Source: Vulcanimicrobiota bacterium
GTDB lineage: Bacteria > Vulcanimicrobiota > Vulcanimicrobiia > Eremiobacterales > Eremiobacteraceae
Assembly (NCBI GenBank): GCA_963812135.1
Contig: CAWETU010000001.1
Location: 1,376,001-1,440,000, forward strand
Length of the DNA: 64,000 nucleotides
Direction: 5' to 3'
Of the stretch, positions 1 to 64,000 are shown piece by piece. How positions within the stretch are numbered: the stretch's first letter is position 1; each line of letters starts with the position of its first letter. Made by a program: the position numbers and the translations under genes. The notes under the pieces were generated by a model that was not told the origin of the DNA, did not search any database, and worked only from the letters and a program-made list of their open reading frames with translations.

Positions 1-174
1 ATGGCGACGACGAGATAGCAAGCTAAGATTTTTCAGGGCGTCCGCGACGCCGCACCCGCATCCGCGGGGCGCGGCGTCGTCTGCGTTTGTGGCATTCATC
101 GCTGGTATTACTTCGGATGTAAGTGCGTAAGAGTCCATCGGTTGGGTACATGGTAACGTAGGGCGGGGGAACCG

Positions 175-582
175 ATGGACACTTTCCGCGTCGCATTCTC
201 GCCCGAGCGAGACACCCTTTCAAACGTCAGGCACTCGCTGGCCGGCTGGGCCCGCGGCTGCGGGCTGAGCGAACATGCGGTAGCGGACGTGGTTGTGGCG
301 GCCGGCGAGGCGATCGAGAACGCGCTCGAGCACGGCCGCGATCGATGCTTCGTCATCGAGGGCTTGTGCGACAATCGCGTCCTCGAAGTCGCGGTGCACG
401 ACAAAGGCGGCGGCTTTGACGCCGCGGGCAAGGGCAACCCGGTGCCGCCCGAGTTGCTGGGCCAGCGCGGTCTTGGCATCTATTTGATGCGTGCGCTGAC
501 GGACGAGGCGCGCTTCCACTGGCGCGATGACGGCATGACGGTCACGCTCAAGAAAAACATCACGGTGCCTGAAGTCCGGTAG
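175..582 (+). CDS. Anti-sigma factor / Ser-Thr kinase, RsbW-like (HATPase_c_2)
   Basis: GHKL motifs EAIENALEHG, DKGGGFD, RGLGIYLMRALTD. Confidence 0.85.
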   Translation: MDTFRVAFSPERDTLSNVRHSLAGWARGCGLSEHAVADVVVAAGEAIENALEHGRDRCFVIEGLCDNRVLEVAVHDKGGGFDAAGKGNPVPPELLGQRGLGIYLMRALTDEARFHWRDDGMTVTLKKNITVPEVR

Positions 583-617
583 GGCGTAGCCGCCTGCGCG
601 CGCCAAACGCCTAGTGC

Positions 618-1594
618 GTGGCGCGCTCGAAGATCCCCACGATCAAGCAGCCGATGCTGCCGACGCTCATCGACAAGCCGTTCGATGACGATGGGTGGCT
701 CTTCGAAGTCAAGTGGGACGGCATCCGCGCGATCGGCACGATCCGCGAATCCGGCGCGCACGAACTCATCTCGCGCAACCAGTTGTCGCTCAATGCCAAG
801 TTTCCCTGAACTCGAACACCTTGCGGACGATTTCCGCAGCGCGCCGCTGGTGGTCGACGGCGAGATCGTCAGCCTCGACGAGCATGGCCGTTCGTCGTTT
901 CAGCGCCTGCAGCGCCGCTTCAAGGCGGGGTCGGGTTCCGGCGAGCACGGCGGCCGGATCGTCTACGCGGTTTTCGACTTGCTCTATGACGGCAAGCGCG
1001 ATCTGCGGTCCGCGCCGCTCGAAGAGCGCAAGGCGTCGTTGCTCAAAGTGATCAAACCCCGCGCTTCTCGCGTCATGATCTCCAAAGACGTCGTAGGAGA
1101 AGGCAAGAGGCTGTTCGCCGAAGCGCAGCGACAGCGGCTCGAGGGCATCGTCGGCAAGAAGCGCGACTCGAGCTACCAGGAGCGCCGCTCGCGCGATTGG
1201 GTCAAGATCAAGACGCACCTCGAGCAAGAGTTCGTGATCGGCGGCTGGACCGATCCGCAGGGGTCGCGCAAGGAGTTCGGCTCGCTGCTGCTCGGGGTAT
1301 ACGAAAAAGGAAAATTGGTGTACTGCGGCGCCGTCGGCACAGGCTTCGACGGCACCTCGCTGCGCGCGGTGAAGAAAAAGCTTATGCCGTTGGCCGACGA
1401 AGCGGTGCCCGTTCGATCCGCCGCCGCCGGCGGCGATCGTTCGAACGGCGCACTGGGTGAGACCGAAGCTCGTCGCCGAGGCGAAGTTCGCCGAATGGAC
1501 GGCGGATGGTCTGCTGCGCCAGCCGGTATTCCTCGGACTGCGTACGGATAAGGATGCGAAAGACGTCGTGCACGAGCGGCCGATCGAGCGATGA
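618..1594 (+). CDS. ligD: NHEJ ATP-dependent DNA ligase, LigD ligase domain; two apparent +1 frameshifts (~805, ~1393)
   Basis: EVKWDGIR adenylation motif, VDGEIV, EGIVGK, DWVKIK; third frame gives HWVRPKLVAEAKFAEWT..LRQPVFLGLRTDK ending TGA 1592-1594. Confidence 0.85.
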
Positions 1595-3238
1595 AGCGTA
1601 AGACAGGCGCCGCAAAGGGTTCGCTCGCCGAGTACAAGCGCAAGCGCGACTTCACGCGCACGAGCGAGCCCGCCGGCGCGGTCAAAAAGCGCGCGGTCAC
1701 GCGCCCGCGCTTCGTCGTGCAAAAACATCGCGCGTCGCATCTGCACTACGACTTCCGCTTGGAGGCCGGCGGCGTGCTCAAATCGTGGGCCGTGCCCAAA
1801 GGGCCTTCGCTGAATCCGGCGGACAAGCGCCTCGCGATGCAAGTCGAGGACCATCCGCTCGACTATTACGACTTCGAAGGCGTGATCCCGGAGGGCAACT
1901 ATGGCGCCGGCCAAGTCATCGTCTGGGATTACGGCTGGTACGAATTGGCCGAAGGTACCGACCCCGCGGTCGAGATCGCGCGCGGCAAGCTCAAGTTCAT
2001 CTTGCACGGCCGCAAGCTGCGCGGTCTCTTCACCTTGGTGAGGATGCACGGCAAGGATAAAGACGACCGGGCGTGGCTGCTCTTCAAGGACAAGGACGAG
2101 TACGCCGATCCTGACTGGGATGTCGAACGTCACGGACGCTCCGCCAAGACCAACCGCACGCTGGACGAGGTGGAGAAGAATCCGCGCTCGCGCCAATGGA
2201 TCTCGAATCGGCCCGCGGCGAAGACGAAGTCCGCGGGTGCAAAATCAACGGGCGTGAAATCGTCAAGCGTCAAATCTGCGCGTGCGACATCGTCCTCCGA
2301 CGTGCCGCAGTTCACCAACCTCGACAAGGTCTTATGGCCGGACGACGGCTACACCAAAGGCGATTTGATCAAGTACTACTTGAGCGTCGCGCCCTGGCTC
2401 TTGCCCTACTTGAATGACCGGCCGCTGACGCTGCAGCGATTTCCCGAACGGCATCCACGGCATGTCGTTTTTCGAAAAACAAGCGCCGCGCGGCGCGCCT
2501 GACTGGGTGCAGACCGTTTCCGTACCTTCCGAGTACGGCAAGCGATCGAAGATCGACTACGTCATCTGCAACGACGAGCGGACGCTGGCGTGGCTTTCGA
2601 ACCTCGCGTGCATCACCATGCACGCCTGGCTCTCGCGCGTCGGCTCGCTCGGTTCGCCCGACTACTGCCTGCTCGATCTCGATCCACAAGCGGGCTGCAC
2701 CCTCGCATCGCTCGCGAAAGTCGCATTGCATCTGCGTGACGAGATGGAGGCGCTTGGTCTCGCGCCGGCGGTCAAGACGTCAGGCGGCAAAGGCCTGCAC
2801 GTCATGTGGCGGCTCGCGCCGGGTTACGATTACGCGGAAGTGCGCGGCTTCGCCGAGCTCACCGCGCAACGCCTGAAGGCGCAGCTGGGGGACGCGGTCA
2901 GCCTCGAACGCGCGATCAAGAAACGCCGCCGCGGCAGCGTCTACATCGATTGGGCGCAGATCGGCGAGGGCAAGACGATCGTCATGCCGTTCGTCGTGCG
3001 GCCGCGTCCGAAAGCGCCCGTCTCGTGGCCGCTGCAGTGGCGCGACGTCGAAGCGATGGCGCGCTCGCGCGCGCCCGACATCTTCGCCGCCGCCGCGCAC
3101 TGGAACATCAAGACGGTGCCCGCGCTCTTGAAGAAACAAGGCGATCGCTGGCAAGCGGCGATGAAGAAGGAGCAGCGTCTGGAGCCGGCGCTGAAAAAAG
3201 CGCAAAAGCTTTGGCGCTCCGGAGAACGAGGAAGCTAG
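1591..3238 (+). CDS. ligD: LigD 3'-phosphoesterase plus primase-polymerase domains; apparent frameshift ~2443
   Basis: FVVQKHRASHLHYDFRLE..SWAVPKGP (PE domain); TNLDKVLWP, DLDP, KTSGGKGLHV (Pol domain); frames join as LQRFPNGIHGMSFF. Confidence 0.85.
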
Positions 3239-3241
3239 ACG

Positions 3242-5645
3242 ATGCGCGCGAGGATCGGATCCGCCCTGCAGGCGATCCGAGAGGGGCGGCTCACCGACGC
3301 GCAGCGCAACTATATCGTCGCAGCGCTGATGCTCGGGCTCGTCGCGACGGGATACGTCGACCTGCGCGATCCAGATCTGAAGCTGGCGCCCGCTTCGATC
3401 CTGTTCGTCATCTCCATCGCCGGCATCGGCGGTCTCATCCCAGGACTGATCGGCGCGCTCATCGCCGCTGTGGTGTTCTCGCTTGCGGAAAGCGGCGGGG
3501 CTTCTGGCTCGGTGCAGGCGGTTGCGGCGCACGTTCTCTTGCGCAGCGCGAGCTATTTCTTGGCCGCCGGGCTCGTCGAGCTGATCCGACGGCAAGCCGC
3601 CGCGCTGAGCAGCAACGAAGGGCGTTTGCACGAGATGGAGCTTACGCACGCCAGGGACCAGCTGGACGCCGCGCAAGCACGCTTCCGCGCGGTCGGCGAG
3701 TCCGTGCCGTTCGGCGTGTGGTTCGCCAATGCCGAAGGCCGGCTGGTCTACATGAGCGACTCGTTCCTCAACCTCGTCGGGCAGACGCTCGAGGAGGTGC
3801 GCAGCCACGGCTGGCTCGATCACGTACGGCCCGAAGATGGCGAGCGCATTCGCCAAGCCTGGCAGCAACGCCAGGCTTGGACCGGGGACTGGGAAGACGA
3901 GTATCGGGTGCGCGGCGTCGACGGCGCCAACTACACCATCCTCTGTCGCGGACGCGCCGTCTACGACGAGAACGGCAACGTCGTCGGGTGGGCCGGCATC
4001 AATCTGGATGTCACCGAGTCGGTCAAGGCGCGAGAGCGCCTGCGTTTCCTGGCGGACGCGGGCCGGGTGCTCGCCTTGTCGCTCGATCCAATGGCCACGC
4101 TCGAACGCGTCGCCGGCCTCATCGTCCCCCGGCTCGCGGACTGGTGCGAGGTCCATCTGCTGCAGGACAACGGCGACGTCACCACCGTGTTGGTGCTGCA
4201 CGATGATCTGTCGAAGGCCGTACTCGCGCAGGGACTACGCGAGGTCACGCGCCAGCGCGGAGACACCAGCCGCCTCGCGACCGTTATGCGGACGGGCGCA
4301 TCGGCGCTCATCCAGCGCGTCGACGACGCGTTGCTTGTCGAAGTGGCGCAGAACGATCGCCATCTTGAGATCCTGCGCGAGCTCGCGGGTCGATCGGCGC
4401 TCGTCGTGCCGCTCAAGACGCGCGAGCGGGTGTTCGGCGCGATGACGCTGTTGCAGACCGAATCCGGGCGCGAATTCACCGAGGACGACAAGGGCTTCAT
4501 CGAGATCCTCGCCGCGCGCGCCGCTTTGGCTTACGAGAACGCGCGGAACTATGCGCGCGAGCATCGGGTCGCGAACGTGCTGCAACGCGCGTCGCTGCCA
4601 ACGGTGCTGCCGCACTTGCCGGGCATCCGCGTCCAGGCCGCCTATCTGCCCGGCGCCAGCGAATCGGAGATCGGGGGCGATTGGTACGACGCGTTCTCGT
4701 TGCCTGACGGGGGTCTTGGCATCTCGATCGGCGACGTCGCCGGCAAAGGGTTGCGCGCCGCCGTCGCGATGTCGAGCGCGCGCCAGGCGCTGCGCTCGGC
4801 GGCCTTGGAGGGTTCCCCGCCGGCGGAAGTCCTCCGGCGCGCCAACCTCCTGTTGGTCCACGAAAACACGGGCATGGTCACGGCGGCGTTCGGCATCCTG
4901 GACCCCGTGACGCTGCATTTCACGTTCACGAGCGCCGGTCACCCGCCGCCGCTGCTCGCCAGCGCCGACGGCGACGTGCAAGCGCTGAGCGGCGGCGGAC
5001 TCCCGCTTGGTCTCTTCAGCGATCAGGAATATCCGGTCCAGAGCGCGCAGCTCGCGCCCGGCTCGGTGTTGGTCATGTACACGGACGGCCTAATCGAGTG
5101 CGAGCGCAACATAGTCGGTGGCGAAGCGCAACTTGCCGAGGCGGTGCGCCAGGAGGCGATTGCGGCTTCGCCGGACCCGGCACAGGGCATCGTCCGGCGG
5201 GTGATACGCGAAAAGCCGAACGACGATGTGGCGATTATCACGGTGTCGATATCGTCCGCCCCGCTCGATCGCGTCGACCTGACCGTCGATGCGACGCCGA
5301 CGAACGCGCGGGTGCTGCGACAAGCCCTGCGTCGGCTCGCGCTGAGCGCGGGGCTCGATGAAATCGCCACCATGGACCTGCTTGTCGCCTCGGGCGAAGC
5401 GATCAGCAACGTGATCGAACACGCCTACGGCGTCGACGAAGGCGAGCTCCAACTGCGAGCCTTCCGGCGAGGACGGTGAGATCAAGGTGGAGATCAAAGA
5501 CCGGGGCCGCTGGCGGGAGCCGACCAATGACGGTGGAGGACGTGGCCTTCCGCTCATGCGCGCACTCATGACCGACGTCAACATCGCGAGCACCGTAGAT
5601 GGCACGACGGTCGTGCTGCGGAAGTCCCTGGGCGAGGAATTCTAA
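3242..5645 (+). CDS. Membrane-anchored PAS-GAF-SpoIIE (PP2C) phosphatase with C-terminal HATPase domain, RsbU-like; apparent frameshift ~5468
   Basis: N-terminal TM helices, PAS/PAC, GAF, GGDWYD/GDVAGKG/SAGHPPP/YTDGL/DDVA; shifted frame continues DRGRWR..GRGLPLMRALM to TAA 5643-5645. Confidence 0.85.
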
Positions 5646-6002
5646 GTGACGGAACAGGCGACGTTCAAAGTCCGCGACGCGGACGGCGTGCCGGCCATCG
5701 ACATACGCGGCGAGGTGGACATCTCGAACTGCGATCAGTTCCGCTCGTTCTTGAAGACGGCCGGCGGGCAAGCGTCGACGGCGATCGTGGTGTCCCTCGA
5801 AAACGTCTCCTATCTGGATAGTCACGCGCTGGCGGCGCTCATCGATTTCAGCAAGCGCCTGGCGACGAACCGCCGGCGCCTCATCCTCGTCGCAAGCCGC
5901 GCGACGCCCGCCGGCAAGATCCTGGGGATCAGCAACTTGGGACTCGCGATCCCCGTCTGCGACTCGATGGATGAGGCGTTGATCAGGGCGAAGAACGGGT
6001 AA
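5646..6002 (+). CDS. STAS-domain anti-sigma-factor antagonist (RsbV-like)
   Basis: GEVDIS, VSYLDSHALAAL phosphoacceptor motif. Confidence 0.85.
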   Translation: MTEQATFKVRDADGVPAIDIRGEVDISNCDQFRSFLKTAGGQASTAIVVSLENVSYLDSHALAALIDFSKRLATNRRRLILVASRATPAGKILGISNLGLAIPVCDSMDEALIRAKNG

Positions 6003-6050
6003 AGAAGATCCGGATCGCGCGCCTGCGATCCTCGAACTGGCCGAGCGGTA

Positions 6051-6996
6051 TTACCGGCTCGCGTCCTGAACGTCAGGCGCGCAAAAGCGATCGAGCCGCA
6101 CGCGGCCGGTTCGGGCGAGCAGCGGCTTCCACAGGTCGCCGAGACGGCGCACGCGCGCCGGCACGTTTTTGATCGTGAAGTCCTCGATGCGCGCGCCGCG
6201 CTCGATCTCGCGCCACTGCAGCGGCGTCGACACCGTCGCGTTCGGCGCTGGCCGCACTGAATAGACGCTCGCGAGCGTCCGGCCCCACGCGTTCTGATTG
6301 TAGTCGACCAGCACTCGCCCGCGCGGGACGCTTTGCGACGCGATATTCAGCGGTGATCAGCTTCGGGTAGGCTTTTGCGAGGCTCAACGCGAGCGCTTTC
6401 GCGAACGTCCAGACGTCTTTTTGCACGGGCCCGCGCACGATCGGCACGTACACGTGGATGCCGCGCGAGCCGGTCGTCTTCGCGTAGCAGGGCATCTCGA
6501 GGCGCTCGAGCGCGTCGCGGACGGCGAGCGCCGTCTCGCGCACCGCGTCGAAGCTGGCGCCCGGCACGGGGTCGAGATCGAAGTGGAGATAGTCGGGCCG
6601 GTCGACGTCGTCGCACGTGGCATACCATTGGTTCAGGTCGATGCAGCCGAGATTGACGACCCACATCAGCGCGGCGAGGTCTTGGATCATGGGAAAATCG
6701 ATGATGTTGCCGGACGAATGCGTGATGCGGCATGTCCGCACCCACTCCGGATGCGGCTGCGGAATGCGCTTCATGAAGAAGAACGGCTTACCCACACCGT
6801 TCGGATAGCGCTTCATGACCATCGCGCGGTCGTGCAGGTGCGGCAAGATCGCAGCGGAGACGTCCGCGTAGTACTGCAGCACGTCGCCCTTGGTGATGCG
6901 TTCTTTCGGCCAGAACACTTTGTCCAGATTGGTCAGCTGGACGCTGCGATCGCCGATCTTCAGCGTGCAGTCGCGCGGGTCGCGCGGGATCTTCAT
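6051..6996 (-). CDS. Stand-alone LigD-type primase-polymerase (LigC-associated); apparent frameshift ~6326
   Basis: LTNLDKVFWP, KRYPNG, FDLDP, KTTGSRGIHVYVP, then VDYNQNAWGRT..YSVRP in the shifted frame; ATGA overlap with ligC stop. Confidence 0.8.
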
Positions 6997-7988
6997 GCGC
7001 GCAGTTGCGCCATGGTGCATTGGCGGGGCTTCTTGTCCGGGCGCCAGCGCACGAGCCGCGTGCCGTGGCGAAAGCGGTCACCGGTGACGTGGTCGAATTC
7101 CACCTCGACCACGAGCGACGGCTTGAGCGGCTCCCACTGCTCGCTGCGCTCGGTGCTCCATCGGCTCGGCCCGCCCGGCGCGTTGCCGGTGAAACCGGGC
7201 GGCTGGATCAGCTTTTCGAGACGCGCGGTCAACGCGCGCCGCTCGGCGTCGCGGATCCCCGACATGAAGCCGACATGGTGGAGCTTGCCGGTGCGGTCGT
7301 ACAGCCCGAGCAGCAACGATCCGACGAGTTTGCTGCTCGACGCGTACCGGAAGCCGCCGACGACGCAATCCGCCGTGCGGCGCCGCTTGATCTTCACCAT
7401 CGCGTCGCGCTTGCCGCTTCGATACGGCTCGTCGAGCAGCTTCGCCACGACGCCGTCGCGCGCGCCGTGCGTGCGCAGCCAGCGCTGCGCCTGCGCCCGG
7501 TCGCGCGTCGCGGGAGACAGCTCGATCAAACCGCCCTTGGAGAATTTCTTTGCGACGGCCTCGAGCCGCGCTCTGCGCTTGGCCAGCGGCCGCTCGTAAA
7601 GATCGCTGTCCGGCGAATCGGCGAGCAGATCGAAGACGATGAAGCAAGCGGGATGCTCGCGTGAAAGCGTCTGGACCCGGCTTTGCGCCGGGTGGATCCG
7701 CTCGAGCAGCTGATCGAAATCAGAGCGATCTTTGTCGAAGATCACGAGCTCGCCGTCGAGGACGCCGGCACGCAGCGGCAACGCGCGCACCGCGGCGATG
7801 ATTTCCGGGAAATAACGATCGAGCGGCTTGCCGGACTTTGAACGCAGATCGACGCGCTCGCCGTCTTTGAAGGCGAGGCAGCGGAAGCCATCCCACTTCG
7901 GCTCGAATTGCCAGCGATCGCCGGCAGGCAAGGCGGATTCTTGCCGCGCCTCGGCGGGCTCGTAGCCCGGACGGATGCGAAGCTTCAT
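6993..7988 (-). CDS. ligC: ATP-dependent DNA ligase, LigC type
   Basis: EPKWDGFR, LDGELV, DGVVAK, GGPSRWS, RFRHG..RWRPDK. Confidence 0.85.
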   Translation of the reverse strand: MKLRIRPGYEPAEARQESALPAGDRWQFEPKWDGFRCLAFKDGERVDLRSKSGKPLDRYFPEIIAAVRALPLRAGVLDGELVIFDKDRSDFDQLLERIHPAQSRVQTLSREHPACFIVFDLLADSPDSDLYERPLAKRRARLEAVAKKFSKGGLIELSPATRDRAQAQRWLRTHGARDGVVAKLLDEPYRSGKRDAMVKIKRRRTADCVVGGFRYASSSKLVGSLLLGLYDRTGKLHHVGFMSGIRDAERRALTARLEKLIQPPGFTGNAPGGPSRWSTERSEQWEPLKPSLVVEVEFDHVTGDRFRHGTRLVRWRPDKKPRQCTMAQLRA

Positions 7989-8024
7989 CGGGCGACCGTT
8001 GCGCGGTCCCCGCGGCGCGCCCAG

Positions 8025-8228
8025 CTAGGCGAGATCAGCGCGCGTGTAACCCGACCATCGCGTGTTCGTGCGCGACGCGTGACAGCGCCCGCCCGTCACG
8101 GCCGTGAGCGTCTCGCGGCGCGACGCTTGCGTGGTGCTCGAGCGCGTCGCCACCGCGCCCGATCGCACGCCCTCCCGCGCGACCACGCCCAAGACCGCCA
8201 GCCAGGCGATGAAGCTCGATCGTCTCAT
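8025..8228 (-). CDS. Small hypothetical peptide with Tat-like N-terminus
   Basis: AAGGAG RBS between the pmbA stop and the ATG; MRRSSF followed by a hydrophobic stretch. Confidence 0.5.
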   Translation of the reverse strand: MRRSSFIAWLAVLGVVAREGVRSGAVATRSSTTQASRRETLTAVTGGRCHASRTNTRWSGYTRADLA

Positions 8229-8242
8229 GTCTATCCCGCTCC

Positions 8243-9568
8243 TTAGGCGAACGAGGTCTGCGCCGAAAACGCGAACTTCGCGATTTTGGCGACGGGCACC
8301 GCCAGCGTGCCGGGTGTGTCGGCGGATTCAGCGAGGTAAAGCTTGTTGCCGAACTCGCACTCGGCGAGCGCCGACAACATCGAGGTGTAGAAGCGGAAGT
8401 TCTTGAGCGTCTTGGTCAACGCGCCGTTCTCGATCAGATAGACGCCGTCGCGCGTCAAGCCGGTGATGACCACCTCGCGCGGATCGACCAAGCGCGTGTA
8501 CCACGTGCGCGACACGAGGATGCCGCGTTCGACCGACGCGATGAGCTCTTCGCGCGATTTGGTGCCCGGCATGAAGATCGCATTGGTCGGGTAGCCGTCG
8601 TGGCCGGTGTTCGGGATCTTGTATTTGTTCGCGAGATACGTCGAACTGACGAACGCTTTGGGCACGCCGCGCTCCACAAGGCTGACCTTGGCCGTGGGAG
8701 ATCCGTCAGCGCTGAACGGTTGGCCCGCCACCAACGGGTTGCTCCAATCGTCTCGGATCGTCACGTTAGGCGAGAAGAGCTGCTTGCCTATGCGGTCTTT
8801 CATCCACGAGTCCTGGTTCTCGAGCACGGAGCCCGCGTCCATGGCGCCGTACAGGTTGTTCAGGCAGTCGACGAACGCCGGCGGCTCGAGGATCACCGTG
8901 TACGTGCCGGGCGGAAAGTCTGCGGGTGTGCGGCTCACGGTGGCCTTCGACGCGGCCAGCTCGGCGCGCTCGGCCGAGTCCAACGTCGCGTAGTCGCGCG
9001 AGAAGTATTCGGCGAAGCCGCTGGTCTGGGGCGCCATCGCCTTGATCTCGATGCCGCCATACGTCGACTCGAACGCCGCGCGCACGCCGAGCGAATTGAC
9101 GACGGCATACACGCCGTACTGCGTGGTCGTGAACCCGGATGAACTGAGCTGCGAGCGCTGCATGCGGTCGAAAACGGGCAGCAGCTTGCGCACGCGATCG
9201 TCCGCGGTCGCGCTCGCGGTCGAAGCGTACACGCTCTTCACGGGCGCGGCGATCGCCGCTTTGGGCGGTAATGACACGAACTCATGATTGGCGGGCACGC
9301 GGCTCGCGATGTCGGCCGCGCTGGCGACCGCCGCGCGCAGGCCGGTGTCCGTCTGGTCGTTGGTCGTGACGCGCCCGATGCGCTTGTCCTTGACGTACAC
9401 GATGTTGACGTCGACTTCGTAGCCGTTCAGATTCTCCGGCACGTAGTTGCCGGCGAACCTCGCGTAGCTCGCGTCCGTCAAGGTCACGTCCACTTGCGCT
9501 TGGTCGGCGCCGCTGACAAACGCTAAAGTCTTGTCCGCAAGCGCGAGGGCATCCGCTCCGCTACGCAT
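8243..9568 (-). CDS. pmbA: TldE/PmbA family protein
   Basis: PGTYTVILEP, TGLTRDG, KNFRF; overlaps the tldD stop. Confidence 0.8.
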   Translation of the reverse strand: MRSGADALALADKTLAFVSGADQAQVDVTLTDASYARFAGNYVPENLNGYEVDVNIVYVKDKRIGRVTTNDQTDTGLRAAVASAADIASRVPANHEFVSLPPKAAIAAPVKSVYASTASATADDRVRKLLPVFDRMQRSQLSSSGFTTTQYGVYAVVNSLGVRAAFESTYGGIEIKAMAPQTSGFAEYFSRDYATLDSAERAELAASKATVSRTPADFPPGTYTVILEPPAFVDCLNNLYGAMDAGSVLENQDSWMKDRIGKQLFSPNVTIRDDWSNPLVAGQPFSADGSPTAKVSLVERGVPKAFVSSTYLANKYKIPNTGHDGYPTNAIFMPGTKSREELIASVERGILVSRTWYTRLVDPREVVITGLTRDGVYLIENGALTKTLKNFRFYTSMLSALAECEFGNKLYLAESADTPGTLAVPVAKIAKFAFSAQTSFA

Positions 9569-11021
9569 TGTTGCGCACCCCGACTTGGACGTTTTGGAAG
9601 CGCGCGTGCGAGCACGCGTGCGTGGTGCGGCCGGCTTGCTCGGGCTCGCCCTTGCCGCAATTCGGCGTGCCCCACACGACGAATTCCTCCGGGCCCGCGA
9701 CGCGATCGAGCGATCCCCAGAACTGCGGCGTGATGCCTGTGTAGGTCGGCTTGCGGTAGATCTTGCCGCGCTTGCCGTTCTTGACTTCCCACGCGATCTG
9801 CGGGCCGAACTGGAAATTGAGCCGGTGATCGTCGATCGACCACGAGTTGATGCCTTCCATGACGACGCCGCTCGAGGTATCGGCGATGATCGACTCGAGC
9901 GTGCCGGTACCGGGCGCCAAGACGATATTGGTCATGCGCACGATCGGGATGCTCGCCCAGTCCTGCGCTCGCGACGATGCGGTCTGCGGCAGCGAGGTCT
10001 GCGCAGCCGTGTCACGCGAGGACAGGAACGCGCGCAAAATGCCCTGCTCGATCAGCGCGACGCGTTCCGGCTTGACGCCCTCGTCGTCCCAGCCGACCGT
10101 CGCCATGCCGGATTCGAGCGTGTTGTCGGCATAGAGAGTGAGGTGCTCGCTGCCATAGCGCAGCGAGCCGACCTTGTCGGGCGTCGCCCACGAGATGCCC
10201 GAGAAATTCGCTTCCCAACCGAGGCTACGATCCAGTTCGAGCGGATGGCCGATTGATTCGTGCATCTGCAGATTCAACACGTTGCCATGCAGGATGAGCG
10301 CGGTCGTCATCGTCGGCAGCAACGGCGCATCGAGCAGCTGCACCGCTTCGGTGCCGTATCGATTCGCATTGGCGATGAGGTCCGCGCGCTCGACGACCTC
10401 GTAGCCCCCGCCTTGGAAGAGGCCGAAGTCGCCCGGTCCCCCGCGTTCTGCCGGATCGCCGTCAGGGCCGATCGCGGTGGCGCCGGCGCCGGCGCCGGCT
10501 TGGTGGATGTGCTGCACGATCGCGCTGCCGTTGGTGGAGTAGAACTCTTTGTCCGTGATCCAAAACGTCATGTAGGCGCGCCCGGCGATCACGCGCTTGT
10601 CGACGTGCGCCGCCTTTTCGGCCGCGATGAGGTGCTCGGCGCGCTTCGAAAGCGGCACGCTATCGGGATCGGTGACGTTGGGCGTCGACCACTCGCCGAC
10701 ATATTTCTCCGGCGGCTTGACGCCTTTGATGCGGTTGGCGACGAGCGTGCTCGACTTGGCGATTGCGACCGATAGCGCAGCGGCCTCGTCAAAGCCGGCC
10801 TTGTCGAAGCGGTCGCTGCCGGCGAAACCCCAACTGCCGTCGACGAGCGAGCGGATGGCATACCCGAGACTTGATGTGTCGGAAACGGCGCGAACCACGC
10901 CGTTGCGCACCGCCATGCGTTGCTGCCGGATGCGCCAGAATTGGACGTCGGCGTAATCGGCGCCGGCGGCGGCCGCCGTGTCGAGGATCTGCGCCGCATC
11001 GGGCGCGTGGAGGGTGGGCAT
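9561..11021 (-). CDS. tldD: TldD metalloprotease
   Basis: HESIGHPLELDR metal motif, DDEGV, RMTN, NCGKGEP. Confidence 0.9.
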   Translation of the reverse strand: MPTLHAPDAAQILDTAAAAGADYADVQFWRIRQQRMAVRNGVVRAVSDTSSLGYAIRSLVDGSWGFAGSDRFDKAGFDEAAALSVAIAKSSTLVANRIKGVKPPEKYVGEWSTPNVTDPDSVPLSKRAEHLIAAEKAAHVDKRVIAGRAYMTFWITDKEFYSTNGSAIVQHIHQAGAGAGATAIGPDGDPAERGGPGDFGLFQGGGYEVVERADLIANANRYGTEAVQLLDAPLLPTMTTALILHGNVLNLQMHESIGHPLELDRSLGWEANFSGISWATPDKVGSLRYGSEHLTLYADNTLESGMATVGWDDEGVKPERVALIEQGILRAFLSSRDTAAQTSLPQTASSRAQDWASIPIVRMTNIVLAPGTGTLESIIADTSSGVVMEGINSWSIDDHRLNFQFGPQIAWEVKNGKRGKIYRKPTYTGITPQFWGSLDRVAGPEEFVVWGTPNCGKGEPEQAGRTTHACSHARFQNVQVGVRNNA

Positions 11022-11078
11022 GGGTCAGTCTTCCAAATGGATGAGGGTGTCGCCGTGTTTGTGGGGCCATCGCTTCGA

Positions 11079-12299
11079 GTGAACGGGCGCATTCTCATCG
11101 TGGGGGCGGGTCCCGGCGGTCTCACGCTTGGGCTCCTGTTGGCGCGCGCTGGAATGAGCGTCAGCGTGTTCGAGCAGGGCGCGACCTTCGAGCGAGAATT
11201 CCGGGGCGACAGCCTGCTGCCCGGGGGGTTGCGCGTCTTGGAGGATCTCGGTTTGCGCGCTCGCCTACGCGATGTCGAGCACGCGTTCCCGAGCGCCCTG
11301 CGCCTGCATCTCGGCCGGTCGCGGCCCGCGTTCGAGTCGCCGCCGCTCTGTTTAGCCGACGGCACCCCGATGATCATGACGATTCCGCAAGCGCGGCTGC
11401 TCGAAGCGCTCGCCGCCGCCGCCGCGGGCTTCCCGGGTTTCGCGCTTCACAAAGGGAGCGCCGTTCGCGAGCTGGTCATGGAGGGCGGGCGCGCTATCGG
11501 TGTCAGGCATACGGGCGGGGAGGCGCGGGCGGATCTCGTGATAGGATTCGACGGGCGCTTTTCAGTCACACGCCGCAGCGCCGGCATCGAGCTTGAGACC
11601 TCGCGCGTCGATTTCGACATCGCGTGGTGTTCGATCGAGGACGTTGGACGGCTCTATGACCGGTACGAGGCGTCGGTGCGCGGTGACGAAGTATGTTTTT
11701 GGTCGCCGAACGGCGCGGCGTTACGCGTCGGGTGGCTCTTGCGGAAAGGCGGTTTCGACGGCCTGCGCGCGGCCGGGCTGGAGCGCTTCAAAGAGCGGCT
11801 GTGCACCTCGCTGCCGGAGGATCTGCACGCGCCATTGCGCACCGCATTGCGCTCGTGGGAGGACGTCACGCTGCTGCCGGCCGTGAGCGGCATGGCGCGG
11901 ACCTGGTGGCGACCTGGGTTGCTGCTCTTGGGCGACGCGGCGCACCCGATGTCGCCGGTCGGGGCGCAAGGCATCAATGTCGCGTTGTTCGACGCGGTGA
12001 TCGCGTCGCGACATCTGGTCGCGCTCGCGCGCGCTGACGCGTTCGACCGGCCTGCTGCAGTCGATGCGGCGCTCGCCGCGATCGAAGCCGAGCGACGGCC
12101 GGCGGTGAAGCGCATCGCGCGCATGCAGAACGTCCTGCCGCGCCTGATGTTGGCGATCGGCCCGGAACGCGCGCTGCGGCTCGCCGTGGCCGTCATGCGA
12201 CCGTTCGTCCGGAGCCGCTATCGGCCGAGGTTCATCCGCGCGCAGGTCGAGCGTTTCGCATGGGGCGATCCACCGGTTCGGGTAGACGAGCGCTCGTAA
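11079..12299 (+). CDS. FAD-dependent monooxygenase/oxidoreductase (UbiH/PheA family)
   Basis: GAGPGG, DGRFS, GDAAHPMSPVGAQGIN; GTG start chosen directly before the Rossmann motif. Confidence 0.85.
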   Translation: MNGRILIVGAGPGGLTLGLLLARAGMSVSVFEQGATFEREFRGDSLLPGGLRVLEDLGLRARLRDVEHAFPSALRLHLGRSRPAFESPPLCLADGTPMIMTIPQARLLEALAAAAAGFPGFALHKGSAVRELVMEGGRAIGVRHTGGEARADLVIGFDGRFSVTRRSAGIELETSRVDFDIAWCSIEDVGRLYDRYEASVRGDEVCFWSPNGAALRVGWLLRKGGFDGLRAAGLERFKERLCTSLPEDLHAPLRTALRSWEDVTLLPAVSGMARTWWRPGLLLLGDAAHPMSPVGAQGINVALFDAVIASRHLVALARADAFDRPAAVDAALAAIEAERRPAVKRIARMQNVLPRLMLAIGPERALRLAVAVMRPFVRSRYRPRFIRAQVERFAWGDPPVRVDERS

Positions 12300-12429
12300 C
12301 ATTTTGCGGACGACGACGCGCGCAAGAAAATCGCGCCGGCACGCCGAAACGCGAATCATCATTATATATAGAGCGCGAGTTCCGCGCGCAAGGAACGACC
12401 TGCGGCCCGCCGAAGCCGCCCCAGCTCGT

Positions 12430-12503
12430 GGCGACATAGCCAAGTGGTAAGGCAGAGCTCTGCAAAAGCTCCATCGCCGGTTCGACTCCGGCTGTCGCCT
12501 CCA
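12430..12503 (+). tRNA. tRNA-Cys(GCA)
   Basis: Acceptor stem GGCGACA/TGTCGCC, anticodon arm GAGCT-CTGCAAA-AGCTC, T-loop GGTTCGACTCC, encoded CCA. Confidence 0.97.
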
Positions 12504-14642
12504 AAGCCGTCGGATCACGACTCTGGTGCGGAGCACGCGGCCACGCTCGCAGCGCCTCTGACGTCGCTTGGCGCGCTCAAGCGTTCGACGCTCGATCAAT
12601 TCGAGCGGCTCGGCGTGCGCACCGTCCACGACTTGCTGCGCCACTACCCGTATCGCTACGAAGACTTGCGCTCGCCCGCCACGGTCGCGCAGCTGCGCGA
12701 GTCGCGCGCACTCGAGGGCGAGGTCAACCTGCTCGGCGTGATCCGGCAAGTCAAACACATCCGCTTGCGCGGTCGCGTGCGCGCGAAAACGACCGCGATC
12801 GTGGACGACGGGACCGGGTCGATCACCGCGATCTGGTTCGGGCGGCCATATCTCGGTTCGCAGCTGCGCCCCGGGCAGCGCATCTTCATGCGCGGTCGCG
12901 TCGAGGTCACGCTGGCCGGCGTGCAGATGCTCGTCTCGCGCCATCGGGTCGTGCCCGAAGATGAACCGTATTCAGGCGAACTCGTGCCGATCTACCCGCT
13001 CACCTCCGGGCTGACCAACTACACGGTCCAGCGACTCGTCGCGCGCGCGCTCGCGCGCATGGCGGCCGACAAGACCGCTGATGGCCAGATCGATCCGCTG
13101 CCGCGCGCGCTCAGCACACGGCGCAAGTTCGCCGATGCGCGCTGGTCGCTGCGCGCGATCCATCAGCCCCGTTCGCTGGAAGACGCGGACCTTGCACGGG
13201 CGCGGTTGATCTTCGAGGAGTTCTTCTTGCTCGCGCTCGGGGCCGCGCTGCGCCGCGCCGCTCGCCAGGGAGAGGCATCGCCGGATTTCTCGGCGGTCTC
13301 GTCGCCGGCGGCACGCCGCGCCTTTGACGCGGAGCTGCGTTCGCTTCTGCCTTTCGAGCTGACGGGCGCGCAGGCGCGCGTGATCGGTGAGATCGCCGCA
13401 GATCTGGGCAGGCCGTTTCCGATGAACCGGTTGCTGCAAGGCGACGTCGGGTCGGGCAAGACCGCGGTCGCCGCCGCGGCGGTGCTGCTCGCCGTCCGCG
13501 CAGGCCACCAAGCGGCGTTCATGGCGCCGACCGAAATTCTGGCGGCGCAGCAGTTCAACAGCCTGACGAAACTGATGGCTCCGGCCGGCGTGCGCGTGGC
13601 GATGCTCGTCGGGGCGCTGCGGCGCGCGACGCGCGACGACATCCTCCAGCAGATGCGCGACGGCGAACTCGACGTCGTGGTCGGCACGCACGCGCTCTTG
13701 ACCGAAGACGTGGACTTCGCGCGTCTCGGCCTCGTCGTGATCGACGAGCAGCACCGTTTCGGCGTGATGCAGCGCGCCGCGTTGCGCGCCAAGGGAAAGC
13801 AGGTCACGCCGCACACGCTCGTCATGACGGCGACGCCGATCCCACGCACGCTCGCGCAGACCGTCTATGCCGATCTCGACATCTCGATCATCGACGAGAT
13901 GCCGCCCGGCCGCCGACCGCCCAAGACATTCGTGCGCGAGGTCGGCGCCAAGGATAAGATCTTCGCATTCATCCGCGACCAAGTGGCCGAGGGCCGGCAG
14001 GCGTACGTCGTGTGTCCGGCCATCGACGAGTCCGACCGCGCGATGCACACCGCCGTCAAACAGGCGGAAGAGCTGCGCGCAAGCGCGTTCAAGGGACTGC
14101 GCGTCGGGCTGCTGCACGGCAAACTCGGCGGACCGGACAAAGAGAAGATCATGCGGATGTTCGCGGACGGCTTTCTCCAGATCCTGATCGCGACGACGGT
14201 GGTCGAAGTCGGAGTGGACGTGCCGAACGCCACGGTGATGCTCGTGTTCGACGCGCAGTCGTTCGGCCTCGCGCAGCTTCACCAGCTGCGGGGCCGGGTC
14301 GGGCGAGGCGCGGCCGCCTCCTATTGCATCCTCGTCGCGACCGACGACTCCGAGGAGTCTTCGCGCCTACGCATTCTGGAGAAGACCGATGACGGCTTCA
14401 AGATCGCCGAGGAGGATGCGAAGATCAGAGGCTCTGGCGACCTGTTGGGCACGCGCCAGCACGGCGTCGCCGATTTCAGGCTCGCCCATCTGATACGGGA
14501 TTATCCGGTGTTCTTGGAAGCGAAAAAAGAGGCCGACGCGGTGATCGGCAAGGACCCGCGTCTCGAACAACCCGGCAACGCTCGCCTCGCCGCCTTCTTG
14601 GCCGCGCAGGACGACGCGGTCGCGCTGCGCGCGACTTCCTGA
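12444..14642 (+). CDS. recG: ATP-dependent DNA helicase RecG (start uncertain, overlaps the tRNA)
   Basis: QGDVGSGKT, DEQHRFG, MTATPIPRT, QLRGRVGRG, wedge domain. Confidence 0.95.
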   Translation: MVRQSSAKAPSPVRLRLSPPKPSDHDSGAEHAATLAAPLTSLGALKRSTLDQFERLGVRTVHDLLRHYPYRYEDLRSPATVAQLRESRALEGEVNLLGVIRQVKHIRLRGRVRAKTTAIVDDGTGSITAIWFGRPYLGSQLRPGQRIFMRGRVEVTLAGVQMLVSRHRVVPEDEPYSGELVPIYPLTSGLTNYTVQRLVARALARMAADKTADGQIDPLPRALSTRRKFADARWSLRAIHQPRSLEDADLARARLIFEEFFLLALGAALRRAARQGEASPDFSAVSSPAARRAFDAELRSLLPFELTGAQARVIGEIAADLGRPFPMNRLLQGDVGSGKTAVAAAAVLLAVRAGHQAAFMAPTEILAAQQFNSLTKLMAPAGVRVAMLVGALRRATRDDILQQMRDGELDVVVGTHALLTEDVDFARLGLVVIDEQHRFGVMQRAALRAKGKQVTPHTLVMTATPIPRTLAQTVYADLDISIIDEMPPGRRPPKTFVREVGAKDKIFAFIRDQVAEGRQAYVVCPAIDESDRAMHTAVKQAEELRASAFKGLRVGLLHGKLGGPDKEKIMRMFADGFLQILIATTVVEVGVDVPNATVMLVFDAQSFGLAQLHQLRGRVGRGAAASYCILVATDDSEESSRLRILEKTDDGFKIAEEDAKIRGSGDLLGTRQHGVADFRLAHLIRDYPVFLEAKKEADAVIGKDPRLEQPGNARLAAFLAAQDDAVALRATS

Positions 14643-14683
14643 TGTCTTAAGGAGGTCGCCCGGCCGCCGTCCAATCCCCGCAT

Positions 14684-15316
14684 ATGCGACTTGCGGGTGG
14701 AAGCCGCGGCAGGATGACCCTCGCCTCTCCGAGAGGCAGCAAGACTCGTCCGACCGGCGCCAAGGTTCGCGAAGCGATGTTCGCCATTTTGGCGCAGCGC
14801 GTCGAGGGCGCGCGCGTGCTCGACCTGTTCGCGGGATCGGGAGCGCTCGGACTTGAGGCGATCTCGCGCGGCGCGGCGTCGGTGGTGTTCGTCGATAACG
14901 ACGCCAACGCGGTCATGATCATCCGCCGCAACGCGGTGCGCGTCGTGCCAGATGGCGATCGCTGGCGCATCATGCCGATGCGCGCGCTGCGCGCCTTGCG
15001 CACGTTGCGCGGGTCGTTCGACATCGCGTTCATCGACCCGCCATACGACCGCGGCGCGTTGGACGAGCTGCGGCTCATGATGCAGAAGTCGCTGCTCAGC
15101 CAAGACGGCATCGCAGTCATCGAGCATTCGAGCACCACCAAACCCGAGCTGCCCGATTCGCTCGAAGTCGTGAAGCGTGCGAAGTACGGCGATACGTCGC
15201 TGACCTTCGCCGTCGCGCGGCGCGCCAAAGGTGTCGCCGCCGATGGCGAGGCGCGTGCGGCGACAGCGCGTGCGCCGCGCGAACGCAAGCGCGCGTCTCG
15301 CGAATCGCGCACATGA
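14684..15316 (+). CDS. rsmD: 16S rRNA m2G966 methyltransferase
   Basis: RPT..KVREA, DLFAGSGALGLEA, DPPY; recG-rsmD-coaD synteny. Confidence 0.9.
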   Translation: MRLAGGSRGRMTLASPRGSKTRPTGAKVREAMFAILAQRVEGARVLDLFAGSGALGLEAISRGAASVVFVDNDANAVMIIRRNAVRVVPDGDRWRIMPMRALRALRTLRGSFDIAFIDPPYDRGALDELRLMMQKSLLSQDGIAVIEHSSTTKPELPDSLEVVKRAKYGDTSLTFAVARRAKGVAADGEARAATARAPRERKRASRESRT

Positions 15317-15879
15317 AGCGGCCGGCAAAGAAACGGTCGTCGAAAGTCGACCGCGACCAACGGTCGAGTAAACTCGACCGCTACAAGGACGAGTTTGTCG
15401 TCGTCTATCCGGGCAGCTTCGACCCCGTGACGTTCGGCCACTTGGACATCGTCAAGCGCGCTGCGACCCAGTTCCCGCGCGTGATGGTCGCGGTCGTCGC
15501 CAATCCAAGCAAATCGCCGATGTTCAGCCTTGCCGAGCGCGTCGCGATGCTGCGCGAGGCATGCGCGGGGCTGCGCAACGTGGAAGTCGAGTCGTTCGAG
15601 GGGTTGCTGGTCGACTACGTACGTGCCGCCGGCCGAGCGCTGATCGTCAAAGGGCTGCGCATCGTCTCTGACTTCGAGCACGAGTTTTCCATGGCGCTGC
15701 TCAACCGCAAGCTGCGCGGCGGCGCAGACACGATCTTCATGCCGGCGAGCGCGAGGTTCGCATACGTCTCGTCGTCTTCCATCAAAGAAGTGTTCTCGCT
15801 CGGCGGCGATGTCGCCGAATTTGTGCCCAGCTCGGTGTTGCGCCGCATGCAGGCACGCCGGGCCAAGGGGAAGAGGTAA
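15313..15879 (+). CDS. coaD: Pantetheine-phosphate adenylyltransferase with repeat-derived N-terminal extension
   Basis: YPGSFDPVTFGH, KGLR..SDFE, VSSS. Confidence 0.95.
   Translation: MKRPAKKRSSKVDRDQRSSKLDRYKDEFVVVYPGSFDPVTFGHLDIVKRAATQFPRVMVAVVANPSKSPMFSLAERVAMLREACAGLRNVEVESFEGLLVDYVRAAGRALIVKGLRIVSDFEHEFSMALLNRKLRGGADTIFMPASARFAYVSSSSIKEVFSLGGDVAEFVPSSVLRRMQARRAKGKR
15334..15384 (-). repeat. Two tandem REP-like GTAG-hairpin units (27-nt period) inside coaD
   Basis: CGGTCGTCGAAAGTCGACCGCGAC (15334-15357) and CGGTCGAGTAAACTCGACCGCTAC (15361-15384). Confidence 0.8.
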
Positions 15880-15884
15880 ACTAG

Positions 15885-16364
15885 ATGAGCGTCTATACGG
15901 TGATCGACAAACTGGAAGCGACGGTCAAAGAGGGCGTATGGCTGCCGTTCGGCGCGCGTATCGTCAGCCAAGACCGGCTGCTCGATCTCGTCGAAAAGCT
16001 GCGTTCGACGCTGCCCGACGAAGTGAGCCGCGCCAAAGCCGTGACCAAAGAGAAAGACCGCTTGATCGAGGACGCCAAGTCGCAAGCGGCCGCCATGATG
16101 ACCGAGGCGTCGACGGCGAAGACCCAACTGCTCTCCGATGCGGAGATCACCCGCCAGGCGCAAGAGCGCGCCGAGCAGATCCTGTCGCAGGCGGAAACGC
16201 AGGCGCGCGAAGTGCGCCGCGGGGCGGAGCAGTACGCGGACGGCGTGCTGGCGGCGCTTGACACGAGTCTTGGCAACGCATTGGCTGCGGTCCACAAGGG
16301 CAGGGAGCAGCTGGCGGCCAGCCTTTCGAGCAACGGATCTCCGAAGTCGCGCGAGCGGACGTGA
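15885..16364 (+). CDS. Coiled-coil DivIVA/ATP-synthase-b-like conserved protein
   Basis: Coiled-coil pattern (LP.E...A, A..YAD.VL); usual position after coaD. Confidence 0.7.
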   Translation: MSVYTVIDKLEATVKEGVWLPFGARIVSQDRLLDLVEKLRSTLPDEVSRAKAVTKEKDRLIEDAKSQAAAMMTEASTAKTQLLSDAEITRQAQERAEQILSQAETQAREVRRGAEQYADGVLAALDTSLGNALAAVHKGREQLAASLSSNGSPKSRERT

Positions 16365-17350
16365 CGGAGGATCCGCCCGCAAAACCTTCACTCCTTCGCC
16401 TTCTGTCCGCCGCGCTGGTCGGCGTGATCATCGCGGCGTTCTTGTTCCTCGTGCCGCTGCCGTTCCTCATCTTCGCGCCCGGTGACGCGATCGACCTTAA
16501 TCCGTTGGTCATCGTGCCGGATCGCTCGCCGCCGCCGGGCACGCTCTTCCTCACCGATGTGAAAGTGATGCCGGGGCGCCCGGCGTTCTATCTGGCCGGC
16601 AAGCTGCTGCCGGGGTTCGAAGTCGTGCCGCGCCTGCAATACGCGGGCAGCTCGACCGATGCGCAATTCGACCGCGAGTTGGAAGACGCGATGAAAGAAA
16701 GCCAGATCGTCGCGCAAGTGGTCGCGGAACGCGCCGCTGGTTTGCCCGTCAAAACGAAGACGACGACGTCGATCGTCGAGGTCAGAAAAGGGTTTCCGGC
16801 GGAACATTGCTTCAAGGTCGGTGACGTCATCGAGTCTATCGACGGCACGCCGCCGGTCAACGCTGGATCGATCGCCAAAGCGGCGGCGACGAAGCCGGCC
16901 GGCGTGGCGTTCGACTTTGAAGTGGAACGCGACGGCGCGCCCAGGAGCGTGAGCTGTCACACCGCGCCTTATAAAGGAAAGCGCCTGTTCGGCGTGATCG
17001 TCAGCTCGCGGACCAAACTCATCTCGTTGCCGGTGCACGTCACGTACAAGGTCAAGGACATCAACGGATCGTCGGCCGGACTGATGTTCGCGCTGCAGAT
17101 CTTCCGCACGCTGACCGGCAAGCCGCTCGCCGGCGGCAAGAAGATCGCCGGCACCGGCGTGCTGGCGTCAGACGGTTCGGTGCTGCCGGTCGGCGGTGCG
17201 CTCGAGAAGCTGCACGCGGCCATCGCGCAAGGCGCGCAGATCTTTCTGGTGCCGAAAAGCGATTATCCGCGGATCGCCGATACGCCAGGCGTGAAGATCA
17301 TCCCGGTCGGTTCGTTCGACGAGGCGCTGCGACAGCTGAAGGTGTTGTAG
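16361..17350 (+). CDS. Membrane PDZ + Lon-like (S16) protease, YlbL family
   Basis: N-terminal TM helix, PDZ, GSSAGLMF (Ser), AGTG, VGGALEK (Lys). Confidence 0.85.
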   Translation: MTEDPPAKPSLLRLLSAALVGVIIAAFLFLVPLPFLIFAPGDAIDLNPLVIVPDRSPPPGTLFLTDVKVMPGRPAFYLAGKLLPGFEVVPRLQYAGSSTDAQFDRELEDAMKESQIVAQVVAERAAGLPVKTKTTTSIVEVRKGFPAEHCFKVGDVIESIDGTPPVNAGSIAKAAATKPAGVAFDFEVERDGAPRSVSCHTAPYKGKRLFGVIVSSRTKLISLPVHVTYKVKDINGSSAGLMFALQIFRTLTGKPLAGGKKIAGTGVLASDGSVLPVGGALEKLHAAIAQGAQIFLVPKSDYPRIADTPGVKIIPVGSFDEALRQLKVL

Positions 17351-17357
17351 GTGTCGC

Positions 17358-17696
17358 TTACGCGCTGAGGCGCTGCGACGATTCGAGCGCGGCGATCGCG
17401 CCCTCGACGCTTGCGTGGATGCGGAAGATGCGGTCGAACGCGGTGAGCGCGAGCGTCTCGCGCATCGACGGGTCGTCGACGACCAGGCGAACGGCGCCGC
17501 CAGCTTCGCGGACGACGCGATTGGCGATCACGAGAGATTGGAGCGCCGGCGTGTCGAGCACCGGAAGTCCGCGCAGATCCACGACGTGCAAGTAGCGGCG
17601 CCGTGCGATGTGGCCGCGGAAGCGGCGGCCGATCGTGGCGCGGGCTGTCTCGTCATGCGCGGCGAATTCGGTGACGGTGACCAATGCGTGCTCCAT
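17358..17696 (-). CDS. STAS-domain protein
   Basis: VVDLRGLPVLDTPAL..GGAVRLV..LTAFDRIF. Confidence 0.7.
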   Translation of the reverse strand: MEHALVTVTEFAAHDETARATIGRRFRGHIARRRYLHVVDLRGLPVLDTPALQSLVIANRVVREAGGAVRLVVDDPSMRETLALTAFDRIFRIHASVEGAIAALESSQRLSA

Positions 17697-17790
17697 AGCG
17701 ATAAGACGACGGTTCTAACGCGGCTCCCTCGTCTATAAGACGAGCAAATCGGGCAAAGCGTTTTCTCCAGCGTCCCGCAGGGAGGCACGT

Positions 17791-17820
17791 TTGACATCAT
17801 AGTTCGCCTTTTCATATAAT
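17791..17820 (+). promoter_or_regulatory. Consensus sigma70/SigA promoter of the yceD-rpmF-fab operon
   Basis: TTGACA (17791-17796), 18-bp spacer, TATAAT (17815-17820). Confidence 0.8.
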
Positions 17821-17836
17821 GATGCAAGTCGTTTGC

Positions 17837-17864
17837 GGCCCGTCATCAGGACGGGCCTTCGTTT
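17837..17864 (+). promoter_or_regulatory. Leader hairpin, terminator/attenuator-like
   Basis: GGCCCGTC-ATCAG-GACGGGCC followed by TTCGTTT. Confidence 0.5.
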
Positions 17865-17881
17865 GCGCAAGGCAATCCCCA

Positions 17882-18388
17882 GTGAAGATCTCAGTAGACC
17901 GCCTCTTTGGCCGCGACGTCGAGGTCATCGAGGTCGACCAGCATTTGCGGCTCGGCGATGATCTCGCCGTCCGCTACCCAGACGGCGTGCGCGTCGTCGC
18001 CACCGTGCGGCCCATCCAGCACGGCGTCTACGTGGAAGGCGACGTCGCCGGCCGCGAAGTCGAGACGTGCGTCCGCTGCCTCGAGCCGTTCGTGCGCGAC
18101 ACGCGCGTGGCGATCGCGGAAGCGTTCAGCGAGGACGTGCGGCCCGAAGATGCGCAGTTCGCGGATCTTGCGCCGCTCGTCGACCGCACGATCGACCTGA
18201 GCGAGCTCGTCGAGCAGCTCCTCGAAGTGGACGAGCCGATCGCGGCGGTGTGCAGTGAGCAGTGCAAAGGGATCTGCCCGACCTGCGGCGCTAACCGCAA
18301 TCGCGAGCCGTGCAGCTGCCGCGACGAGCAGATCGACGAACGCCTGGCAGGCTTGGCAAAATTTATGCAAGAACCCGGAGTGAACTAA
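17882..18388 (+). CDS. yceD: DUF177/YceD family protein
   Basis: CVRCL, CSEQCKGICPTCG.N.N..C.C, DERLAGL; lies upstream of rpmF. Confidence 0.85.
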   Translation: MKISVDRLFGRDVEVIEVDQHLRLGDDLAVRYPDGVRVVATVRPIQHGVYVEGDVAGREVETCVRCLEPFVRDTRVAIAEAFSEDVRPEDAQFADLAPLVDRTIDLSELVEQLLEVDEPIAAVCSEQCKGICPTCGANRNREPCSCRDEQIDERLAGLAKFMQEPGVN

Positions 18389-18393
18389 ATACG

Positions 18394-18591
18394 ATGGCAA
18401 ACCCGAAACAGAAACGCAGCAAATCGAACACGCGCACAAGGCGCGCGACGTGGAAGACCACGGCGCCTACCCTGACGACGTGTCCGCAGTGCCACCAACC
18501 TCGCCGGCCGCATTTCGCGTGCCCGAATTGCGGGCACTACAAAGATCGCATCGCGGTCGTGCAAGAGGAGCGCGCCAAACCGGCCGGCTAG
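18394..18591 (+). CDS. rpmF: 50S ribosomal protein L32 (Zn-ribbon form)
   Basis: MANPKQKRSK..CPQC..PHFACPNCGHY. Confidence 0.95.
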   Translation: MANPKQKRSKSNTRTRRATWKTTAPTLTTCPQCHQPRRPHFACPNCGHYKDRIAVVQEERAKPAG

Positions 18592-18607
18592 CCGGAAGCG
18601 TTAACGC

Positions 18608-19696
18608 ATGAACGGCGTCACGATCACCGGGGTCGGCGCGTACGCGCCGCCAGGCATCCTCACCAACGAGGATCTGGAGAAGCTTGTCGACACGAGCGAC
18701 GAGTGGATCGTGCAACGCACCGGCATGAAGCGGCGCCACATCGCCGGGCCGAAGGAAGCCACCTCCGATCTCGCGGTCCCCGCCGCGTTGGCCGCGCTCG
18801 ACGCCGCCGGCCGCACGCCGAGCGACATCGAATGCCTCATCGTCGCCACCGCGACTCCCGACTATCTCTTCCCCGCCACCGCATGTCTGGTCGGCGCGCG
18901 TCTGGGCATTCCGGGCGTCGCGGCGTTTGACGTTTCGATCGGCTGCTCGGGGTTCGTCTATGCGCTCACCACGGCGGCGGCCCTCATCCGCTCGGGTGTC
19001 TACCAGCGCATCTTGGTCATCGGTGCTGAGACGCTGTCGAAGATCGTCGACTACACCGATCGCAAGACGTGCGTGCTGTTCGGCGACGGCGCCGGCGCGG
19101 TGATGGTCGAGCGCTCCGAGGAAGATTGCTTCTTGGGCAGCGACCTGGGCGCGGAAGGCTCCGATCCGAGCGTCTTGTATTTGCCGGGCGGCGGCAGCCG
19201 CTCACCACTCAATCGCGCGCTCAACGGAAACGGTCGAATAAATTCGACCGCTACAGATGGTCAAACGAGTTCGACCGCTACCGAGCGTCTGGGCTACATT
19301 CAGATGCAGGGCCAGGCCGTGTTCAAGTTCGCCGTCCAACAGATGGCCGGCTCGGTGCAAGCGGCGCTGGCCAAAGCCGGATTGACCGTCGCCGACGTCG
19401 ATTTCGTGGTGCCGCACCAGGCGAACAAACGCATCGTCGACGCGACCATGAAGATGTTGCAATTGCCGCTCGACAAGTGCATCACGAACATCGACGAATA
19501 CGGCAACACCTCGTCTGCTTCGATCCCGCTCGCGCTGGCCGACTCCATCCGCGCGGGTCAGGTGAAGAAGGGCAACGTCGTGGTCTTCGTGGCGTTCGGA
19601 GCGGGCCTGTCGTGGGGCGCTGTCGTCTGGCGCTGGCTCGGTGCACCCGTCGGCGAAGCGCGCGCCGCGGCGCCCGCGGGCGCGGCCCAAGCCTAA
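18608..19696 (+). CDS. fabH: 3-oxoacyl-ACP synthase III with repeat-derived loop insertion
   Basis: GCSGF (Cys), FGDGAGA, HQAN, GNTSSAS. Confidence 0.95.
   Translation: MNGVTITGVGAYAPPGILTNEDLEKLVDTSDEWIVQRTGMKRRHIAGPKEATSDLAVPAALAALDAAGRTPSDIECLIVATATPDYLFPATACLVGARLGIPGVAAFDVSIGCSGFVYALTTAAALIRSGVYQRILVIGAETLSKIVDYTDRKTCVLFGDGAGAVMVERSEEDCFLGSDLGAEGSDPSVLYLPGGGSRSPLNRALNGNGRINSTATDGQTSSTATERLGYIQMQGQAVFKFAVQQMAGSVQAALAKAGLTVADVDFVVPHQANKRIVDATMKMLQLPLDKCITNIDEYGNTSSASIPLALADSIRAGQVKKGNVVVFVAFGAGLSWGAVVWRWLGAPVGEARAAAPAGAAQA
19231..19281 (-). repeat. Two tandem REP-like GTAG-hairpin units (27-nt period) inside fabH
   Basis: CGGTCGAATAAATTCGACCGCTAC (19231-19254) and TGGTCAAACGAGTTCGACCGCTAC (19258-19281). 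Confidence 0.8.
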
Positions 19697-19701
19697 TCCG
19701 G

Positions 19702-20658
19702 ATGCCGACGCTCGGAGTCATCTTCCCGGGCCAAGGATCGCAGACCGTCGGAATGGGCGTCGACGTCGCGCAACGCTATGCGGCGTCAGCAGTTTGTTTC
19801 GAGCGCGCGTCGCGCGTGCTTGGTTACGATCTGCTCGAACTGTGCCGCAACGGCTCGGACGAGCAACTGCGCGAGACGCGCGTCAGCCAGCCGGCCATTT
19901 TCACCGCCAACGTCGCCATCTATCGCGCCGTGGAGACGCTGGGGCTGAGTCCGGTCGTCTCTGCCGGCCACTCGTTCGGAGAGTACTGCTCGCTCACCAT
20001 CGCAGGCTCTCTCGCGTTCGACGACGCGTTGCGCCTGGTCAACCAGCGCGGCCTTGCGATGGGCGCCGCGGCGGACCAAGCGCCGGGCAGTATGGCCGCG
20101 ATCATCGGCTTCGAGCAAGCGCGCGTCGAGGAGATGTGCGAGCAAGCACGGCGCGCGAGCGGCGCGCGCGTCGATATCGCGAATCTGAACGCGCCCATCC
20201 AGATCGTGGTCTCGGGCGACGTCGCGGGAGTCGATGCCTTATGCGAGCTGGCACGCGCGGGCGGCGCCAAACGCGTCGTCGTGCTCAACGTGTCGGGCGC
20301 GTGGCACAGCGAATTGATGCGCCCGGCGGTGGCGCTCTTCGCCACATCGGTCGAACAGGCGGCGATGGGCCTGCCGGTGTTCGACGTCATCAGCAATGTC
20401 GAAGTACAGCCCTATCGCTCGGTCGAGCAAATCCGCCGCTGCTTGATCGCGAGCATCGTGTCGCGCGTCCGCTGGCACGAAACCGCTGTCGCGCTGGCGG
20501 CCTACGCGCCGGACTTCATCGTCGAATGTGGCGCGAGTCCGGTGCTCGCGCCGATGATGCGCCGCTTGCCGGGCGTCGCCGCGGAGCGCGTCATCCACAT
20601 CGCGGATTCTGAAGGCGTCGCCAAGCTGGCGAACGCCGCGCGGATTCCGGCGTCGTGA
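19702..20658 (+). CDS. fabD: Malonyl-CoA:ACP transacylase
   Basis: FPGQGSQ, GHSFGE, VSGAWHS. Confidence 0.95.
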   Translation: MPTLGVIFPGQGSQTVGMGVDVAQRYAASAVCFERASRVLGYDLLELCRNGSDEQLRETRVSQPAIFTANVAIYRAVETLGLSPVVSAGHSFGEYCSLTIAGSLAFDDALRLVNQRGLAMGAAADQAPGSMAAIIGFEQARVEEMCEQARRASGARVDIANLNAPIQIVVSGDVAGVDALCELARAGGAKRVVVLNVSGAWHSELMRPAVALFATSVEQAAMGLPVFDVISNVEVQPYRSVEQIRRCLIASIVSRVRWHETAVALAAYAPDFIVECGASPVLAPMMRRLPGVAAERVIHIADSEGVAKLANAARIPAS

Positions 20659-21401
20659 GTCGGCCGCTCGAGGGCAAGACCGCCCTGGTCACCGGCGCGG
20701 GGACCGGTATCGGGCGCGCCATCGCGCACGCTTTTGGCGCGGCGGGTGCAACTGTGATGCTCGCCGGGCGCAGGCGCGAACCGCTCGAATCCGTCCGGCA
20801 GGAGGTCGAGGCAGCCGGCGGAATGGCGCACCTGCACGTGGCCGACGTCTCGGAACAGCCGCAGGCCGCAGGGCTGGTCGAGGCAGCGGCCAAGACGCTC
20901 GGCCGCTTGGACATCCTCGTCAACAACGCCGGCCGAACCTACGATCAGCTCATCTTGAGGATGAAATGGGATGAGCTAGAGAAAACGCTCGCGACCAACC
21001 TGCAATCGATGTTCTACACGTGTGCGGCGGCGGGCAAGGTCATGCTCGGGCAGAGGAGCGGCTCCATCATCAATATCACTTCCGTCGTCGCGCTGACGGG
21101 AAATGCAGGACAGAGCGCGTATGTCGCTTCTAAGGCCGGGGTGATCGGGCTGACGAAGTCGCTCGCGCAAGAATTCGGGTCGCGCAGCATCCGCGTCAAC
21201 GCGATCGCGCCCGGGTTCATCGAGACCGAGATGACCGCGTCGCTGACCGACGAGCTCAAAGCGCAATATCTCTCGCGCGTGCCGCTTCGGCGCTTCGGCA
21301 CGGCCGATGAAGTGGCGCGGGTCGCGGTGTTCCTCGGTTCGGACGCCGCGGCATACATGACCGGGCAGACACTGGCCGTCGACGGCGGCCTTCACATGTA
21401 G
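20655..21401 (+). CDS. fabG: 3-oxoacyl-ACP reductase
   Basis: [23 protein letters not shown]. Confidence 0.9.
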
Positions 21402-21460
21402 CGACGCGTTCCGCGGAACGCGCGCCACAGACACCGATCAATGGAGGTAACGAATCGCTG

Positions 21461-21700
21461 ATGTCAGTGTTCGAGAAAGTCAAAAAGACCATCGTCGAGC
21501 AGCTCGGAGTCGAGGAGAGCGAAGTGACGATGGACGCGTCGATCACGGACGATCTCGGCGCGGATTCGCTCGATCAGGTGGAGTTGGTGATGGCGCTCGA
21601 GACGGAGTTCAATCTGGACATTCCGGACGAAGAGGCCGAGAAGATCAAGACGGTCGGCGACGCCGTCAAGTATATCGAAGAGGTCACCGAAAAGGCGTGA
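21461..21700 (+). CDS. acpP: Acyl carrier protein
   Basis: [17 protein letters not shown]. Confidence 0.97.
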
Positions 21701-21750
21701 CGCACGCGCGCGGCCCCGCCCAGCTCCCGCACCCGCGCTAAGCTAGGTCG

Positions 21751-23058
<1,308 letters not shown>

Positions 23059-23068
23059 AGGAGATATT

Positions 23069-23371
23069 TTGGCCGTCAAGATCAGGTTGCGCCGCACGGG
23101 CGCGAAGAAACAACCGTCCTATCGCGTGGTGGTCGCTGATTCGGGCTCGCCGCGCGACGGCCGGTTCATCGAGATCATCGGACACTTCAATCCGCGCCGG
23201 GAACCGGCCGAGCTCGTCATCGACGAGGCGAAGGTCAAGCAGTGGCTCGGCAACGGAGCGCAGCCATCCGACACCGTCGCACGCCTGCTCGCCGGCAAGG
23301 GTTTGTACGACCAGGCCAAGGTGCCGATGCGCAAACCGCGCGAGAAGCGCAAAGGAAAATCCAATGCCTGA
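23069..23371 (+). CDS. rpsP: 30S ribosomal protein S16 (TTG start)
   Basis: [37 protein letters not shown]. Confidence 0.97.
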
Positions 23372-23876
23372 CCGTCCACCAGAGTTCACCGATATCGACC
23401 TCGATGAAGAGGACGACGAAGAAACGCCCAAACCAGAACCGGAGCCGGGACCGGCTGAGGACGGTCCGATCGACTTCGACGACGAGGATGAGGACGACGT
23501 CGACGCCGATCTTGATGGCGACGCCGAGTCCGACGCGGACGAAGACGCCCCCGAGAGCGACGCGCCGCAGGCGGCCGCGCCCCCCGCGTTCGATGAAGAC
23601 GAGGAAGACGACGTCAGAGGCGGCGAGCATGAAGGCATCGCGCGTGCCGCGGCCGTGCTGAAGTACATCGTCGAGAACATCGTCGACGAGCCCGATCAGA
23701 TCTCGATCGGCGCCACCGAAGACGATCGAGGTCCGGTGTTGCTGTTGCGCGTCGCCGAAGACGATCGCGGCAAGGTCATCGGCCGTCAGGGACGCATCGT
23801 GCAGGCGATCAGAACCGTCGTCAAGGCGGCGACGGTCGGCACGGGCGAAAAGGTCAGCGTCGAAATCATCGATTGA
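23364..23876 (+). CDS. khpA: KH-domain RNA-binding protein with long acidic N-terminal extension
   Basis: [13 protein letters not shown] motif; rpsP-khpA-rimM synteny. Confidence 0.85.
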
Positions 23877-24388
23877 GCCAGGGCGGCGGCGATGACAGCG
23901 TGCTCGTCGGCCGGGTGGTCGGAGTGTTCGGATTGCGCGGCGACGTCAAGGTCGCCGCGTCTTTATTGGAGCTGCAGCCAGGGCTCCATCTGATCGCGCG
24001 CGGCCCCGATGGAGCTGAGCGTGCTTTAGTGGTGGCGCGCGTGCGGCCCGCGACAGGGCACGTGCGCGTGCTCTTCGAGGGCGTCGGCGATGCGAATCAG
24101 GCTGAGGCGCTGCGCGGCATGACGCTGCGCGCGCGGGTCGCCGAACTCCCATCGTTGCCGGCGAACGCGTATCGCGAATCAGAACTCGTCGGGATGAAGG
24201 TCGTCGACGCGCGGCTGGGGGAGCTCGGCGCCGTGGTCGGTGTCGCCCGCTATCCGGGCGCCGACATGCTCGTCGTCGGAGCCAAACGCGTGCTCATCCC
24301 AATGCTTGAAGCCTATGGCGTGCGAGTGGACCGCGCCGCTCGGGCGGTGGCGACCGCATTGCCGGCCGGCTTCGAAGAGCTGCTGTGA
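23873..24388 (+). CDS. rimM: Ribosome maturation factor RimM
   Basis: VGRVVGVFGLRGDVKV, LVGMKV, LIP. Confidence 0.9.
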   Translation: MSQGGGDDSVLVGRVVGVFGLRGDVKVAASLLELQPGLHLIARGPDGAERALVVARVRPATGHVRVLFEGVGDANQAEALRGMTLRARVAELPSLPANAYRESELVGMKVVDARLGELGAVVGVARYPGADMLVVGAKRVLIPMLEAYGVRVDRAARAVATALPAGFEELL

Positions 24389-25299
24389 TGTTGCGCGGCG
24401 CGTTGCTCGGAGCGGCTGACAATCGCGGGCTGCAAGGCTTCGTCACGAAGCACGGGCGACGATTGGGCGCGTATCGCTTCGTGGCCGGCGAGACGCTCGA
24501 TGAGTTCATGGACGCGGTGCGGGTGACGAACGCGCACGGCATGCGCGTCGCGGCCGGGTTGCTCGGCGAAGACGTGCGCAACCGCGACGATGCGTCGGCG
24601 GTCGCGGGCGAGTACTGCAAGATACTGGATCGCTTCGCTGCCGCCGGCGCCGATGCGAACGTCGCCCTCAAGCTGACCCACCTCGGGCTGCTGATCGATC
24701 GCGATCTTGCCACCGCCAATCTCGCCGCCGTAGCGACGAAAGCGGCCGAGCACCGCAACTTCGTGCGGATCGATATGGAGCAATCGTCGCATACCGACGA
24801 AACGCTTGACATCTACCGCGAGCTGCGAGCTCGCGGCGTCGACAATGTCGGCGCGGTGCTGCAATCCTACCTGTACCGGTCAGAGGCCGATCTGCGCTCG
24901 CTGCTGCCGCTGGCGCCGAGTCTACGGCTGGTCAAGGGGGCGTACTTGGAGCCGCCGGACATCGCATTTCCGCGCAAGCGCGACGTCGATCGCAACTACA
25001 TCAAGCTGCTCGAGCTTTGCCTGCGCGAGAGCCGCTTCACCGCCATCGCGACGCATGATGATGCGATCATCGAGCACGCGATCGGGTTTGTGCAGGGCAA
25101 CGCGATCCCGGGCGAGCGTTTCGAGTTCCAAATGCTGTACGGCGTCCGGCCGAAGCTGCAAGCTGCCGTCGTCAAGCGCGGCTTCGCGCTGCGCATCGCG
25201 GTGCCGTTCGGCTCGCAGTGGTATCCGTATTTCATGCGCCGACTCGCAGAACGGCCGGCCAATGTCTTGTTCATGCTCCGGTCGATGTGGCGCGGATGA
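24385..25299 (+). CDS. Monofunctional proline dehydrogenase
   Basis: RFVAGE, KLTHLG, IDME, RLVKGAY, IATHD, YFMRRLAERP. Confidence 0.9.
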   Translation: MMLRGALLGAADNRGLQGFVTKHGRRLGAYRFVAGETLDEFMDAVRVTNAHGMRVAAGLLGEDVRNRDDASAVAGEYCKILDRFAAAGADANVALKLTHLGLLIDRDLATANLAAVATKAAEHRNFVRIDMEQSSHTDETLDIYRELRARGVDNVGAVLQSYLYRSEADLRSLLPLAPSLRLVKGAYLEPPDIAFPRKRDVDRNYIKLLELCLRESRFTAIATHDDAIIEHAIGFVQGNAIPGERFEFQMLYGVRPKLQAAVVKRGFALRIAVPFGSQWYPYFMRRLAERPANVLFMLRSMWRG

Positions 25300-26183
25300 G
25301 CGAGCATCTCACGCGCGGGATCAACTGCGCGACGCTGACGCCGATGGACGATCTGGGCGAGCCGTGCATCGATCTGTTGATCGCACACTGTCGCTGGCTG
25401 ATCGATGCGGGTTGTGAAGGCATCGTGCTTTTGGGAACGACGGGGGAGGCGAACTCGTTCACCGTCGGCGAGCGCAAAGCGATCCTGGACGGCGCGATCG
25501 AAGGCGGCATCTCAGCGGACAAGCTCATCGTGGGGACAGGCTGCACCGCCGTGGGCGACACGGTGGAGCTGACAAAACATGCGCTATCGCGCGGCGTCAC
25601 GCGCTGCCTCATGCTTCCGCCGTTCTACTACAAGAACGTGAGCGATGCGGGAGTCGTGGCCGCATACTCGCGCGCTATCGAGGCGGTCGCCGACGCAACG
25701 CTGCGCGTATACTTATATCAGATCCCGCAGCTGACCGGCGTGTCGCTCGGTCCAATCGTAGTGGACACGCTACGGCGTGCGTACCCGGGCACGATCGCCG
25801 GCATCAAAGATAGCTCCGGCGACCTCGCTGCGATCACCGAGCTAGGCACGCGCTTCGGTCGGGAGATCGACGTGCTGGCGGGCAGCGAGCGCTATTTGCT
25901 GGCGGCGCTCCGCGCGGGCGCGAGCGGCTGCGTGACCGCGACGGCGAATGCGAACGCGGCGCAGATCTGCACGTTGTATCGCAAACGCGACGAGCCAGAT
26001 GCCGATGCGCTGCAGGCGGCCGTGGCTGCAGTGCGCGGGAAGTTCGAAGGCTATCCGATGATCGCGGCGCTCAAGGCGTTCACCGCAAGCCGCACGGGTG
26101 ATGAGCGCTGGCGCAATGTCCGTGCACCGCTCGTCGCTCTCGACCGCACGCAAGCTGGCGAGCTGAAGGCTATTGTCTCTTGA
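25296..26183 (+). CDS. Dihydrodipicolinate synthase (DapA/NAL) family aldolase
   Basis: GTTGE, PPFYY, LYQIP, GIKDSSG. Confidence 0.85.
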   Translation: MSEHLTRGINCATLTPMDDLGEPCIDLLIAHCRWLIDAGCEGIVLLGTTGEANSFTVGERKAILDGAIEGGISADKLIVGTGCTAVGDTVELTKHALSRGVTRCLMLPPFYYKNVSDAGVVAAYSRAIEAVADATLRVYLYQIPQLTGVSLGPIVVDTLRRAYPGTIAGIKDSSGDLAAITELGTRFGREIDVLAGSERYLLAALRAGASGCVTATANANAAQICTLYRKRDEPDADALQAAVAAVRGKFEGYPMIAALKAFTASRTGDERWRNVRAPLVALDRTQAGELKAIVS

Positions 26184-26331
26184 TGAATGCCAACGCAAGC
26201 ACGACCGCAAGGGCGAGTAGCACGGCAAAGATCCAGGATAGCGACATCGCATAGTGAAGCAGAGCGCCCCACCAGCCGGGAAAAACCGTGTTGGGTTTGT
26301 CCTTGTCTTTCGTCGGGTCGTACCAGTGCAT
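26170..26331 (-). CDS. Small membrane protein, 53 aa (absent from the ORF track)
   Basis: Manual translation MHWYDPTKDKDKPNTVFPGWWGALLHYAMSLSWIFAVLLALAVVLALAFIKRQ; starts 4 nt after the upstream hydrolase stop. Confidence 0.55.
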   Translation of the reverse strand: MHWYDPTKDKDKPNTVFPGWWGALLHYAMSLSWIFAVLLALAVVLALAFIKRQ

Positions 26332-26335
26332 CGAT

Positions 26336-27031
26336 CTACTCGTTGATCGAGGCGACGAACGCCTCGATCTTAGGGTTCACCACATCCGGGCGCTCCGCCA
26401 TTACGACGTGGCCTGCCCCTGGAACCTCGAGCAGTTCGCTGCCCGCGAGATGCTCGGCCAGATAGCGTGAGAACTTCGGCGGTGTGAGCCGGTCCTCGCC
26501 GCCGACAACGATCAACGCCGGCACATGGATGTCAGGCAGCCGGTCCATGTCATCGAAGATATTGCAGGCGGCATAATCGGCGCGCGTCGCTTTCTGGCCG
26601 ACAACCTGATGCCACTCCTCGGCTCGTTTGCGAAGGTCGAGCGACGCGTTCGCCGAGAGCGCGACATCCACGAGCTTGGGGATCGATGCGGGCCACTCGT
26701 TATCGACCATGTCGAAGATCGGTTGTGAGACCCGCAGACGTGCGCCGGTGCCGATGAGGATAAGTCCGGCTGCATCATCGGGAAAGCGCAGCGCCCACTC
26801 CATCGCGATCGCGCCGCCAAGCGAATTGCCGCCGACGATCGCCCGACCTTTGCCGGCCCAACGGATGTATTTGCCGAGCCATTCCGCCATATCACCGACG
26901 GTCGTCAGCGGCTCGCCTTGCGGGTGGCCCGGGAGCGAAACCGCGTCAGAATCAGGAAAAGCGGCGACTTGCTCGCGGAAGCTGTCCTGCGTATAGCCCG
27001 AGCCATGGACCCAAAAGATGCGGCGTGCCAT
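26336..27031 (-). CDS. Alpha/beta hydrolase
   Basis: HGSG, GNSLGG nucleophile, GGEDRLTP, GAGH. Confidence 0.85.
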   Translation of the reverse strand: MARRIFWVHGSGYTQDSFREQVAAFPDSDAVSLPGHPQGEPLTTVGDMAEWLGKYIRWAGKGRAIVGGNSLGGAIAMEWALRFPDDAAGLILIGTGARLRVSQPIFDMVDNEWPASIPKLVDVALSANASLDLRKRAEEWHQVVGQKATRADYAACNIFDDMDRLPDIHVPALIVVGGEDRLTPPKFSRYLAEHLAGSELLEVPGAGHVVMAERPDVVNPKIEAFVASINE

Positions 27032-27077
27032 TGGGGCGCTTTTCGGATGGGGCGGGCAGCAGCCCCCCAGAGGAAGG

Positions 27078-27106
27078 CGTACGTATGTTCGACGAACCTA
27101 CGTTCG
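27078..27106. promoter_or_regulatory. Tandem LexA (GAAC-N4-GTTC) SOS-like boxes
   Basis: CGAACCTACGTTCG (27093-27106, perfect) and CGTACGTATGTTCG (27078-27091, one mismatch) directly before a DNA-repair gene. Confidence 0.7.
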
Positions 27107-27107
27107 C

Positions 27108-28921
27108 ATGCTGGATGTCGCGAGCGCGAATGCGTTCGAGAAGCTTGACCTCTGGTCATGTCCCTTTCGGGTCATCGACATCGAGACGACGGGCAGCGTT
27201 GCGGGCAGGCATGCTGTCACGGAGATCGCGCTGGTCGAAGTCGCCGAAGGCCGCATCATGCGGCGCTGGCGCTCGTTCGTCAACCCGCGCCAGCCGATTC
27301 CGCATTTCATCACCGCGCTCACCGGCATCACCGACGATATGGTGGCCGGCGCGCCGCTGATCGGCCGCGTGCTGCCCGACGTGGTCGATTTCATCGGCGA
27401 TGCGATCGTCGTCGGACACAACGTGCGCTTCGACGCCGGTTTCATAGAGCACGAACTGCGCGCGCACGGCCACGGTGGTCTGGCCAATCCGTTGGTCGAC
27501 ACGTTGGTGCTCGCGCGGCGCACGATCGCCGAGGTCGCGAATTATCGGCTGGGGACGCTGACGCGCGAACTAGGGATCGACGTCGAACGGCATCACCGCG
27601 CGCTCGCCGACGCGACCGCCACGGCGCATTTGCTGGTGCACTGCATCCGCAAACTCGAAGATCACGGCGTCTTCACCTACGGCTCGCTGCTCGAGTACTT
27701 GCACACCCGCGCGCAGCCGCGACGGCGCGCATCTCGCAGTTATGTGTCGGCCGCGCAGCTGCCGGTCTGGACGTCGATTCTGCGCGACGAATTGCAAAGC
27801 GTGCCGTCCAAGCCCGGCGTGTATTGCTGAAGGACGCCGGCGATGGCGTGGTCTATGTCGGCAAATCGCGCAACTTGCGCCAGCGGTTGCGCGCGTACGC
27901 GACCGCAGCGATCCCCGCGGGCCCGAAATTGCAGGCCTTGCGCGGCGTTGTCGCATCATTTGACTTTCTGATCGCAGGCTCGGAATTCGAGGCGCTGCTG
28001 CTCGAGGCGCGCCTCGTCCGTCAGCACGATCCGCAGTTCAACGCCCAACTGCGCAATTACAAAGAGTTCGCGTTCATCAAGCTGGAGACGGGCATGCACG
28101 GGCGGGTCTTGACGACGACGCGGCTCGCCGCCGATGGCGCGCGCTATTATGGGCCATATCGCAGCATGCCCGCGGCCCGCGCTGCCGTGGCCGCGCTGCA
28201 AGATGCTCTCGGTTTGCGCGGCGAGGATGCGCCGGCGTCCGACGATCGCGCGGTGCCGCCGGGCCGCGCTGAAGCCCTGGTCGACGAAGCGATCGCGTTC
28301 TTGGAAGGCGGCGCTGACGAGGTGTTGCTTGCGACCGCGCGCCGGAGAGACGAAGCGGCCGCGCGCGGCAGATACGACGTGGCCAGACGAGAAGAACAGC
28401 GGCTCGAGCGTCTACGGGCGCTGCGCGCGAACCACGCCAGCCTCGAATTCGCCGCTGGCCTGAACGTGCTGGTTTTCGCGCCCTCGACCGATCCGGCCAA
28501 CGAGCAATGTTTTCTCTTCTGCGGGGGCAGGCTCAGCGGCCAATGCGTGCTGCCGCGCCGCTTGCCGCAGCGCGATCTTGCGCGCGCGACGCTCGCACAG
28601 CTCTTGCGGGATCATTACCGGCCGACGCAGGCGCCGCGATCGTTCACGCGCCAAGACGAGATCGATCAGGTCTCGATCCTCGCCGCGTGGTATCGGGAGC
28701 GGCGCGACGGCCTGGCGTACGTCGACTTGCCTGCTATCGACCCGCCGGATGCGCTGGCGACGCGCTGGGCCGCGGCGGCGCTGGACGGAGAGCGCTTAGA
28801 TGTGCGCTGGGAAATACCACAAAATCAGGCCGAGCAGCGCCAAGAAGCCGGCCGTCAGGAGATAGAACAGGAATGCGGCGCCGCCATCGTGGCTGGCGCG
28901 GTGCTCGATCTGGCGGGTTGA
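27108..28921 (+). CDS. DEDDh 3'-5' exonuclease (DnaQ-like) fused to a GIY-YIG UvrC/Cho-like nuclease; apparent frameshift ~27825, true end possibly ~28800
   Basis: DIETTG, HNVRFD, HHRALADA; PSKPGVY|LLKD..VYVGKSRNLRQRL, EALLLEARL..PQFN, YGPY. Confidence 0.8.
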
Positions 28922-28936
28922 CGTGTCTGCTCGCAT
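28796..28936 (-). CDS. Small single-TM membrane protein, 46 aa (absent from the ORF track)
   Basis: Manual translation MRADTSTRQIEHRASHDGGAAFLFYLLTAGFLALLGLILWYFPAHI; GGGTGAG upstream. Confidence 0.5.
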   Translation of the reverse strand: MRADTSTRQIEHRASHDGGAAFLFYLLTAGFLALLGLILWYFPAHI

Positions 28937-29103
28937 GGCTTGCTCACCCTACCGCTTGCGCTGGAAAGTTCGATGAAAATATCATCCTCCGCGGGGGCCC
29001 CCAACGATATGACGGCGCTCACGTCTAGCGAAGGCGAGGGCCATCCGTCCGTCGTACTACGTCGAACGGGGTAGCACTTCAACCGCACTAGGAACGTCCA
29101 CTG

Positions 29104-29874
29104 ATGAAGACTCGCGCCGTCCTCCTCGCCGCCTTGTTCAGCCTCGTACCCGCTGTCGCGCTTGCGATTCCGCATGCGACGGCGCCCGTCAACGTGCTCA
29201 CGAAGGATGCGCTCATCTCGGAGGGCACGCTGATCCGAATCCGCATGCTGACACAGCTGTCGTCGCAGTACAGCGTCTCGGGCGATGGATTCTCATGGGT
29301 CGTCTCCGATGACGTCAAGGTAGGCACGCGCACCGTGATCCCGGCGGGGACGCTCGGCTTCGGCGTGCTCCGCGCGTCCAATAAGGCCCATGGCGGGAAC
29401 ACGCCGGGCTCGTTGCGCCTTGCGTTCTACCCCATCACGCTGACCGATGGCACGAAGGTCGATATCGCGGTCACGCGCGCGAGCGTCGTGTTCGATTCGA
29501 ATGGGAAGAACGGCTACGCGCCGGCGGCCGACGACGTCGCCAACATGATGCTCCCCTATTTCTTCCTGTTCGACGCGCTGCGCAAAGGCCCGGATCAGGT
29601 CATCCAGAAAAATGCGGTGTTCCACGTCGGCGTGCTCGAAGACGTGTTCGTGCCCGCGACCGCGGTCGCGGTGAACGCGACACCGCCGCCGCCGCCAACG
29701 CCCAAGCCGAGTCCGAGCGCCAGCGCCGCGCCTGCGGGCGCACCGGCGAGCGGCACAGCTCCGGCCGGGACTGCGGGGTCGCCGGTTCCGCAAGCATCCG
29801 CGCCTGCTCCACAAGCCACTACTGCCGCTCCGCCACCGTCGCCCGCGCCGCAACCTTCACCGAATACGAAATAG
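29104..29874 (+). CDS. Secreted hypothetical protein with Pro/Ala-rich C-terminal tail
   Basis: Signal peptide; beta-rich core (GD.F.W.V..DV, VIPAGT, G.LRL.F); low-complexity tail. Confidence 0.7.
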   Translation: MKTRAVLLAALFSLVPAVALAIPHATAPVNVLTKDALISEGTLIRIRMLTQLSSQYSVSGDGFSWVVSDDVKVGTRTVIPAGTLGFGVLRASNKAHGGNTPGSLRLAFYPITLTDGTKVDIAVTRASVVFDSNGKNGYAPAADDVANMMLPYFFLFDALRKGPDQVIQKNAVFHVGVLEDVFVPATAVAVNATPPPPPTPKPSPSASAAPAGAPASGTAPAGTAGSPVPQASAPAPQATTAAPPPSPAPQPSPNTK

Positions 29875-29899
29875 GCGCGTCCAGAACTCGCTCCCTTGA

Positions 29900-30619
29900 T
29901 CAGCGCACGCGATTGGTCAACGTGCCTATGCCCTCGATCGTGACGCTCACTTCATCGCCGCGCTGCATCGGCCCGACGCCGCTCGGCGTCCCAGTCGCGA
30001 TGACATCGCCTGGTTCGAGCGTAAAGGCGGCGCTGATGTATTCGATGAGCGCCGGGATGCCGAAGATGAGCTTGGCGGTCGGACAATCCTGTTTCAGCTC
30101 GCCGTTGAGCCGCGTCTGGACGCGCAGCGCCGCGAGCTCGAGATCGGTGACGATGCACGGACCGAGCGGCGCGAACGTGTCGAAGCCTTTCGCGCGCGCC
30201 CATTGGCCGTCAGTCTCCTGGAGGTCACGAGCGGTGACGTCGTTGCAGATCGTGTAGCCGAGAATCACGTCGAACGCATCGGAACGCGATACGTCGCGGC
30301 AACGCCGGCCGATCACGACGGCGAGCTCGCCCTCATAGTCGACGCGCCGGCTTTGGCGCGGATAGACGATCTCGCCGCCAGGGTCGTTGAGCGCAGACGG
30401 CGCTTTGAGGAAAAGCAACGGCTCTTTGGGCAATGCGTTGCCCATCTCAGCGGCGTGATCCGCGTAATTGCGTCCGACGCCGATGATCTTCGTCGGCAGG
30501 CACGGGGCGAGCACTGTCACGCGCGCGAGCGGCCAACGCTCGCCGCTCGCGTGCGCATCGTCGCCTTCGATCGTGCCCTCGTGCACGCGTCCGTCGACGG
30601 AGAAACGAATGAGCTTCAT
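29900..30619 (-). CDS. Fumarylacetoacetate hydrolase family protein
   Basis: GRNYADH, DYEGEL, NDVTARD, KGFDTF, TGTPSGVG. Confidence 0.9.
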   Translation of the reverse strand: MKLIRFSVDGRVHEGTIEGDDAHASGERWPLARVTVLAPCLPTKIIGVGRNYADHAAEMGNALPKEPLLFLKAPSALNDPGGEIVYPRQSRRVDYEGELAVVIGRRCRDVSRSDAFDVILGYTICNDVTARDLQETDGQWARAKGFDTFAPLGPCIVTDLELAALRVQTRLNGELKQDCPTAKLIFGIPALIEYISAAFTLEPGDVIATGTPSGVGPMQRGDEVSVTIEGIGTLTNRVR

Positions 30620-30696
30620 GCGGACGCGGTTGTGCGCGCGCGGCGTGGATGCCTTCGTCGAAAGGCGCGGCGCACGGGGCCGGGTAAGAGTCGGCC

Positions 30697-32097
30697 ATGG
30701 GCATGCATGAGTTCGATCTTTGCGTCGTCGGCGCGGGTAGCGCCGGATATGCGGCGGCGACGACCGCGCGCCGCATGGGAAAGCGCGCTGCGCTCGTCGA
30801 TTGGGATGGGCCGCTCGGCGGATTGTGCATCTTGCGCGGCTGCATGCCGTCGAAGACCGAATTGCGCTCGGCGGAGGTCGCGCATCTCGCGCGGACCGCA
30901 TGGGAAGTGGGTGTACGGGTCGAGGGCGTCACGCCGGACGTGCCCGCCGTGGTCGCGCGCCAGCGGCGCATTATCGAGGGCTTTGCGGACTACCGGGTGA
31001 GCGGCATCAAAGAGTTTCCGCTCTTCCAAGGGCAGCCCAAGTTCCGAAGCGGCACCGAGCTCGCGGTCGGCGATGAGATCATCCGCGCGCACAAATTCGT
31101 CGTCAGCACTGGTTCCGTGATCAATGTGCCTGAGATTCCGGGTTTGCATGAGACCGGCTATGTGACCAGCGACGACGTGCTCGAGATGGAGCGCCCGCCG
31201 AGAAGCTTCATCACGCTTGGTGGCGGGCCGACCGGATGCGAGCTCTCGCAATATCTGCTGCGTATGGGGTGCTCGGTGACGATGTTGCAGCGCAGCCCGA
31301 CGCTGCTTTCGGCCGAAGACAGCGACATCGGCGCTTCACTCGGCGCCGCGCTCGAGGAAGATGGCATCGAGGTGCACACGGGCATCAAGCTCAAGCGGAT
31401 CGAACGGGTAGGATCGCGCAAACGCGTCGTGGCGCAGCGCGGGCCTGAGGAGCTCGTGGTCGAGGCCGATGAGATCTTCATGGCGCTTGGACGGCGCCCG
31501 AACGTGGAGAGCTTCGGCTTGGAAGCGGCGGGCGTCGGCTTCGACCGCAAGGGCGTGAAGGTCGACGAGTACCTCCAGACCACGAACCCGGACATCTTCG
31601 CGGCCGGCGATGTGATCGGACGTTTCGAGTTGGTGCACGTCGCGGTGTACGAAGGGCAGCTCGCGGCACAGAACGCGTTCTCGGCCGCGAAGAAGAAGGC
31701 GGACCACGACTTGCATTTCGCGCGCGCGTGTTTCACGGATCCGCAAGTCGCGATCGCGGGAAAGACCGAGCGAGAATGCCTCGCCGCAGGCATCGTGTAT
31801 TCGGTCGCGACGTATCCGTTCAACGACCTCGGCAAGGCGATCAGCACCAATTTGACCCAAGGATTCGTCAAGATGCTCGCCGCGTCTGACGGCCGCCTGC
31901 TCGGCGTGTCGCTCGTCGGCGCCGAAGCCGCGGACCTCATCCACGAAGCCATCGCATTGCTGTATTTCAAGGCGAACGTGCGCGATATCTTGGAGATGCC
32001 CCACCTCCACCCGACGCTGGCGGAGATCATCACGTACCCAGCCGAAGAGCTGTGCGAGCGGCTCGAAGGTGAGGCGCATGTCCTCGTCACCCCGTAG
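30697..32097 (+). CDS. Pyridine nucleotide-disulfide oxidoreductase (Lpd/MerA-like)
   Basis: GAGSAG, GGLCILRGCMPSK redox disulfide, AAGD, HPTLAE. Confidence 0.85.
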   Translation: MGMHEFDLCVVGAGSAGYAAATTARRMGKRAALVDWDGPLGGLCILRGCMPSKTELRSAEVAHLARTAWEVGVRVEGVTPDVPAVVARQRRIIEGFADYRVSGIKEFPLFQGQPKFRSGTELAVGDEIIRAHKFVVSTGSVINVPEIPGLHETGYVTSDDVLEMERPPRSFITLGGGPTGCELSQYLLRMGCSVTMLQRSPTLLSAEDSDIGASLGAALEEDGIEVHTGIKLKRIERVGSRKRVVAQRGPEELVVEADEIFMALGRRPNVESFGLEAAGVGFDRKGVKVDEYLQTTNPDIFAAGDVIGRFELVHVAVYEGQLAAQNAFSAAKKKADHDLHFARACFTDPQVAIAGKTERECLAAGIVYSVATYPFNDLGKAISTNLTQGFVKMLAASDGRLLGVSLVGAEAADLIHEAIALLYFKANVRDILEMPHLHPTLAEIITYPAEELCERLEGEAHVLVTP

Positions 32098-32887
32098 GCG
32101 CTCGCTCTTCGAACATCCCCGGCTCTACGATCTCGCATTCGGCTTCCGAGATTTCGTGGAGCAATGCGATGGCCTGCTCGCGCTTGCGGAGCGCTACGGC
32201 GCACGCACGCCGAGTTCGGCGGTGGAATTGTGCTGCGGACCCGCGCATCATCTGCGCGAGCTGAGCAGCCGTGGCATGCGCGGCTACGGCATCGATCAGA
32301 ACCCCGAGATGCTCGCGTATGCGCGCAGCCTAAGCCGGCGCGATAAGGCGGATGTGAAGATCCTGCGCGCGGACATGCGGACGTTTCAGCTGCCCGAGCG
32401 GGTCGACATGGCGTATTGTCTCTTCGACTCGTTTTGCCACAACACGACGGACGCAGATGCGATCGCGACCCTGCGCGCCACCGCCGGAGCGCTGCGTCGC
32501 GGCGGCGTGTTCATCGCCGAGCTGACGCATCCCGCCGATTTCTTCGCCGACACCCGACCGCGGGGTTCGCGTGGTCTGGGCAGATGGACGCAGCGTTATC
32601 CGGACGTCTCGATCACCACGCGCTTCGCGCACACCAACGTCGATCCGATCGAAGAGACGTTTGAACCGAGCATCGAGATCGACGCGCGCTATCGCGACGG
32701 ACGCAAGCCGATCCGCATCCTCGACCGCCTCCACTACCGGATCTGGCTGCCCAGCGGTTTGCGCAACGTCGCCGCGGCGAGCGGCTGCTTCGATATCGTC
32801 GGCTGGCACGGCGATCTGACGCCCGGAGTCCCGCTGAGCATGCGCGATGAGGCGTGGCAGATGGTGGTCGTGATGCGCCGCCGCTGA
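32078..32887 (+). CDS. Class I SAM-dependent methyltransferase
   Basis: ELCCGPA motif I, ADMRTF, LRRGGVF. Confidence 0.8.
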   Translation: MSSSPRRRSLFEHPRLYDLAFGFRDFVEQCDGLLALAERYGARTPSSAVELCCGPAHHLRELSSRGMRGYGIDQNPEMLAYARSLSRRDKADVKILRADMRTFQLPERVDMAYCLFDSFCHNTTDADAIATLRATAGALRRGGVFIAELTHPADFFADTRPRGSRGLGRWTQRYPDVSITTRFAHTNVDPIEETFEPSIEIDARYRDGRKPIRILDRLHYRIWLPSGLRNVAAASGCFDIVGWHGDLTPGVPLSMRDEAWQMVVVMRRR

Positions 32888-33855
32888 TGAAGATCGCCAT
32901 CGTCGGCGTGCCCGGGTGGTCCAAACGCCTGCAGCCCAAACTCGGCGGCGGCTTTGACATCGTCGAAGTCGATGCGTCCGAGGGGGAGCAACTCGCGCTG
33001 GCCTTGGCCGACGCCGACATCGTCATCAGCGGCAGGTTCAATGCGCGCACGGCGGCGTTATGCCGCTCGCTCAAATTGCTCATCTGCCCGTGGGCGGGCA
33101 CCGAGAACATCGATCGATATGCGCTGCCGCCCGGCGTGAAGTTCGTTAACGCGGGCGGCACCGAGGAGCCGATCGCAGAGCACGTGATCGGCGTGCTGGT
33201 GGCGTTGCGCCGCCGGCTTCTCGACGCGGACCGCAAGCTGCGCGATGGGATCTGGGCCTATGGCTTTTGGGGCGGCGCGTTCGTCGAAGAGATCTTGGGC
33301 TCGACGCTGGGGCTGCTGGGCTACGGGCGCATCGGCCGCGAGGTGGTCAAGCGCGCCGCGGCGTTCGGAGTACGCTGCCGCGCGCTCACGTTGCATCCCG
33401 AACGGATCGCGGCAGCTGAGGCGGCATGCGAGGTCGGCCCGCTCGCCGATCCGGCGTCGGTCGATTCGCTCGTCGCGTGGTCCGACGCGCTCGTCATCTG
33501 CTGCGAGCTGTCGGATCTGACCCGCGGCATGCTCGCCGGCCGCAGGCTCGGATTGATGAAGCCCACAGCCGTCTTGATCAACGTAGCGCGCGCGCCGATC
33601 GTCGTCGAGCGCGACCTGTACGAGACGCTGCGTGACAAGCGCATCGCCGGAGCGGCGCTCGACGTATGGTATCAGTATCCGCGGACCCGCGGGGAACGCG
33701 CGGTACCGTCGGCATTTCCGTTTGGCGATCTCGACAATGTCATCATGACGCCGCATTATAGCGGTTGGACGGCTGCAGCGCTCGAACGCCGCGTCGAAGG
33801 CATCGCGCGTACGATTCGGTCGTTCGCCGCAGAGCCGTCGAGCGCGAGGGGTTAG
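32887..33855 (+). CDS. D-2-hydroxyacid dehydrogenase
   Basis: GYGRIG, INVAR, ALDVW, TPH. Confidence 0.85.
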   Translation: MKIAIVGVPGWSKRLQPKLGGGFDIVEVDASEGEQLALALADADIVISGRFNARTAALCRSLKLLICPWAGTENIDRYALPPGVKFVNAGGTEEPIAEHVIGVLVALRRRLLDADRKLRDGIWAYGFWGGAFVEEILGSTLGLLGYGRIGREVVKRAAAFGVRCRALTLHPERIAAAEAACEVGPLADPASVDSLVAWSDALVICCELSDLTRGMLAGRRLGLMKPTAVLINVARAPIVVERDLYETLRDKRIAGAALDVWYQYPRTRGERAVPSAFPFGDLDNVIMTPHYSGWTAAALERRVEGIARTIRSFAAEPSSARG

Positions 33856-34547
33856 CGGTCGATCAGCTTCCGCGCCCGCGCGAACACGCTGCCCAACATC
33901 GCAAACGTGAGCTTCCCCGTGTTCGTGTTCTGGCGGCTGGGATGGTAACTCGCCAGCAGCATGAGATCGGGCCGGCCCTCGGCGCGCAGGGCGTAGGCGG
34001 CGGCATGGCTGAAACGCGGCCGGCTCCCGCCCTCCACGGCGTAGCCGCGTTCGCGCAGCCGGTCGTACGCGATGTCGAAACCGATCTTGCCCAAACCGAC
34101 GACCACGCGCAACCGCGGTAGAAGGTCGAGCTCGGCGCGCATGTGGATCGCGCAATTCGCGATCTGCCTGGACGTCGGCTTGTTCTTGGGCGGCGCGCAG
34201 CGCAGCGCGGCGGTCATGAACGCGTCGATGAGCTCGAAGCCGTCGTCGCGGTGCGTGGATGTGGGCTGCGTGGCGAACCCGGTGTCGAAGAGCGCGCGGG
34301 CGAGCCACGTGGCCGAGCCGTCGCCTGTGAACATGCGTCCGGTGCGATTGCCGCCGTGCGCCGCCGGCGCGAGGCCGACGATCAGCACGCGCGCGTCCGC
34401 GCGACCGATGCTGGGGACCGGCTTGCCCCAGTAGACCTCCTGCGCGAACTCGCGCTTGCGCACGCGCGCGATTTGCGCGCAATAGCGGCGCAGCTCGGGG
34501 CAGCGGCGGCACGCGACGATGCGCGCGCGGACTTTCGCGAGCGTCAA
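33852..34547 (-). CDS. udgB: Uracil-DNA glycosylase family 5 (Fe-S, UdgB type)
   Basis: CRRCPEL, GLAPAAHGGNRTGRMFTGD, RCAPP.NKP, YHPSRQNT. Confidence 0.85.
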   Translation of the reverse strand: MTLAKVRARIVACRRCPELRRYCAQIARVRKREFAQEVYWGKPVPSIGRADARVLIVGLAPAAHGGNRTGRMFTGDGSATWLARALFDTGFATQPTSTHRDDGFELIDAFMTAALRCAPPKNKPTSRQIANCAIHMRAELDLLPRLRVVVGLGKIGFDIAYDRLRERGYAVEGGSRPRFSHAAAYALRAEGRPDLMLLASYHPSRQNTNTGKLTFAMLGSVFARARKLIDR

Positions 34548-35575
34548 GTGCACCGCGCCGCGATGCCGAGCCGCTGCATGTCGTATGCAAGCGTCGGCGG
34601 CAGGCCTTGCTCGAGCGGACGCGGCTCGTAGCCAAGCGTAGCCTTGGCCTTGTTGTTGTCGCCGATGTAGGTGACGCCCGCGCTCACGCGCAGCGCCTCG
34701 CCGGAGAACGTCGACGGCAGCGGGAGAACCGCTCCAAGGACGTCCATGGAAGCAGCCATGGCGCGCATCATCGATGGACCGGGATGGATGCGCGGCGCCT
34801 TGATGCCCGTGGTCTTCTCCGCGAGCGCGAGCGCGTCGATGAGGGTGTGCGGCGGACCGGCGATGATGTACGATTCTCCCGGCGTGCCGCGCTCCATCGC
34901 AAGGATGTGCGCGCGAGCCATATCGTCGACGTATCCCCAGCAAAACGCGGTGCCACGCGGTGCGAGCGGCAGACGGCCTTTGAGATACAGCTCGAGCGAC
35001 GCCCCGAGCGCGCTCGTATCGCCCGGTCCGTATGCGGCGCCGGGCATGACGATCACGAGCGGTAACCCGCCGGCGATCATCGGTTCGGCGACTTCGTGAT
35101 GCGCCACCCACTTCGTGCGGTCGTATTCCGACAACCACGGGCCGCCGGCCGTGCGATAGGATTCGTCCACAAGCTTGCCGTGCGTGTCGCCATTGACGGC
35201 GAGCGTGCTCGTGTACACCCCTTTGGGGATGCGAAGCTCTTTCATCATCGCGAGGACGTTGCGCGTGCCCTCGATATTGATCGCGGCACCGGCGCCGGGG
35301 TGTCGATCACCGATCTTATACCACCCGGCGATGTGGAAGACGCCGTCGACACCGCTCATCGGCGCGCGCATGGTCTCGGCGTCGGTGACGTCGCCGGGAT
35401 GCACCGCGATGCCAAGGTCTGTGAGATCGCGGGCTTTTGCGGGATCGCGCGCGAGCGCGACGACCGAGTGGCCCGCCGACACCAATTGTCGCGCGACGCG
35501 GCCGCCGATGAAGCCCGTCGCGCCCGTCACGAAATATCTCACGCGATCGGCGTTTTGTGTCCTGACATAGGGCAC
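34544..35575 (-). CDS. NAD-dependent epimerase/dehydratase (start may be GTG 35542)
   Basis: TGATGFIG, YDRTK, YGPGD. Confidence 0.85.
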   Translation of the reverse strand: MPYVRTQNADRVRYFVTGATGFIGGRVARQLVSAGHSVVALARDPAKARDLTDLGIAVHPGDVTDAETMRAPMSGVDGVFHIAGWYKIGDRHPGAGAAINIEGTRNVLAMMKELRIPKGVYTSTLAVNGDTHGKLVDESYRTAGGPWLSEYDRTKWVAHHEVAEPMIAGGLPLVIVMPGAAYGPGDTSALGASLELYLKGRLPLAPRGTAFCWGYVDDMARAHILAMERGTPGESYIIAGPPHTLIDALALAEKTTGIKAPRIHPGPSMMRAMAASMDVLGAVLPLPSTFSGEALRVSAGVTYIGDNNKAKATLGYEPRPLEQGLPPTLAYDMQRLGIAARCT

Positions 35576-35647
35576 CTTTAGGGCAAAGCAGGACGCCTAC
35601 TTCGGCGACGCCAAGGCGCGGCGTTGCTTCATTTTGAAAGGAACGAC

Positions 35648-36082
35648 ATGGCAATCCGCACAGCACAGGCTCAATGGATCGGCGACAGTCGGTCCGGCAA
35701 CGGACACATGCGCGTCGGCAGCGGCGCGTTCGACGTCGCGTATTCGTTCGCGACGCGATTCGGCGACGCCGCCGGCACCAATCCAGAGGAGCTCATCGGC
35801 GCCGCGCATGCGGGCTGTTTCAGCATGGCGACCGCGGGTGCGCTGACGCGAGCCGGCCATCCGCCTACGAGCATCGAAACCACCGCGAAGGTGTCGATCG
35901 AACAAAAACCGGAGGGCTTTCGGATCACCGGCATCGAGCTGGATACCAGCGCGGTTGTGCCCGGCATCGACGAGTCGCAGTTCAAAACCATCGCAGAAGA
36001 AGCCAAGAAGACGTGCCCGGTGTCCGTGGCGCTTTCGAGCGTGCCGATCACTCTGCGCGCGACGCTCAAAAGCTCGGCGTGA
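35648..36082 (+). CDS. osmC: OsmC family peroxiredoxin
   Basis: GTNPEELIGAAHAGCFSMA, CPVS; AAAGGA RBS. Confidence 0.92.
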   Translation: MAIRTAQAQWIGDSRSGNGHMRVGSGAFDVAYSFATRFGDAAGTNPEELIGAAHAGCFSMATAGALTRAGHPPTSIETTAKVSIEQKPEGFRITGIELDTSAVVPGIDESQFKTIAEEAKKTCPVSVALSSVPITLRATLKSSA

Positions 36083-36936
36083 TCCGCAGAGCGCGGTTCA
36101 TCGCCGGCTTGTCGTGCGCCGCGCTCGCGCCTGCGGTTGTGCAGGCGGCCGCCACGCCGCCGCCGGCCGACGTCGAACTGCCCGGGTTTTTCAAAGGCGG
36201 CCGGCCGTTCTTGCGCCTGACGTTGAACGACGGTTCGCATGCGATCGCCTGGCTCGACACCGACGGCGGCGGGTTTATCACGAAAGCGCTCGCGCTGCGC
36301 CAGCGGCTGGCTGTCGCCGGCGGCCGCGCACCGCTGCCCGCGTTTGTGGATCAACTGCCGCCGATCGGCGGAGACGGCACGCTTGCGGTGATCGATTCGG
36401 ATCCAAAGGACGTCATCTTGGCCGGCATCGACCTGCAGCTCGGCGGGTCGTGGTTCGCGGGTCGCGTGTGGACGATCGATTATCGCAACGACCAGATCTT
36501 GTGGCATCCGGACAACCACGCGGTCGCCTCCGACGCCGTCAATCCGGTCAATCTGCATTTCCCGGCCGGACCGTATCCGACGCTGCCGGTCGTCGTCGAG
36601 GGAGAATTGATCGAGATGGCGCTCGACACGGCGGCGTCGGTCGTCGAGCGGACGGGGACGGTGGCCGCCACGAGTTTCGTCACGCAGGCTCGGATGACGA
36701 AGTGGCATGCGGCACATCCCGACTGGAGCTTCCACAACATCTCGCCAGGCGTGGACCGGATCGACATACCCGAAGTCCGCGTGCTCGGCATTGCGTTGGG
36801 TGGCGTTTCGTTCACCACGCGGCCTGGAGACGACGTGTTCGCGGGCGAGACGTTGGCGGGTAAGCTCGGCTCGAACGCTTGGGCATTCCGAGTCCTTTTA
36901 CTCGACTATGTCCGCGGAATCGCGGCGTTCGACTAA
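36079..36936 (+). CDS. Tat-exported protein with two retropepsin-like aspartyl-protease motifs
   Basis: RRARFIAGL Tat-like signal; WLDTDGG and ALDTAAS; G.LG motifs. Confidence 0.6.
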   Translation: MIRRARFIAGLSCAALAPAVVQAAATPPPADVELPGFFKGGRPFLRLTLNDGSHAIAWLDTDGGGFITKALALRQRLAVAGGRAPLPAFVDQLPPIGGDGTLAVIDSDPKDVILAGIDLQLGGSWFAGRVWTIDYRNDQILWHPDNHAVASDAVNPVNLHFPAGPYPTLPVVVEGELIEMALDTAASVVERTGTVAATSFVTQARMTKWHAAHPDWSFHNISPGVDRIDIPEVRVLGIALGGVSFTTRPGDDVFAGETLAGKLGSNAWAFRVLLLDYVRGIAAFD

Positions 36937-36939
36937 ACC

Positions 36940-37926
36940 ATGCGACTGCTGATCCTTGGCGGTACAAAATTTCTCGGGCCGCATCTCGTCGATGCCGCGC
37001 TTGCGGCCGGCCATGAGGTGACGCTGTTCAACCGCGGCAAGAACGCGCCGCCGCGCGACGGCGTCGAGTCGATCGTCGGCGATCGCGACGGCGGCCTGTC
37101 CGCATTGGATGGGCGGCGCTGGGATGCTGTCATCGACACATGCGGCTTTGCGCCGCGGGTCGTGCGCGCGTCGGTCGAAGCGCTGCGTGCGCGCGTCGGA
37201 CAGTATGCATTCGTCTCGACCATCAGCGTCTATCCCGAGACGTTCGGCGGCGGCTTCGGCGAGGAAGAACCGGTGATACGGCTTGAGGATCCGAGCGTCG
37301 AAGTGGTCACGCCGGAGACGTATGGCGGACTAAAGGCGCTGTGCGAAGGCGAGGTGATCGCCGGCATGGGTGCTCGGGCGCTGATCGTGCGCCCAGGCTT
37401 GATCGTCGGGCCGCTCGATCCGTCGGATCGTTTCACGTATTGGCCTCATCGGTTCGCGATGGGCGGCGACGTGCTTGTGCCAGGCTCGCGTGACGCGCAT
37501 GTCTCATTCATCGACGCGCGCGACCTGGCGCAGTGGATGGTCGCGTCGGCGGAAAGCGGCCTTGCGGGAACGTTCAATGCGAGCGGCTTGTATGGCGCGA
37601 CCACGATGGGGGCGGTGATCGACGCATGCGCCGAGGCCGCCGAATCCGGCACGCCCGTATGGGTGGGCGAAACGTTCTTGGTGGGAAGCGGCGTGACGCC
37701 CTGGACCGAGCTACCCCTATGGATACCGCAAGGAGAAGACAATATCGTCAAAGCGAGCTCCGCGCGAGCTGTCGCCGCGGGCTTGAGCTATCGTCCGCTG
37801 GCCGAGACAGTGCGCGCGACGCTCGACTGGACGAGAAGCCTGGGCCTGGAACGCGCGCTGCGCGCGGGACTGAGCCGCGCGCGCGAATCCGAACTCTTGG
37901 CTCAATGGAAGAGCGCTGCTGGATAA
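36940..37926 (+). CDS. NAD-dependent epimerase/SDR (isoflavone reductase-like)
   Basis: GGTKFLG, YGGLKALCE, RPGLIVGP.D. Confidence 0.85.
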   Translation: MRLLILGGTKFLGPHLVDAALAAGHEVTLFNRGKNAPPRDGVESIVGDRDGGLSALDGRRWDAVIDTCGFAPRVVRASVEALRARVGQYAFVSTISVYPETFGGGFGEEEPVIRLEDPSVEVVTPETYGGLKALCEGEVIAGMGARALIVRPGLIVGPLDPSDRFTYWPHRFAMGGDVLVPGSRDAHVSFIDARDLAQWMVASAESGLAGTFNASGLYGATTMGAVIDACAEAAESGTPVWVGETFLVGSGVTPWTELPLWIPQGEDNIVKASSARAVAAGLSYRPLAETVRATLDWTRSLGLERALRAGLSRARESELLAQWKSAAG

Positions 37927-37943
37927 GACCGAAAGGCCCGCCT

Positions 37944-38843
37944 ATGAAGAACATAGCTGAGGAATGGCCCGCGCTGCCGCTGCGCGAGTGGCGCGAAACG
38001 TGCGATACGATCCACTTGTACTCGCAGATCCCAGGGAAGATCCGGCTCGCGCTCGCGCCGTTTGAGCCGGAATGGAACCACGTGCCGCTGTATGCCGCCG
38101 CGCGCGGACTCACGACGAGCCCGATGCCGTACCAGGGGAGAGCATTCGAGCTCGCGTTTGACTTCATCGCGCACAAGTTCGTCATCGCCGTCAGCGACGG
38201 TCAAGCCAAATTCATCGATCTCGGCGTGCGCCCCGCGGTCGCGGACTTTTACGCCGACGTGATGGCCGGCCTGCGCGAGTGCGGTATCGAGGTGCAGATC
38301 AACGCGAAGCCGCAGGAAGTGGCCAACCCGATCAATTTCAGCGAAGATCGCACGCACGCGTCGTACGACAAGGCGGCGGTCGAGCGCTTCTGGCGGGTCT
38401 TGATCGGCGTCGATGCGGTGCTCAAGGCACACCGCGCACCGTTTCACGGGCGACACACGCCGGTGCAGCTGTGGTGGGGCTCGTTCGACCTGGGTTACGA
38501 ACGCTTTTCCGGGCGGTGGTTGACGCCGCCGGCGAACGTGGGACTGCTCATGCGCGTCGGCGGCGACGCGGAGCAGATCAACGTCGGTTTCTGGCCCGGT
38601 GACGATCGCTTTCCGGAACCTGCGTTTTTCGCGTATGGGTTTCCGAAGCCCGACGGGGTGGAGAACGCGTCGATCAAACCGGCGGCGGCGTTCTGGAACA
38701 AGGAAATCGGAGAGTTCATGCTGCGCTATGAGGATGTTCGACGCGCGCCCTCACCTCGCGACGCGATCCTCGAATTCGCGCGCAGCACGTACGACGCCGC
38801 GGCGACCCTGATGAAATGGGATCCGGCGCTCAAAGGCGAGTAA
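37944..38843 (+). CDS. Conserved protein, DUF5996-like
   Basis: WP.L....W..T..T.HL..QI.GK, WGSFDL, GFWPG recalled from the family. Confidence 0.7.
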   Translation: MKNIAEEWPALPLREWRETCDTIHLYSQIPGKIRLALAPFEPEWNHVPLYAAARGLTTSPMPYQGRAFELAFDFIAHKFVIAVSDGQAKFIDLGVRPAVADFYADVMAGLRECGIEVQINAKPQEVANPINFSEDRTHASYDKAAVERFWRVLIGVDAVLKAHRAPFHGRHTPVQLWWGSFDLGYERFSGRWLTPPANVGLLMRVGGDAEQINVGFWPGDDRFPEPAFFAYGFPKPDGVENASIKPAAAFWNKEIGEFMLRYEDVRRAPSPRDAILEFARSTYDAAATLMKWDPALKGE

Positions 38844-38849
38844 GCAGCG

Positions 38850-39968
38850 TTAGTGGCGCACAGTGGCGAGCAGCGTCACCACGCCGACGACGATCTCGAT
38901 GGCGATCAGCACGATGACGATGAGCTCGAGGAACTCGCTGCGCGCGCTTTGCGCGCGGTCGATCAAATAGCGATAGACTTCATTCACGCTGTCGAGCTTG
39001 CTCTCGATCTGCCGCTGCCAGACGTCAAGCGCGAGGCGCGAGGCGACGGCGCGATAGACGCGCGCGTAGTACGCGTCGCCAACGATCTTCAGCGCGTTGC
39101 TGGCCCGGTCGGCGAGCTCCCTGATGTCGACGAGCAAATGGCCCAGCGCTTCGGCGCGCTGGTCCGCTTCGCGCCGGTGCAGCGGCCGCCATTGGCTCCG
39201 TGGCGGCAGCCCGGTGGCGTGGATGGCGTCGAGCTCTGCGTCAAGACGCGTGTCGTACGTGCGGAACTCGACGAGTTGTGAGTTCGCGAACTCGATGAGG
39301 TCGAGGAGGACCTGTGCGTTCTCGCGGCTGTCGAAGATGAACGCCGCATCCCACTGCACGACGACGAGGTCATCGGGGAAGTAGCTGAAGCGCAGGCGCA
39401 AGCTCTCGACCTCTTCTTCGGGTGAGAGCGGAAGCTGCTCGGCCAGCATGAGCGCGACGATCGCCGCGCCGTGCGCAGACACCAGCGTCGCGGCGTCTCG
39501 TGGAGCGGCGAGCTCCTCGACCGCCGACGTGAAATAGTCCTCGACTAGCGTCGCGTGCGGTTCGATCAGCGCGGGTGCGCCGTCGCGCATCACATCGGCG
39601 AGCAGCCGGCGCGCTTCGTTGATCAATCGATCGCCCTTGCGCAGGCTGATGTTGAGATCGACGAACCCTGACCACGGGCCCGAATATGGAAATGCGAAGC
39701 GGATGGAGATGACGCCGTAATCGTAGATCTTGGCGCGCGTCGTCGCAGTGATGCCGTCGAGCGTGATCGACGGGAGATTGGCGGCGAGCGGCGGTATGGC
39801 GAACTGGATGTGCTCGTGGGCCGGTGCCGCGCGCAGTATGAGCGGCGCGGGCTCAGCGCTCTCACCTGCGATTCTACCGAGTCTCGTGAGATCGATGGTG
39901 TCGGCCACATCGAAAAGGAAGCTCGCGTAGAAGGTGGCTGAGGTTATCGAGGGGGCGTCGAGCGGCAT
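38850..39968 (-). CDS. RMD1/DUF155-like protein with C-terminal TM helix
   Basis: DLVVVQWDAA, E.ANSQL.E.R.YD, GD.YYARVY, LELIVIVLI. Confidence 0.65.
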   Translation of the reverse strand: MPLDAPSITSATFYASFLFDVADTIDLTRLGRIAGESAEPAPLILRAAPAHEHIQFAIPPLAANLPSITLDGITATTRAKIYDYGVISIRFAFPYSGPWSGFVDLNISLRKGDRLINEARRLLADVMRDGAPALIEPHATLVEDYFTSAVEELAAPRDAATLVSAHGAAIVALMLAEQLPLSPEEEVESLRLRFSYFPDDLVVVQWDAAFIFDSRENAQVLLDLIEFANSQLVEFRTYDTRLDAELDAIHATGLPPRSQWRPLHRREADQRAEALGHLLVDIRELADRASNALKIVGDAYYARVYRAVASRLALDVWQRQIESKLDSVNEVYRYLIDRAQSARSEFLELIVIVLIAIEIVVGVVTLLATVRH

Positions 39969-40073
39969 GCGGGCATTGTCGCCGCGCTGACGGCGAGAAT
40001 CCTCCTTTGACATGGTGCGCGGGCAGGACAACGCCGTTCTCCCAACAAGTCCGCGGGAGAAGAAGGAGCGCAC

Positions 40074-40871
40074 ATGCTGAACACTTCCAATATCGGCTTG
40101 CTATCCGTTGGCATCTGCGTGGCCATCATGATCGCGGGCGCGATCGGATATCTCGGTGCGAGGCGCCTGGCCGCAAAGCCGGGCCCCGATGACGCGCCGT
40201 TCGGCATCCTGCAGGCGGCAGCGTTCGGCATGGTCGGCCTGCTGCTCGGCTTTTCGTTTTCGCTGGCGGTCGCGCGCTTCGATCAGCGGCGCCAGATCAC
40301 CGTCCGCGAGGCCAACGCGATCGGTACCACGATTCTGCGTACCGATCTGCTCAGGCCGCCGGTCGCGCAGCAGATGCGCGAGCTGCTTCGCAAATATGTG
40401 GAAGCGAGAATCGAATACGCCGCGGCCGGCACGCATGCAGAGGAGCGGCTGGTTCCCGGCCGCCGCAGCGACGAATTGCAACGCCAGATGTGGGCGTTGG
40501 CGGTCTCGGAGTCGCGAAAAGATACGCACTCGACCATGGTGGCGCTCTTCCTGCTCACGATGAACGAGACGATCGACATCAGCTCGGAGCAGGCGGCGGC
40601 GCTCGACGCGATCATCCCGCCGTCCGTGCTTGCGATCGTCATAATCGTCGTCATTATTTCGGCTTCGCTTCTGGGCGCTAGCTTCGGCAGGGCTGGGCGC
40701 TTCGACTGGTTGGCATTCTTGCTCTTCGCAGTAATGCTCGCGCTCGTTATCGGCACGATTTTGGATCTCGATCGCCCGCAAGGCGGCCTCATCAAGATCT
40801 CACTCGCGCCGTTGCAGGCAGTCCAAAAACTGCTGGAGCCGGCGCCGGTTTCGCCAACCCCGAGACCGTAG
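40074..40871 (+). CDS. DUF4239/bestrophin-like membrane protein
   Basis: LLGFSFS.A..RF..RR, EANAIGT, DLDRP..G. Confidence 0.7.
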   Translation: MLNTSNIGLLSVGICVAIMIAGAIGYLGARRLAAKPGPDDAPFGILQAAAFGMVGLLLGFSFSLAVARFDQRRQITVREANAIGTTILRTDLLRPPVAQQMRELLRKYVEARIEYAAAGTHAEERLVPGRRSDELQRQMWALAVSESRKDTHSTMVALFLLTMNETIDISSEQAAALDAIIPPSVLAIVIIVVIISASLLGASFGRAGRFDWLAFLLFAVMLALVIGTILDLDRPQGGLIKISLAPLQAVQKLLEPAPVSPTPRP

Positions 40872-40876
40872 ACTCC

Positions 40877-42673
40877 TTGGTGGGCAGCTCCGTCCAGACG
40901 CTCGCGCCCGATCTGTGGTCGACGCTGCGCGGCGTCTTGGACCTCGATCCACACGCCTTTGTGGCTGGACTCGCACTGCGCGATGCGCCCCTGGTGGCGT
41001 TCGTCGTCGTGTTTCTCGCTGGACTCTCGGAGGCGATCGGTCAGTCGGTCGTCTTGTTCGCCAATCGCATCAAGCCGGCGCGTTTCGTCTACTGTCTGGC
41101 GATCAGCGCGCTGCTGTTCGTCTTCGGCTATCTTTTCCTCACGCTGAGCACGTGGGGAATCACCTTCTTACCGCTTGCGAAGCACATCCCGCTGCGCATG
41201 CTGGCGATCGTGATCGCGCTCAGCTATGCGCCCTTGCTGTTTTCGTTCTTGGAAGCGGCGCCGTATATCGGCACACCACTGGGCTGGATATTTCGTATCT
41301 GGTATTTTCTTGCGACCCTGGTCGGGGTGTCGGCGGCGGGGCATCTCTCATTGCCCGAAAGCGTGCTTTACGTGGGACTCGGCTGGCTCGGCGTCGCGAT
41401 CGCACGCCAAACCGTTGGCCGTCCGGTCGCGGTGCTCGGCGCGCACATCATGAGCGTTGTCGCAGGGGTAAATTTTCTGGACGACGAGTCGAAAGTGCTC
41501 GAGCAGCTGCAGAACGGGGAATCAGCTGGCGCGAGCAACCCCGTCGACGCTAGTGCAACGGCAAGCGTGCAGAGCGTGCAGACCAATCCGGGGCCACAGA
41601 CGACGATATCCACTCAACGCTGGCAGAAGGTGGGCGCGTGGCTGCTGACGATCGTGGTCGCAGTGATCATCGCAGTTTCGATCAGGCCGTTGCAGCACAC
41701 GTTGTTCGGCTGGACCATCCATCTACCGATGGCGCTGAGGTTGCCGTTCGATCTGCTATGGTTCGGCTTCATCGCGTTGCTCGTCGCCGCGCTGATCGCG
41801 CCGCTCGAGACGCTGGGGTGGTGGGCGGGGTGGTATGGCCGTCAGATCGTCACCGGGCTGAACGGGGCACGCGTTGCGCCCCGCGCCGACGGCATCTCGC
41901 GTTACATGATCTATCTCGATGGCATCGGCCAATCGAGTTCGACGTACACGCCGGACGTCGAGACGTTCTTAGACGCCTTGGCACCCGCACTGCCGCAGCG
42001 CATTCGGCTCATCCGCGGGCTAATGGTCTATTCAGTGCTCAACAAGCCGCTCGAAGACGACCCGCTACTGTCGAGTTTTTGGGCGGTTATCGACAAGCTC
42101 CGCTTCGCGCGGCCCTCGAGTGTGCTCGGGATGTTCGTGAACTTGCGTAACATGCTGATCGTCGCGGTGTCGGCGGATCCTCGCTACGGGCCGATCTACA
42201 ACTATGGTATCGCGCAGCAGCTCTACGATGGGTTGATCGCGGCCGGCTATCAAGTCGGAAGCGGCGTGCCAATCACGTTGGTCGGCTACAGCGGCGGTGG
42301 GCAGATGTCGGCGGCGGCAGCGAGCTTTCTCAAGCGGGCGATCAGAGCGCCGATCGAGGTGATCTCGCTCGGCGGGGTGATGAGCGGCACGAACAACTTT
42401 CTCGATCTCGCGCGGCTCAACCATCTCGTCGGGGACAAGGACGGCGTCGAACGGTTGGGGCCGCTGTTCTTCCCGTCGCGTTGGAAGATCGTGTGGAATT
42501 CATATTGGAATCGCGCGCGAAAACTAGGCATCATCATCCAGACGTCGCTTGGACCGGTCGGCCATCAAGTCCCGGGCGGCATGTTCGATCCCGATGCGCG
42601 CTTGCCGAATGGCCAGACGAATCTCCAGCACACGATCGAGGAGATCTCGGACATCGTGCGCGCCAAGCCGTGA
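40877..42673 (+). CDS. Multi-TM membrane protein fused to an alpha/beta-hydrolase-like domain
   Basis: Several TM helices; YLDGI, GYSGGG, D and GH motifs. Confidence 0.65.
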   Translation: MVGSSVQTLAPDLWSTLRGVLDLDPHAFVAGLALRDAPLVAFVVVFLAGLSEAIGQSVVLFANRIKPARFVYCLAISALLFVFGYLFLTLSTWGITFLPLAKHIPLRMLAIVIALSYAPLLFSFLEAAPYIGTPLGWIFRIWYFLATLVGVSAAGHLSLPESVLYVGLGWLGVAIARQTVGRPVAVLGAHIMSVVAGVNFLDDESKVLEQLQNGESAGASNPVDASATASVQSVQTNPGPQTTISTQRWQKVGAWLLTIVVAVIIAVSIRPLQHTLFGWTIHLPMALRLPFDLLWFGFIALLVAALIAPLETLGWWAGWYGRQIVTGLNGARVAPRADGISRYMIYLDGIGQSSSTYTPDVETFLDALAPALPQRIRLIRGLMVYSVLNKPLEDDPLLSSFWAVIDKLRFARPSSVLGMFVNLRNMLIVAVSADPRYGPIYNYGIAQQLYDGLIAAGYQVGSGVPITLVGYSGGGQMSAAAASFLKRAIRAPIEVISLGGVMSGTNNFLDLARLNHLVGDKDGVERLGPLFFPSRWKIVWNSYWNRARKLGIIIQTSLGPVGHQVPGGMFDPDARLPNGQTNLQHTIEEISDIVRAKP

Positions 42674-42677
42674 CCGC

Positions 42678-43151
42678 TCAGCGGTCGAGTTTGAGTTCCA
42701 TTTCGTCGGTGGATCTAAAGCCGAGCGTTTCGTAGACGTGACGCCCGCCGGTCGATGCGCGTAGGCGGATGACGACGCAGCGGTGGTCGCGCGCCCATTG
42801 CACGGCGGACTCGGTGATGCGTTTGGCGAGGCCTTGACGGCGATATTCCGGGCGCACATAGATGCTGGTCACGTATGCGGACGCCGCGCCGTAGATGACG
42901 CTGCGATGATTGCGCAGCTTGTAGACGCCGCCCATGCCGACGAGCTGCCCTTCGTGTTCGGCGACGAAAAACGCAATGTCATCGGTGGCCGCAAGCTCGT
43001 TGACGAAGCGCGCGAAGCGCGTGCGCCATGTCGGGTTCGCGTCGAGATTCTGACCGTCGAGTTCGAGCGTCATGGCGCGGCGCATGTCGAGCAGCGCCGG
43101 CAGCTCATCCTCGCGAGAAACCCGTATGTCGATGGTGCTAGGAGATTGCAT
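42678..43151 (-). CDS. GNAT family N-acetyltransferase
   Basis: YVRPEYRRQGLA, YETLGF. Confidence 0.85.
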   Translation of the reverse strand: MQSPSTIDIRVSREDELPALLDMRRAMTLELDGQNLDANPTWRTRFARFVNELAATDDIAFFVAEHEGQLVGMGGVYKLRNHRSVIYGAASAYVTSIYVRPEYRRQGLAKRITESAVQWARDHRCVVIRLRASTGGRHVYETLGFRSTDEMELKLDR

Positions 43152-43190
43152 CGGCGTTAGGGTTCTTTGAGCGCAGCTAACGCCCATGCC

Positions 43191-43219
43191 AAAAAAAGGC
43201 GACGGTATCGACCGTCGCC
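43191..43219 (-). terminator. Intrinsic terminator
   Basis: GGCGACGGT-ATCG-ACCGTCGCC hairpin with a T7 tail on the minus strand, just downstream of gene 43246-43596. Confidence 0.8.
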
Positions 43220-43245
43220 CTCTGAGGAACTGGCGCGCGCGGGCG

Positions 43246-43596
43246 TCAGTAGATCGCCGTGGCGTAGAACGTTCCTGCGTCCCAATAGCCGTAGGCGACG
43301 ACGTTTCGTCCCACCGCTACCTTGCCGGATTGCTTGTTATCGAGCGCCAGCTGGTCGTTGATGACCAACGTGCGCGCTGACTGCTGCACCGTCACGAGGT
43401 GGCCTTTGACGATGGTGATCGTGCCGCTCACCTGGTCGTGTCGGATGCGGGCGCTCTCAGGCGGGCAGTTGCCGTTGGGGACCCACTCGTCGTTCACCCA
43501 GGTGCCGCACGACGTGTCGACGTACGGGGGGTCTGCCGCAAGTGCCGGTGTCACTGAGAGAAGCGCGACCACGAGAACAGCGTAAATGTATTTCAA
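43246..43596 (-). CDS. Small secreted protein with an OB-fold-like beta region
   Basis: Signal peptide, Cys pair, GGAGG RBS 7 nt before TTG. Confidence 0.7.
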   Translation of the reverse strand: MKYIYAVLVVALLSVTPALAADPPYVDTSCGTWVNDEWVPNGNCPPESARIRHDQVSGTITIVKGHLVTVQQSARTLVINDQLALDNKQSGKVAVGRNVVAYGYWDAGTFYATAIY

Positions 43597-43700
43597 AATT
43601 CATCCTCCTTGCCCTAAGAGGATTGTACCCAAAAAACGGCGCGGCCATACGCGCTCGATTGTCTCTCGAGCGAGTGCTGGCCGCTGCTTTTAATGCTCGG

Positions 43701-46700
43701 TTACGAGCACCCCATGCTGCGTCCGCAGCTATCGCAGACGTAGCACGCGCCGTTGCGCCGTGTGATGGAGCCGCATACGTCGCACAGCGGCGCGTCGCCC
43801 ATCATCGCTGCCATCTGCGCTTCTCGAGAACGAACTGCCGCCAGCTGCGCCGCCAATGTTGGGTCCATGATCGCGGATGTGTGCGATGCCTGGGGGCCGC
43901 CGGTGCCGTTCGCGGACTTAGTGCGGGGGGGCTGTACGGGTTTACCCCCATCAGCTGTTGACGAGGTCTCATCATGCGCTTGTTGGGCCGCCACACGCGC
44001 GTCGAACTCGGCTTGTGCGGCGTCATCGTGGTTGACGGCATCGACGTCGCGGTCTTCGGGTTTGACCTGAACGAAGTCGGTGCGTTTGAGATACTCCATG
44101 CCGAGCACGCGGAAGATGTAGTCGATGACGCTGGTGGCATGTTTGATGTTCGGGTGATCGACGAAGCCATTCGGCTCGAAACGCGTGAAGACGAACTTGT
44201 CGACGAACTCTTCGAGCGGCACACCGTATTGCAGACCGATGGAAACTGCTATGGCAAAGCAATTCATGAGGCTGCGGAACGATGCACCTTCCTTGTGGAG
44301 GTCGACGAAGATCTCGCCGAGCGTGCCGTCGGCGTACTCGCCTGTCCGGAGGAACACCGTGTGCCCGGAGATCTTGGCTTTTTGCGTCCAGCCGCGACGC
44401 TTCGCGGGCAACCGATTGCGTTCGATCGCTTTGGCGAACTGCCGCTTGAAGTCGGTCGAGGTCGTGTTCGCAAGAATGCGCTGCGCTGCGGCGAGGATCT
44501 CGTCAGGCCGTAGTTCTTCAGCACGCTGTTTGCGAGCCGCCTCGAGTTGCTTCGCGAACTCTTCGGAAAGCGCGAGCTGCTTGTCGTCTTCTTGTGAGGT
44601 CTTGTCCGAGCTCTTGTTCGAAAGCGGCTGCGAGAGCTTTGAGCCGTCTCGATAGAGCGCCATCGCCTTGATGCCGAGCTCCCACGAGCGCATGTACGCT
44701 TCTTTGATCTCGTCGACCGTGGCCTCGTTCGGCATGTTGATCGTCTTGGAGATCGCGCCGCTGATGAACGGTTGGGCGGCCGCCATCATGCGGACGTGGC
44801 CCATGTGGTGGATGAAGCGCTTGCCAAGCTTGCCGCACTTGTTGGCGCAGTCAAACGCCGCATAGTGCTCTTCCTTGAGATGCGGCGCGCCTTCAATGGT
44901 CATCGTGCCGCAGATGTAGTTGTTGGCCGTCTCGATCTCTTCGCGGGAGAACCCGAGCGTGCGGAGCAGGTCGAAGTCGGTTGCAGTGTATTGTTCGGCA
45001 TTGAAGCCAAGCCGCTGCATGGCGGGCTCGCCTAAGGTGAATTGGTTGAATGCGAAACCGATTTCGAACGCAGAAGGGACCGCTTTCTCGACCTTGGCGA
45101 TGTCGTCGTCGGTGAACCCGCGCGCTTTGAGCGTTTCAGCATTGACATACGGCGCACCGTACAGCGAGCCTGTGCCCTTGGCGTAGCGGATGATGTCGTC
45201 GATCTGGTTCTGCGTGTAGTTGAGATTGCGCAGCGCTTCGGGGATCGACTGGTTGATTATCTTGAAGTAGCCGCCGCCGGAGAGCTTCTTGAACTTCACC
45301 AACGCGAAGTCGGGCTCGATGCCCGTGGTGTCGCAGTCCATGATCAGGCCTATCGTACCTGTAGGTGCGATACATGTGGCCTGCGCGTTGCGATAACCGT
45401 GCTGTTCGCCGTATGCGACGGCGCGGTCCCAGCTGTCGCGAGCGGCTGCCAAAAGGTACGGCGGCGCAAGCGAGGGATCGATGCCCATCGGAATGACCGA
45501 GAGCTCTTCATATTCCGATGCGGTCGCGTTGTACGCGGCGCGTCGATGGTTGCGCATGACGCGCTGCATCGATGCGGCATTGTCCTTATAGCGCGGGAAC
45601 GGGCCAAGATCCCGAGCGAGCTCAGCAGATGTTGCATATGATTCGCCGGTGAGCATCGCCGAGATCACGCCGGCCATCGCCAGCGCACGCGGTGAGTCAT
45701 ACGGAATGCCCGAAACCATGAGCAGAGTGCCGAGATTAGCATAGCCCAGTCCGAGCGTGCGGTATTCGTACGACTTGCGGGCGATCTCGGGGCTCGGGAA
45801 CTGCGCCATGAGGACGGAGATCTCGAGCACGATCGTCCACAAGCGGATCGCGTGCAGATAGCTCTCGACATCGAACTGACTCTTTGAAGAATCGTAGAAC
45901 TTCATCAAGTTGATGCTGGCGAGATTGCATGCTGTGTCATCTAAGAACATGTACTCTGAGCAGTTGTGAACATAGAAACCATTCGCGTCGAAAGCATTCT
46001 TGCCGGGGATTGTGCAGTCATAAACGGGCTCTATCCCTAACGGTATGATCTCTTGCACGAGTGCAGTTTGCCGAAACGGACTTAGATCAGCGGTCAGCGC
46101 GAGAGAGTCACGCGTGCTCTTCCCCGCCAGGACGACGTTAGAAACGTGGCTGTGCACTGCCAGTCGCTTCCCTGGAACGAGCTCGCGAAGTGGAAGCCAC
46201 GCTTCTGAATTGTCTTTATTGACTACCAGGAATCGGTGATCTTCAGTTGCCTTGACAGAGGAACCCTCCGCCGTCCGAACCTGGTATACACGCTTGACGC
46301 CGGTGAAGAAGAACCCGCTCGGAGTGCTCGGATGCCCCTTGCCGTCCACGAGCGCAATGAAAGGCTTGCCTACGAGATTTTTGACCGTTATGTATCCTTC
46401 ACTCGTGGCCACCAGTGTATCTGCGGTAACGCACGGGTTGCTCGCGCGAATGCGTCCGCCAGCTGGACACGTATGCCATGAGTTGATGACATCGTCATAT
46501 TGGACGCCCGGATCCGCGCAACTCCATGCAGCACGAGCGATTTGATCCCATAGATCTCGAGCGCGTACGGTGCGAGCAACGGATTTGTCGCGCCGCCACA
46601 AGAGATCCCACGGCTCATCCTTGCGGACCGCTTCGATGAACTTGTCCGGCACGCGTACTGAATTGTTCGAATTCTGACCCGAAACGGTCTGGTACGCGTC

Positions 46701-48647
46701 GCCTTCGTACGAGCTCTGATAGCCGGCCGCGATCAGGGCGGCTACCTTTTTCTCTTCCTCGACCTTCCAATTTATGAACTTCTCGATATCGGGGTGGTCC
46801 ATATCGAGAATGACCATCTTCGCGGCCCGCCGCGTCGTACCGCCGCTTTTGATTGCTCCCGCCGCGCGATCGCCGACGCGCAAGAATGACATCAAGCCGC
46901 TCGAGGTGCCGCCACCGGAGAGTTTTTCGCCTTCGGCCCGGAGATTCGAGAAATTCGTGCCCGTGCCCGAGCCGTACTTGAAGAGGCGTGCTTCACGAAC
47001 CCAAAGGTCCATGATGCCGTTGTCGTTGACGAGATCATCGTCAACAGACTGGATGAAGCAATTGTGGACAACGACATTATTGGTTAGGAATGTGTGGCTT
47101 TCAGTCTCGATGTCATATACATCTTCGGCGCCGACGAATTCGATCGATGTGATACGCTCGGTTCGAATGGGAGCAGCGGACCGGCCTGGGCGGAACAGGG
47201 CGTTCGCCAACTTGGCGCGCTTGTCGGTCGAAACGAACCCGATTAACTCGGCGAACTTTTCCTTTGCGCTTTTCCAACCGATCGAGACGTGATAGTAATC
47301 TTCGCGATCTGACCGGCTTTCAACATTGCGCGTGGTCCTGTTGAATATCCCTAGATTGTTAAGAAGCTGAGATACGCCGGAAGCGAGTTTCGGCGAGATC
47401 GTTCCGAGAACGACATCGGCCGCGTAGCTGTCTTTTGCCAACCTCACGCAACCATCGGCTTGAAACAACGAGCGTAAATATGACGTGACGACTCCGCGCC
47501 CACCGGTCAGCACGGGTGCGGGTACCGACATGTCAAGAGAACGACGGAGCAGGTCATACCGGGTGATAAAATCGCGAAGAGGTTCGCCATAAAGGCGAGT
47601 TCGCTTGATCGAAAGATCTGGATTCTCAGAGGGTACTGACCGCTCGTGTGAGTGAACTCCGGGAAGAACGGACCTAACCAGTTCGCTCACATAAGCATGT
47701 TCCTCAGCGTTTACCGTCATTGCCTCGGCTGTGAGGCTACGATTTGAACCGCGACTGTACTGCCCGACAAAGCCATCGCCTTGCAACCAACCTGCAAGCG
47801 CGGCCTCGGCCTCGGTCATTGTATCGCTCAAAGCATTGATGGTGATATCTGTACGCTGAAGGAGTCGCATGCCGGGCTTAAGCGCCCTCACTTCGCACCA
47901 ACTAGAAGCACCTTTGCCATTTGCGGTGAGCACAAGATGATCAGCGGTTGCCTCAATGTAGTTTCCATTGGCAAGGCCGACGCGGAACACGTCCTTGATG
48001 CCGTTGTGCTTCGTGGCGACAATGCGAGTCTTTCCGTGTTGATCGTACACTGAGGTACCGACTAAATTCCGCGAAACGATCTCACCAATTGCGATAGGTC
48101 CATCAGGCGTGTTCACGACGGCGCGATATGGCAGACACGCATGGGGTTGTGGATGCGTGTACGAATCTTTCGCGCGCGTCAGCTCTTGCGTGTCAGGATC
48201 GACGAAATAGTGACCCTGCGATGGGCCGGTGATGCCGTACGCATAGGCGAGTCCGGTGTTGAACCACTGCGGCGAGTTCGGCGCGGCCATCTGATTGATC
48301 AACATATGCGTGATCTCAGCGTCGAACGTGGCGGCGTCTTCCTCGGTGTCGAAATACTTGTAGCGGCGGCCCCAGTCGGTCCAACATCCGGCGAGGCGGC
48401 GCATCACTTGCCGCGCCGACGTCTCGCGGCCCATCGTCCCATCCGGCTGCGGCACGCCGGCTTTGCGGAAATACTTCTGCGCGAGGATGTCGGTCGCGAC
48501 TTGCGACCAGGCTTTAGGGACCTCGATGTCGTGCATCTCGAAGACGACAGTGCCGTCGGGTTCGCGGATGACTGAAGAGCGGCGATCCCATTCAATAGTG
48601 TCGAGCGGATCGATGCCTGGTTGCGTGAAGCGGCGCTGGATTTTCAT
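43701..48647 (-). CDS. nrdJ: Vitamin B12-dependent (class II) ribonucleotide reductase with two inteins
   Basis: [43 protein letters not shown]-terminal TSCPD domain and CxxC Zn finger. Confidence 0.95.
45963..46433 (-). mobile_element. Mini-intein (157 aa) at the NP/CxE active site of NrdJ
   Basis: CVTADTLV N-terminus, ATEDH block [18 protein letters not shown]; no endonuclease. Confidence 0.9.
47061..48137 (-). mobile_element. Intein (359 aa) with LAGLIDADG homing endonuclease in NrdJ
   Basis: CLPYRAVV N-terminus, [14 protein letters not shown] and LRSLFQADG motifs, [15 protein letters not shown]; lower GC than flanks. Confidence 0.92.
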
Positions 48648-48747
48648 GTGAGTCGTGTGTCCTTTCTCTCTCTAAGCTACCGCGCGGAGACGCGCACACC
48701 GCTGGTCATCAAGAACAGCGTACAATAGTTCGACGAACGCTTGAGCG

Positions 48748-48795
48748 GCCCTACCTATAGTGGTATTGGGCCTAATGGACCCCATTATATAGCGG
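48748..48795. promoter_or_regulatory. Tandem NrdR boxes
   Basis: GCCCTACCTATAGTGG (48748-48763) and CCCCATTATATAGCGG (48780-48795), 32-bp spacing, matching acaCwAtATaTwGtg. Confidence 0.75.
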
Positions 48796-48812
48796 AAATG
48801 TGGCCGTTTCAA
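48784..48812 (-). promoter_or_regulatory. SigA-type promoter of nrdJ
   Basis: Minus strand TTGAAA-N17-TATAAT; the -10 overlaps an NrdR box. Confidence 0.7.
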
Positions 48813-48821
48813 GCAAAATTT

Positions 48822-48835
48822 CGAACGGCCGTTCG
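48822..48835. promoter_or_regulatory. LexA SOS-like box
   Basis: CGAACGGCCGTTCG just upstream of the nrdJ -35. Confidence 0.5.
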
Positions 48836-48966
48836 TTCAAGCGCAACCCCAAGCAGCACGGGCAAAAGCGCTGATCTCCCCAGATTTCATCCACATAGGG
48901 ATGTGAATCTGAGGACGCCCAAAGGGCGGGACAGCCTCGTAAAATGCGGGATGCCGGAAGCCGGTT

Positions 48967-50001
48967 CTAGCGCGAGTCGACCGTCAGCGTGAATCCGTTA
49001 TACGCCGAGAAACAGCGGTCGTCGCCGCCGTTGAAGTCAGCGTGGTCGGGGACCAGCACGAAACCGAAGTTGGGCCGCGTTCCAGCCGCCCATTGTTGGA
49101 CCGCTTGCGTCACATCGATGCTCATGTAGATCCCGTTGCTAATGGTAAGCGGGCCAAAACGCTCGGTATCGCCTGGTTGATTCGCGCGCAGCGTCAAATA
49201 CGGTGCTCCAAGCAAGGCGAGCGGGCTGTCCGGATTGTTCATCCAGATCGCCGTCGCGAGCTGCAGTTGCGAAGCGCACGAAACGTTGCCACTGAGCGGG
49301 TTGCCCTGCGCTGTCGACTGACTGCGCGAGACATAGAACGTCATCGTCGCATCGACGACTTTGACGCCTTTCGCGAAATCGCCGAACCAAACGCCTGAGC
49401 GGTAGACGACACCGCAGCGTGTGCCTTGCGCGAAATTCCACCCGACCAGCGCCTCGCCGGCGCGCAGCATGGGCGCCACCGGATGCGTCGTGCCGCCGCA
49501 CGCGGGATTGACGTAGTACTTCGTCGTGATGTTCGTCTGATTCAAAACAGTTCGCTTCGCGCCGCTCGGCGGCGTTGGCGTTGGCGGCGCCGTCGCCGAA
49601 GGGCCGACGAATGGGCTCGAAAGCGGCACGGCCAGTGCGGGCGTAGGCGTTGGACTTGAAGTAGGCGATGATGTCGCCACTGGCGTTGGAGTCGGCGTCG
49701 GCGATGCGGTCGGCGTCGGGGTCGGCGCTACGGTTGCCGCCGGCGTCGGCGTTGCACTTGGCGACGGCGTGGGCGTCGAAATAAGGGGCTTCGGCGTAGC
49801 CGTCGGCGCATGGGTGGGCGTGGCTGTCGGGGCAGGGGTTGGAGTAGGCGTCGGTGTTGGTGTTGGCGTCGAGGTCGGAGACGCGAACGCGACGACTGAC
49901 GCTGCCGGCATCGGCGCGCCGCCCGCGAATGCGACGATCGGTACGAGCGTCAGCAGTGACGCCAGCGCGATCCTCTCAAGCCTCATTCGTGCCTGCCTCA
50001 T
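48967..50001 (-). CDS. Secreted protein with long Pro/Thr linker and DNRLRE-like C-terminal domain
   Basis: Signal peptide, (PT)n repeats, IDVTQAVQQWAAG..NFGFVL. Confidence 0.7.
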   Translation of the reverse strand: MRQARMRLERIALASLLTLVPIVAFAGGAPMPAASVVAFASPTSTPTPTPTPTPTPAPTATPTHAPTATPKPLISTPTPSPSATPTPAATVAPTPTPTASPTPTPTPVATSSPTSSPTPTPALAVPLSSPFVGPSATAPPTPTPPSGAKRTVLNQTNITTKYYVNPACGGTTHPVAPMLRAGEALVGWNFAQGTRCGVVYRSGVWFGDFAKGVKVVDATMTFYVSRSQSTAQGNPLSGNVSCASQLQLATAIWMNNPDSPLALLGAPYLTLRANQPGDTERFGPLTISNGIYMSIDVTQAVQQWAAGTRPNFGFVLVPDHADFNGGDDRCFSAYNGFTLTVDSR

Positions 50002-50161
50002 ATGAGCGAAAAACGCCGATTCCTATCGAAACGGCCGCAAATGCCGCTCACCCGTGAAACGTAGCAGCTCTGCGCTCAGTTCCTTCCAGCATGCCGAAGG
50101 CCGCACCCGCACGAGGACGACCGCGGGGCAGTCGCCCGCCGGGAAAGAAACAACCATCACC

Positions 50162-51145
50162 ATGGCGCACGCCAAGCAGTTCGAAGTGGCCCTCGTCCAG
50201 TTCGCCCCGCGCAAGGGCGACGTTGAGGCGAACTTCGCCTCGATCGGAGACGCGTTTGCCGCGCTCGCCGACGGGCGCAAAGGCTTTCCGCAGGTCGTGG
50301 TCTTCCCCGAGGCGTCGCTCTCGGGGTACTTCGTCGAAGGCGGCGTGCGCGATGTGAGCATGACGGCGCAGGAGCTGCTCAAGCGCCTTACGCGGCTCGC
50401 TCGAGCGCACGCGCCAAAGCGCGCGGAGTTCGACGTCGTCGTCGGCTTCTATGAGATCAGCGCCGACGACAAGCTCTACAACAGCGCCCTCTACGCCACC
50501 CTTGGCGCCACGCCGCGGCTGCGCCACGTGCATCGCAAGCTCTTTCTGCCGACCTACGGCGTCTTCGACGAGGAGCGCTTCGTCACGCGCGGGCGCAGCA
50601 TCGGCGTCTTCGACACGCCGCACGGCCGCGCATCGATTTTGATCTGCGAAGACGCATGCCACTCGCTCGCGACCACGGTCGCTGCATTGCGCGGCGCGCA
50701 GATCATTTACGTCCCCAGCGCGTCGCCCGGTCGCGGCATGGAAGATTTCGAGCCGGCGAACGTCCGGCTGTGGCGCGAGATCATCCGCGTCGCCGCCGCC
50801 GAGCACGGTGTTTTCATCGCGTACGCTGGACTTGTGGGGTTTGAGGGCGGCAAGGGATTCACGGGGTCGTCGCGCCTCGTCGGGCCGTTCGGCGACCTGC
50901 GCGTCGAAGCGCCGTTCATGGGCGACGCGTTGTTGCGCGCCCCGGTGAATTTGGAAGACGTCGCCGTTGCGCGGGCCGCATTGCCCGCGCTTGGCGATCT
51001 TGAAGCGAACCTTCCCGAACTGGTGCCCGCGCTGCTCGCGATCGAAGCAGAAGACGGTCGCGCCAGCGGCGCAGGCAAGAAGAACGGTCGGATACATTCG
51101 ACCGCTACGGGCCGCGCCGCCGCGAAGGCAAAGCGACGGCGATGA
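50162..51145 (+). CDS. Nitrilase-family glutaminase subunit of NAD synthetase
   Basis: FPE / HRK.FLPTYGVFDE / ICED catalytic triad; ATGA-coupled to nadE. Confidence 0.85.
   Translation: MAHAKQFEVALVQFAPRKGDVEANFASIGDAFAALADGRKGFPQVVVFPEASLSGYFVEGGVRDVSMTAQELLKRLTRLARAHAPKRAEFDVVVGFYEISADDKLYNSALYATLGATPRLRHVHRKLFLPTYGVFDEERFVTRGRSIGVFDTPHGRASILICEDACHSLATTVAALRGAQIIYVPSASPGRGMEDFEPANVRLWREIIRVAAAEHGVFIAYAGLVGFEGGKGFTGSSRLVGPFGDLRVEAPFMGDALLRAPVNLEDVAVARAALPALGDLEANLPELVPALLAIEAEDGRASGAGKKNGRIHSTATGRAAAKAKRRR
51085..51108 (-). repeat. REP-like GTAG-hairpin unit in the 3' end of the glutaminase gene
   Basis: CGGTCGGATACATTCGACCGCTAC. Confidence 0.8.
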
Positions 51146-51996
51146 AGACGTCCTTCGACGTCGTCGAGGCGCCGGCGCGCGACGACACGCCCACCATCGA
51201 TCCCGCGCTTGTCGAACGCTGGCTTGTCAACTTCATCCGCGACGAGCTCGTCCGCCGCCGCGGCATCCAAAATGCGGTGATCGGCATTTCGGGCGGCGTG
51301 GACTCGGCGGTGGTGGCTTATCTGTGCGCGCGCGCCCTCGGACCGGAGCACGTCTTGGGCATGCGGTTGCCCTATCGCACGTCGAGCGGCGAGAGCCTCG
51401 ACCACGCGGCGCTCGTCATCGCGGAAACCGGCATCCGCGAGCGGCTTGTCGACATCAGCGAAGCGGTGGACGGCTACCTCGCGCTCGAACCTGACGCCTC
51501 GGCGCAACGCCGCGGCAACGTCATGGCGCGCATGCGCATGATCGTGCTCTTTGATCAGTCGGCGAAGATCAACGGCTTGCCGATCGGCACGGGCAACAAA
51601 TCAGAGCGCATGCTCGGCTACTTCACGTGGCATGGCGACGACTCGCCGCCGATCAACCCGATCGGCGATCTTTTCAAGACGCAGGTGTGGACGCTCGCGC
51701 GCCACCTCGGTGTGCCGGACGTCATCATCGACAAGCCCGCGACCGCCGATCTCATCCGCGGCCAGACGGACGAAGAAGACCTCGGCATCACGTACGCGCA
51801 GGCGGACAAGATCCTCAACCGTCTGCTCATGGGCTACACTGTCGAGGACATCATCGCCGCCGGCTACCCAGGGCCCGAGGTCGAACTCGTCAAGCGCCGC
51901 GTCGACTCCACGCACTGGAAGCGCCACCTGGCGACGACCGCGCTGATCTCGACCACGGCGATCAACGAGTTCTATCTGCGGCCGGTCGACTATTAA
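51142..51996 (+). CDS. nadE: NAD+ synthetase
   Basis: GISGGVDS, GNVMARMRM, GTGNKSE, DLFKTQV, QTDE. Confidence 0.95.
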   Translation: MKTSFDVVEAPARDDTPTIDPALVERWLVNFIRDELVRRRGIQNAVIGISGGVDSAVVAYLCARALGPEHVLGMRLPYRTSSGESLDHAALVIAETGIRERLVDISEAVDGYLALEPDASAQRRGNVMARMRMIVLFDQSAKINGLPIGTGNKSERMLGYFTWHGDDSPPINPIGDLFKTQVWTLARHLGVPDVIIDKPATADLIRGQTDEEDLGITYAQADKILNRLLMGYTVEDIIAAGYPGPEVELVKRRVDSTHWKRHLATTALISTTAINEFYLRPVDY

Positions 51997-52018
51997 AACA
52001 CGCATCCAATAGAGGAGC

Positions 52019-52420
52019 TTGTCTATGTCTTTGAAGCTCGGCACCGTCGGGCATTTCGGTATCGCTGTCCGCGATCCCAAAAAAAGCGCCCAGTGGTGGA
52101 TCAAGACGCTCAACGTGAAGAAAGAATTCGATTTCCCAGGTGGCGTCGTCGTCGGCTCGGACGCGGTCGGCATCGTGCTGTTCAAGGGAACCCCGCGCCC
52201 CGAAGCGATCCATCACATCTCGTTCGACCTGCCCAGCATGCGCGCGCTGCACGCCGCGCTCGCCGAGCTTAAACGCAAGGGCGTCGAGCTGGAAGACCCG
52301 GGCGAGGAGATCGGCCCCGAGGGCCCCGGCTCGAAGAACATGGGACTGTGGTTCCGCGACCCCGACGGCTATCGCTGGGAACTTAGCGTCCTGGCAAAAC
52401 CCACGCGACCGCGCCGCTAG
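52019..52420 (+). CDS. VOC/glyoxalase family protein
   Basis: HFGIAVRD, HHISF, FRDPDGYRWE. Confidence 0.85.
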   Translation: MSMSLKLGTVGHFGIAVRDPKKSAQWWIKTLNVKKEFDFPGGVVVGSDAVGIVLFKGTPRPEAIHHISFDLPSMRALHAALAELKRKGVELEDPGEEIGPEGPGSKNMGLWFRDPDGYRWELSVLAKPTRPRR

Positions 52421-52434
52421 AAGGAGGCACACCG

Positions 52435-52830
52435 GTGTCCAGATATCTGCACACTTCGATTTTCGTCAACGACATGGACGAGTCGATCGGTTTCTACACC
52501 GAAAAGCTCGGGCTCAAGCTGCTCGACAAAGCGCATTATCCCGGCAACGCCGACATGGCGTTCGTCGGACGCGACTGGAACGCGTACATCGAGCTCGTCT
52601 TCGACCTTGAGGAACATCCACCGTACGAAGTGGGCAACCGCTACGAACATCTCGCGCTCGAGGTCGACGGTCCGGTGGCCGATGTCGTCGAGCGTCTCCG
52701 GCGCGACGGCGTCAAGGTGGTGAAAGAACCGAAGAAGTCGCCGGGCGGTACTCGCTCGATCGCGATGATCGAAGACCCGAACGGCATCGTCGTCGAACTG
52801 CTCGAGCCCAAGTCGGGCGCCATCAAGTAA
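52435..52830 (+). CDS. Lactoylglutathione lyase-like VOC protein
   Basis: LHTSIFV, FYTEKLG, HLALEV, EDPNG..VEL. Confidence 0.85.
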   Translation: MSRYLHTSIFVNDMDESIGFYTEKLGLKLLDKAHYPGNADMAFVGRDWNAYIELVFDLEEHPPYEVGNRYEHLALEVDGPVADVVERLRRDGVKVVKEPKKSPGGTRSIAMIEDPNGIVVELLEPKSGAIK

Positions 52831-52835
52831 CGCGC

Positions 52836-54078
52836 GTGGCGAGCGCCGAGATCATCACGGTCGGCACCGAGCTGTTGCTCGGCCAGCTGGTCGACACCAA
52901 CACCACCTACATCGCCAAAGCGCTCGCCGATGCGGGCATCGATGTCCACCGTCAGACGTCCGTCGGCGACAACGCCGAGCGCATCGCCGGCGCGGTGCGC
53001 GACAGCTTGCGCCGGGCCGACTGCGTCATCGTCGCCGGCGGACTCGGACCGACGGTCGACGATCTCACGCGTGACGGCGTGTCGCAGGCGACGGGCCGTC
53101 CGCTCGAACTGCACGAGCATAGCCTCGAGCGCATCCGCGCGATGTTCGCGCGGCTCGGGCGGCCGATGGCGGACAATAACCGGCGCCAAGCCCTAATGCC
53201 TAAGGGAGCGCAGGTGCTCGACAACGAGCAAGGCACGGCGCCAGGCTTCATTATAGAAGAAGGCAGCCACGCGGTCATCGCGGTGCCAGGCGTGCCCCGC
53301 GAGATGCGCGCGATGATCTCGCAACAGGTGGTGCCTTGGATCGTCAAACGCTACGGCGTCGAGGGTACGATCGTCACACGCGTTCTCAAGACGATCGGCC
53401 TGGGCGAATCTGATCTGGATAGCCGCATCGCGGATCTGTTCCACGCGGGCGTGAACCCGAGCATCGCGGTGCTCGCGCACTATGGTCAAGTCGACGTGAA
53501 GCTGACCGCGAAAGCCGACACGCGCGAGCTGGCGATCGCAATGATCGACAAGCTGGAACCGCTCGTGCGCGAGCGGCTGCCTGACTGCATCTATGCGGTC
53601 GACGGCGGACCGATCGAACAAGTCGTCGGCGACATGCTGCGCGCGCGCCGCTGGACGTTGGCGACGGCGGAATCGTGCACCGGTGGGCTCATCGCATCGA
53701 CCATCACGACCGTGCCCGGTTCTTCGGACTACTACCTCGGCGGCGTCGTGTCGTACGCGAACGAGGCGAAGCTGGATTTTCTCGACGTCGCGCCCGATCT
53801 CGTCGAGCACCACGGCGCAGTGAGCGCGGAGGTGGCCACGGCGATGGCGGTCGGCGTCCAGGGCCGGCTACACGCGTCGTGCGCGATCGCCGTGACCGGC
53901 GTCGCAGGGCCGGGCGGCGGCAGCGAGGAGAAACCCATCGGACTCGTCTACGTCGCACTGGCCACGCCCGATGGCGGCGCCGACGTCCGCAAACTGATGT
54001 TGCCGGGCGATCGAGAAATGGTCCAGCGCCGCGCGGCGATGGCGGCGTCTCACCATGCTCTGGAAGGCGGTTCGCTGA
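52836..54078 (+). CDS. cinA: CinA (MocF domain plus PncC NMN deamidase); apparent +1 frameshift ~54048 reads through into the next gene
   Basis: GTELLLG..DTN, GGLGPT.DD, PGVP.EM, AESCTGG, TGVAGP; shifted frame ends LTMLWKAVR-TGA 54076-54078. Confidence 0.85.
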
Positions 54079-54638
54079 TGCCTCCGACGATCGAAACGCC
54101 GCGGCTTACCCTGCGAACGTTCAGCGAAGCGGACTTCGAGCCGTACTTCGAGCGGCTGCTCTCACAGCGCGCCGTCATGCGCTATCTCTCGGGCACCGGC
54201 GAGCCTCGCACGCGTGAGGAGGCAGCTGTCGCTTTTGCTCGCTGGACCTCACCGGACCGCGATCCCCGCGACCGGATGTGGGCCGTCGTCGAGCGAGCGT
54301 CCGGCGAGTTGCTCGGCCACGCTGTGCTCCAGCGCCTCGAGCAGAGCGACTTGATCGAAGTGGGCTACGCCTTGGGCGAGCGTTTCTGGGGCCGCGGTTT
54401 TGCCACCGAGGCCTCCCGCGCGGCGGTGGATTTCGGCTTCGCGACCACCGACCTTAACCTGATCGTCGGCATCGCGCGACCTGAGAATGCCGCCTCGCGA
54501 CGGGTGCTGGAGAAGACCGGCTTGAGCTACGCCGGCATGCGCCGATACTATAATTTCGACGTCGCGTACTACGAGTTGCTGCGCACCGACCACAAAGCTG
54601 CGAGCGGACCACAAAAAGGTCAGCCCGGTTCGCCCTGA
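54078..54638 (+). CDS. RimJ/RimL-type GNAT acetyltransferase
   Basis: IETPRLTLR, EVGY, WGRGFATEA, N.ASRRVLEK; TGATG coupling to cinA. Confidence 0.8.
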   Translation: MPPTIETPRLTLRTFSEADFEPYFERLLSQRAVMRYLSGTGEPRTREEAAVAFARWTSPDRDPRDRMWAVVERASGELLGHAVLQRLEQSDLIEVGYALGERFWGRGFATEASRAAVDFGFATTDLNLIVGIARPENAASRRVLEKTGLSYAGMRRYYNFDVAYYELLRTDHKAASGPQKGQPGSP

Positions 54639-54653
54639 GAAAAAGCTGAAGGA

Positions 54654-56159
54654 ATGAAACGCAGTCTAACCAGTTCGTGGTTCCTCTTTGCCTTGATCGC
54701 CGTTGCATCACTTGCGTCGATGGCGGGATCGTGCGGTGGTGGCAGTAGCGGCGGAAGCATGGGCCCCACGCCCCCTCCCGGGCCGACGCCGTTGATCGGC
54801 TGCAATCCTGGTGCGATGAACCTCTCGAGCGCGAGCGAATCGCAACCGCTGAGGCTGCGCTATCCGCAACGCGCTCCGCGCGCGCCATACGTTTTGGGCA
54901 AACTCGCAGTGAAGTTCACGGGCACCGGCAGCGAACCGGAGATCGGCCAGGCCATGGCGCGCATGCGCGCCGTTTTGGCTCAACCGCCGAGCAGCCTCGG
55001 TTACGCGGTGTACACTATTCCGGAGAGTCAGAATCCGGTCACCGCAGCGGCCGAGCTGATCGGCACCCGCGGCATCGCCGACGTGAAGCCGCTCCTCGCT
55101 CGCTACATCCAGGACACCATCCCGAACGATCCTTTTTTCGGCACTCCCTCTCAGCTGACTTCGCCGCAGCTGGTCAACCCCGTTCAGTGGGATATGTACA
55201 AGACCCTCATGCCGACGACGTGGGATACGTGGAAAGGCAGCGCCTCGGTCACGATTGCGATCATAGACACCGGGTATGACGCGAACAACATCGACATCTG
55301 CTCGAAGGTCATCAACTCGGCGGTGTTTGATTTGGGCGGAGGAGCGCAGGACGTCCCGGCAACCGTCCAAGACATCGACGGTCATGGCAGCAACGTGAGC
55401 GGCATCGCCGCATCCGTGACCAACAACGCGACGCGCTTCGCCGGCGTCGGCTGGAACACCAACCTTATCGAAGTGCGCGTTTTCCCGACGCCGTCTCCGT
55501 CGAACCCGACGCCTGGCGCCTCCAATCTCGATATCGCAGCGGGCATCACGTGGGCGGCGACGCACGGCGCGAGCGTCATCAGCATGAGCCTTGGCGCGCA
55601 AGGCGCATGTGACTCCGCCGAGCAAAACGCGATCAACTCCGCGGTGGGAGCAGGCATCGTGGTCGTCGTGGCTTCAGGCAACGACGGTCTGGGCACCATC
55701 AGCGCGCCAGCGGATTGCCACGGCACCATTTCAGTCGGCGCCAGCGCGCTCGACGACACCGGCGCCCACACGAACGCGCCGATCGAGTTCGTCGCCACCT
55801 ATTCCAACTGGGGCACCAACGGCGACGGGCTCACACTCATCGCTCCAGGCGGCGACCCGAGCATCTGCACGACCAGCTGCGGAACGCCCGACTATCTCCA
55901 GTGGATCACAAATGCCTATTCGACCACGGCGACGACCTGCTGTTCGAACCCAGGTCCAGGGACCGGCATTTTCATCGCGGGCACGTCGCAAGCCACGCCG
56001 CACGTCGCGGGCGTCGCGGCCCTGATGCTGGCGAAACATCCGGGTCTCTCGGCTTCGGCGGTGAAGACACTCTTGCAGATGTTCGCCACCGATATCGGCG
56101 GCGGCGTCAAACAAGGCGCAGGGCGATTGAACGCCTTTGCGACTCTCTCCAATACGTAA
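54654..56159 (+). CDS. Secreted/lipoprotein subtilase (S8 serine peptidase)
   Basis: IIDTG, GHGSNVSG, ASGN, GTSQATPHV; signal peptide with Cys. Confidence 0.9.
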   Translation: MKRSLTSSWFLFALIAVASLASMAGSCGGGSSGGSMGPTPPPGPTPLIGCNPGAMNLSSASESQPLRLRYPQRAPRAPYVLGKLAVKFTGTGSEPEIGQAMARMRAVLAQPPSSLGYAVYTIPESQNPVTAAAELIGTRGIADVKPLLARYIQDTIPNDPFFGTPSQLTSPQLVNPVQWDMYKTLMPTTWDTWKGSASVTIAIIDTGYDANNIDICSKVINSAVFDLGGGAQDVPATVQDIDGHGSNVSGIAASVTNNATRFAGVGWNTNLIEVRVFPTPSPSNPTPGASNLDIAAGITWAATHGASVISMSLGAQGACDSAEQNAINSAVGAGIVVVVASGNDGLGTISAPADCHGTISVGASALDDTGAHTNAPIEFVATYSNWGTNGDGLTLIAPGGDPSICTTSCGTPDYLQWITNAYSTTATTCCSNPGPGTGIFIAGTSQATPHVAGVAALMLAKHPGLSASAVKTLLQMFATDIGGGVKQGAGRLNAFATLSNT

Positions 56160-57576
56160 CGTCGTCGTAGCGGCGCCACCGCGAGCAGGCGTCGCTCCGT
56201 CAGCCCACCTCGCTCGAGTCCTCGGATTCCTCGACCTGTCGATACTCTCGTCGGCGAGCATGGCGCCCGCGTATTCGATCGCGGCGACGTTTGGATTGAT
56301 GATCGCCGCCGCTGGCGCAGGCGCGCCGTTGGCGCTCGTCATCCTCACGGTGCCGGTGATGTTCATCGCCGTCGCGTTCCACCGCATGTGCGAAGAACAC
56401 CCGGACGCCGGTTCGACCTACGCATGGGCGCGTCTCGCGTTCGGCACTCGCGCGGGCGCGCTGTCCGGCTGGATCGTGATGCTGTCGTACTTCGGCGCGG
56501 CGATGGCCACCGTCGTGCCGGCCGGCGTCTACACGCTGCGCTTCTTGAGCGATCCGCTCCACTTGGTGCCGATGGCGGCCGCAGACAATCCGTTCGCAGT
56601 CGCAGCGGTCGGCGGTGCGTGGGTCGTCGCGGCCGGCGTGCTGCTCGCTTCCGGCATGCGCCCCACTGCAGATGCCTCGGCGGTGTTCCTGATCCTGGAG
56701 GTCGGCGCGCTTCTGCTTTTCGCAGCGTTCGCACTGATGCACCCGGTGGCGGTGGGCGGTCACATCGGTTCTCTTTTCACAATCGGCCCGAGCGGCGGCG
56801 CCGGATTCCTCGCCGCGATGGTCCTCGCGATCTGGGTCGCCGACGGCTGGGAGATATCCACGTACACCTCTGAGGAGAACACCGGTTCCACGCGCCAGCC
56901 AGGCCGCAGCGCGCTCGTCGCGCTGTTCGCCACGACCGCTCTCATGCTGGTATGCGCGGTGGCGTTCATGCGCGTCGCGCCGCTCTCGGGACTCGCAAGC
57001 CACGCGACGGATACGTTGGCGTACGTCGCGGACCAGCTCGGTGGCGGGTGGCGCACGTGGGTGATGGTCATGACCGTCATCGTCTCCACCGGCGCGACGT
57101 TGTGGACGGGTCAGCTCGGGTTGTCACGGCTGCTTTTCTCCGCCGCGCGCGACGGCTTGCTTCCCAAAGCGTTCGGCCGCGTACACCATAAATTCGGCAC
57201 GCCGGCGTTCAGCATCGGCGTCGTCACCGTCGGCGCGCTCGGGTTGGCGTTGCTCACCGGTCTTGAACCCAACGTGCGCGCGAGCCTCGACGACGTCGAC
57301 AACATCGTCTCTATCCTGCTCGGCTTGACGTTCATCGTGACCGGCGCCGCGTGCGTCGTGTACTTCGTGCGCAAAGGCACGCCGTGGTTCGATCTCACGC
57401 GCGTGATCTTGCCGGCGATCGGCACCGTCGGTCTCGTCTATCTCCTCATGGCGAATTTCTCCGCACAAAGCGGCGTCGACCGCTGGGCGGCGATCGGTTG
57501 CATCGTGCTCGGCGTCGTCGTCGCGCTGGTGAGCCCCGCGCTGGCCGCGCGTTTCGCGAAGACCAAAACAGCTTGA
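56137..57576 (+). CDS. APC family amino-acid permease (start uncertain)
   Basis: About 12 TM helices, PDAGSTY, GWE, EE, SRLLFSAARDG.LP..FG.VH..FGTP. Confidence 0.85.
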   Translation: MRLSPIRNVVVAAPPRAGVAPSAHLARVLGFLDLSILSSASMAPAYSIAATFGLMIAAAGAGAPLALVILTVPVMFIAVAFHRMCEEHPDAGSTYAWARLAFGTRAGALSGWIVMLSYFGAAMATVVPAGVYTLRFLSDPLHLVPMAAADNPFAVAAVGGAWVVAAGVLLASGMRPTADASAVFLILEVGALLLFAAFALMHPVAVGGHIGSLFTIGPSGGAGFLAAMVLAIWVADGWEISTYTSEENTGSTRQPGRSALVALFATTALMLVCAVAFMRVAPLSGLASHATDTLAYVADQLGGGWRTWVMVMTVIVSTGATLWTGQLGLSRLLFSAARDGLLPKAFGRVHHKFGTPAFSIGVVTVGALGLALLTGLEPNVRASLDDVDNIVSILLGLTFIVTGAACVVYFVRKGTPWFDLTRVILPAIGTVGLVYLLMANFSAQSGVDRWAAIGCIVLGVVVALVSPALAARFAKTKTA

Positions 57577-58415
57577 TCCACGCGCTCTTGCTCGCGGCGA
57601 CGCTGGTCGCAGCGGCGACTCCTTCGCCTGCGCCGTCCGCGGCCGCACCTATCGCATCGCCCACGGCCGGCGCCGCGGCTACTCCCGCGGGCACGCCGAC
57701 GCCGTATCGGACGTCGCCGCCGAACGCGCACGTCTGGCAAGGCATCACGCCCGGCGGCTCCGCGGCTGCGGTGCATGCAAAGCTCGGCGTGCCGCTGCTC
57801 TCGCGCGTGCTGCCCGACGGCTCGATCATCAATTGGTATCCCGGCCCGACCACCAACGCGTACATGATCGTCGGCGAGCGCGATAAGGTCGTGCAGTACG
57901 TGCGCGCGTTTCCGATCTCGCTTGAGGGAACGCTCGACGGTTTGAAGGACCCGTATGGTGTGTCGCCCGGTCTCGACTATACGGCGATCAAAGCGCTGCG
58001 CGGCGAAGCCAAAGAGGCCCGCCAGGTCGCCCCGGCGACAGTTGTCGTCGTGTATCAAGATAGCCAGGCTTTTGTGTGGCTATACGAGCTGACGGCGGAG
58101 GGCGTGCACGCGATTTCGCTTTATGACGCGAACGCGCCGAAGGCGAATCCCGGAGCACCGCCGGTGAGCGATCCGCACGACGGCGCCAGCATGGGTCGCG
58201 CGTACATCGTGCACGCCCGCAACGAACAAGAAGGCCTGCGTTTCGAGCGATATTATGCCACGCATCGCGGCGGCTGCTCCGTTTGGACCGTCGCCAACCA
58301 GACGCTGCTGTCCATGGGCGCGCGCAAGGTCGACCAGCTCGACCTGCAGTGCGAAGATAACAAAGACCAGACGAGCATGTTCTTCGACGTGACATCGTTC
58401 ATGGGCAAAAACTAG
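57573..58415 (+). CDS. Secreted hypothetical protein (paralogue A)
   Basis: Signal peptide, Pro/Thr linker, repeated SmpA-like units, C-terminal HDG.S..RA..C..W..C..MFFD. Confidence 0.65.
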   Translation: MIHALLLAATLVAAATPSPAPSAAAPIASPTAGAAATPAGTPTPYRTSPPNAHVWQGITPGGSAAAVHAKLGVPLLSRVLPDGSIINWYPGPTTNAYMIVGERDKVVQYVRAFPISLEGTLDGLKDPYGVSPGLDYTAIKALRGEAKEARQVAPATVVVVYQDSQAFVWLYELTAEGVHAISLYDANAPKANPGAPPVSDPHDGASMGRAYIVHARNEQEGLRFERYYATHRGGCSVWTVANQTLLSMGARKVDQLDLQCEDNKDQTSMFFDVTSFMGKN

Positions 58416-58511
58416 GGCGTCGTGCCCGCTGGCTGCCGTGAGGCGCCAAAGGCCGGCAAACGCGGTCTGCCGAACTCGGACAAACGCACCCATCCGCGGA
58501 GGACTCAAGCA

Positions 58512-59798
58512 ATGGCACGGCCGATGACCCTGACCGAAAAGATCCTGGCGGCGCACGCAGGCAAAGCCGACGTCGCGCCAGGCGACATCATCTCGATCGA
58601 CCTTGACCTGGTCATGGCCAACGAGCTGTCGGCCGCCGTCGCGATCACCGAATTCCACAAGATCAAAGGCGCGTCCAAAGTTTGGGACTCGCACAAGATC
58701 GCGTTGTGCCCGAGCCACTTCACGCCTAACAAAGACATCGCCACGGCCACCCTGTCGACGATGATGCGAGATTTCGCGAAAGAACAGCAGATCGAGCACT
58801 ACTTCGAAGTCGGCCGCGGCGGCATCGAGCATGTCGTGCTGCCGGAAAACGGCATGGTCGGCCCCGGCATGACGATCATCGGCGGCGACAGCCATACGAC
58901 GACCTACGGCGGTCTCGGCGCGTTCGCCACGGGCGTCGGCAGCACGGATATCGCCGCCGCATTTGCGACCGGCGAGATGTGGGTGCGGGTACCGCCTTCG
59001 ATCAAAGTCAACTACGAGGGCGCGCTGCGCCCGTATGTCTCCGGCAAAGATCTCATCCTGACGACGGTCGGGAGGCTCGGCGTCGACGGCGCCATTTACG
59101 CGGCGATCGAATTCGTCGGCCCCGCGCTCACAGCATTGCCGATCTCAGGCCGCTTCACGATGGCGAATATGTCGATCGAAGCAGGCGCGAAGAACGGCAT
59201 TTTCGAGGTCGATGCGACCGCGGAGGCGTACTGCGCGGCGGTTGGCAAAAAGGACTACACGATTTATCGCGCCGACAAAAACGCTGAGTACCAGTCCACC
59301 GTCACGATCGACTGCTCGATCATCGAACCGCAAGTCGCGCTGCCGTGGCTGCCTGAGAACACGAAGAACGCCTCCGACCTGAACGATATCAAGATCCATC
59401 AGGCCGTGATCGGCACATGCACCAACGGCCGCATCGAGGACATGCGCCAAGCTGCAGAGGTCCTCAAAGGACGCAAAGTCCATCCCGACGTGCGCTGCAT
59501 CGTGATCCCCGGCAGTCAAAAAGTGTACAAGCAATGCATCATCGAGGGTCTGACCGAGATCTTCATCGACGCCAACTGCGTCGTGTCGACGCCGACCTGC
59601 GGTCCGTGCGTGGGCGGCCATATGGGCGTGCTCAGCGAAGGCGAGCGCTGCATCTCGACGACGAATCGTAATTTCAAAGGCCGCATGGGTCACGTCAAGA
59701 GCGAAGTATATTTGACGGGCCCGTACGTCGCAGCCGCTTCGGCGGTCGCCGGATTCATCACCAACCCCGAACAGCTCGGCAGTTTGGTCACGGCCTAG
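58512..59798 (+). CDS. leuC: 3-isopropylmalate dehydratase large subunit (LeuC/HacA type)
   Basis: MTLTEKIL, DSHT, IGTCTNGR, CGPCVG, STTNRNFKGRMG. Confidence 0.9.
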   Translation: MARPMTLTEKILAAHAGKADVAPGDIISIDLDLVMANELSAAVAITEFHKIKGASKVWDSHKIALCPSHFTPNKDIATATLSTMMRDFAKEQQIEHYFEVGRGGIEHVVLPENGMVGPGMTIIGGDSHTTTYGGLGAFATGVGSTDIAAAFATGEMWVRVPPSIKVNYEGALRPYVSGKDLILTTVGRLGVDGAIYAAIEFVGPALTALPISGRFTMANMSIEAGAKNGIFEVDATAEAYCAAVGKKDYTIYRADKNAEYQSTVTIDCSIIEPQVALPWLPENTKNASDLNDIKIHQAVIGTCTNGRIEDMRQAAEVLKGRKVHPDVRCIVIPGSQKVYKQCIIEGLTEIFIDANCVVSTPTCGPCVGGHMGVLSEGERCISTTNRNFKGRMGHVKSEVYLTGPYVAAASAVAGFITNPEQLGSLVTA

Positions 59799-59812
59799 CG
59801 GGCGGGCACCGT

Positions 59813-60611
59813 TTGCTGGCTGCTCTCCTCGCCCTCGGAATCTTCGCCGCGGCTCCTTCGCTCAGCGCGACTCCGACGCCGAGCCCCACGCCATACAAGC
59901 CGCTTGCCATTCCATTGCCCGGCGCAACGCCCTGGGGCCCGCTGTCGTTGGCCGGCGTGACGCTTGGTGAAACCGGCGACGCGGTGCGCGCACGGCTCGG
60001 CGAACCGGCGCTCGCAAACGACAAACCCGAGATCTCGATCTGGACCTATCCGCTGGACAACAAACACGTCGCGCTCAACATCTTCTTGCAGCGCGGGCGG
60101 GTCACCAGCCTCAGCATCGCGCTCACCGGCGGCGCTAAGCAATCGCTGTTCGACCGATCCGTTCGGCGTGCATCTCGGCGACGGCGCCGACGCGATGTTC
60201 GCCGCGCGCGGTCAGCCGCACGACATGATCGAGAACCGCAACATCTACGCGACCGGACCCGGCTTCGATTGGGTCTATCAATTCGATAAGGGCATCGCCG
60301 CGTCGATCTTGGTCGAGGCGAACATCGCGCTGAACGGTCCGCTCCCTAGTCCGGTCGCGGGACCGCCCGGGCACGACGGCACCAGTCTCGAGCGAGCGAT
60401 CAGATTCAAAGTGGCGAATCTGGCGCAGGCGAAGCTCTACGAGGCCGTGTTCCTCGCGCGTTTTTGCGATGGCAAAGGCACGTGGCAGCCCTCGGCGGTA
60501 TCGACCCTCGCGAATCCGCAAACCGGCGCCGTGATCGTCGCCTATTCGGTCACGTGTTCCAACACGCTTCGCAAGGCGATGTTCTACTTCGATCGCAGCC
60601 ATTTGCGATGA
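59813..60611 (+). CDS. Secreted hypothetical protein (paralogue B); apparent frameshift ~60150
   Basis: Signal peptide, PT linker, GVTLG..VRARLG, DPFGV, HDGTSLERA..C..W..C..FYFD. Confidence 0.6.
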
Positions 60612-61036
60612 ATAACCTTCTTGTCGTTGCGATTACAGCGACTTTGCTCGGCGTCGCGATGCCCGCTGTCGCGCCGCCGGACCCCACCGGCGCGCTTGCC
60701 TTATGCGCTGGGCAGGTCGATCGCATCGCGCAATACGGCAATTACGCTCTGATCAATTGCGATTTCGGACAAACGGGGGGAGAGATAGCCGCTTCATATT
60801 CGCCGTCGACTTCGAAGTGGCACGTCGTCGTGGCGGGCGGCGGCGTAGTAGATTCGAAGTACCTGGTCGCCAAAGGCATACCGCAAAACGCCGCCACCTT
60901 CTTGGTCGGCGCGATGGTCACTTGTCCTCCGCGCTTGAGGCAACCCCTACCCAAGACCACTCGAATAGCTCCGCACACGTTCTTATGTTTGGAAAATGGG
61001 CCGCCTGCCTCATCGCCCCCGACCCGAATGCCTTGA
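60608..61036 (+). CDS. Small secreted Cys-containing protein
   Basis: Signal peptide, 4 Cys; ATGA overlap with the upstream gene. Confidence 0.6.
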   Translation: MNNLLVVAITATLLGVAMPAVAPPDPTGALALCAGQVDRIAQYGNYALINCDFGQTGGEIAASYSPSTSKWHVVVAGGGVVDSKYLVAKGIPQNAATFLVGAMVTCPPRLRQPLPKTTRIAPHTFLCLENGPPASSPPTRMP

Positions 61037-61082
61037 ACGACCAAGCGCGGGACCGAGTGACAGGGGCGGCGAAACGGACGGC

Positions 61083-61604
61083 ATGATTCTCAAAGGCACA
61101 GCCCACAAGTATGGCAAGAACGTCGACACCGACGTCATCATCCCCGGCCGGTATTGCAACCTGATCGACCCGGTCGAGCTCGGCAAGCACGCGCTCGAAG
61201 ATCTCGATATCAATTTCGTCAAAAAGGTCAAACAGGGCGACTTGATCGTGGCCGACACTAATTTCGGCTGCGGCTCGTCGCGCGAGGTGGCCGCCGTCGC
61301 GCTCAAGGGCGCCGGCGTGTCCGGCGTCGTCGCGAAGTCGTTCGCGCGGATTTTCTACCGCAATTGCATCAACACGGGTCTGCCCATCTTCGAATGCCCT
61401 GAAGGCGTCGACGGGATCAGCGACGGCGACGCGATCACGGTCGATGCGGATGCGGGCACGATCACCAATCAGACGACCGGCAAGTCGTTCAAAGCGACGC
61501 AGTTCCCGAAGTTCATGCAAGATCTGATCGCCAAGGGCGGTCTGCTGCGCTATGCGGAGCAGCGCTTGGCCGAGAAGAATGCCGCGAAAGGCACAGCCGA
61601 GTGA
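61083..61604 (+). CDS. leuD: 3-isopropylmalate dehydratase small subunit
   Basis: NVDTDVIIP, NFGCGSSRE, SFARIFYRN, GGL. Confidence 0.9.
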   Translation: MILKGTAHKYGKNVDTDVIIPGRYCNLIDPVELGKHALEDLDINFVKKVKQGDLIVADTNFGCGSSREVAAVALKGAGVSGVVAKSFARIFYRNCINTGLPIFECPEGVDGISDGDAITVDADAGTITNQTTGKSFKATQFPKFMQDLIAKGGLLRYAEQRLAEKNAAKGTAE

Positions 61605-61617
61605 ACTCGGCCGCTAC
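61594..61617 (-). repeat. REP-like GTAG-hairpin unit containing the leuD stop codon
   Basis: CAGCCGAGTGAACTCGGCCGCTAC; compensatory stem change relative to the other copies. Confidence 0.7.
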
Positions 61618-61628
61618 ATAGAACGACC

Positions 61629-62709
61629 GTGGCGAAGACGTACAAGATCGCCGTCATCCCCGGAGACGGCGTCGGACCCGAAGTGACGGACGAGGGCCTC
61701 AAGGTCCTCGAACGCGCTTCGAAGCTTTTCGGTTTCACCTACACGACGAAAACGTATCCGTTCGGGGCCGATCATTACCTCGCGACCAAGGAGTTCATGC
61801 CGGCGGGCCAGCTGGACGAGTTCCGGACGATGGACGCGATTCTGCTCGGCGCGATCGGCGATCCGCGACTACCCCCTGGTCTTGTGGAGCGCGGCGTCAT
61901 CGCCGCGACGCGGTTCGGGTTGGACCTGTATATCAATCTGCGTCCCATCAAGCTGTACGCCGAACACCTGTGTCCGATCAAGGGCAAGAAACCAGAAGAC
62001 GTCGACATGGTCGTCGTGCGCGAGAACACCGAGGATCTCTACACCGGACTCGGCGGATACTTCAAAAAGGGTACGCCCGACGAAGTCGTCATCGCCAATC
62101 AGATCTTCACGCGCAAGGGCATCGAGCGAGCCGTGCGTTACGCCTTCGATCTTGCGGTCCGCCGCAACGGGAAGAAGAAGCTCACGCTCGTCGACAAAGC
62201 CAATGCGATCGAAGTGCAGCAGCTGTGGCGGCGCACGGTCGAAGAAGTGGCGCCGGACTACCCGGGGATCGAATACGATTTCGCCTACATCGATGCGGCG
62301 TGCATGTGGATGGTGAAGAACCCAGAGTCGTTCGACGTGATCGTGACGACCAAATCTGTTCGGCGACATCCTCACCGACCTTGGCGCGATGGTGCAAGGC
62401 GGCATGGGCGTGGCGGCGTCGGGCAACATCCATCCCGGCAAGGTCAGTCTCTTCGAGCCGATCCACGGCTCGGCGCCCAAGTATAAAGGTAAGAACGTCG
62501 TCAGTCCGATCGCGGCGATCGGCGCGGTCGGCATGATGCTCGACTATCTCGGCGAGCGCCGCGCCGCAGACGCGATCGACGCGACGATCGGGTCGTTGCT
62601 TTCGAGCAAGCGCATCCCGTCGCTCGACGCCTCGAGCGGACTGAAGACGTCGCAGATCGGCGACATGGTCGCTGACGAACTCGCGAAGACACTCGTCCAG
62701 AGCGCATAG
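61629..62709 (+). CDS. leuB: 3-isopropylmalate dehydrogenase; apparent frameshift ~62353
   Basis: [43 protein letters not shown]. Confidence 0.85.
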
Positions 62710-62720
62710 ATAGAGGAATC

Positions 62721-63911
62721 ATGAAAAACGGAAAGCCTGATGTCGTGCTGGTCAACGCCGCACGGACGCCGTTCGGCAATTTCGGCGGCGCGCTCCGAGA
62801 CGTGAGCGCCATCGATCTCGCCGTGGTGGCGAGCAAGGCAGCGCTGCAGCGCGCGAACGTCGCGCCGGAAAAGATCGATCAAGTCATCCTGGGCAACGTC
62901 ATCCAATCCAGCGCCGACGCCATCTACGCGGCGCGCCACGTCGGTCTCAAGACGGGCTGCCGCGAAGACGTGCCGGCGCTGACGCTCAACCGGCTGTGCG
63001 GCTCGGGACTGCAAGCGATCGTCAGCGGCGCGCAACAGCTGCTGCTCGGCGAGGCCAAGTACGTGCTTGCCGGCGGCACCGAGAACATGAGCCAATCGCC
63101 CCACGTGATCCGGGGCGCGCGCTGGGGTCTCGCGCTCGGTCAAGGCAAGCTCGAGGACTCGCTCTGGGAAGGCCTCACCGACAGCTACAACAACATGCCG
63201 ATGGCGATCACGGCGGAGAACCTCGCGGAGCGCTACGAGATATCGCGCCAAGAAGCCGACGAGTTCAGCCTGCGCTCGCAACGCGGCGCCGCAAAGGCGG
63301 TGGACGACGGCTATTTCGCTGAGGAGATCGCACCGGTTCAAGTCGCCGGCAAAAAAGGGCCGACCGTCGTCGACAAAGACGAAGGCCCGCGGCCCGGCGT
63401 GACCATGGAGCAGCTCGCCAAACTCCCCGCGCGCTTCAAGAAAGACGGCATCGTGACGCCGGGCAACGCGAGCGGCATCACGGACGGCGCCGCGATGGTC
63501 GTGCTGACCACGGCAGAGCAGGCGCGCAAGGACGGCCTCGAGCCGATCGGACGTCTTGTATCGTGGGGCGTCGTCGGAGTCGATCCGGACATCATGGGCA
63601 TCGGCCCTGCGTTTGCGATCCCGCAAGCAGCCGAACGCGCTGGGCTGTCGCTTGACGACTTCGATCTCGTCGAGATCAACGAAGCGTTCGCCCCGCAAGT
63701 GCTCGCGTGCGTCCATGCGCTCCACCTCGATGTCAACAAGCTCAATCCGAACGGCGGCGCCATCGCGCTCGGCCATCCGCTCGGCGCGAGCGGCGCGCGC
63801 ATCACGTACACGCTGCTGCACGAGCTGCGTCGTCGCAAGAAGAAGTACGGCGTCGCCAGCGCGTGCATCGGCGGCGGTCAGGGCATCGCCGGCGTCGTCG
63901 AAGCGCTGTGA
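62721..63911 (+). CDS. Acetyl-CoA C-acetyltransferase (thiolase)
   Basis: RTPFG, NRLCGSG, NEAFA, GHPLGASG, CIGGGQG. Confidence 0.93.
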   Translation: MKNGKPDVVLVNAARTPFGNFGGALRDVSAIDLAVVASKAALQRANVAPEKIDQVILGNVIQSSADAIYAARHVGLKTGCREDVPALTLNRLCGSGLQAIVSGAQQLLLGEAKYVLAGGTENMSQSPHVIRGARWGLALGQGKLEDSLWEGLTDSYNNMPMAITAENLAERYEISRQEADEFSLRSQRGAAKAVDDGYFAEEIAPVQVAGKKGPTVVDKDEGPRPGVTMEQLAKLPARFKKDGIVTPGNASGITDGAAMVVLTTAEQARKDGLEPIGRLVSWGVVGVDPDIMGIGPAFAIPQAAERAGLSLDDFDLVEINEAFAPQVLACVHALHLDVNKLNPNGGAIALGHPLGASGARITYTLLHELRRRKKKYGVASACIGGGQGIAGVVEAL

Positions 63912-64000
63912 TCCGGCGCCGCGCGCCGTCGTCCTGAGGGCTATCAGTGGCCAGCTGCCCCGCCTGCGGTAAAGAGAACAGCGGCACGTCGGCGTTTTGC

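Follow-up and report, generated by a model that had tools for sequence, protein, structure and literature searches.

The 24-nt palindromic repeat described here is probably a genus-restricted, GTAG-tagged REP family, most likely one that spread as a non-autonomous hairpin element of the RAYT type. The element is extragenic in the main, although a large minority of its copies lies in genes, and many copies are truly translated within housekeeping genes or give these genes their stop codons. It was noticed in an initial annotation of a 64,000-nt stretch of DNA (the window) and was followed through the whole genome (designated G000) of this uncultured soil bacterium and those of genus relatives.

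Repeat family and its placement in the genome

Copies were counted by a Hamming scan of the 2.8-Mb genome, as a fuzzy regex scan gave too few. The consensus, CGGTCGAATAAATTCGACCG followed by CTAC, was found in 57 exact copies (27% of the family) and in 209 copies at ≤5 mismatches, while scrambled controls (reversed or shuffled patterns) gave 0–1 matches. The six copies of the initial annotation thus have many further counterparts, which are spread over four of the six contigs at a density of ~1 copy per 13 kb. The commonest 14-mers of the genome all come from the repeat. Rfam has no family matching the 24-nt element, viral contigs contained no exact copy, and among the public species genomes searched, a set from which near relatives may have been excluded, exact copies were present in one Eremiobacteraeota MAG only.

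The unit consists of an 8-bp stem, a TAAA loop and a terminal CTAC, which is GTAG on the opposite strand. The CTAC tail is present in 174 of 222 copies, in support of the GTAG-headed hairpin family proposed initially, and CTCC in 17; the latter (GGAG) is frequent among the matches listed for the relatives G005 and G006. Folding of the repeat DNA gave −8.8 to −9.1 kcal/mol with z about −6, indicating a stable hairpin. The stem covariation first seen in the window holds genome-wide: every stem position is paired in 202–213 of the 222 copies, with pair 8–13 being A-T in 163, G-C in 38, C-G in 4 and T-A in 3, and pair 4–17 being T-A in 190 and C-G in 15. The hairpin is conserved, and not the encoded peptide. 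Neighbour pairs within 200 nt among the 209 copies are direct in 23 cases and inverted in 4, the remainder being singletons. Tandem copies are spaced by 27 nt, as the initial annotation expected, but also by 30–33, 36 and 39 nt.

With our own crude gene caller, by which 15 copies near 5' ends may precede the true starts, 102 of the 209 copies were placed as intergenic, 44 across gene ends and 63 wholly within ORFs. The description of an element living in genes therefore holds for these 63 and not for the other 146, which lie between genes or merely overlap the end of one. Coding DNA makes up 88% of the genome but contains 30% of the copies, a strong depletion. Intergenic copies lie at a median distance of 6 nt past the upstream stop; REPs have reportedly been found close to stop codons (by Liang and co-workers in 2015). 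At the 44 gene ends, a TAG stop is supplied by GTAG in 27 copies and a TAA or TGA stop by the loop in 9. Convergent gaps contain 35 copies and divergent gaps 12, though the latter contain twice the DNA.

The single orientation relative to transcription that had been claimed applies to the six window copies only. In same-direction gaps (96 copies, 48 of them from −11 to +5 nt relative to the upstream stop), 62 copies are opposite to transcription and 34 the same, so that orientation tied to transcription was rejected genome-wide; in-gene copies run with the host gene in 47 cases and against it in 16. The use of three reading frames was confirmed in the window, and genome-wide all six occur, of which four encode peptide and two give stops. 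Replication-coupled orientation was also rejected. Between 1.0 and 2.37 Mb of contig C1 there are 104 copies on the + strand versus 12, and this bias does not flip at the terminus inferred near 1.5–1.6 Mb from AT skew and gene orientation (dnaA is at C1:306.7 kb; GC skew was too weak). The flank 3' of the hairpin reads A (69%), T (50%) and then has no T-run, and a scan of window positions 50000–64000 called neither of the two copies there terminator-like; the repeat is thus not an intrinsic terminator.

Neisseria DUS and Haemophilus USS, which are DNA uptake signals, are likewise found within genes, where they favour certain frames, and form inverted pairs downstream of genes. A similar function would suit one dominant, short, genus-specific sequence that lies in coding DNA in preferred frames, but it is very improbable given the low density, the strong depletion in coding DNA, the strand bias along the chromosome and the conservation of a hairpin with compensatory changes and a GTAG tag.

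Window copies and host genes

All six window copies were confirmed on the + strand at the positions first given, within or overlapping real genes, and with the peptides and the stop codon assigned to them (Table 1). The R/Y consensus of the initial annotation is matched exactly by only two of the six. At ≤3 mismatches its full pattern has 3 matches in the window versus 0 in 100 shuffles, and its 3' half at ≤1 mismatch has 7 versus a shuffle mean of 1.83.

Table 1 Repeat copies and host genes in the window.
Feature	Positions	Strand	Description
Repeat copy	15334..15357	+	Degenerate, tail CGAC, 5 mismatches; RSSKVDRD in CoaD N-terminal extension
Repeat copy	15361..15384	+	AG/CT stem subfamily, 2 mismatches; RSSKLDRY in CoaD N-terminal extension
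Repeat copy	19231..19254	+	Exact consensus; GRINSTAT in FabH loop between two KAS-III domains
Repeat copy	19258..19281	+	Degenerate second FabH copy, 5 mismatches, 3' half TTCGACCGCTAC alone intact; GQTSSTAT
Repeat copy	51085..51108	+	2 mismatches; GRIHSTAT in C-terminal tail of CN_hydrolase (NadE glutaminase) ORF
Repeat copy	61594..61617	+	Variant; loop TGA (61602–61604) is the leuD stop, rest in 24-nt leuD–leuB spacer
coaD	15313..15879	+	188 aa; ATGA overlap with upstream rsmD-like gene
fabH	18608..19696	+	362 aa
CN_hydrolase gene	50054..51145	+	ATGA overlap with NAD synthase gene 51142–51996 (split NadE)
leuD	60996..61604	+	Aconitase_C; stop within the loop of the element

The CTP_transf_like domain begins at residue 31 of the CoaD ORF, and no in-frame ATG, GTG or TTG lies between the two CoaD copies and the conserved VVVYPGSFDP. 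The second CoaD copy folds at −9.1 kcal/mol (z −6.1), and the degenerate second FabH copy forms no stable hairpin (−2.1 kcal/mol, z 0.2). The repeat loop of FabH (residues 200–233) is a low-confidence loop in the predicted structure. The glutaminase copy ends 37 nt ahead of the ORF stop, and four of the six mismatches in the leuD copy make up two compensated stem pairs. In contigs from three further soil runs (~93% identity), both the CoaD and the FabH copies are covered and no large gaps occur. Contig joints at 15384/15387 and 19229/19231, in short and noisy pieces, were judged to be repeat-induced assembly jumps, and the pieces gave no readable insertion polymorphism.

Genome-wide, the 63 in-ORF copies sit in 50 host ORFs, 47 of which have Pfam domains. 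Between or inside domain matches there are 23 copies in 15 genes, namely those for RluD-like, SelB, PMT, NuoC, rubrerythrin-VIT1, RibH, PurL, FabH, CarB, ValS, OGDH, CysS, amine oxidase, PBP1 and an AMP-binding enzyme. Depending on the frame, the encoded 8-residue peptide is GRINSTAT, RSNKFDRY, VAVEFIRP or SGRIYST, and the GRINSTAT frame accounts for 32 of the 47 same-strand in-gene copies.

Gain, switching and decay within the genus

Orthologues were taken as tblastn-anchored ORFs. In agreement with the expectation that presence and absence would differ among relatives, the CoaD and SelB copies are found in G000 only (for CoaD, six genus genomes were compared), while the FabH site is also occupied in G005 and G006 and the loop insert is missing from G001 and from 14 genomes of eight other genera. 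At the NadE glutaminase site, G005 and G006 carry a copy and a half copy, and G001–G003 none. The leuD–leuB junction also holds the element in G005 and G006 and is empty in G001, which reads TATA where carriers read T, 24 nt and ATA. The 24-nt unit size and the lack of target duplication are suggested by this single clean empty site. A filled/empty comparison of eight copies in C1:2106001–2126000 gave no clean empty site, the flanks being unalignable or containing copies or remnants. The copy at C1:1933265 is missing from the strain-variant contig C4.

In ValS, CysS and the rubrerythrin-VIT1 linker the element is reversed in sister species, and in the OGDH linker it stands in different frames. 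Three genus members lack the intact family and retain decayed remnants. Lineage-specific gain, orientation switches within the same loop, and decay where a species lacks the family are all directly seen. In a DsbH-like gene and in SelB, the element takes up a stretch as long as the non-repeat sequence that relatives have there. Orthologous copies are near-perfect while the surrounding loop sequence is unalignable; a simple old insertion does not suffice for this, which runs counter to the explanation we favour.

That the peptide itself is selected, with GRINSTAT-like segments as a functional protein module, is scarcely credible. The predominance of the GRINSTAT frame among same-strand in-gene copies would fit, but the reading is contradicted because frame and orientation switch at orthologous sites. 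Moreover, the DNA is read in four frames and shows no synonymous variation in its conserved nucleotides, half of the copies are untranslated, and the host proteins are unrelated to one another.

RAYT search and related systems

A RAYT gene flanked by the same repeat had been anticipated. In the binned assemblies of G000 (98.4% complete), G005 and G006, no PF01797 or NF047646 match was found even at E ≤ 1, nor did the RAYT protein of G001 give a match as a query. An assignment as a REP-RAYT system (REPtron), in which the RAYT is flanked by the same REP, was thus rejected for these assemblies, which do not prove absence. The G001 RAYT (NF047646, 99.6 bits) is flanked by a different REP of similar build, and the flanks of its closest metagenomic relatives have a GTAG tag, a 7–9-bp stem and mostly a TTTA loop; of 72 metagenomic RAYT loci examined, none has the 24-nt repeat. 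With the cognate enzyme absent from this assembly, RAYT-type mobilisation is an inference. According to the available part of Bertels et al. (10.1101/2021.07.10.451892), a REP population that has no RAYT should decay. The abundance of exact copies in G000, where no RAYT was found, is counter to such decay.

In its origin and spread, the element would have been a non-autonomous single-strand hairpin that RAYT-type (HUH/Y1) transposases mobilise. Because its length of 24 nt is divisible by three and four of the six frames are open, insertions at termini, linkers and surface loops may survive selection as 8-residue peptides; in the remaining two frames it supplies a stop codon, TAA or TGA through the loop or TAG through the GTAG tag.

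Alternatively, the repeat may have been kept, and perhaps spread, without a RAYT as a DNA or RNA hairpin that serves the host, for example by stabilising mRNA 3' ends, by braking translation beside stop codons or by binding a protein; selection or conversion among the copies would hold it uniform, with in-gene copies as a tolerated by-product. Consistent with this, no RAYT was found in three of four carrier genomes, while 57 of the 209 copies remain exact; the near-perfect orthologous copies in diverged flanks, the clustering of half of the same-direction-gap copies around the upstream stop, and the equal-length stretches in the DsbH-like gene and SelB point the same way. We nevertheless regard it as unlikely: copies face both ways with respect to the transcript, no T-run follows the hairpin, a 3'-end role is meaningless for the 63 in-ORF copies, three genus members manage with decayed remnants only, and the RAYT may merely be missing from binned metagenome assemblies.

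Returning to the RAYT-type element, IS200/IS605 single-strand transposition recognises an end made of a hairpin and an adjacent tetranucleotide. The repeat has the same arrangement and its one clean empty site suggests no target duplication; it differs in having a 24-nt unit, no cargo, no transposase gene and a strand bias that does not flip at the inferred terminus. Rickettsia palindromic elements are said (by Ogata and co-workers in 2000) to stand in frame in functional housekeeping genes at permissive sites. They are about 100–150 bp long, encode 30–50 residues and belong to an obligate intracellular alphaproteobacterium. Our repeat is likewise palindromic and in frame at permissive sites of housekeeping genes, but it is mainly extragenic and its 24-nt unit sets it apart from this long-unit class, to which it was not assigned.

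REPIN-RAYT systems were reportedly set out by Bertels and Rainey in 2011. An assignment as a REPIN was rejected, as neighbour pairs are rarely inverted. The prevalence of singletons and direct tandems over inverted doublets (REPINs), which are regarded as the mobile unit, is itself counter to the favoured explanation. As in the REPIN-RAYT populations treated in the available part of 10.1101/2021.07.10.451892, a vertically inherited, genus-level repeat population has a master sequence, eroded remnants persist in relatives that have lost or lack the intact family, and one genus member has a related RAYT locus; unlike there, no RAYT was found in three carriers though master copies are abundant.

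The palindromic stem-loop, GTAG end, many dispersed copies and mostly extragenic placement put the family among GTAG-tagged REPs. As far as the available text of Di Nocera, De Gregorio and Rocco (2013, BMC Genomics 14:522, PMC3733652) goes, such REPs share with it the short stem-loop with terminal GTAG in tens to hundreds of dispersed copies, the predominant location behind ORFs, in gaps between convergent or same-direction genes, with a TAG stop often from GTAG (already described there), a subset wholly in ORFs with 7–8 residues per unit, a tag variable at positions 2–3 (here CTCC/GGAG) and species without a RAYT locus. In-frame coding insertion had been thought to be known mainly for Rickettsia; that text instead lists GTAG REPs within genes of several species, with ~70 entries in Opitutus terrae, where hosts include 2-oxoglutarate dehydrogenase E2, PurL and an NADH dehydrogenase subunit, and with tRNA synthetases and pseudouridine synthases as hosts in other species. 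Compared with the families in the same text, ours is new in sequence, belongs to a phylum not covered there (Eremiobacterota), has ~30% of its copies in ORFs of a 2.8-Mb genome, occurs mostly as singletons and head-to-tail arrays, and shows re-occupation of loops across species in other orientations or frames as well as decay in non-carriers.

A bolder and rather doubtful proposal is that in genomes truly devoid of a RAYT the family stays uniform and still colonises new sites, either through another mobiliser or through conversion from copy to copy over old or look-alike sites. It would then also be where most lineage-specific loops and linkers in the core enzymes of the genus (FabH, NuoC, ValS, CysS, SelB, OGDH) come from, with decayed copies turning into ordinary Ala/Pro/Gly-rich linkers.

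The repeat is a new sequence family of a known kind and does not establish a new element class. It shows clearly and countably how a very small selfish repeat contributes sequence to essential proteins, in a phylum that is known almost exclusively through metagenomes. At its sites, starts, stops and loop alignments will be set wrongly by gene callers and aligners. Within the genus some genomes carry the family, one carrier has a RAYT that belongs to a sister family, and non-carriers retain eroded remnants; this natural series bears on how REPs persist and are lost, on the need for a resident RAYT, and on the conversion of a repeat into an ordinary protein linker.

The six window copies and their host genes

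The 24-nt unit has the consensus CGGTCGAATAAATTCGACCGCTAC, in which a hairpin with an 8-bp stem and a TAAA loop is followed by CTAC (GTAG on the other strand). The initial annotation described six copies in the window as an in-gene, REP-like element (REP, a short palindromic repeat of extragenic type) using all three reading frames. The window spans C1:1376001-1440000 of this genome's assembly, G000. All six copies are present, on the + strand of the window, and their host ORFs are real genes (see the table). A window scan with the pattern first proposed gave 3 matches at ≤3 mismatches and 0 in 100 shuffles. The copy at 19231 is identical to the genome consensus, and four of the six mismatches in the copy at 61594 form two compensated stem pairs. 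In coaD, the conserved VVVYPGSFDP is not separated from the two copies by any canonical in-frame start codon; provided that translation begins at a canonical start, the ORF therefore includes both of them. The leuD stop is a TGA within the loop of the last copy. The label "glutaminase" given to the third host was fair, since the CN_hydrolase and NAD_synthase ORFs constitute a split glutamine-dependent NadE. This split arrangement was also observed in five other genomes of the genus, with an ATGA or GTGA overlap. The leuB ORF of the window encodes only 285 aa, matching positions 1–239 of the 348-position Iso_dh profile; the missing part may lie in a different frame, through either a frameshift or an error of assembly.

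Coordinates of element copies, host genes and other features (window numbering unless a contig or locus is named; mismatches are counted against the genome consensus)
Feature	Position	Strand	Description
Copy	15334	+	5 mismatches
Copy	15361	+	2 mismatches
Copy	19231	+	exact match
Copy	19258	+	5 mismatches
Copy	51085	+	2 mismatches
Copy	61594	+	6 mismatches
Copy past window end	64051-64074		4 mismatches
Copy past window end	64090-64113		2 mismatches; 39 nt from preceding copy, one of the two with a CAAG loop (both in G000:C1:1440051-1440113)
coaD	15313-15879	+	CTP_transf_like from residue 31
fabH	18608-19696	+	both KAS-III domains
CN_hydrolase ORF	50054-51145	+	ATGA overlap with NAD_synthase ORF
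split NadE	50054-51996		both ORFs
leuD	60996-61604	+	Aconitase_C
leuB ORF	61629-62536
ORF of 1648 aa	43701-48647	-	in the window's only low-GC stretch (57% vs about 65%)
Three in-frame copies	G000:C1:2159925-2160026		frame break upstream
Region with strain variants	C1:1928625-1949365		variants are contigs C3 (97.3% identity) and C4 (91–94%)
Copy absent from C4	C1:1933265
Stretch of about 440 nt absent from C4	C1:1942778-1943227
RAYT gene of G001	L001:1380-1975		G001:C3 around 119.6–120.2 kb

Genome-wide census, reading frames and orientation

Copies were counted in the assembly of this genome (G000; 2.79 Mb, 64% GC, six contigs) by an ungapped mismatch scan, which misses copies with indels, and the two strands of the palindrome were merged. 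The scan found 57 exact copies, 209 at ≤5 mismatches and 222 at ≤6, while one reversed and three shuffled patterns gave 0–1 matches at ≤5 mismatches. The commonest 14-mers of the genome all derive from the element. The 14-mer count also contained many C/G homopolymer words (30 counts), and a second, rarer palindromic repeat occurs around CCCGAGCGCAGCTCGGG in about 15–17 copies.

Genes were called with a codon log-odds caller trained on long ORFs, and its start codons are unreliable; it returned 2587 genes, 88.4% coding sequence and a median of 30 nt between genes. The 209 copies divide into 102 between genes, 44 overlapping one end of a gene and 63 contained entirely in ORFs. With random placement, 88% would be expected in genes (binomial p 4e-86 for the observed share), so the element is strongly excluded from coding DNA, though far from absent there. 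The proposal that the repeat lives in genes thus holds for a substantial in-gene set, while the family as a whole is depleted in genes. The three in-frame copies at one C1 site were scored as intergenic by the caller, and the in-gene share is therefore, if anything, undercounted.

Of the 63 in-ORF copies, 41 keep a distance of ≥90 nt to the start codon and ≥30 nt to the stop. Another 15, some of which may precede the real start codon, fall close to the 5' end, and 7 fall close to the 3' end. Pfam domains (E<1e-5) were found in 47 of 50 host ORFs. Comparison of copy positions with Pfam ranges placed 23 copies between or inside domain matches in 15 genes (RluD-like synthase, SelB, PMT-family transferase, NuoC, rubrerythrin-VIT1 fusion, RibH, PurL, FabH, CarB, ValS, OGDH E1/E2 fusion, CysS, amine oxidase, class A PBP and AMP-binding enzyme), and the other in-gene copies occupy N- or C-terminal tails or follow signal peptides. 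Divergence from the consensus is greater for in-gene than for intergenic copies (mean 2.37 vs 1.41 mismatches), with exact copies making up 10/63 and 37/102, respectively.

When on the same strand as the gene, in-gene copies are read as GRINSTAT-like (32), RSNKFDRY-like (10) or in the stop-containing frame (5); all five of the latter lie in the OGDH linkers, where the loop TAA is CAA and the unit, with a 39-nt period, is read VEQARPL. Copies on the opposite strand are VAVEFIRP-like (9), SGRIYST-like (5) and ERSNSFDR (1), with one unresolved. The two closed frames act as stops: the loop TAA/TGA terminates 9 same-strand genes, and the TAG of GTAG terminates 27 opposite-strand genes out of 800 TAG stops in G000.

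The extragenic copies resemble classical REPs in behaviour. In same-direction gaps the median distance is 6 nt to the upstream stop and 42 nt to the next start; convergent gaps (41 kb in total) hold 35 copies and divergent gaps (84 kb) hold 12. Singletons predominate, and neighbours within 200 nt form 23 direct and 4 inverted pairs, the direct ones spaced at 27, 30–33, 36 and 39 nt. The flanks are weakly biased (A or T ahead of the unit; A in 69% and then T in 50% behind CTAC). No T-run was seen 3' of the element in the flank composition, and no Rfam family matched it.

Genome-wide, copies show no fixed orientation relative to transcription (in same-direction gaps, 62 are opposite and 34 the same), and their orientation depends on chromosome position: C1 carries 104 + vs 12 - copies at 1.0–2.37 Mb and 27 + vs 36 - before 1.0 Mb. 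Gene orientation was rejected as the source of this bias, as genes at 1.6–2.37 Mb number 242 + and 473 - and repeats 75 + and 7 -. A replichore pattern suggested by the position of dnaA (306.7 kb) and by switches in AT skew did not fit either. The + bias keeps its direction across a terminus inferred near 1.5–1.6 Mb, and copy density on C1 peaks at 1.8–2.37 Mb.

Presence and absence at orthologous sites

At ≤1 mismatch, 130, 61, 107 and 99 matches were found in G000 and in G001, G005 and G006 of the same genus, with 0 in controls. These four, all in one genus, are the only positives among 31 genomes; no copy at this threshold was found in genus members G002–G004 or in 24 further genomes that belong to other genera in the family and class. 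The tally includes unpublished G010, G013 and G016 and is unchanged without them. Exact copies occur in one public record, a Candidatus Eremiobacteraeota MAG.

Presence of the element differs among genus members at FabH, CoaD and leuD, the comparison that the initial annotation had proposed. In FabH, the element occupies one shared loop in G000, G005 and G006, and G002–G004 have an insert of similar length without the element. The stretch measures 58–67 residues in these six genomes vs 41–43 in those lacking any insert. The latter are G001 and, with unpublished genomes not counted, 14 genomes from 8 other genera, which marks the insert as a trait derived inside the genus. An AlphaFold2 model (21-sequence alignment, pTM 0.79) gave pLDDT <50 at residues 200–233, including both copies, which lends modest support to a flexible loop, four other segments being of low confidence as well.

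NuoC has exact copies in G000, G005 and G006 and other sequence in G002 and G003. The NuoC loop of G001 (locus L064) contains an apparent copy whose loop is interrupted by an insertion of about 11 nt (CGGTCGAATGA...TCGACCGCTCC). ValS carries a forward copy in G000 and G001 and a reverse one in G005; G002 and G003 have none and are 7 residues shorter. The CysS copy is forward and degenerate in G000 and reverse in G005 and G006, and in the rubrerythrin-VIT1 linker G000 has two forward copies, G005 and G006 have a single copy in reverse, and G002 and G004 have none. A periplasmic binding protein gene has exact copies in G000 and G001 and a degenerate one in G005. The five OGDH linker copies of G000 correspond to two or three GRINSTAP-frame copies in G005 and G006, two in G001 and none in G002–G004. 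The SelB and CoaD copies are confined to G000 among the genus genomes compared.

In G000, G005 and G006, the TGA stop at the leuD-leuB junction comes from the element. G001 reads TATA there, against T+24 nt+ATA in G005, and is the sole clean empty site. In the same G001 region (locus L161, contig C5) leuD and the leuB ATG share one frame, and no stop separates them in the aligned stretch; either a gene fusion or an error in the sequence could account for this. The junctions of G002 and G003 contain look-alike remnants. At another site in G002, a remnant ending in GACCGCTC lies behind a stop codon. Within G000, one C1 region is also represented by strain variants, contigs C3 and C4, and the assembly therefore contains at least two haplotypes at this point; C4 lacks a C1 copy. 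It also lacks a stretch of about 440 nt. Taken together, the orthologue set shows that the element was gained after speciation, that the same permissive sites were occupied repeatedly, in differing orientations and frames, and that it decayed in lineages where the family has died out.

RAYT genes and relation to known REPs

A search for a RAYT gene (the HUH/Y1 transposase held to move REPs) flanked by the same repeat had been proposed; no RAYT gene was detected in G000, G005 or G006 with PF01797 or NF047646, even at E≤1, or with the G001 RAYT protein as query. All these genomes are binned assemblies, and a missing RAYT is thus no proof of absence. G001 has one RAYT gene (NF047646, 99.6 bits), with another GTAG repeat family, GGCCGATCTAAAGATCGGCCCCTAC, on either side of it. 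That second family numbers about 90 copies in G001 and is absent from G000, G002, G003, G005 and G006. No CGGTCGAATAAATTCGACCGCTAC copy lies within 1.5 kb of the G001 RAYT gene, or at any of 72 metagenomic loci of RAYT relatives. Among the best 8 of these 72, six (84%, 60%, 60%, 51%, 46% and 41% identity) have flanking hairpins composed of GTAG, 0–2 nt, a 7–9-bp stem and a short loop, which is TTTA in five of the six. The CGGTCGAATAAATTCGACCGCTAC family shares exactly this build, which ties it to the G001-type RAYT clade by sequence architecture, not by linkage.

A literature search of shallow depth found no published account of the CGGTCGAATAAATTCGACCGCTAC family or of REPs in Eremiobacterota. 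The closest precedent is the definition of GTAG-tagged REPs (Di Nocera, De Gregorio and Rocco 2013; PMC3733652), where REP termini are described as often supplying a TAG stop to flanking ORFs, tags as varying at positions 2–3, some families as mostly singletons, and certain species as without a REPtron (RAYT with its own REP). REPs wholly inside ORFs are reported there for several species, N-terminal cases being possible misannotations; for Opitutus terrae, the supplement has at least about 70 in-gene entries, including 2-oxoglutarate dehydrogenase E2, PurL and an NADH dehydrogenase subunit (PMC3733652). The finding of the initial annotation is real, and the element belongs to an already known kind of repeat. 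After RAYT loss, populations of REPINs (inverted REP doublets) are described as shrinking and decaying (Bertels et al., preprint 10.1101/2021.07.10.451892). G002–G004 match this course; in contrast, the well-kept repeat populations of G000, G005 and G006, where no RAYT was found, run contrary to it and are the one real oddity of the family.
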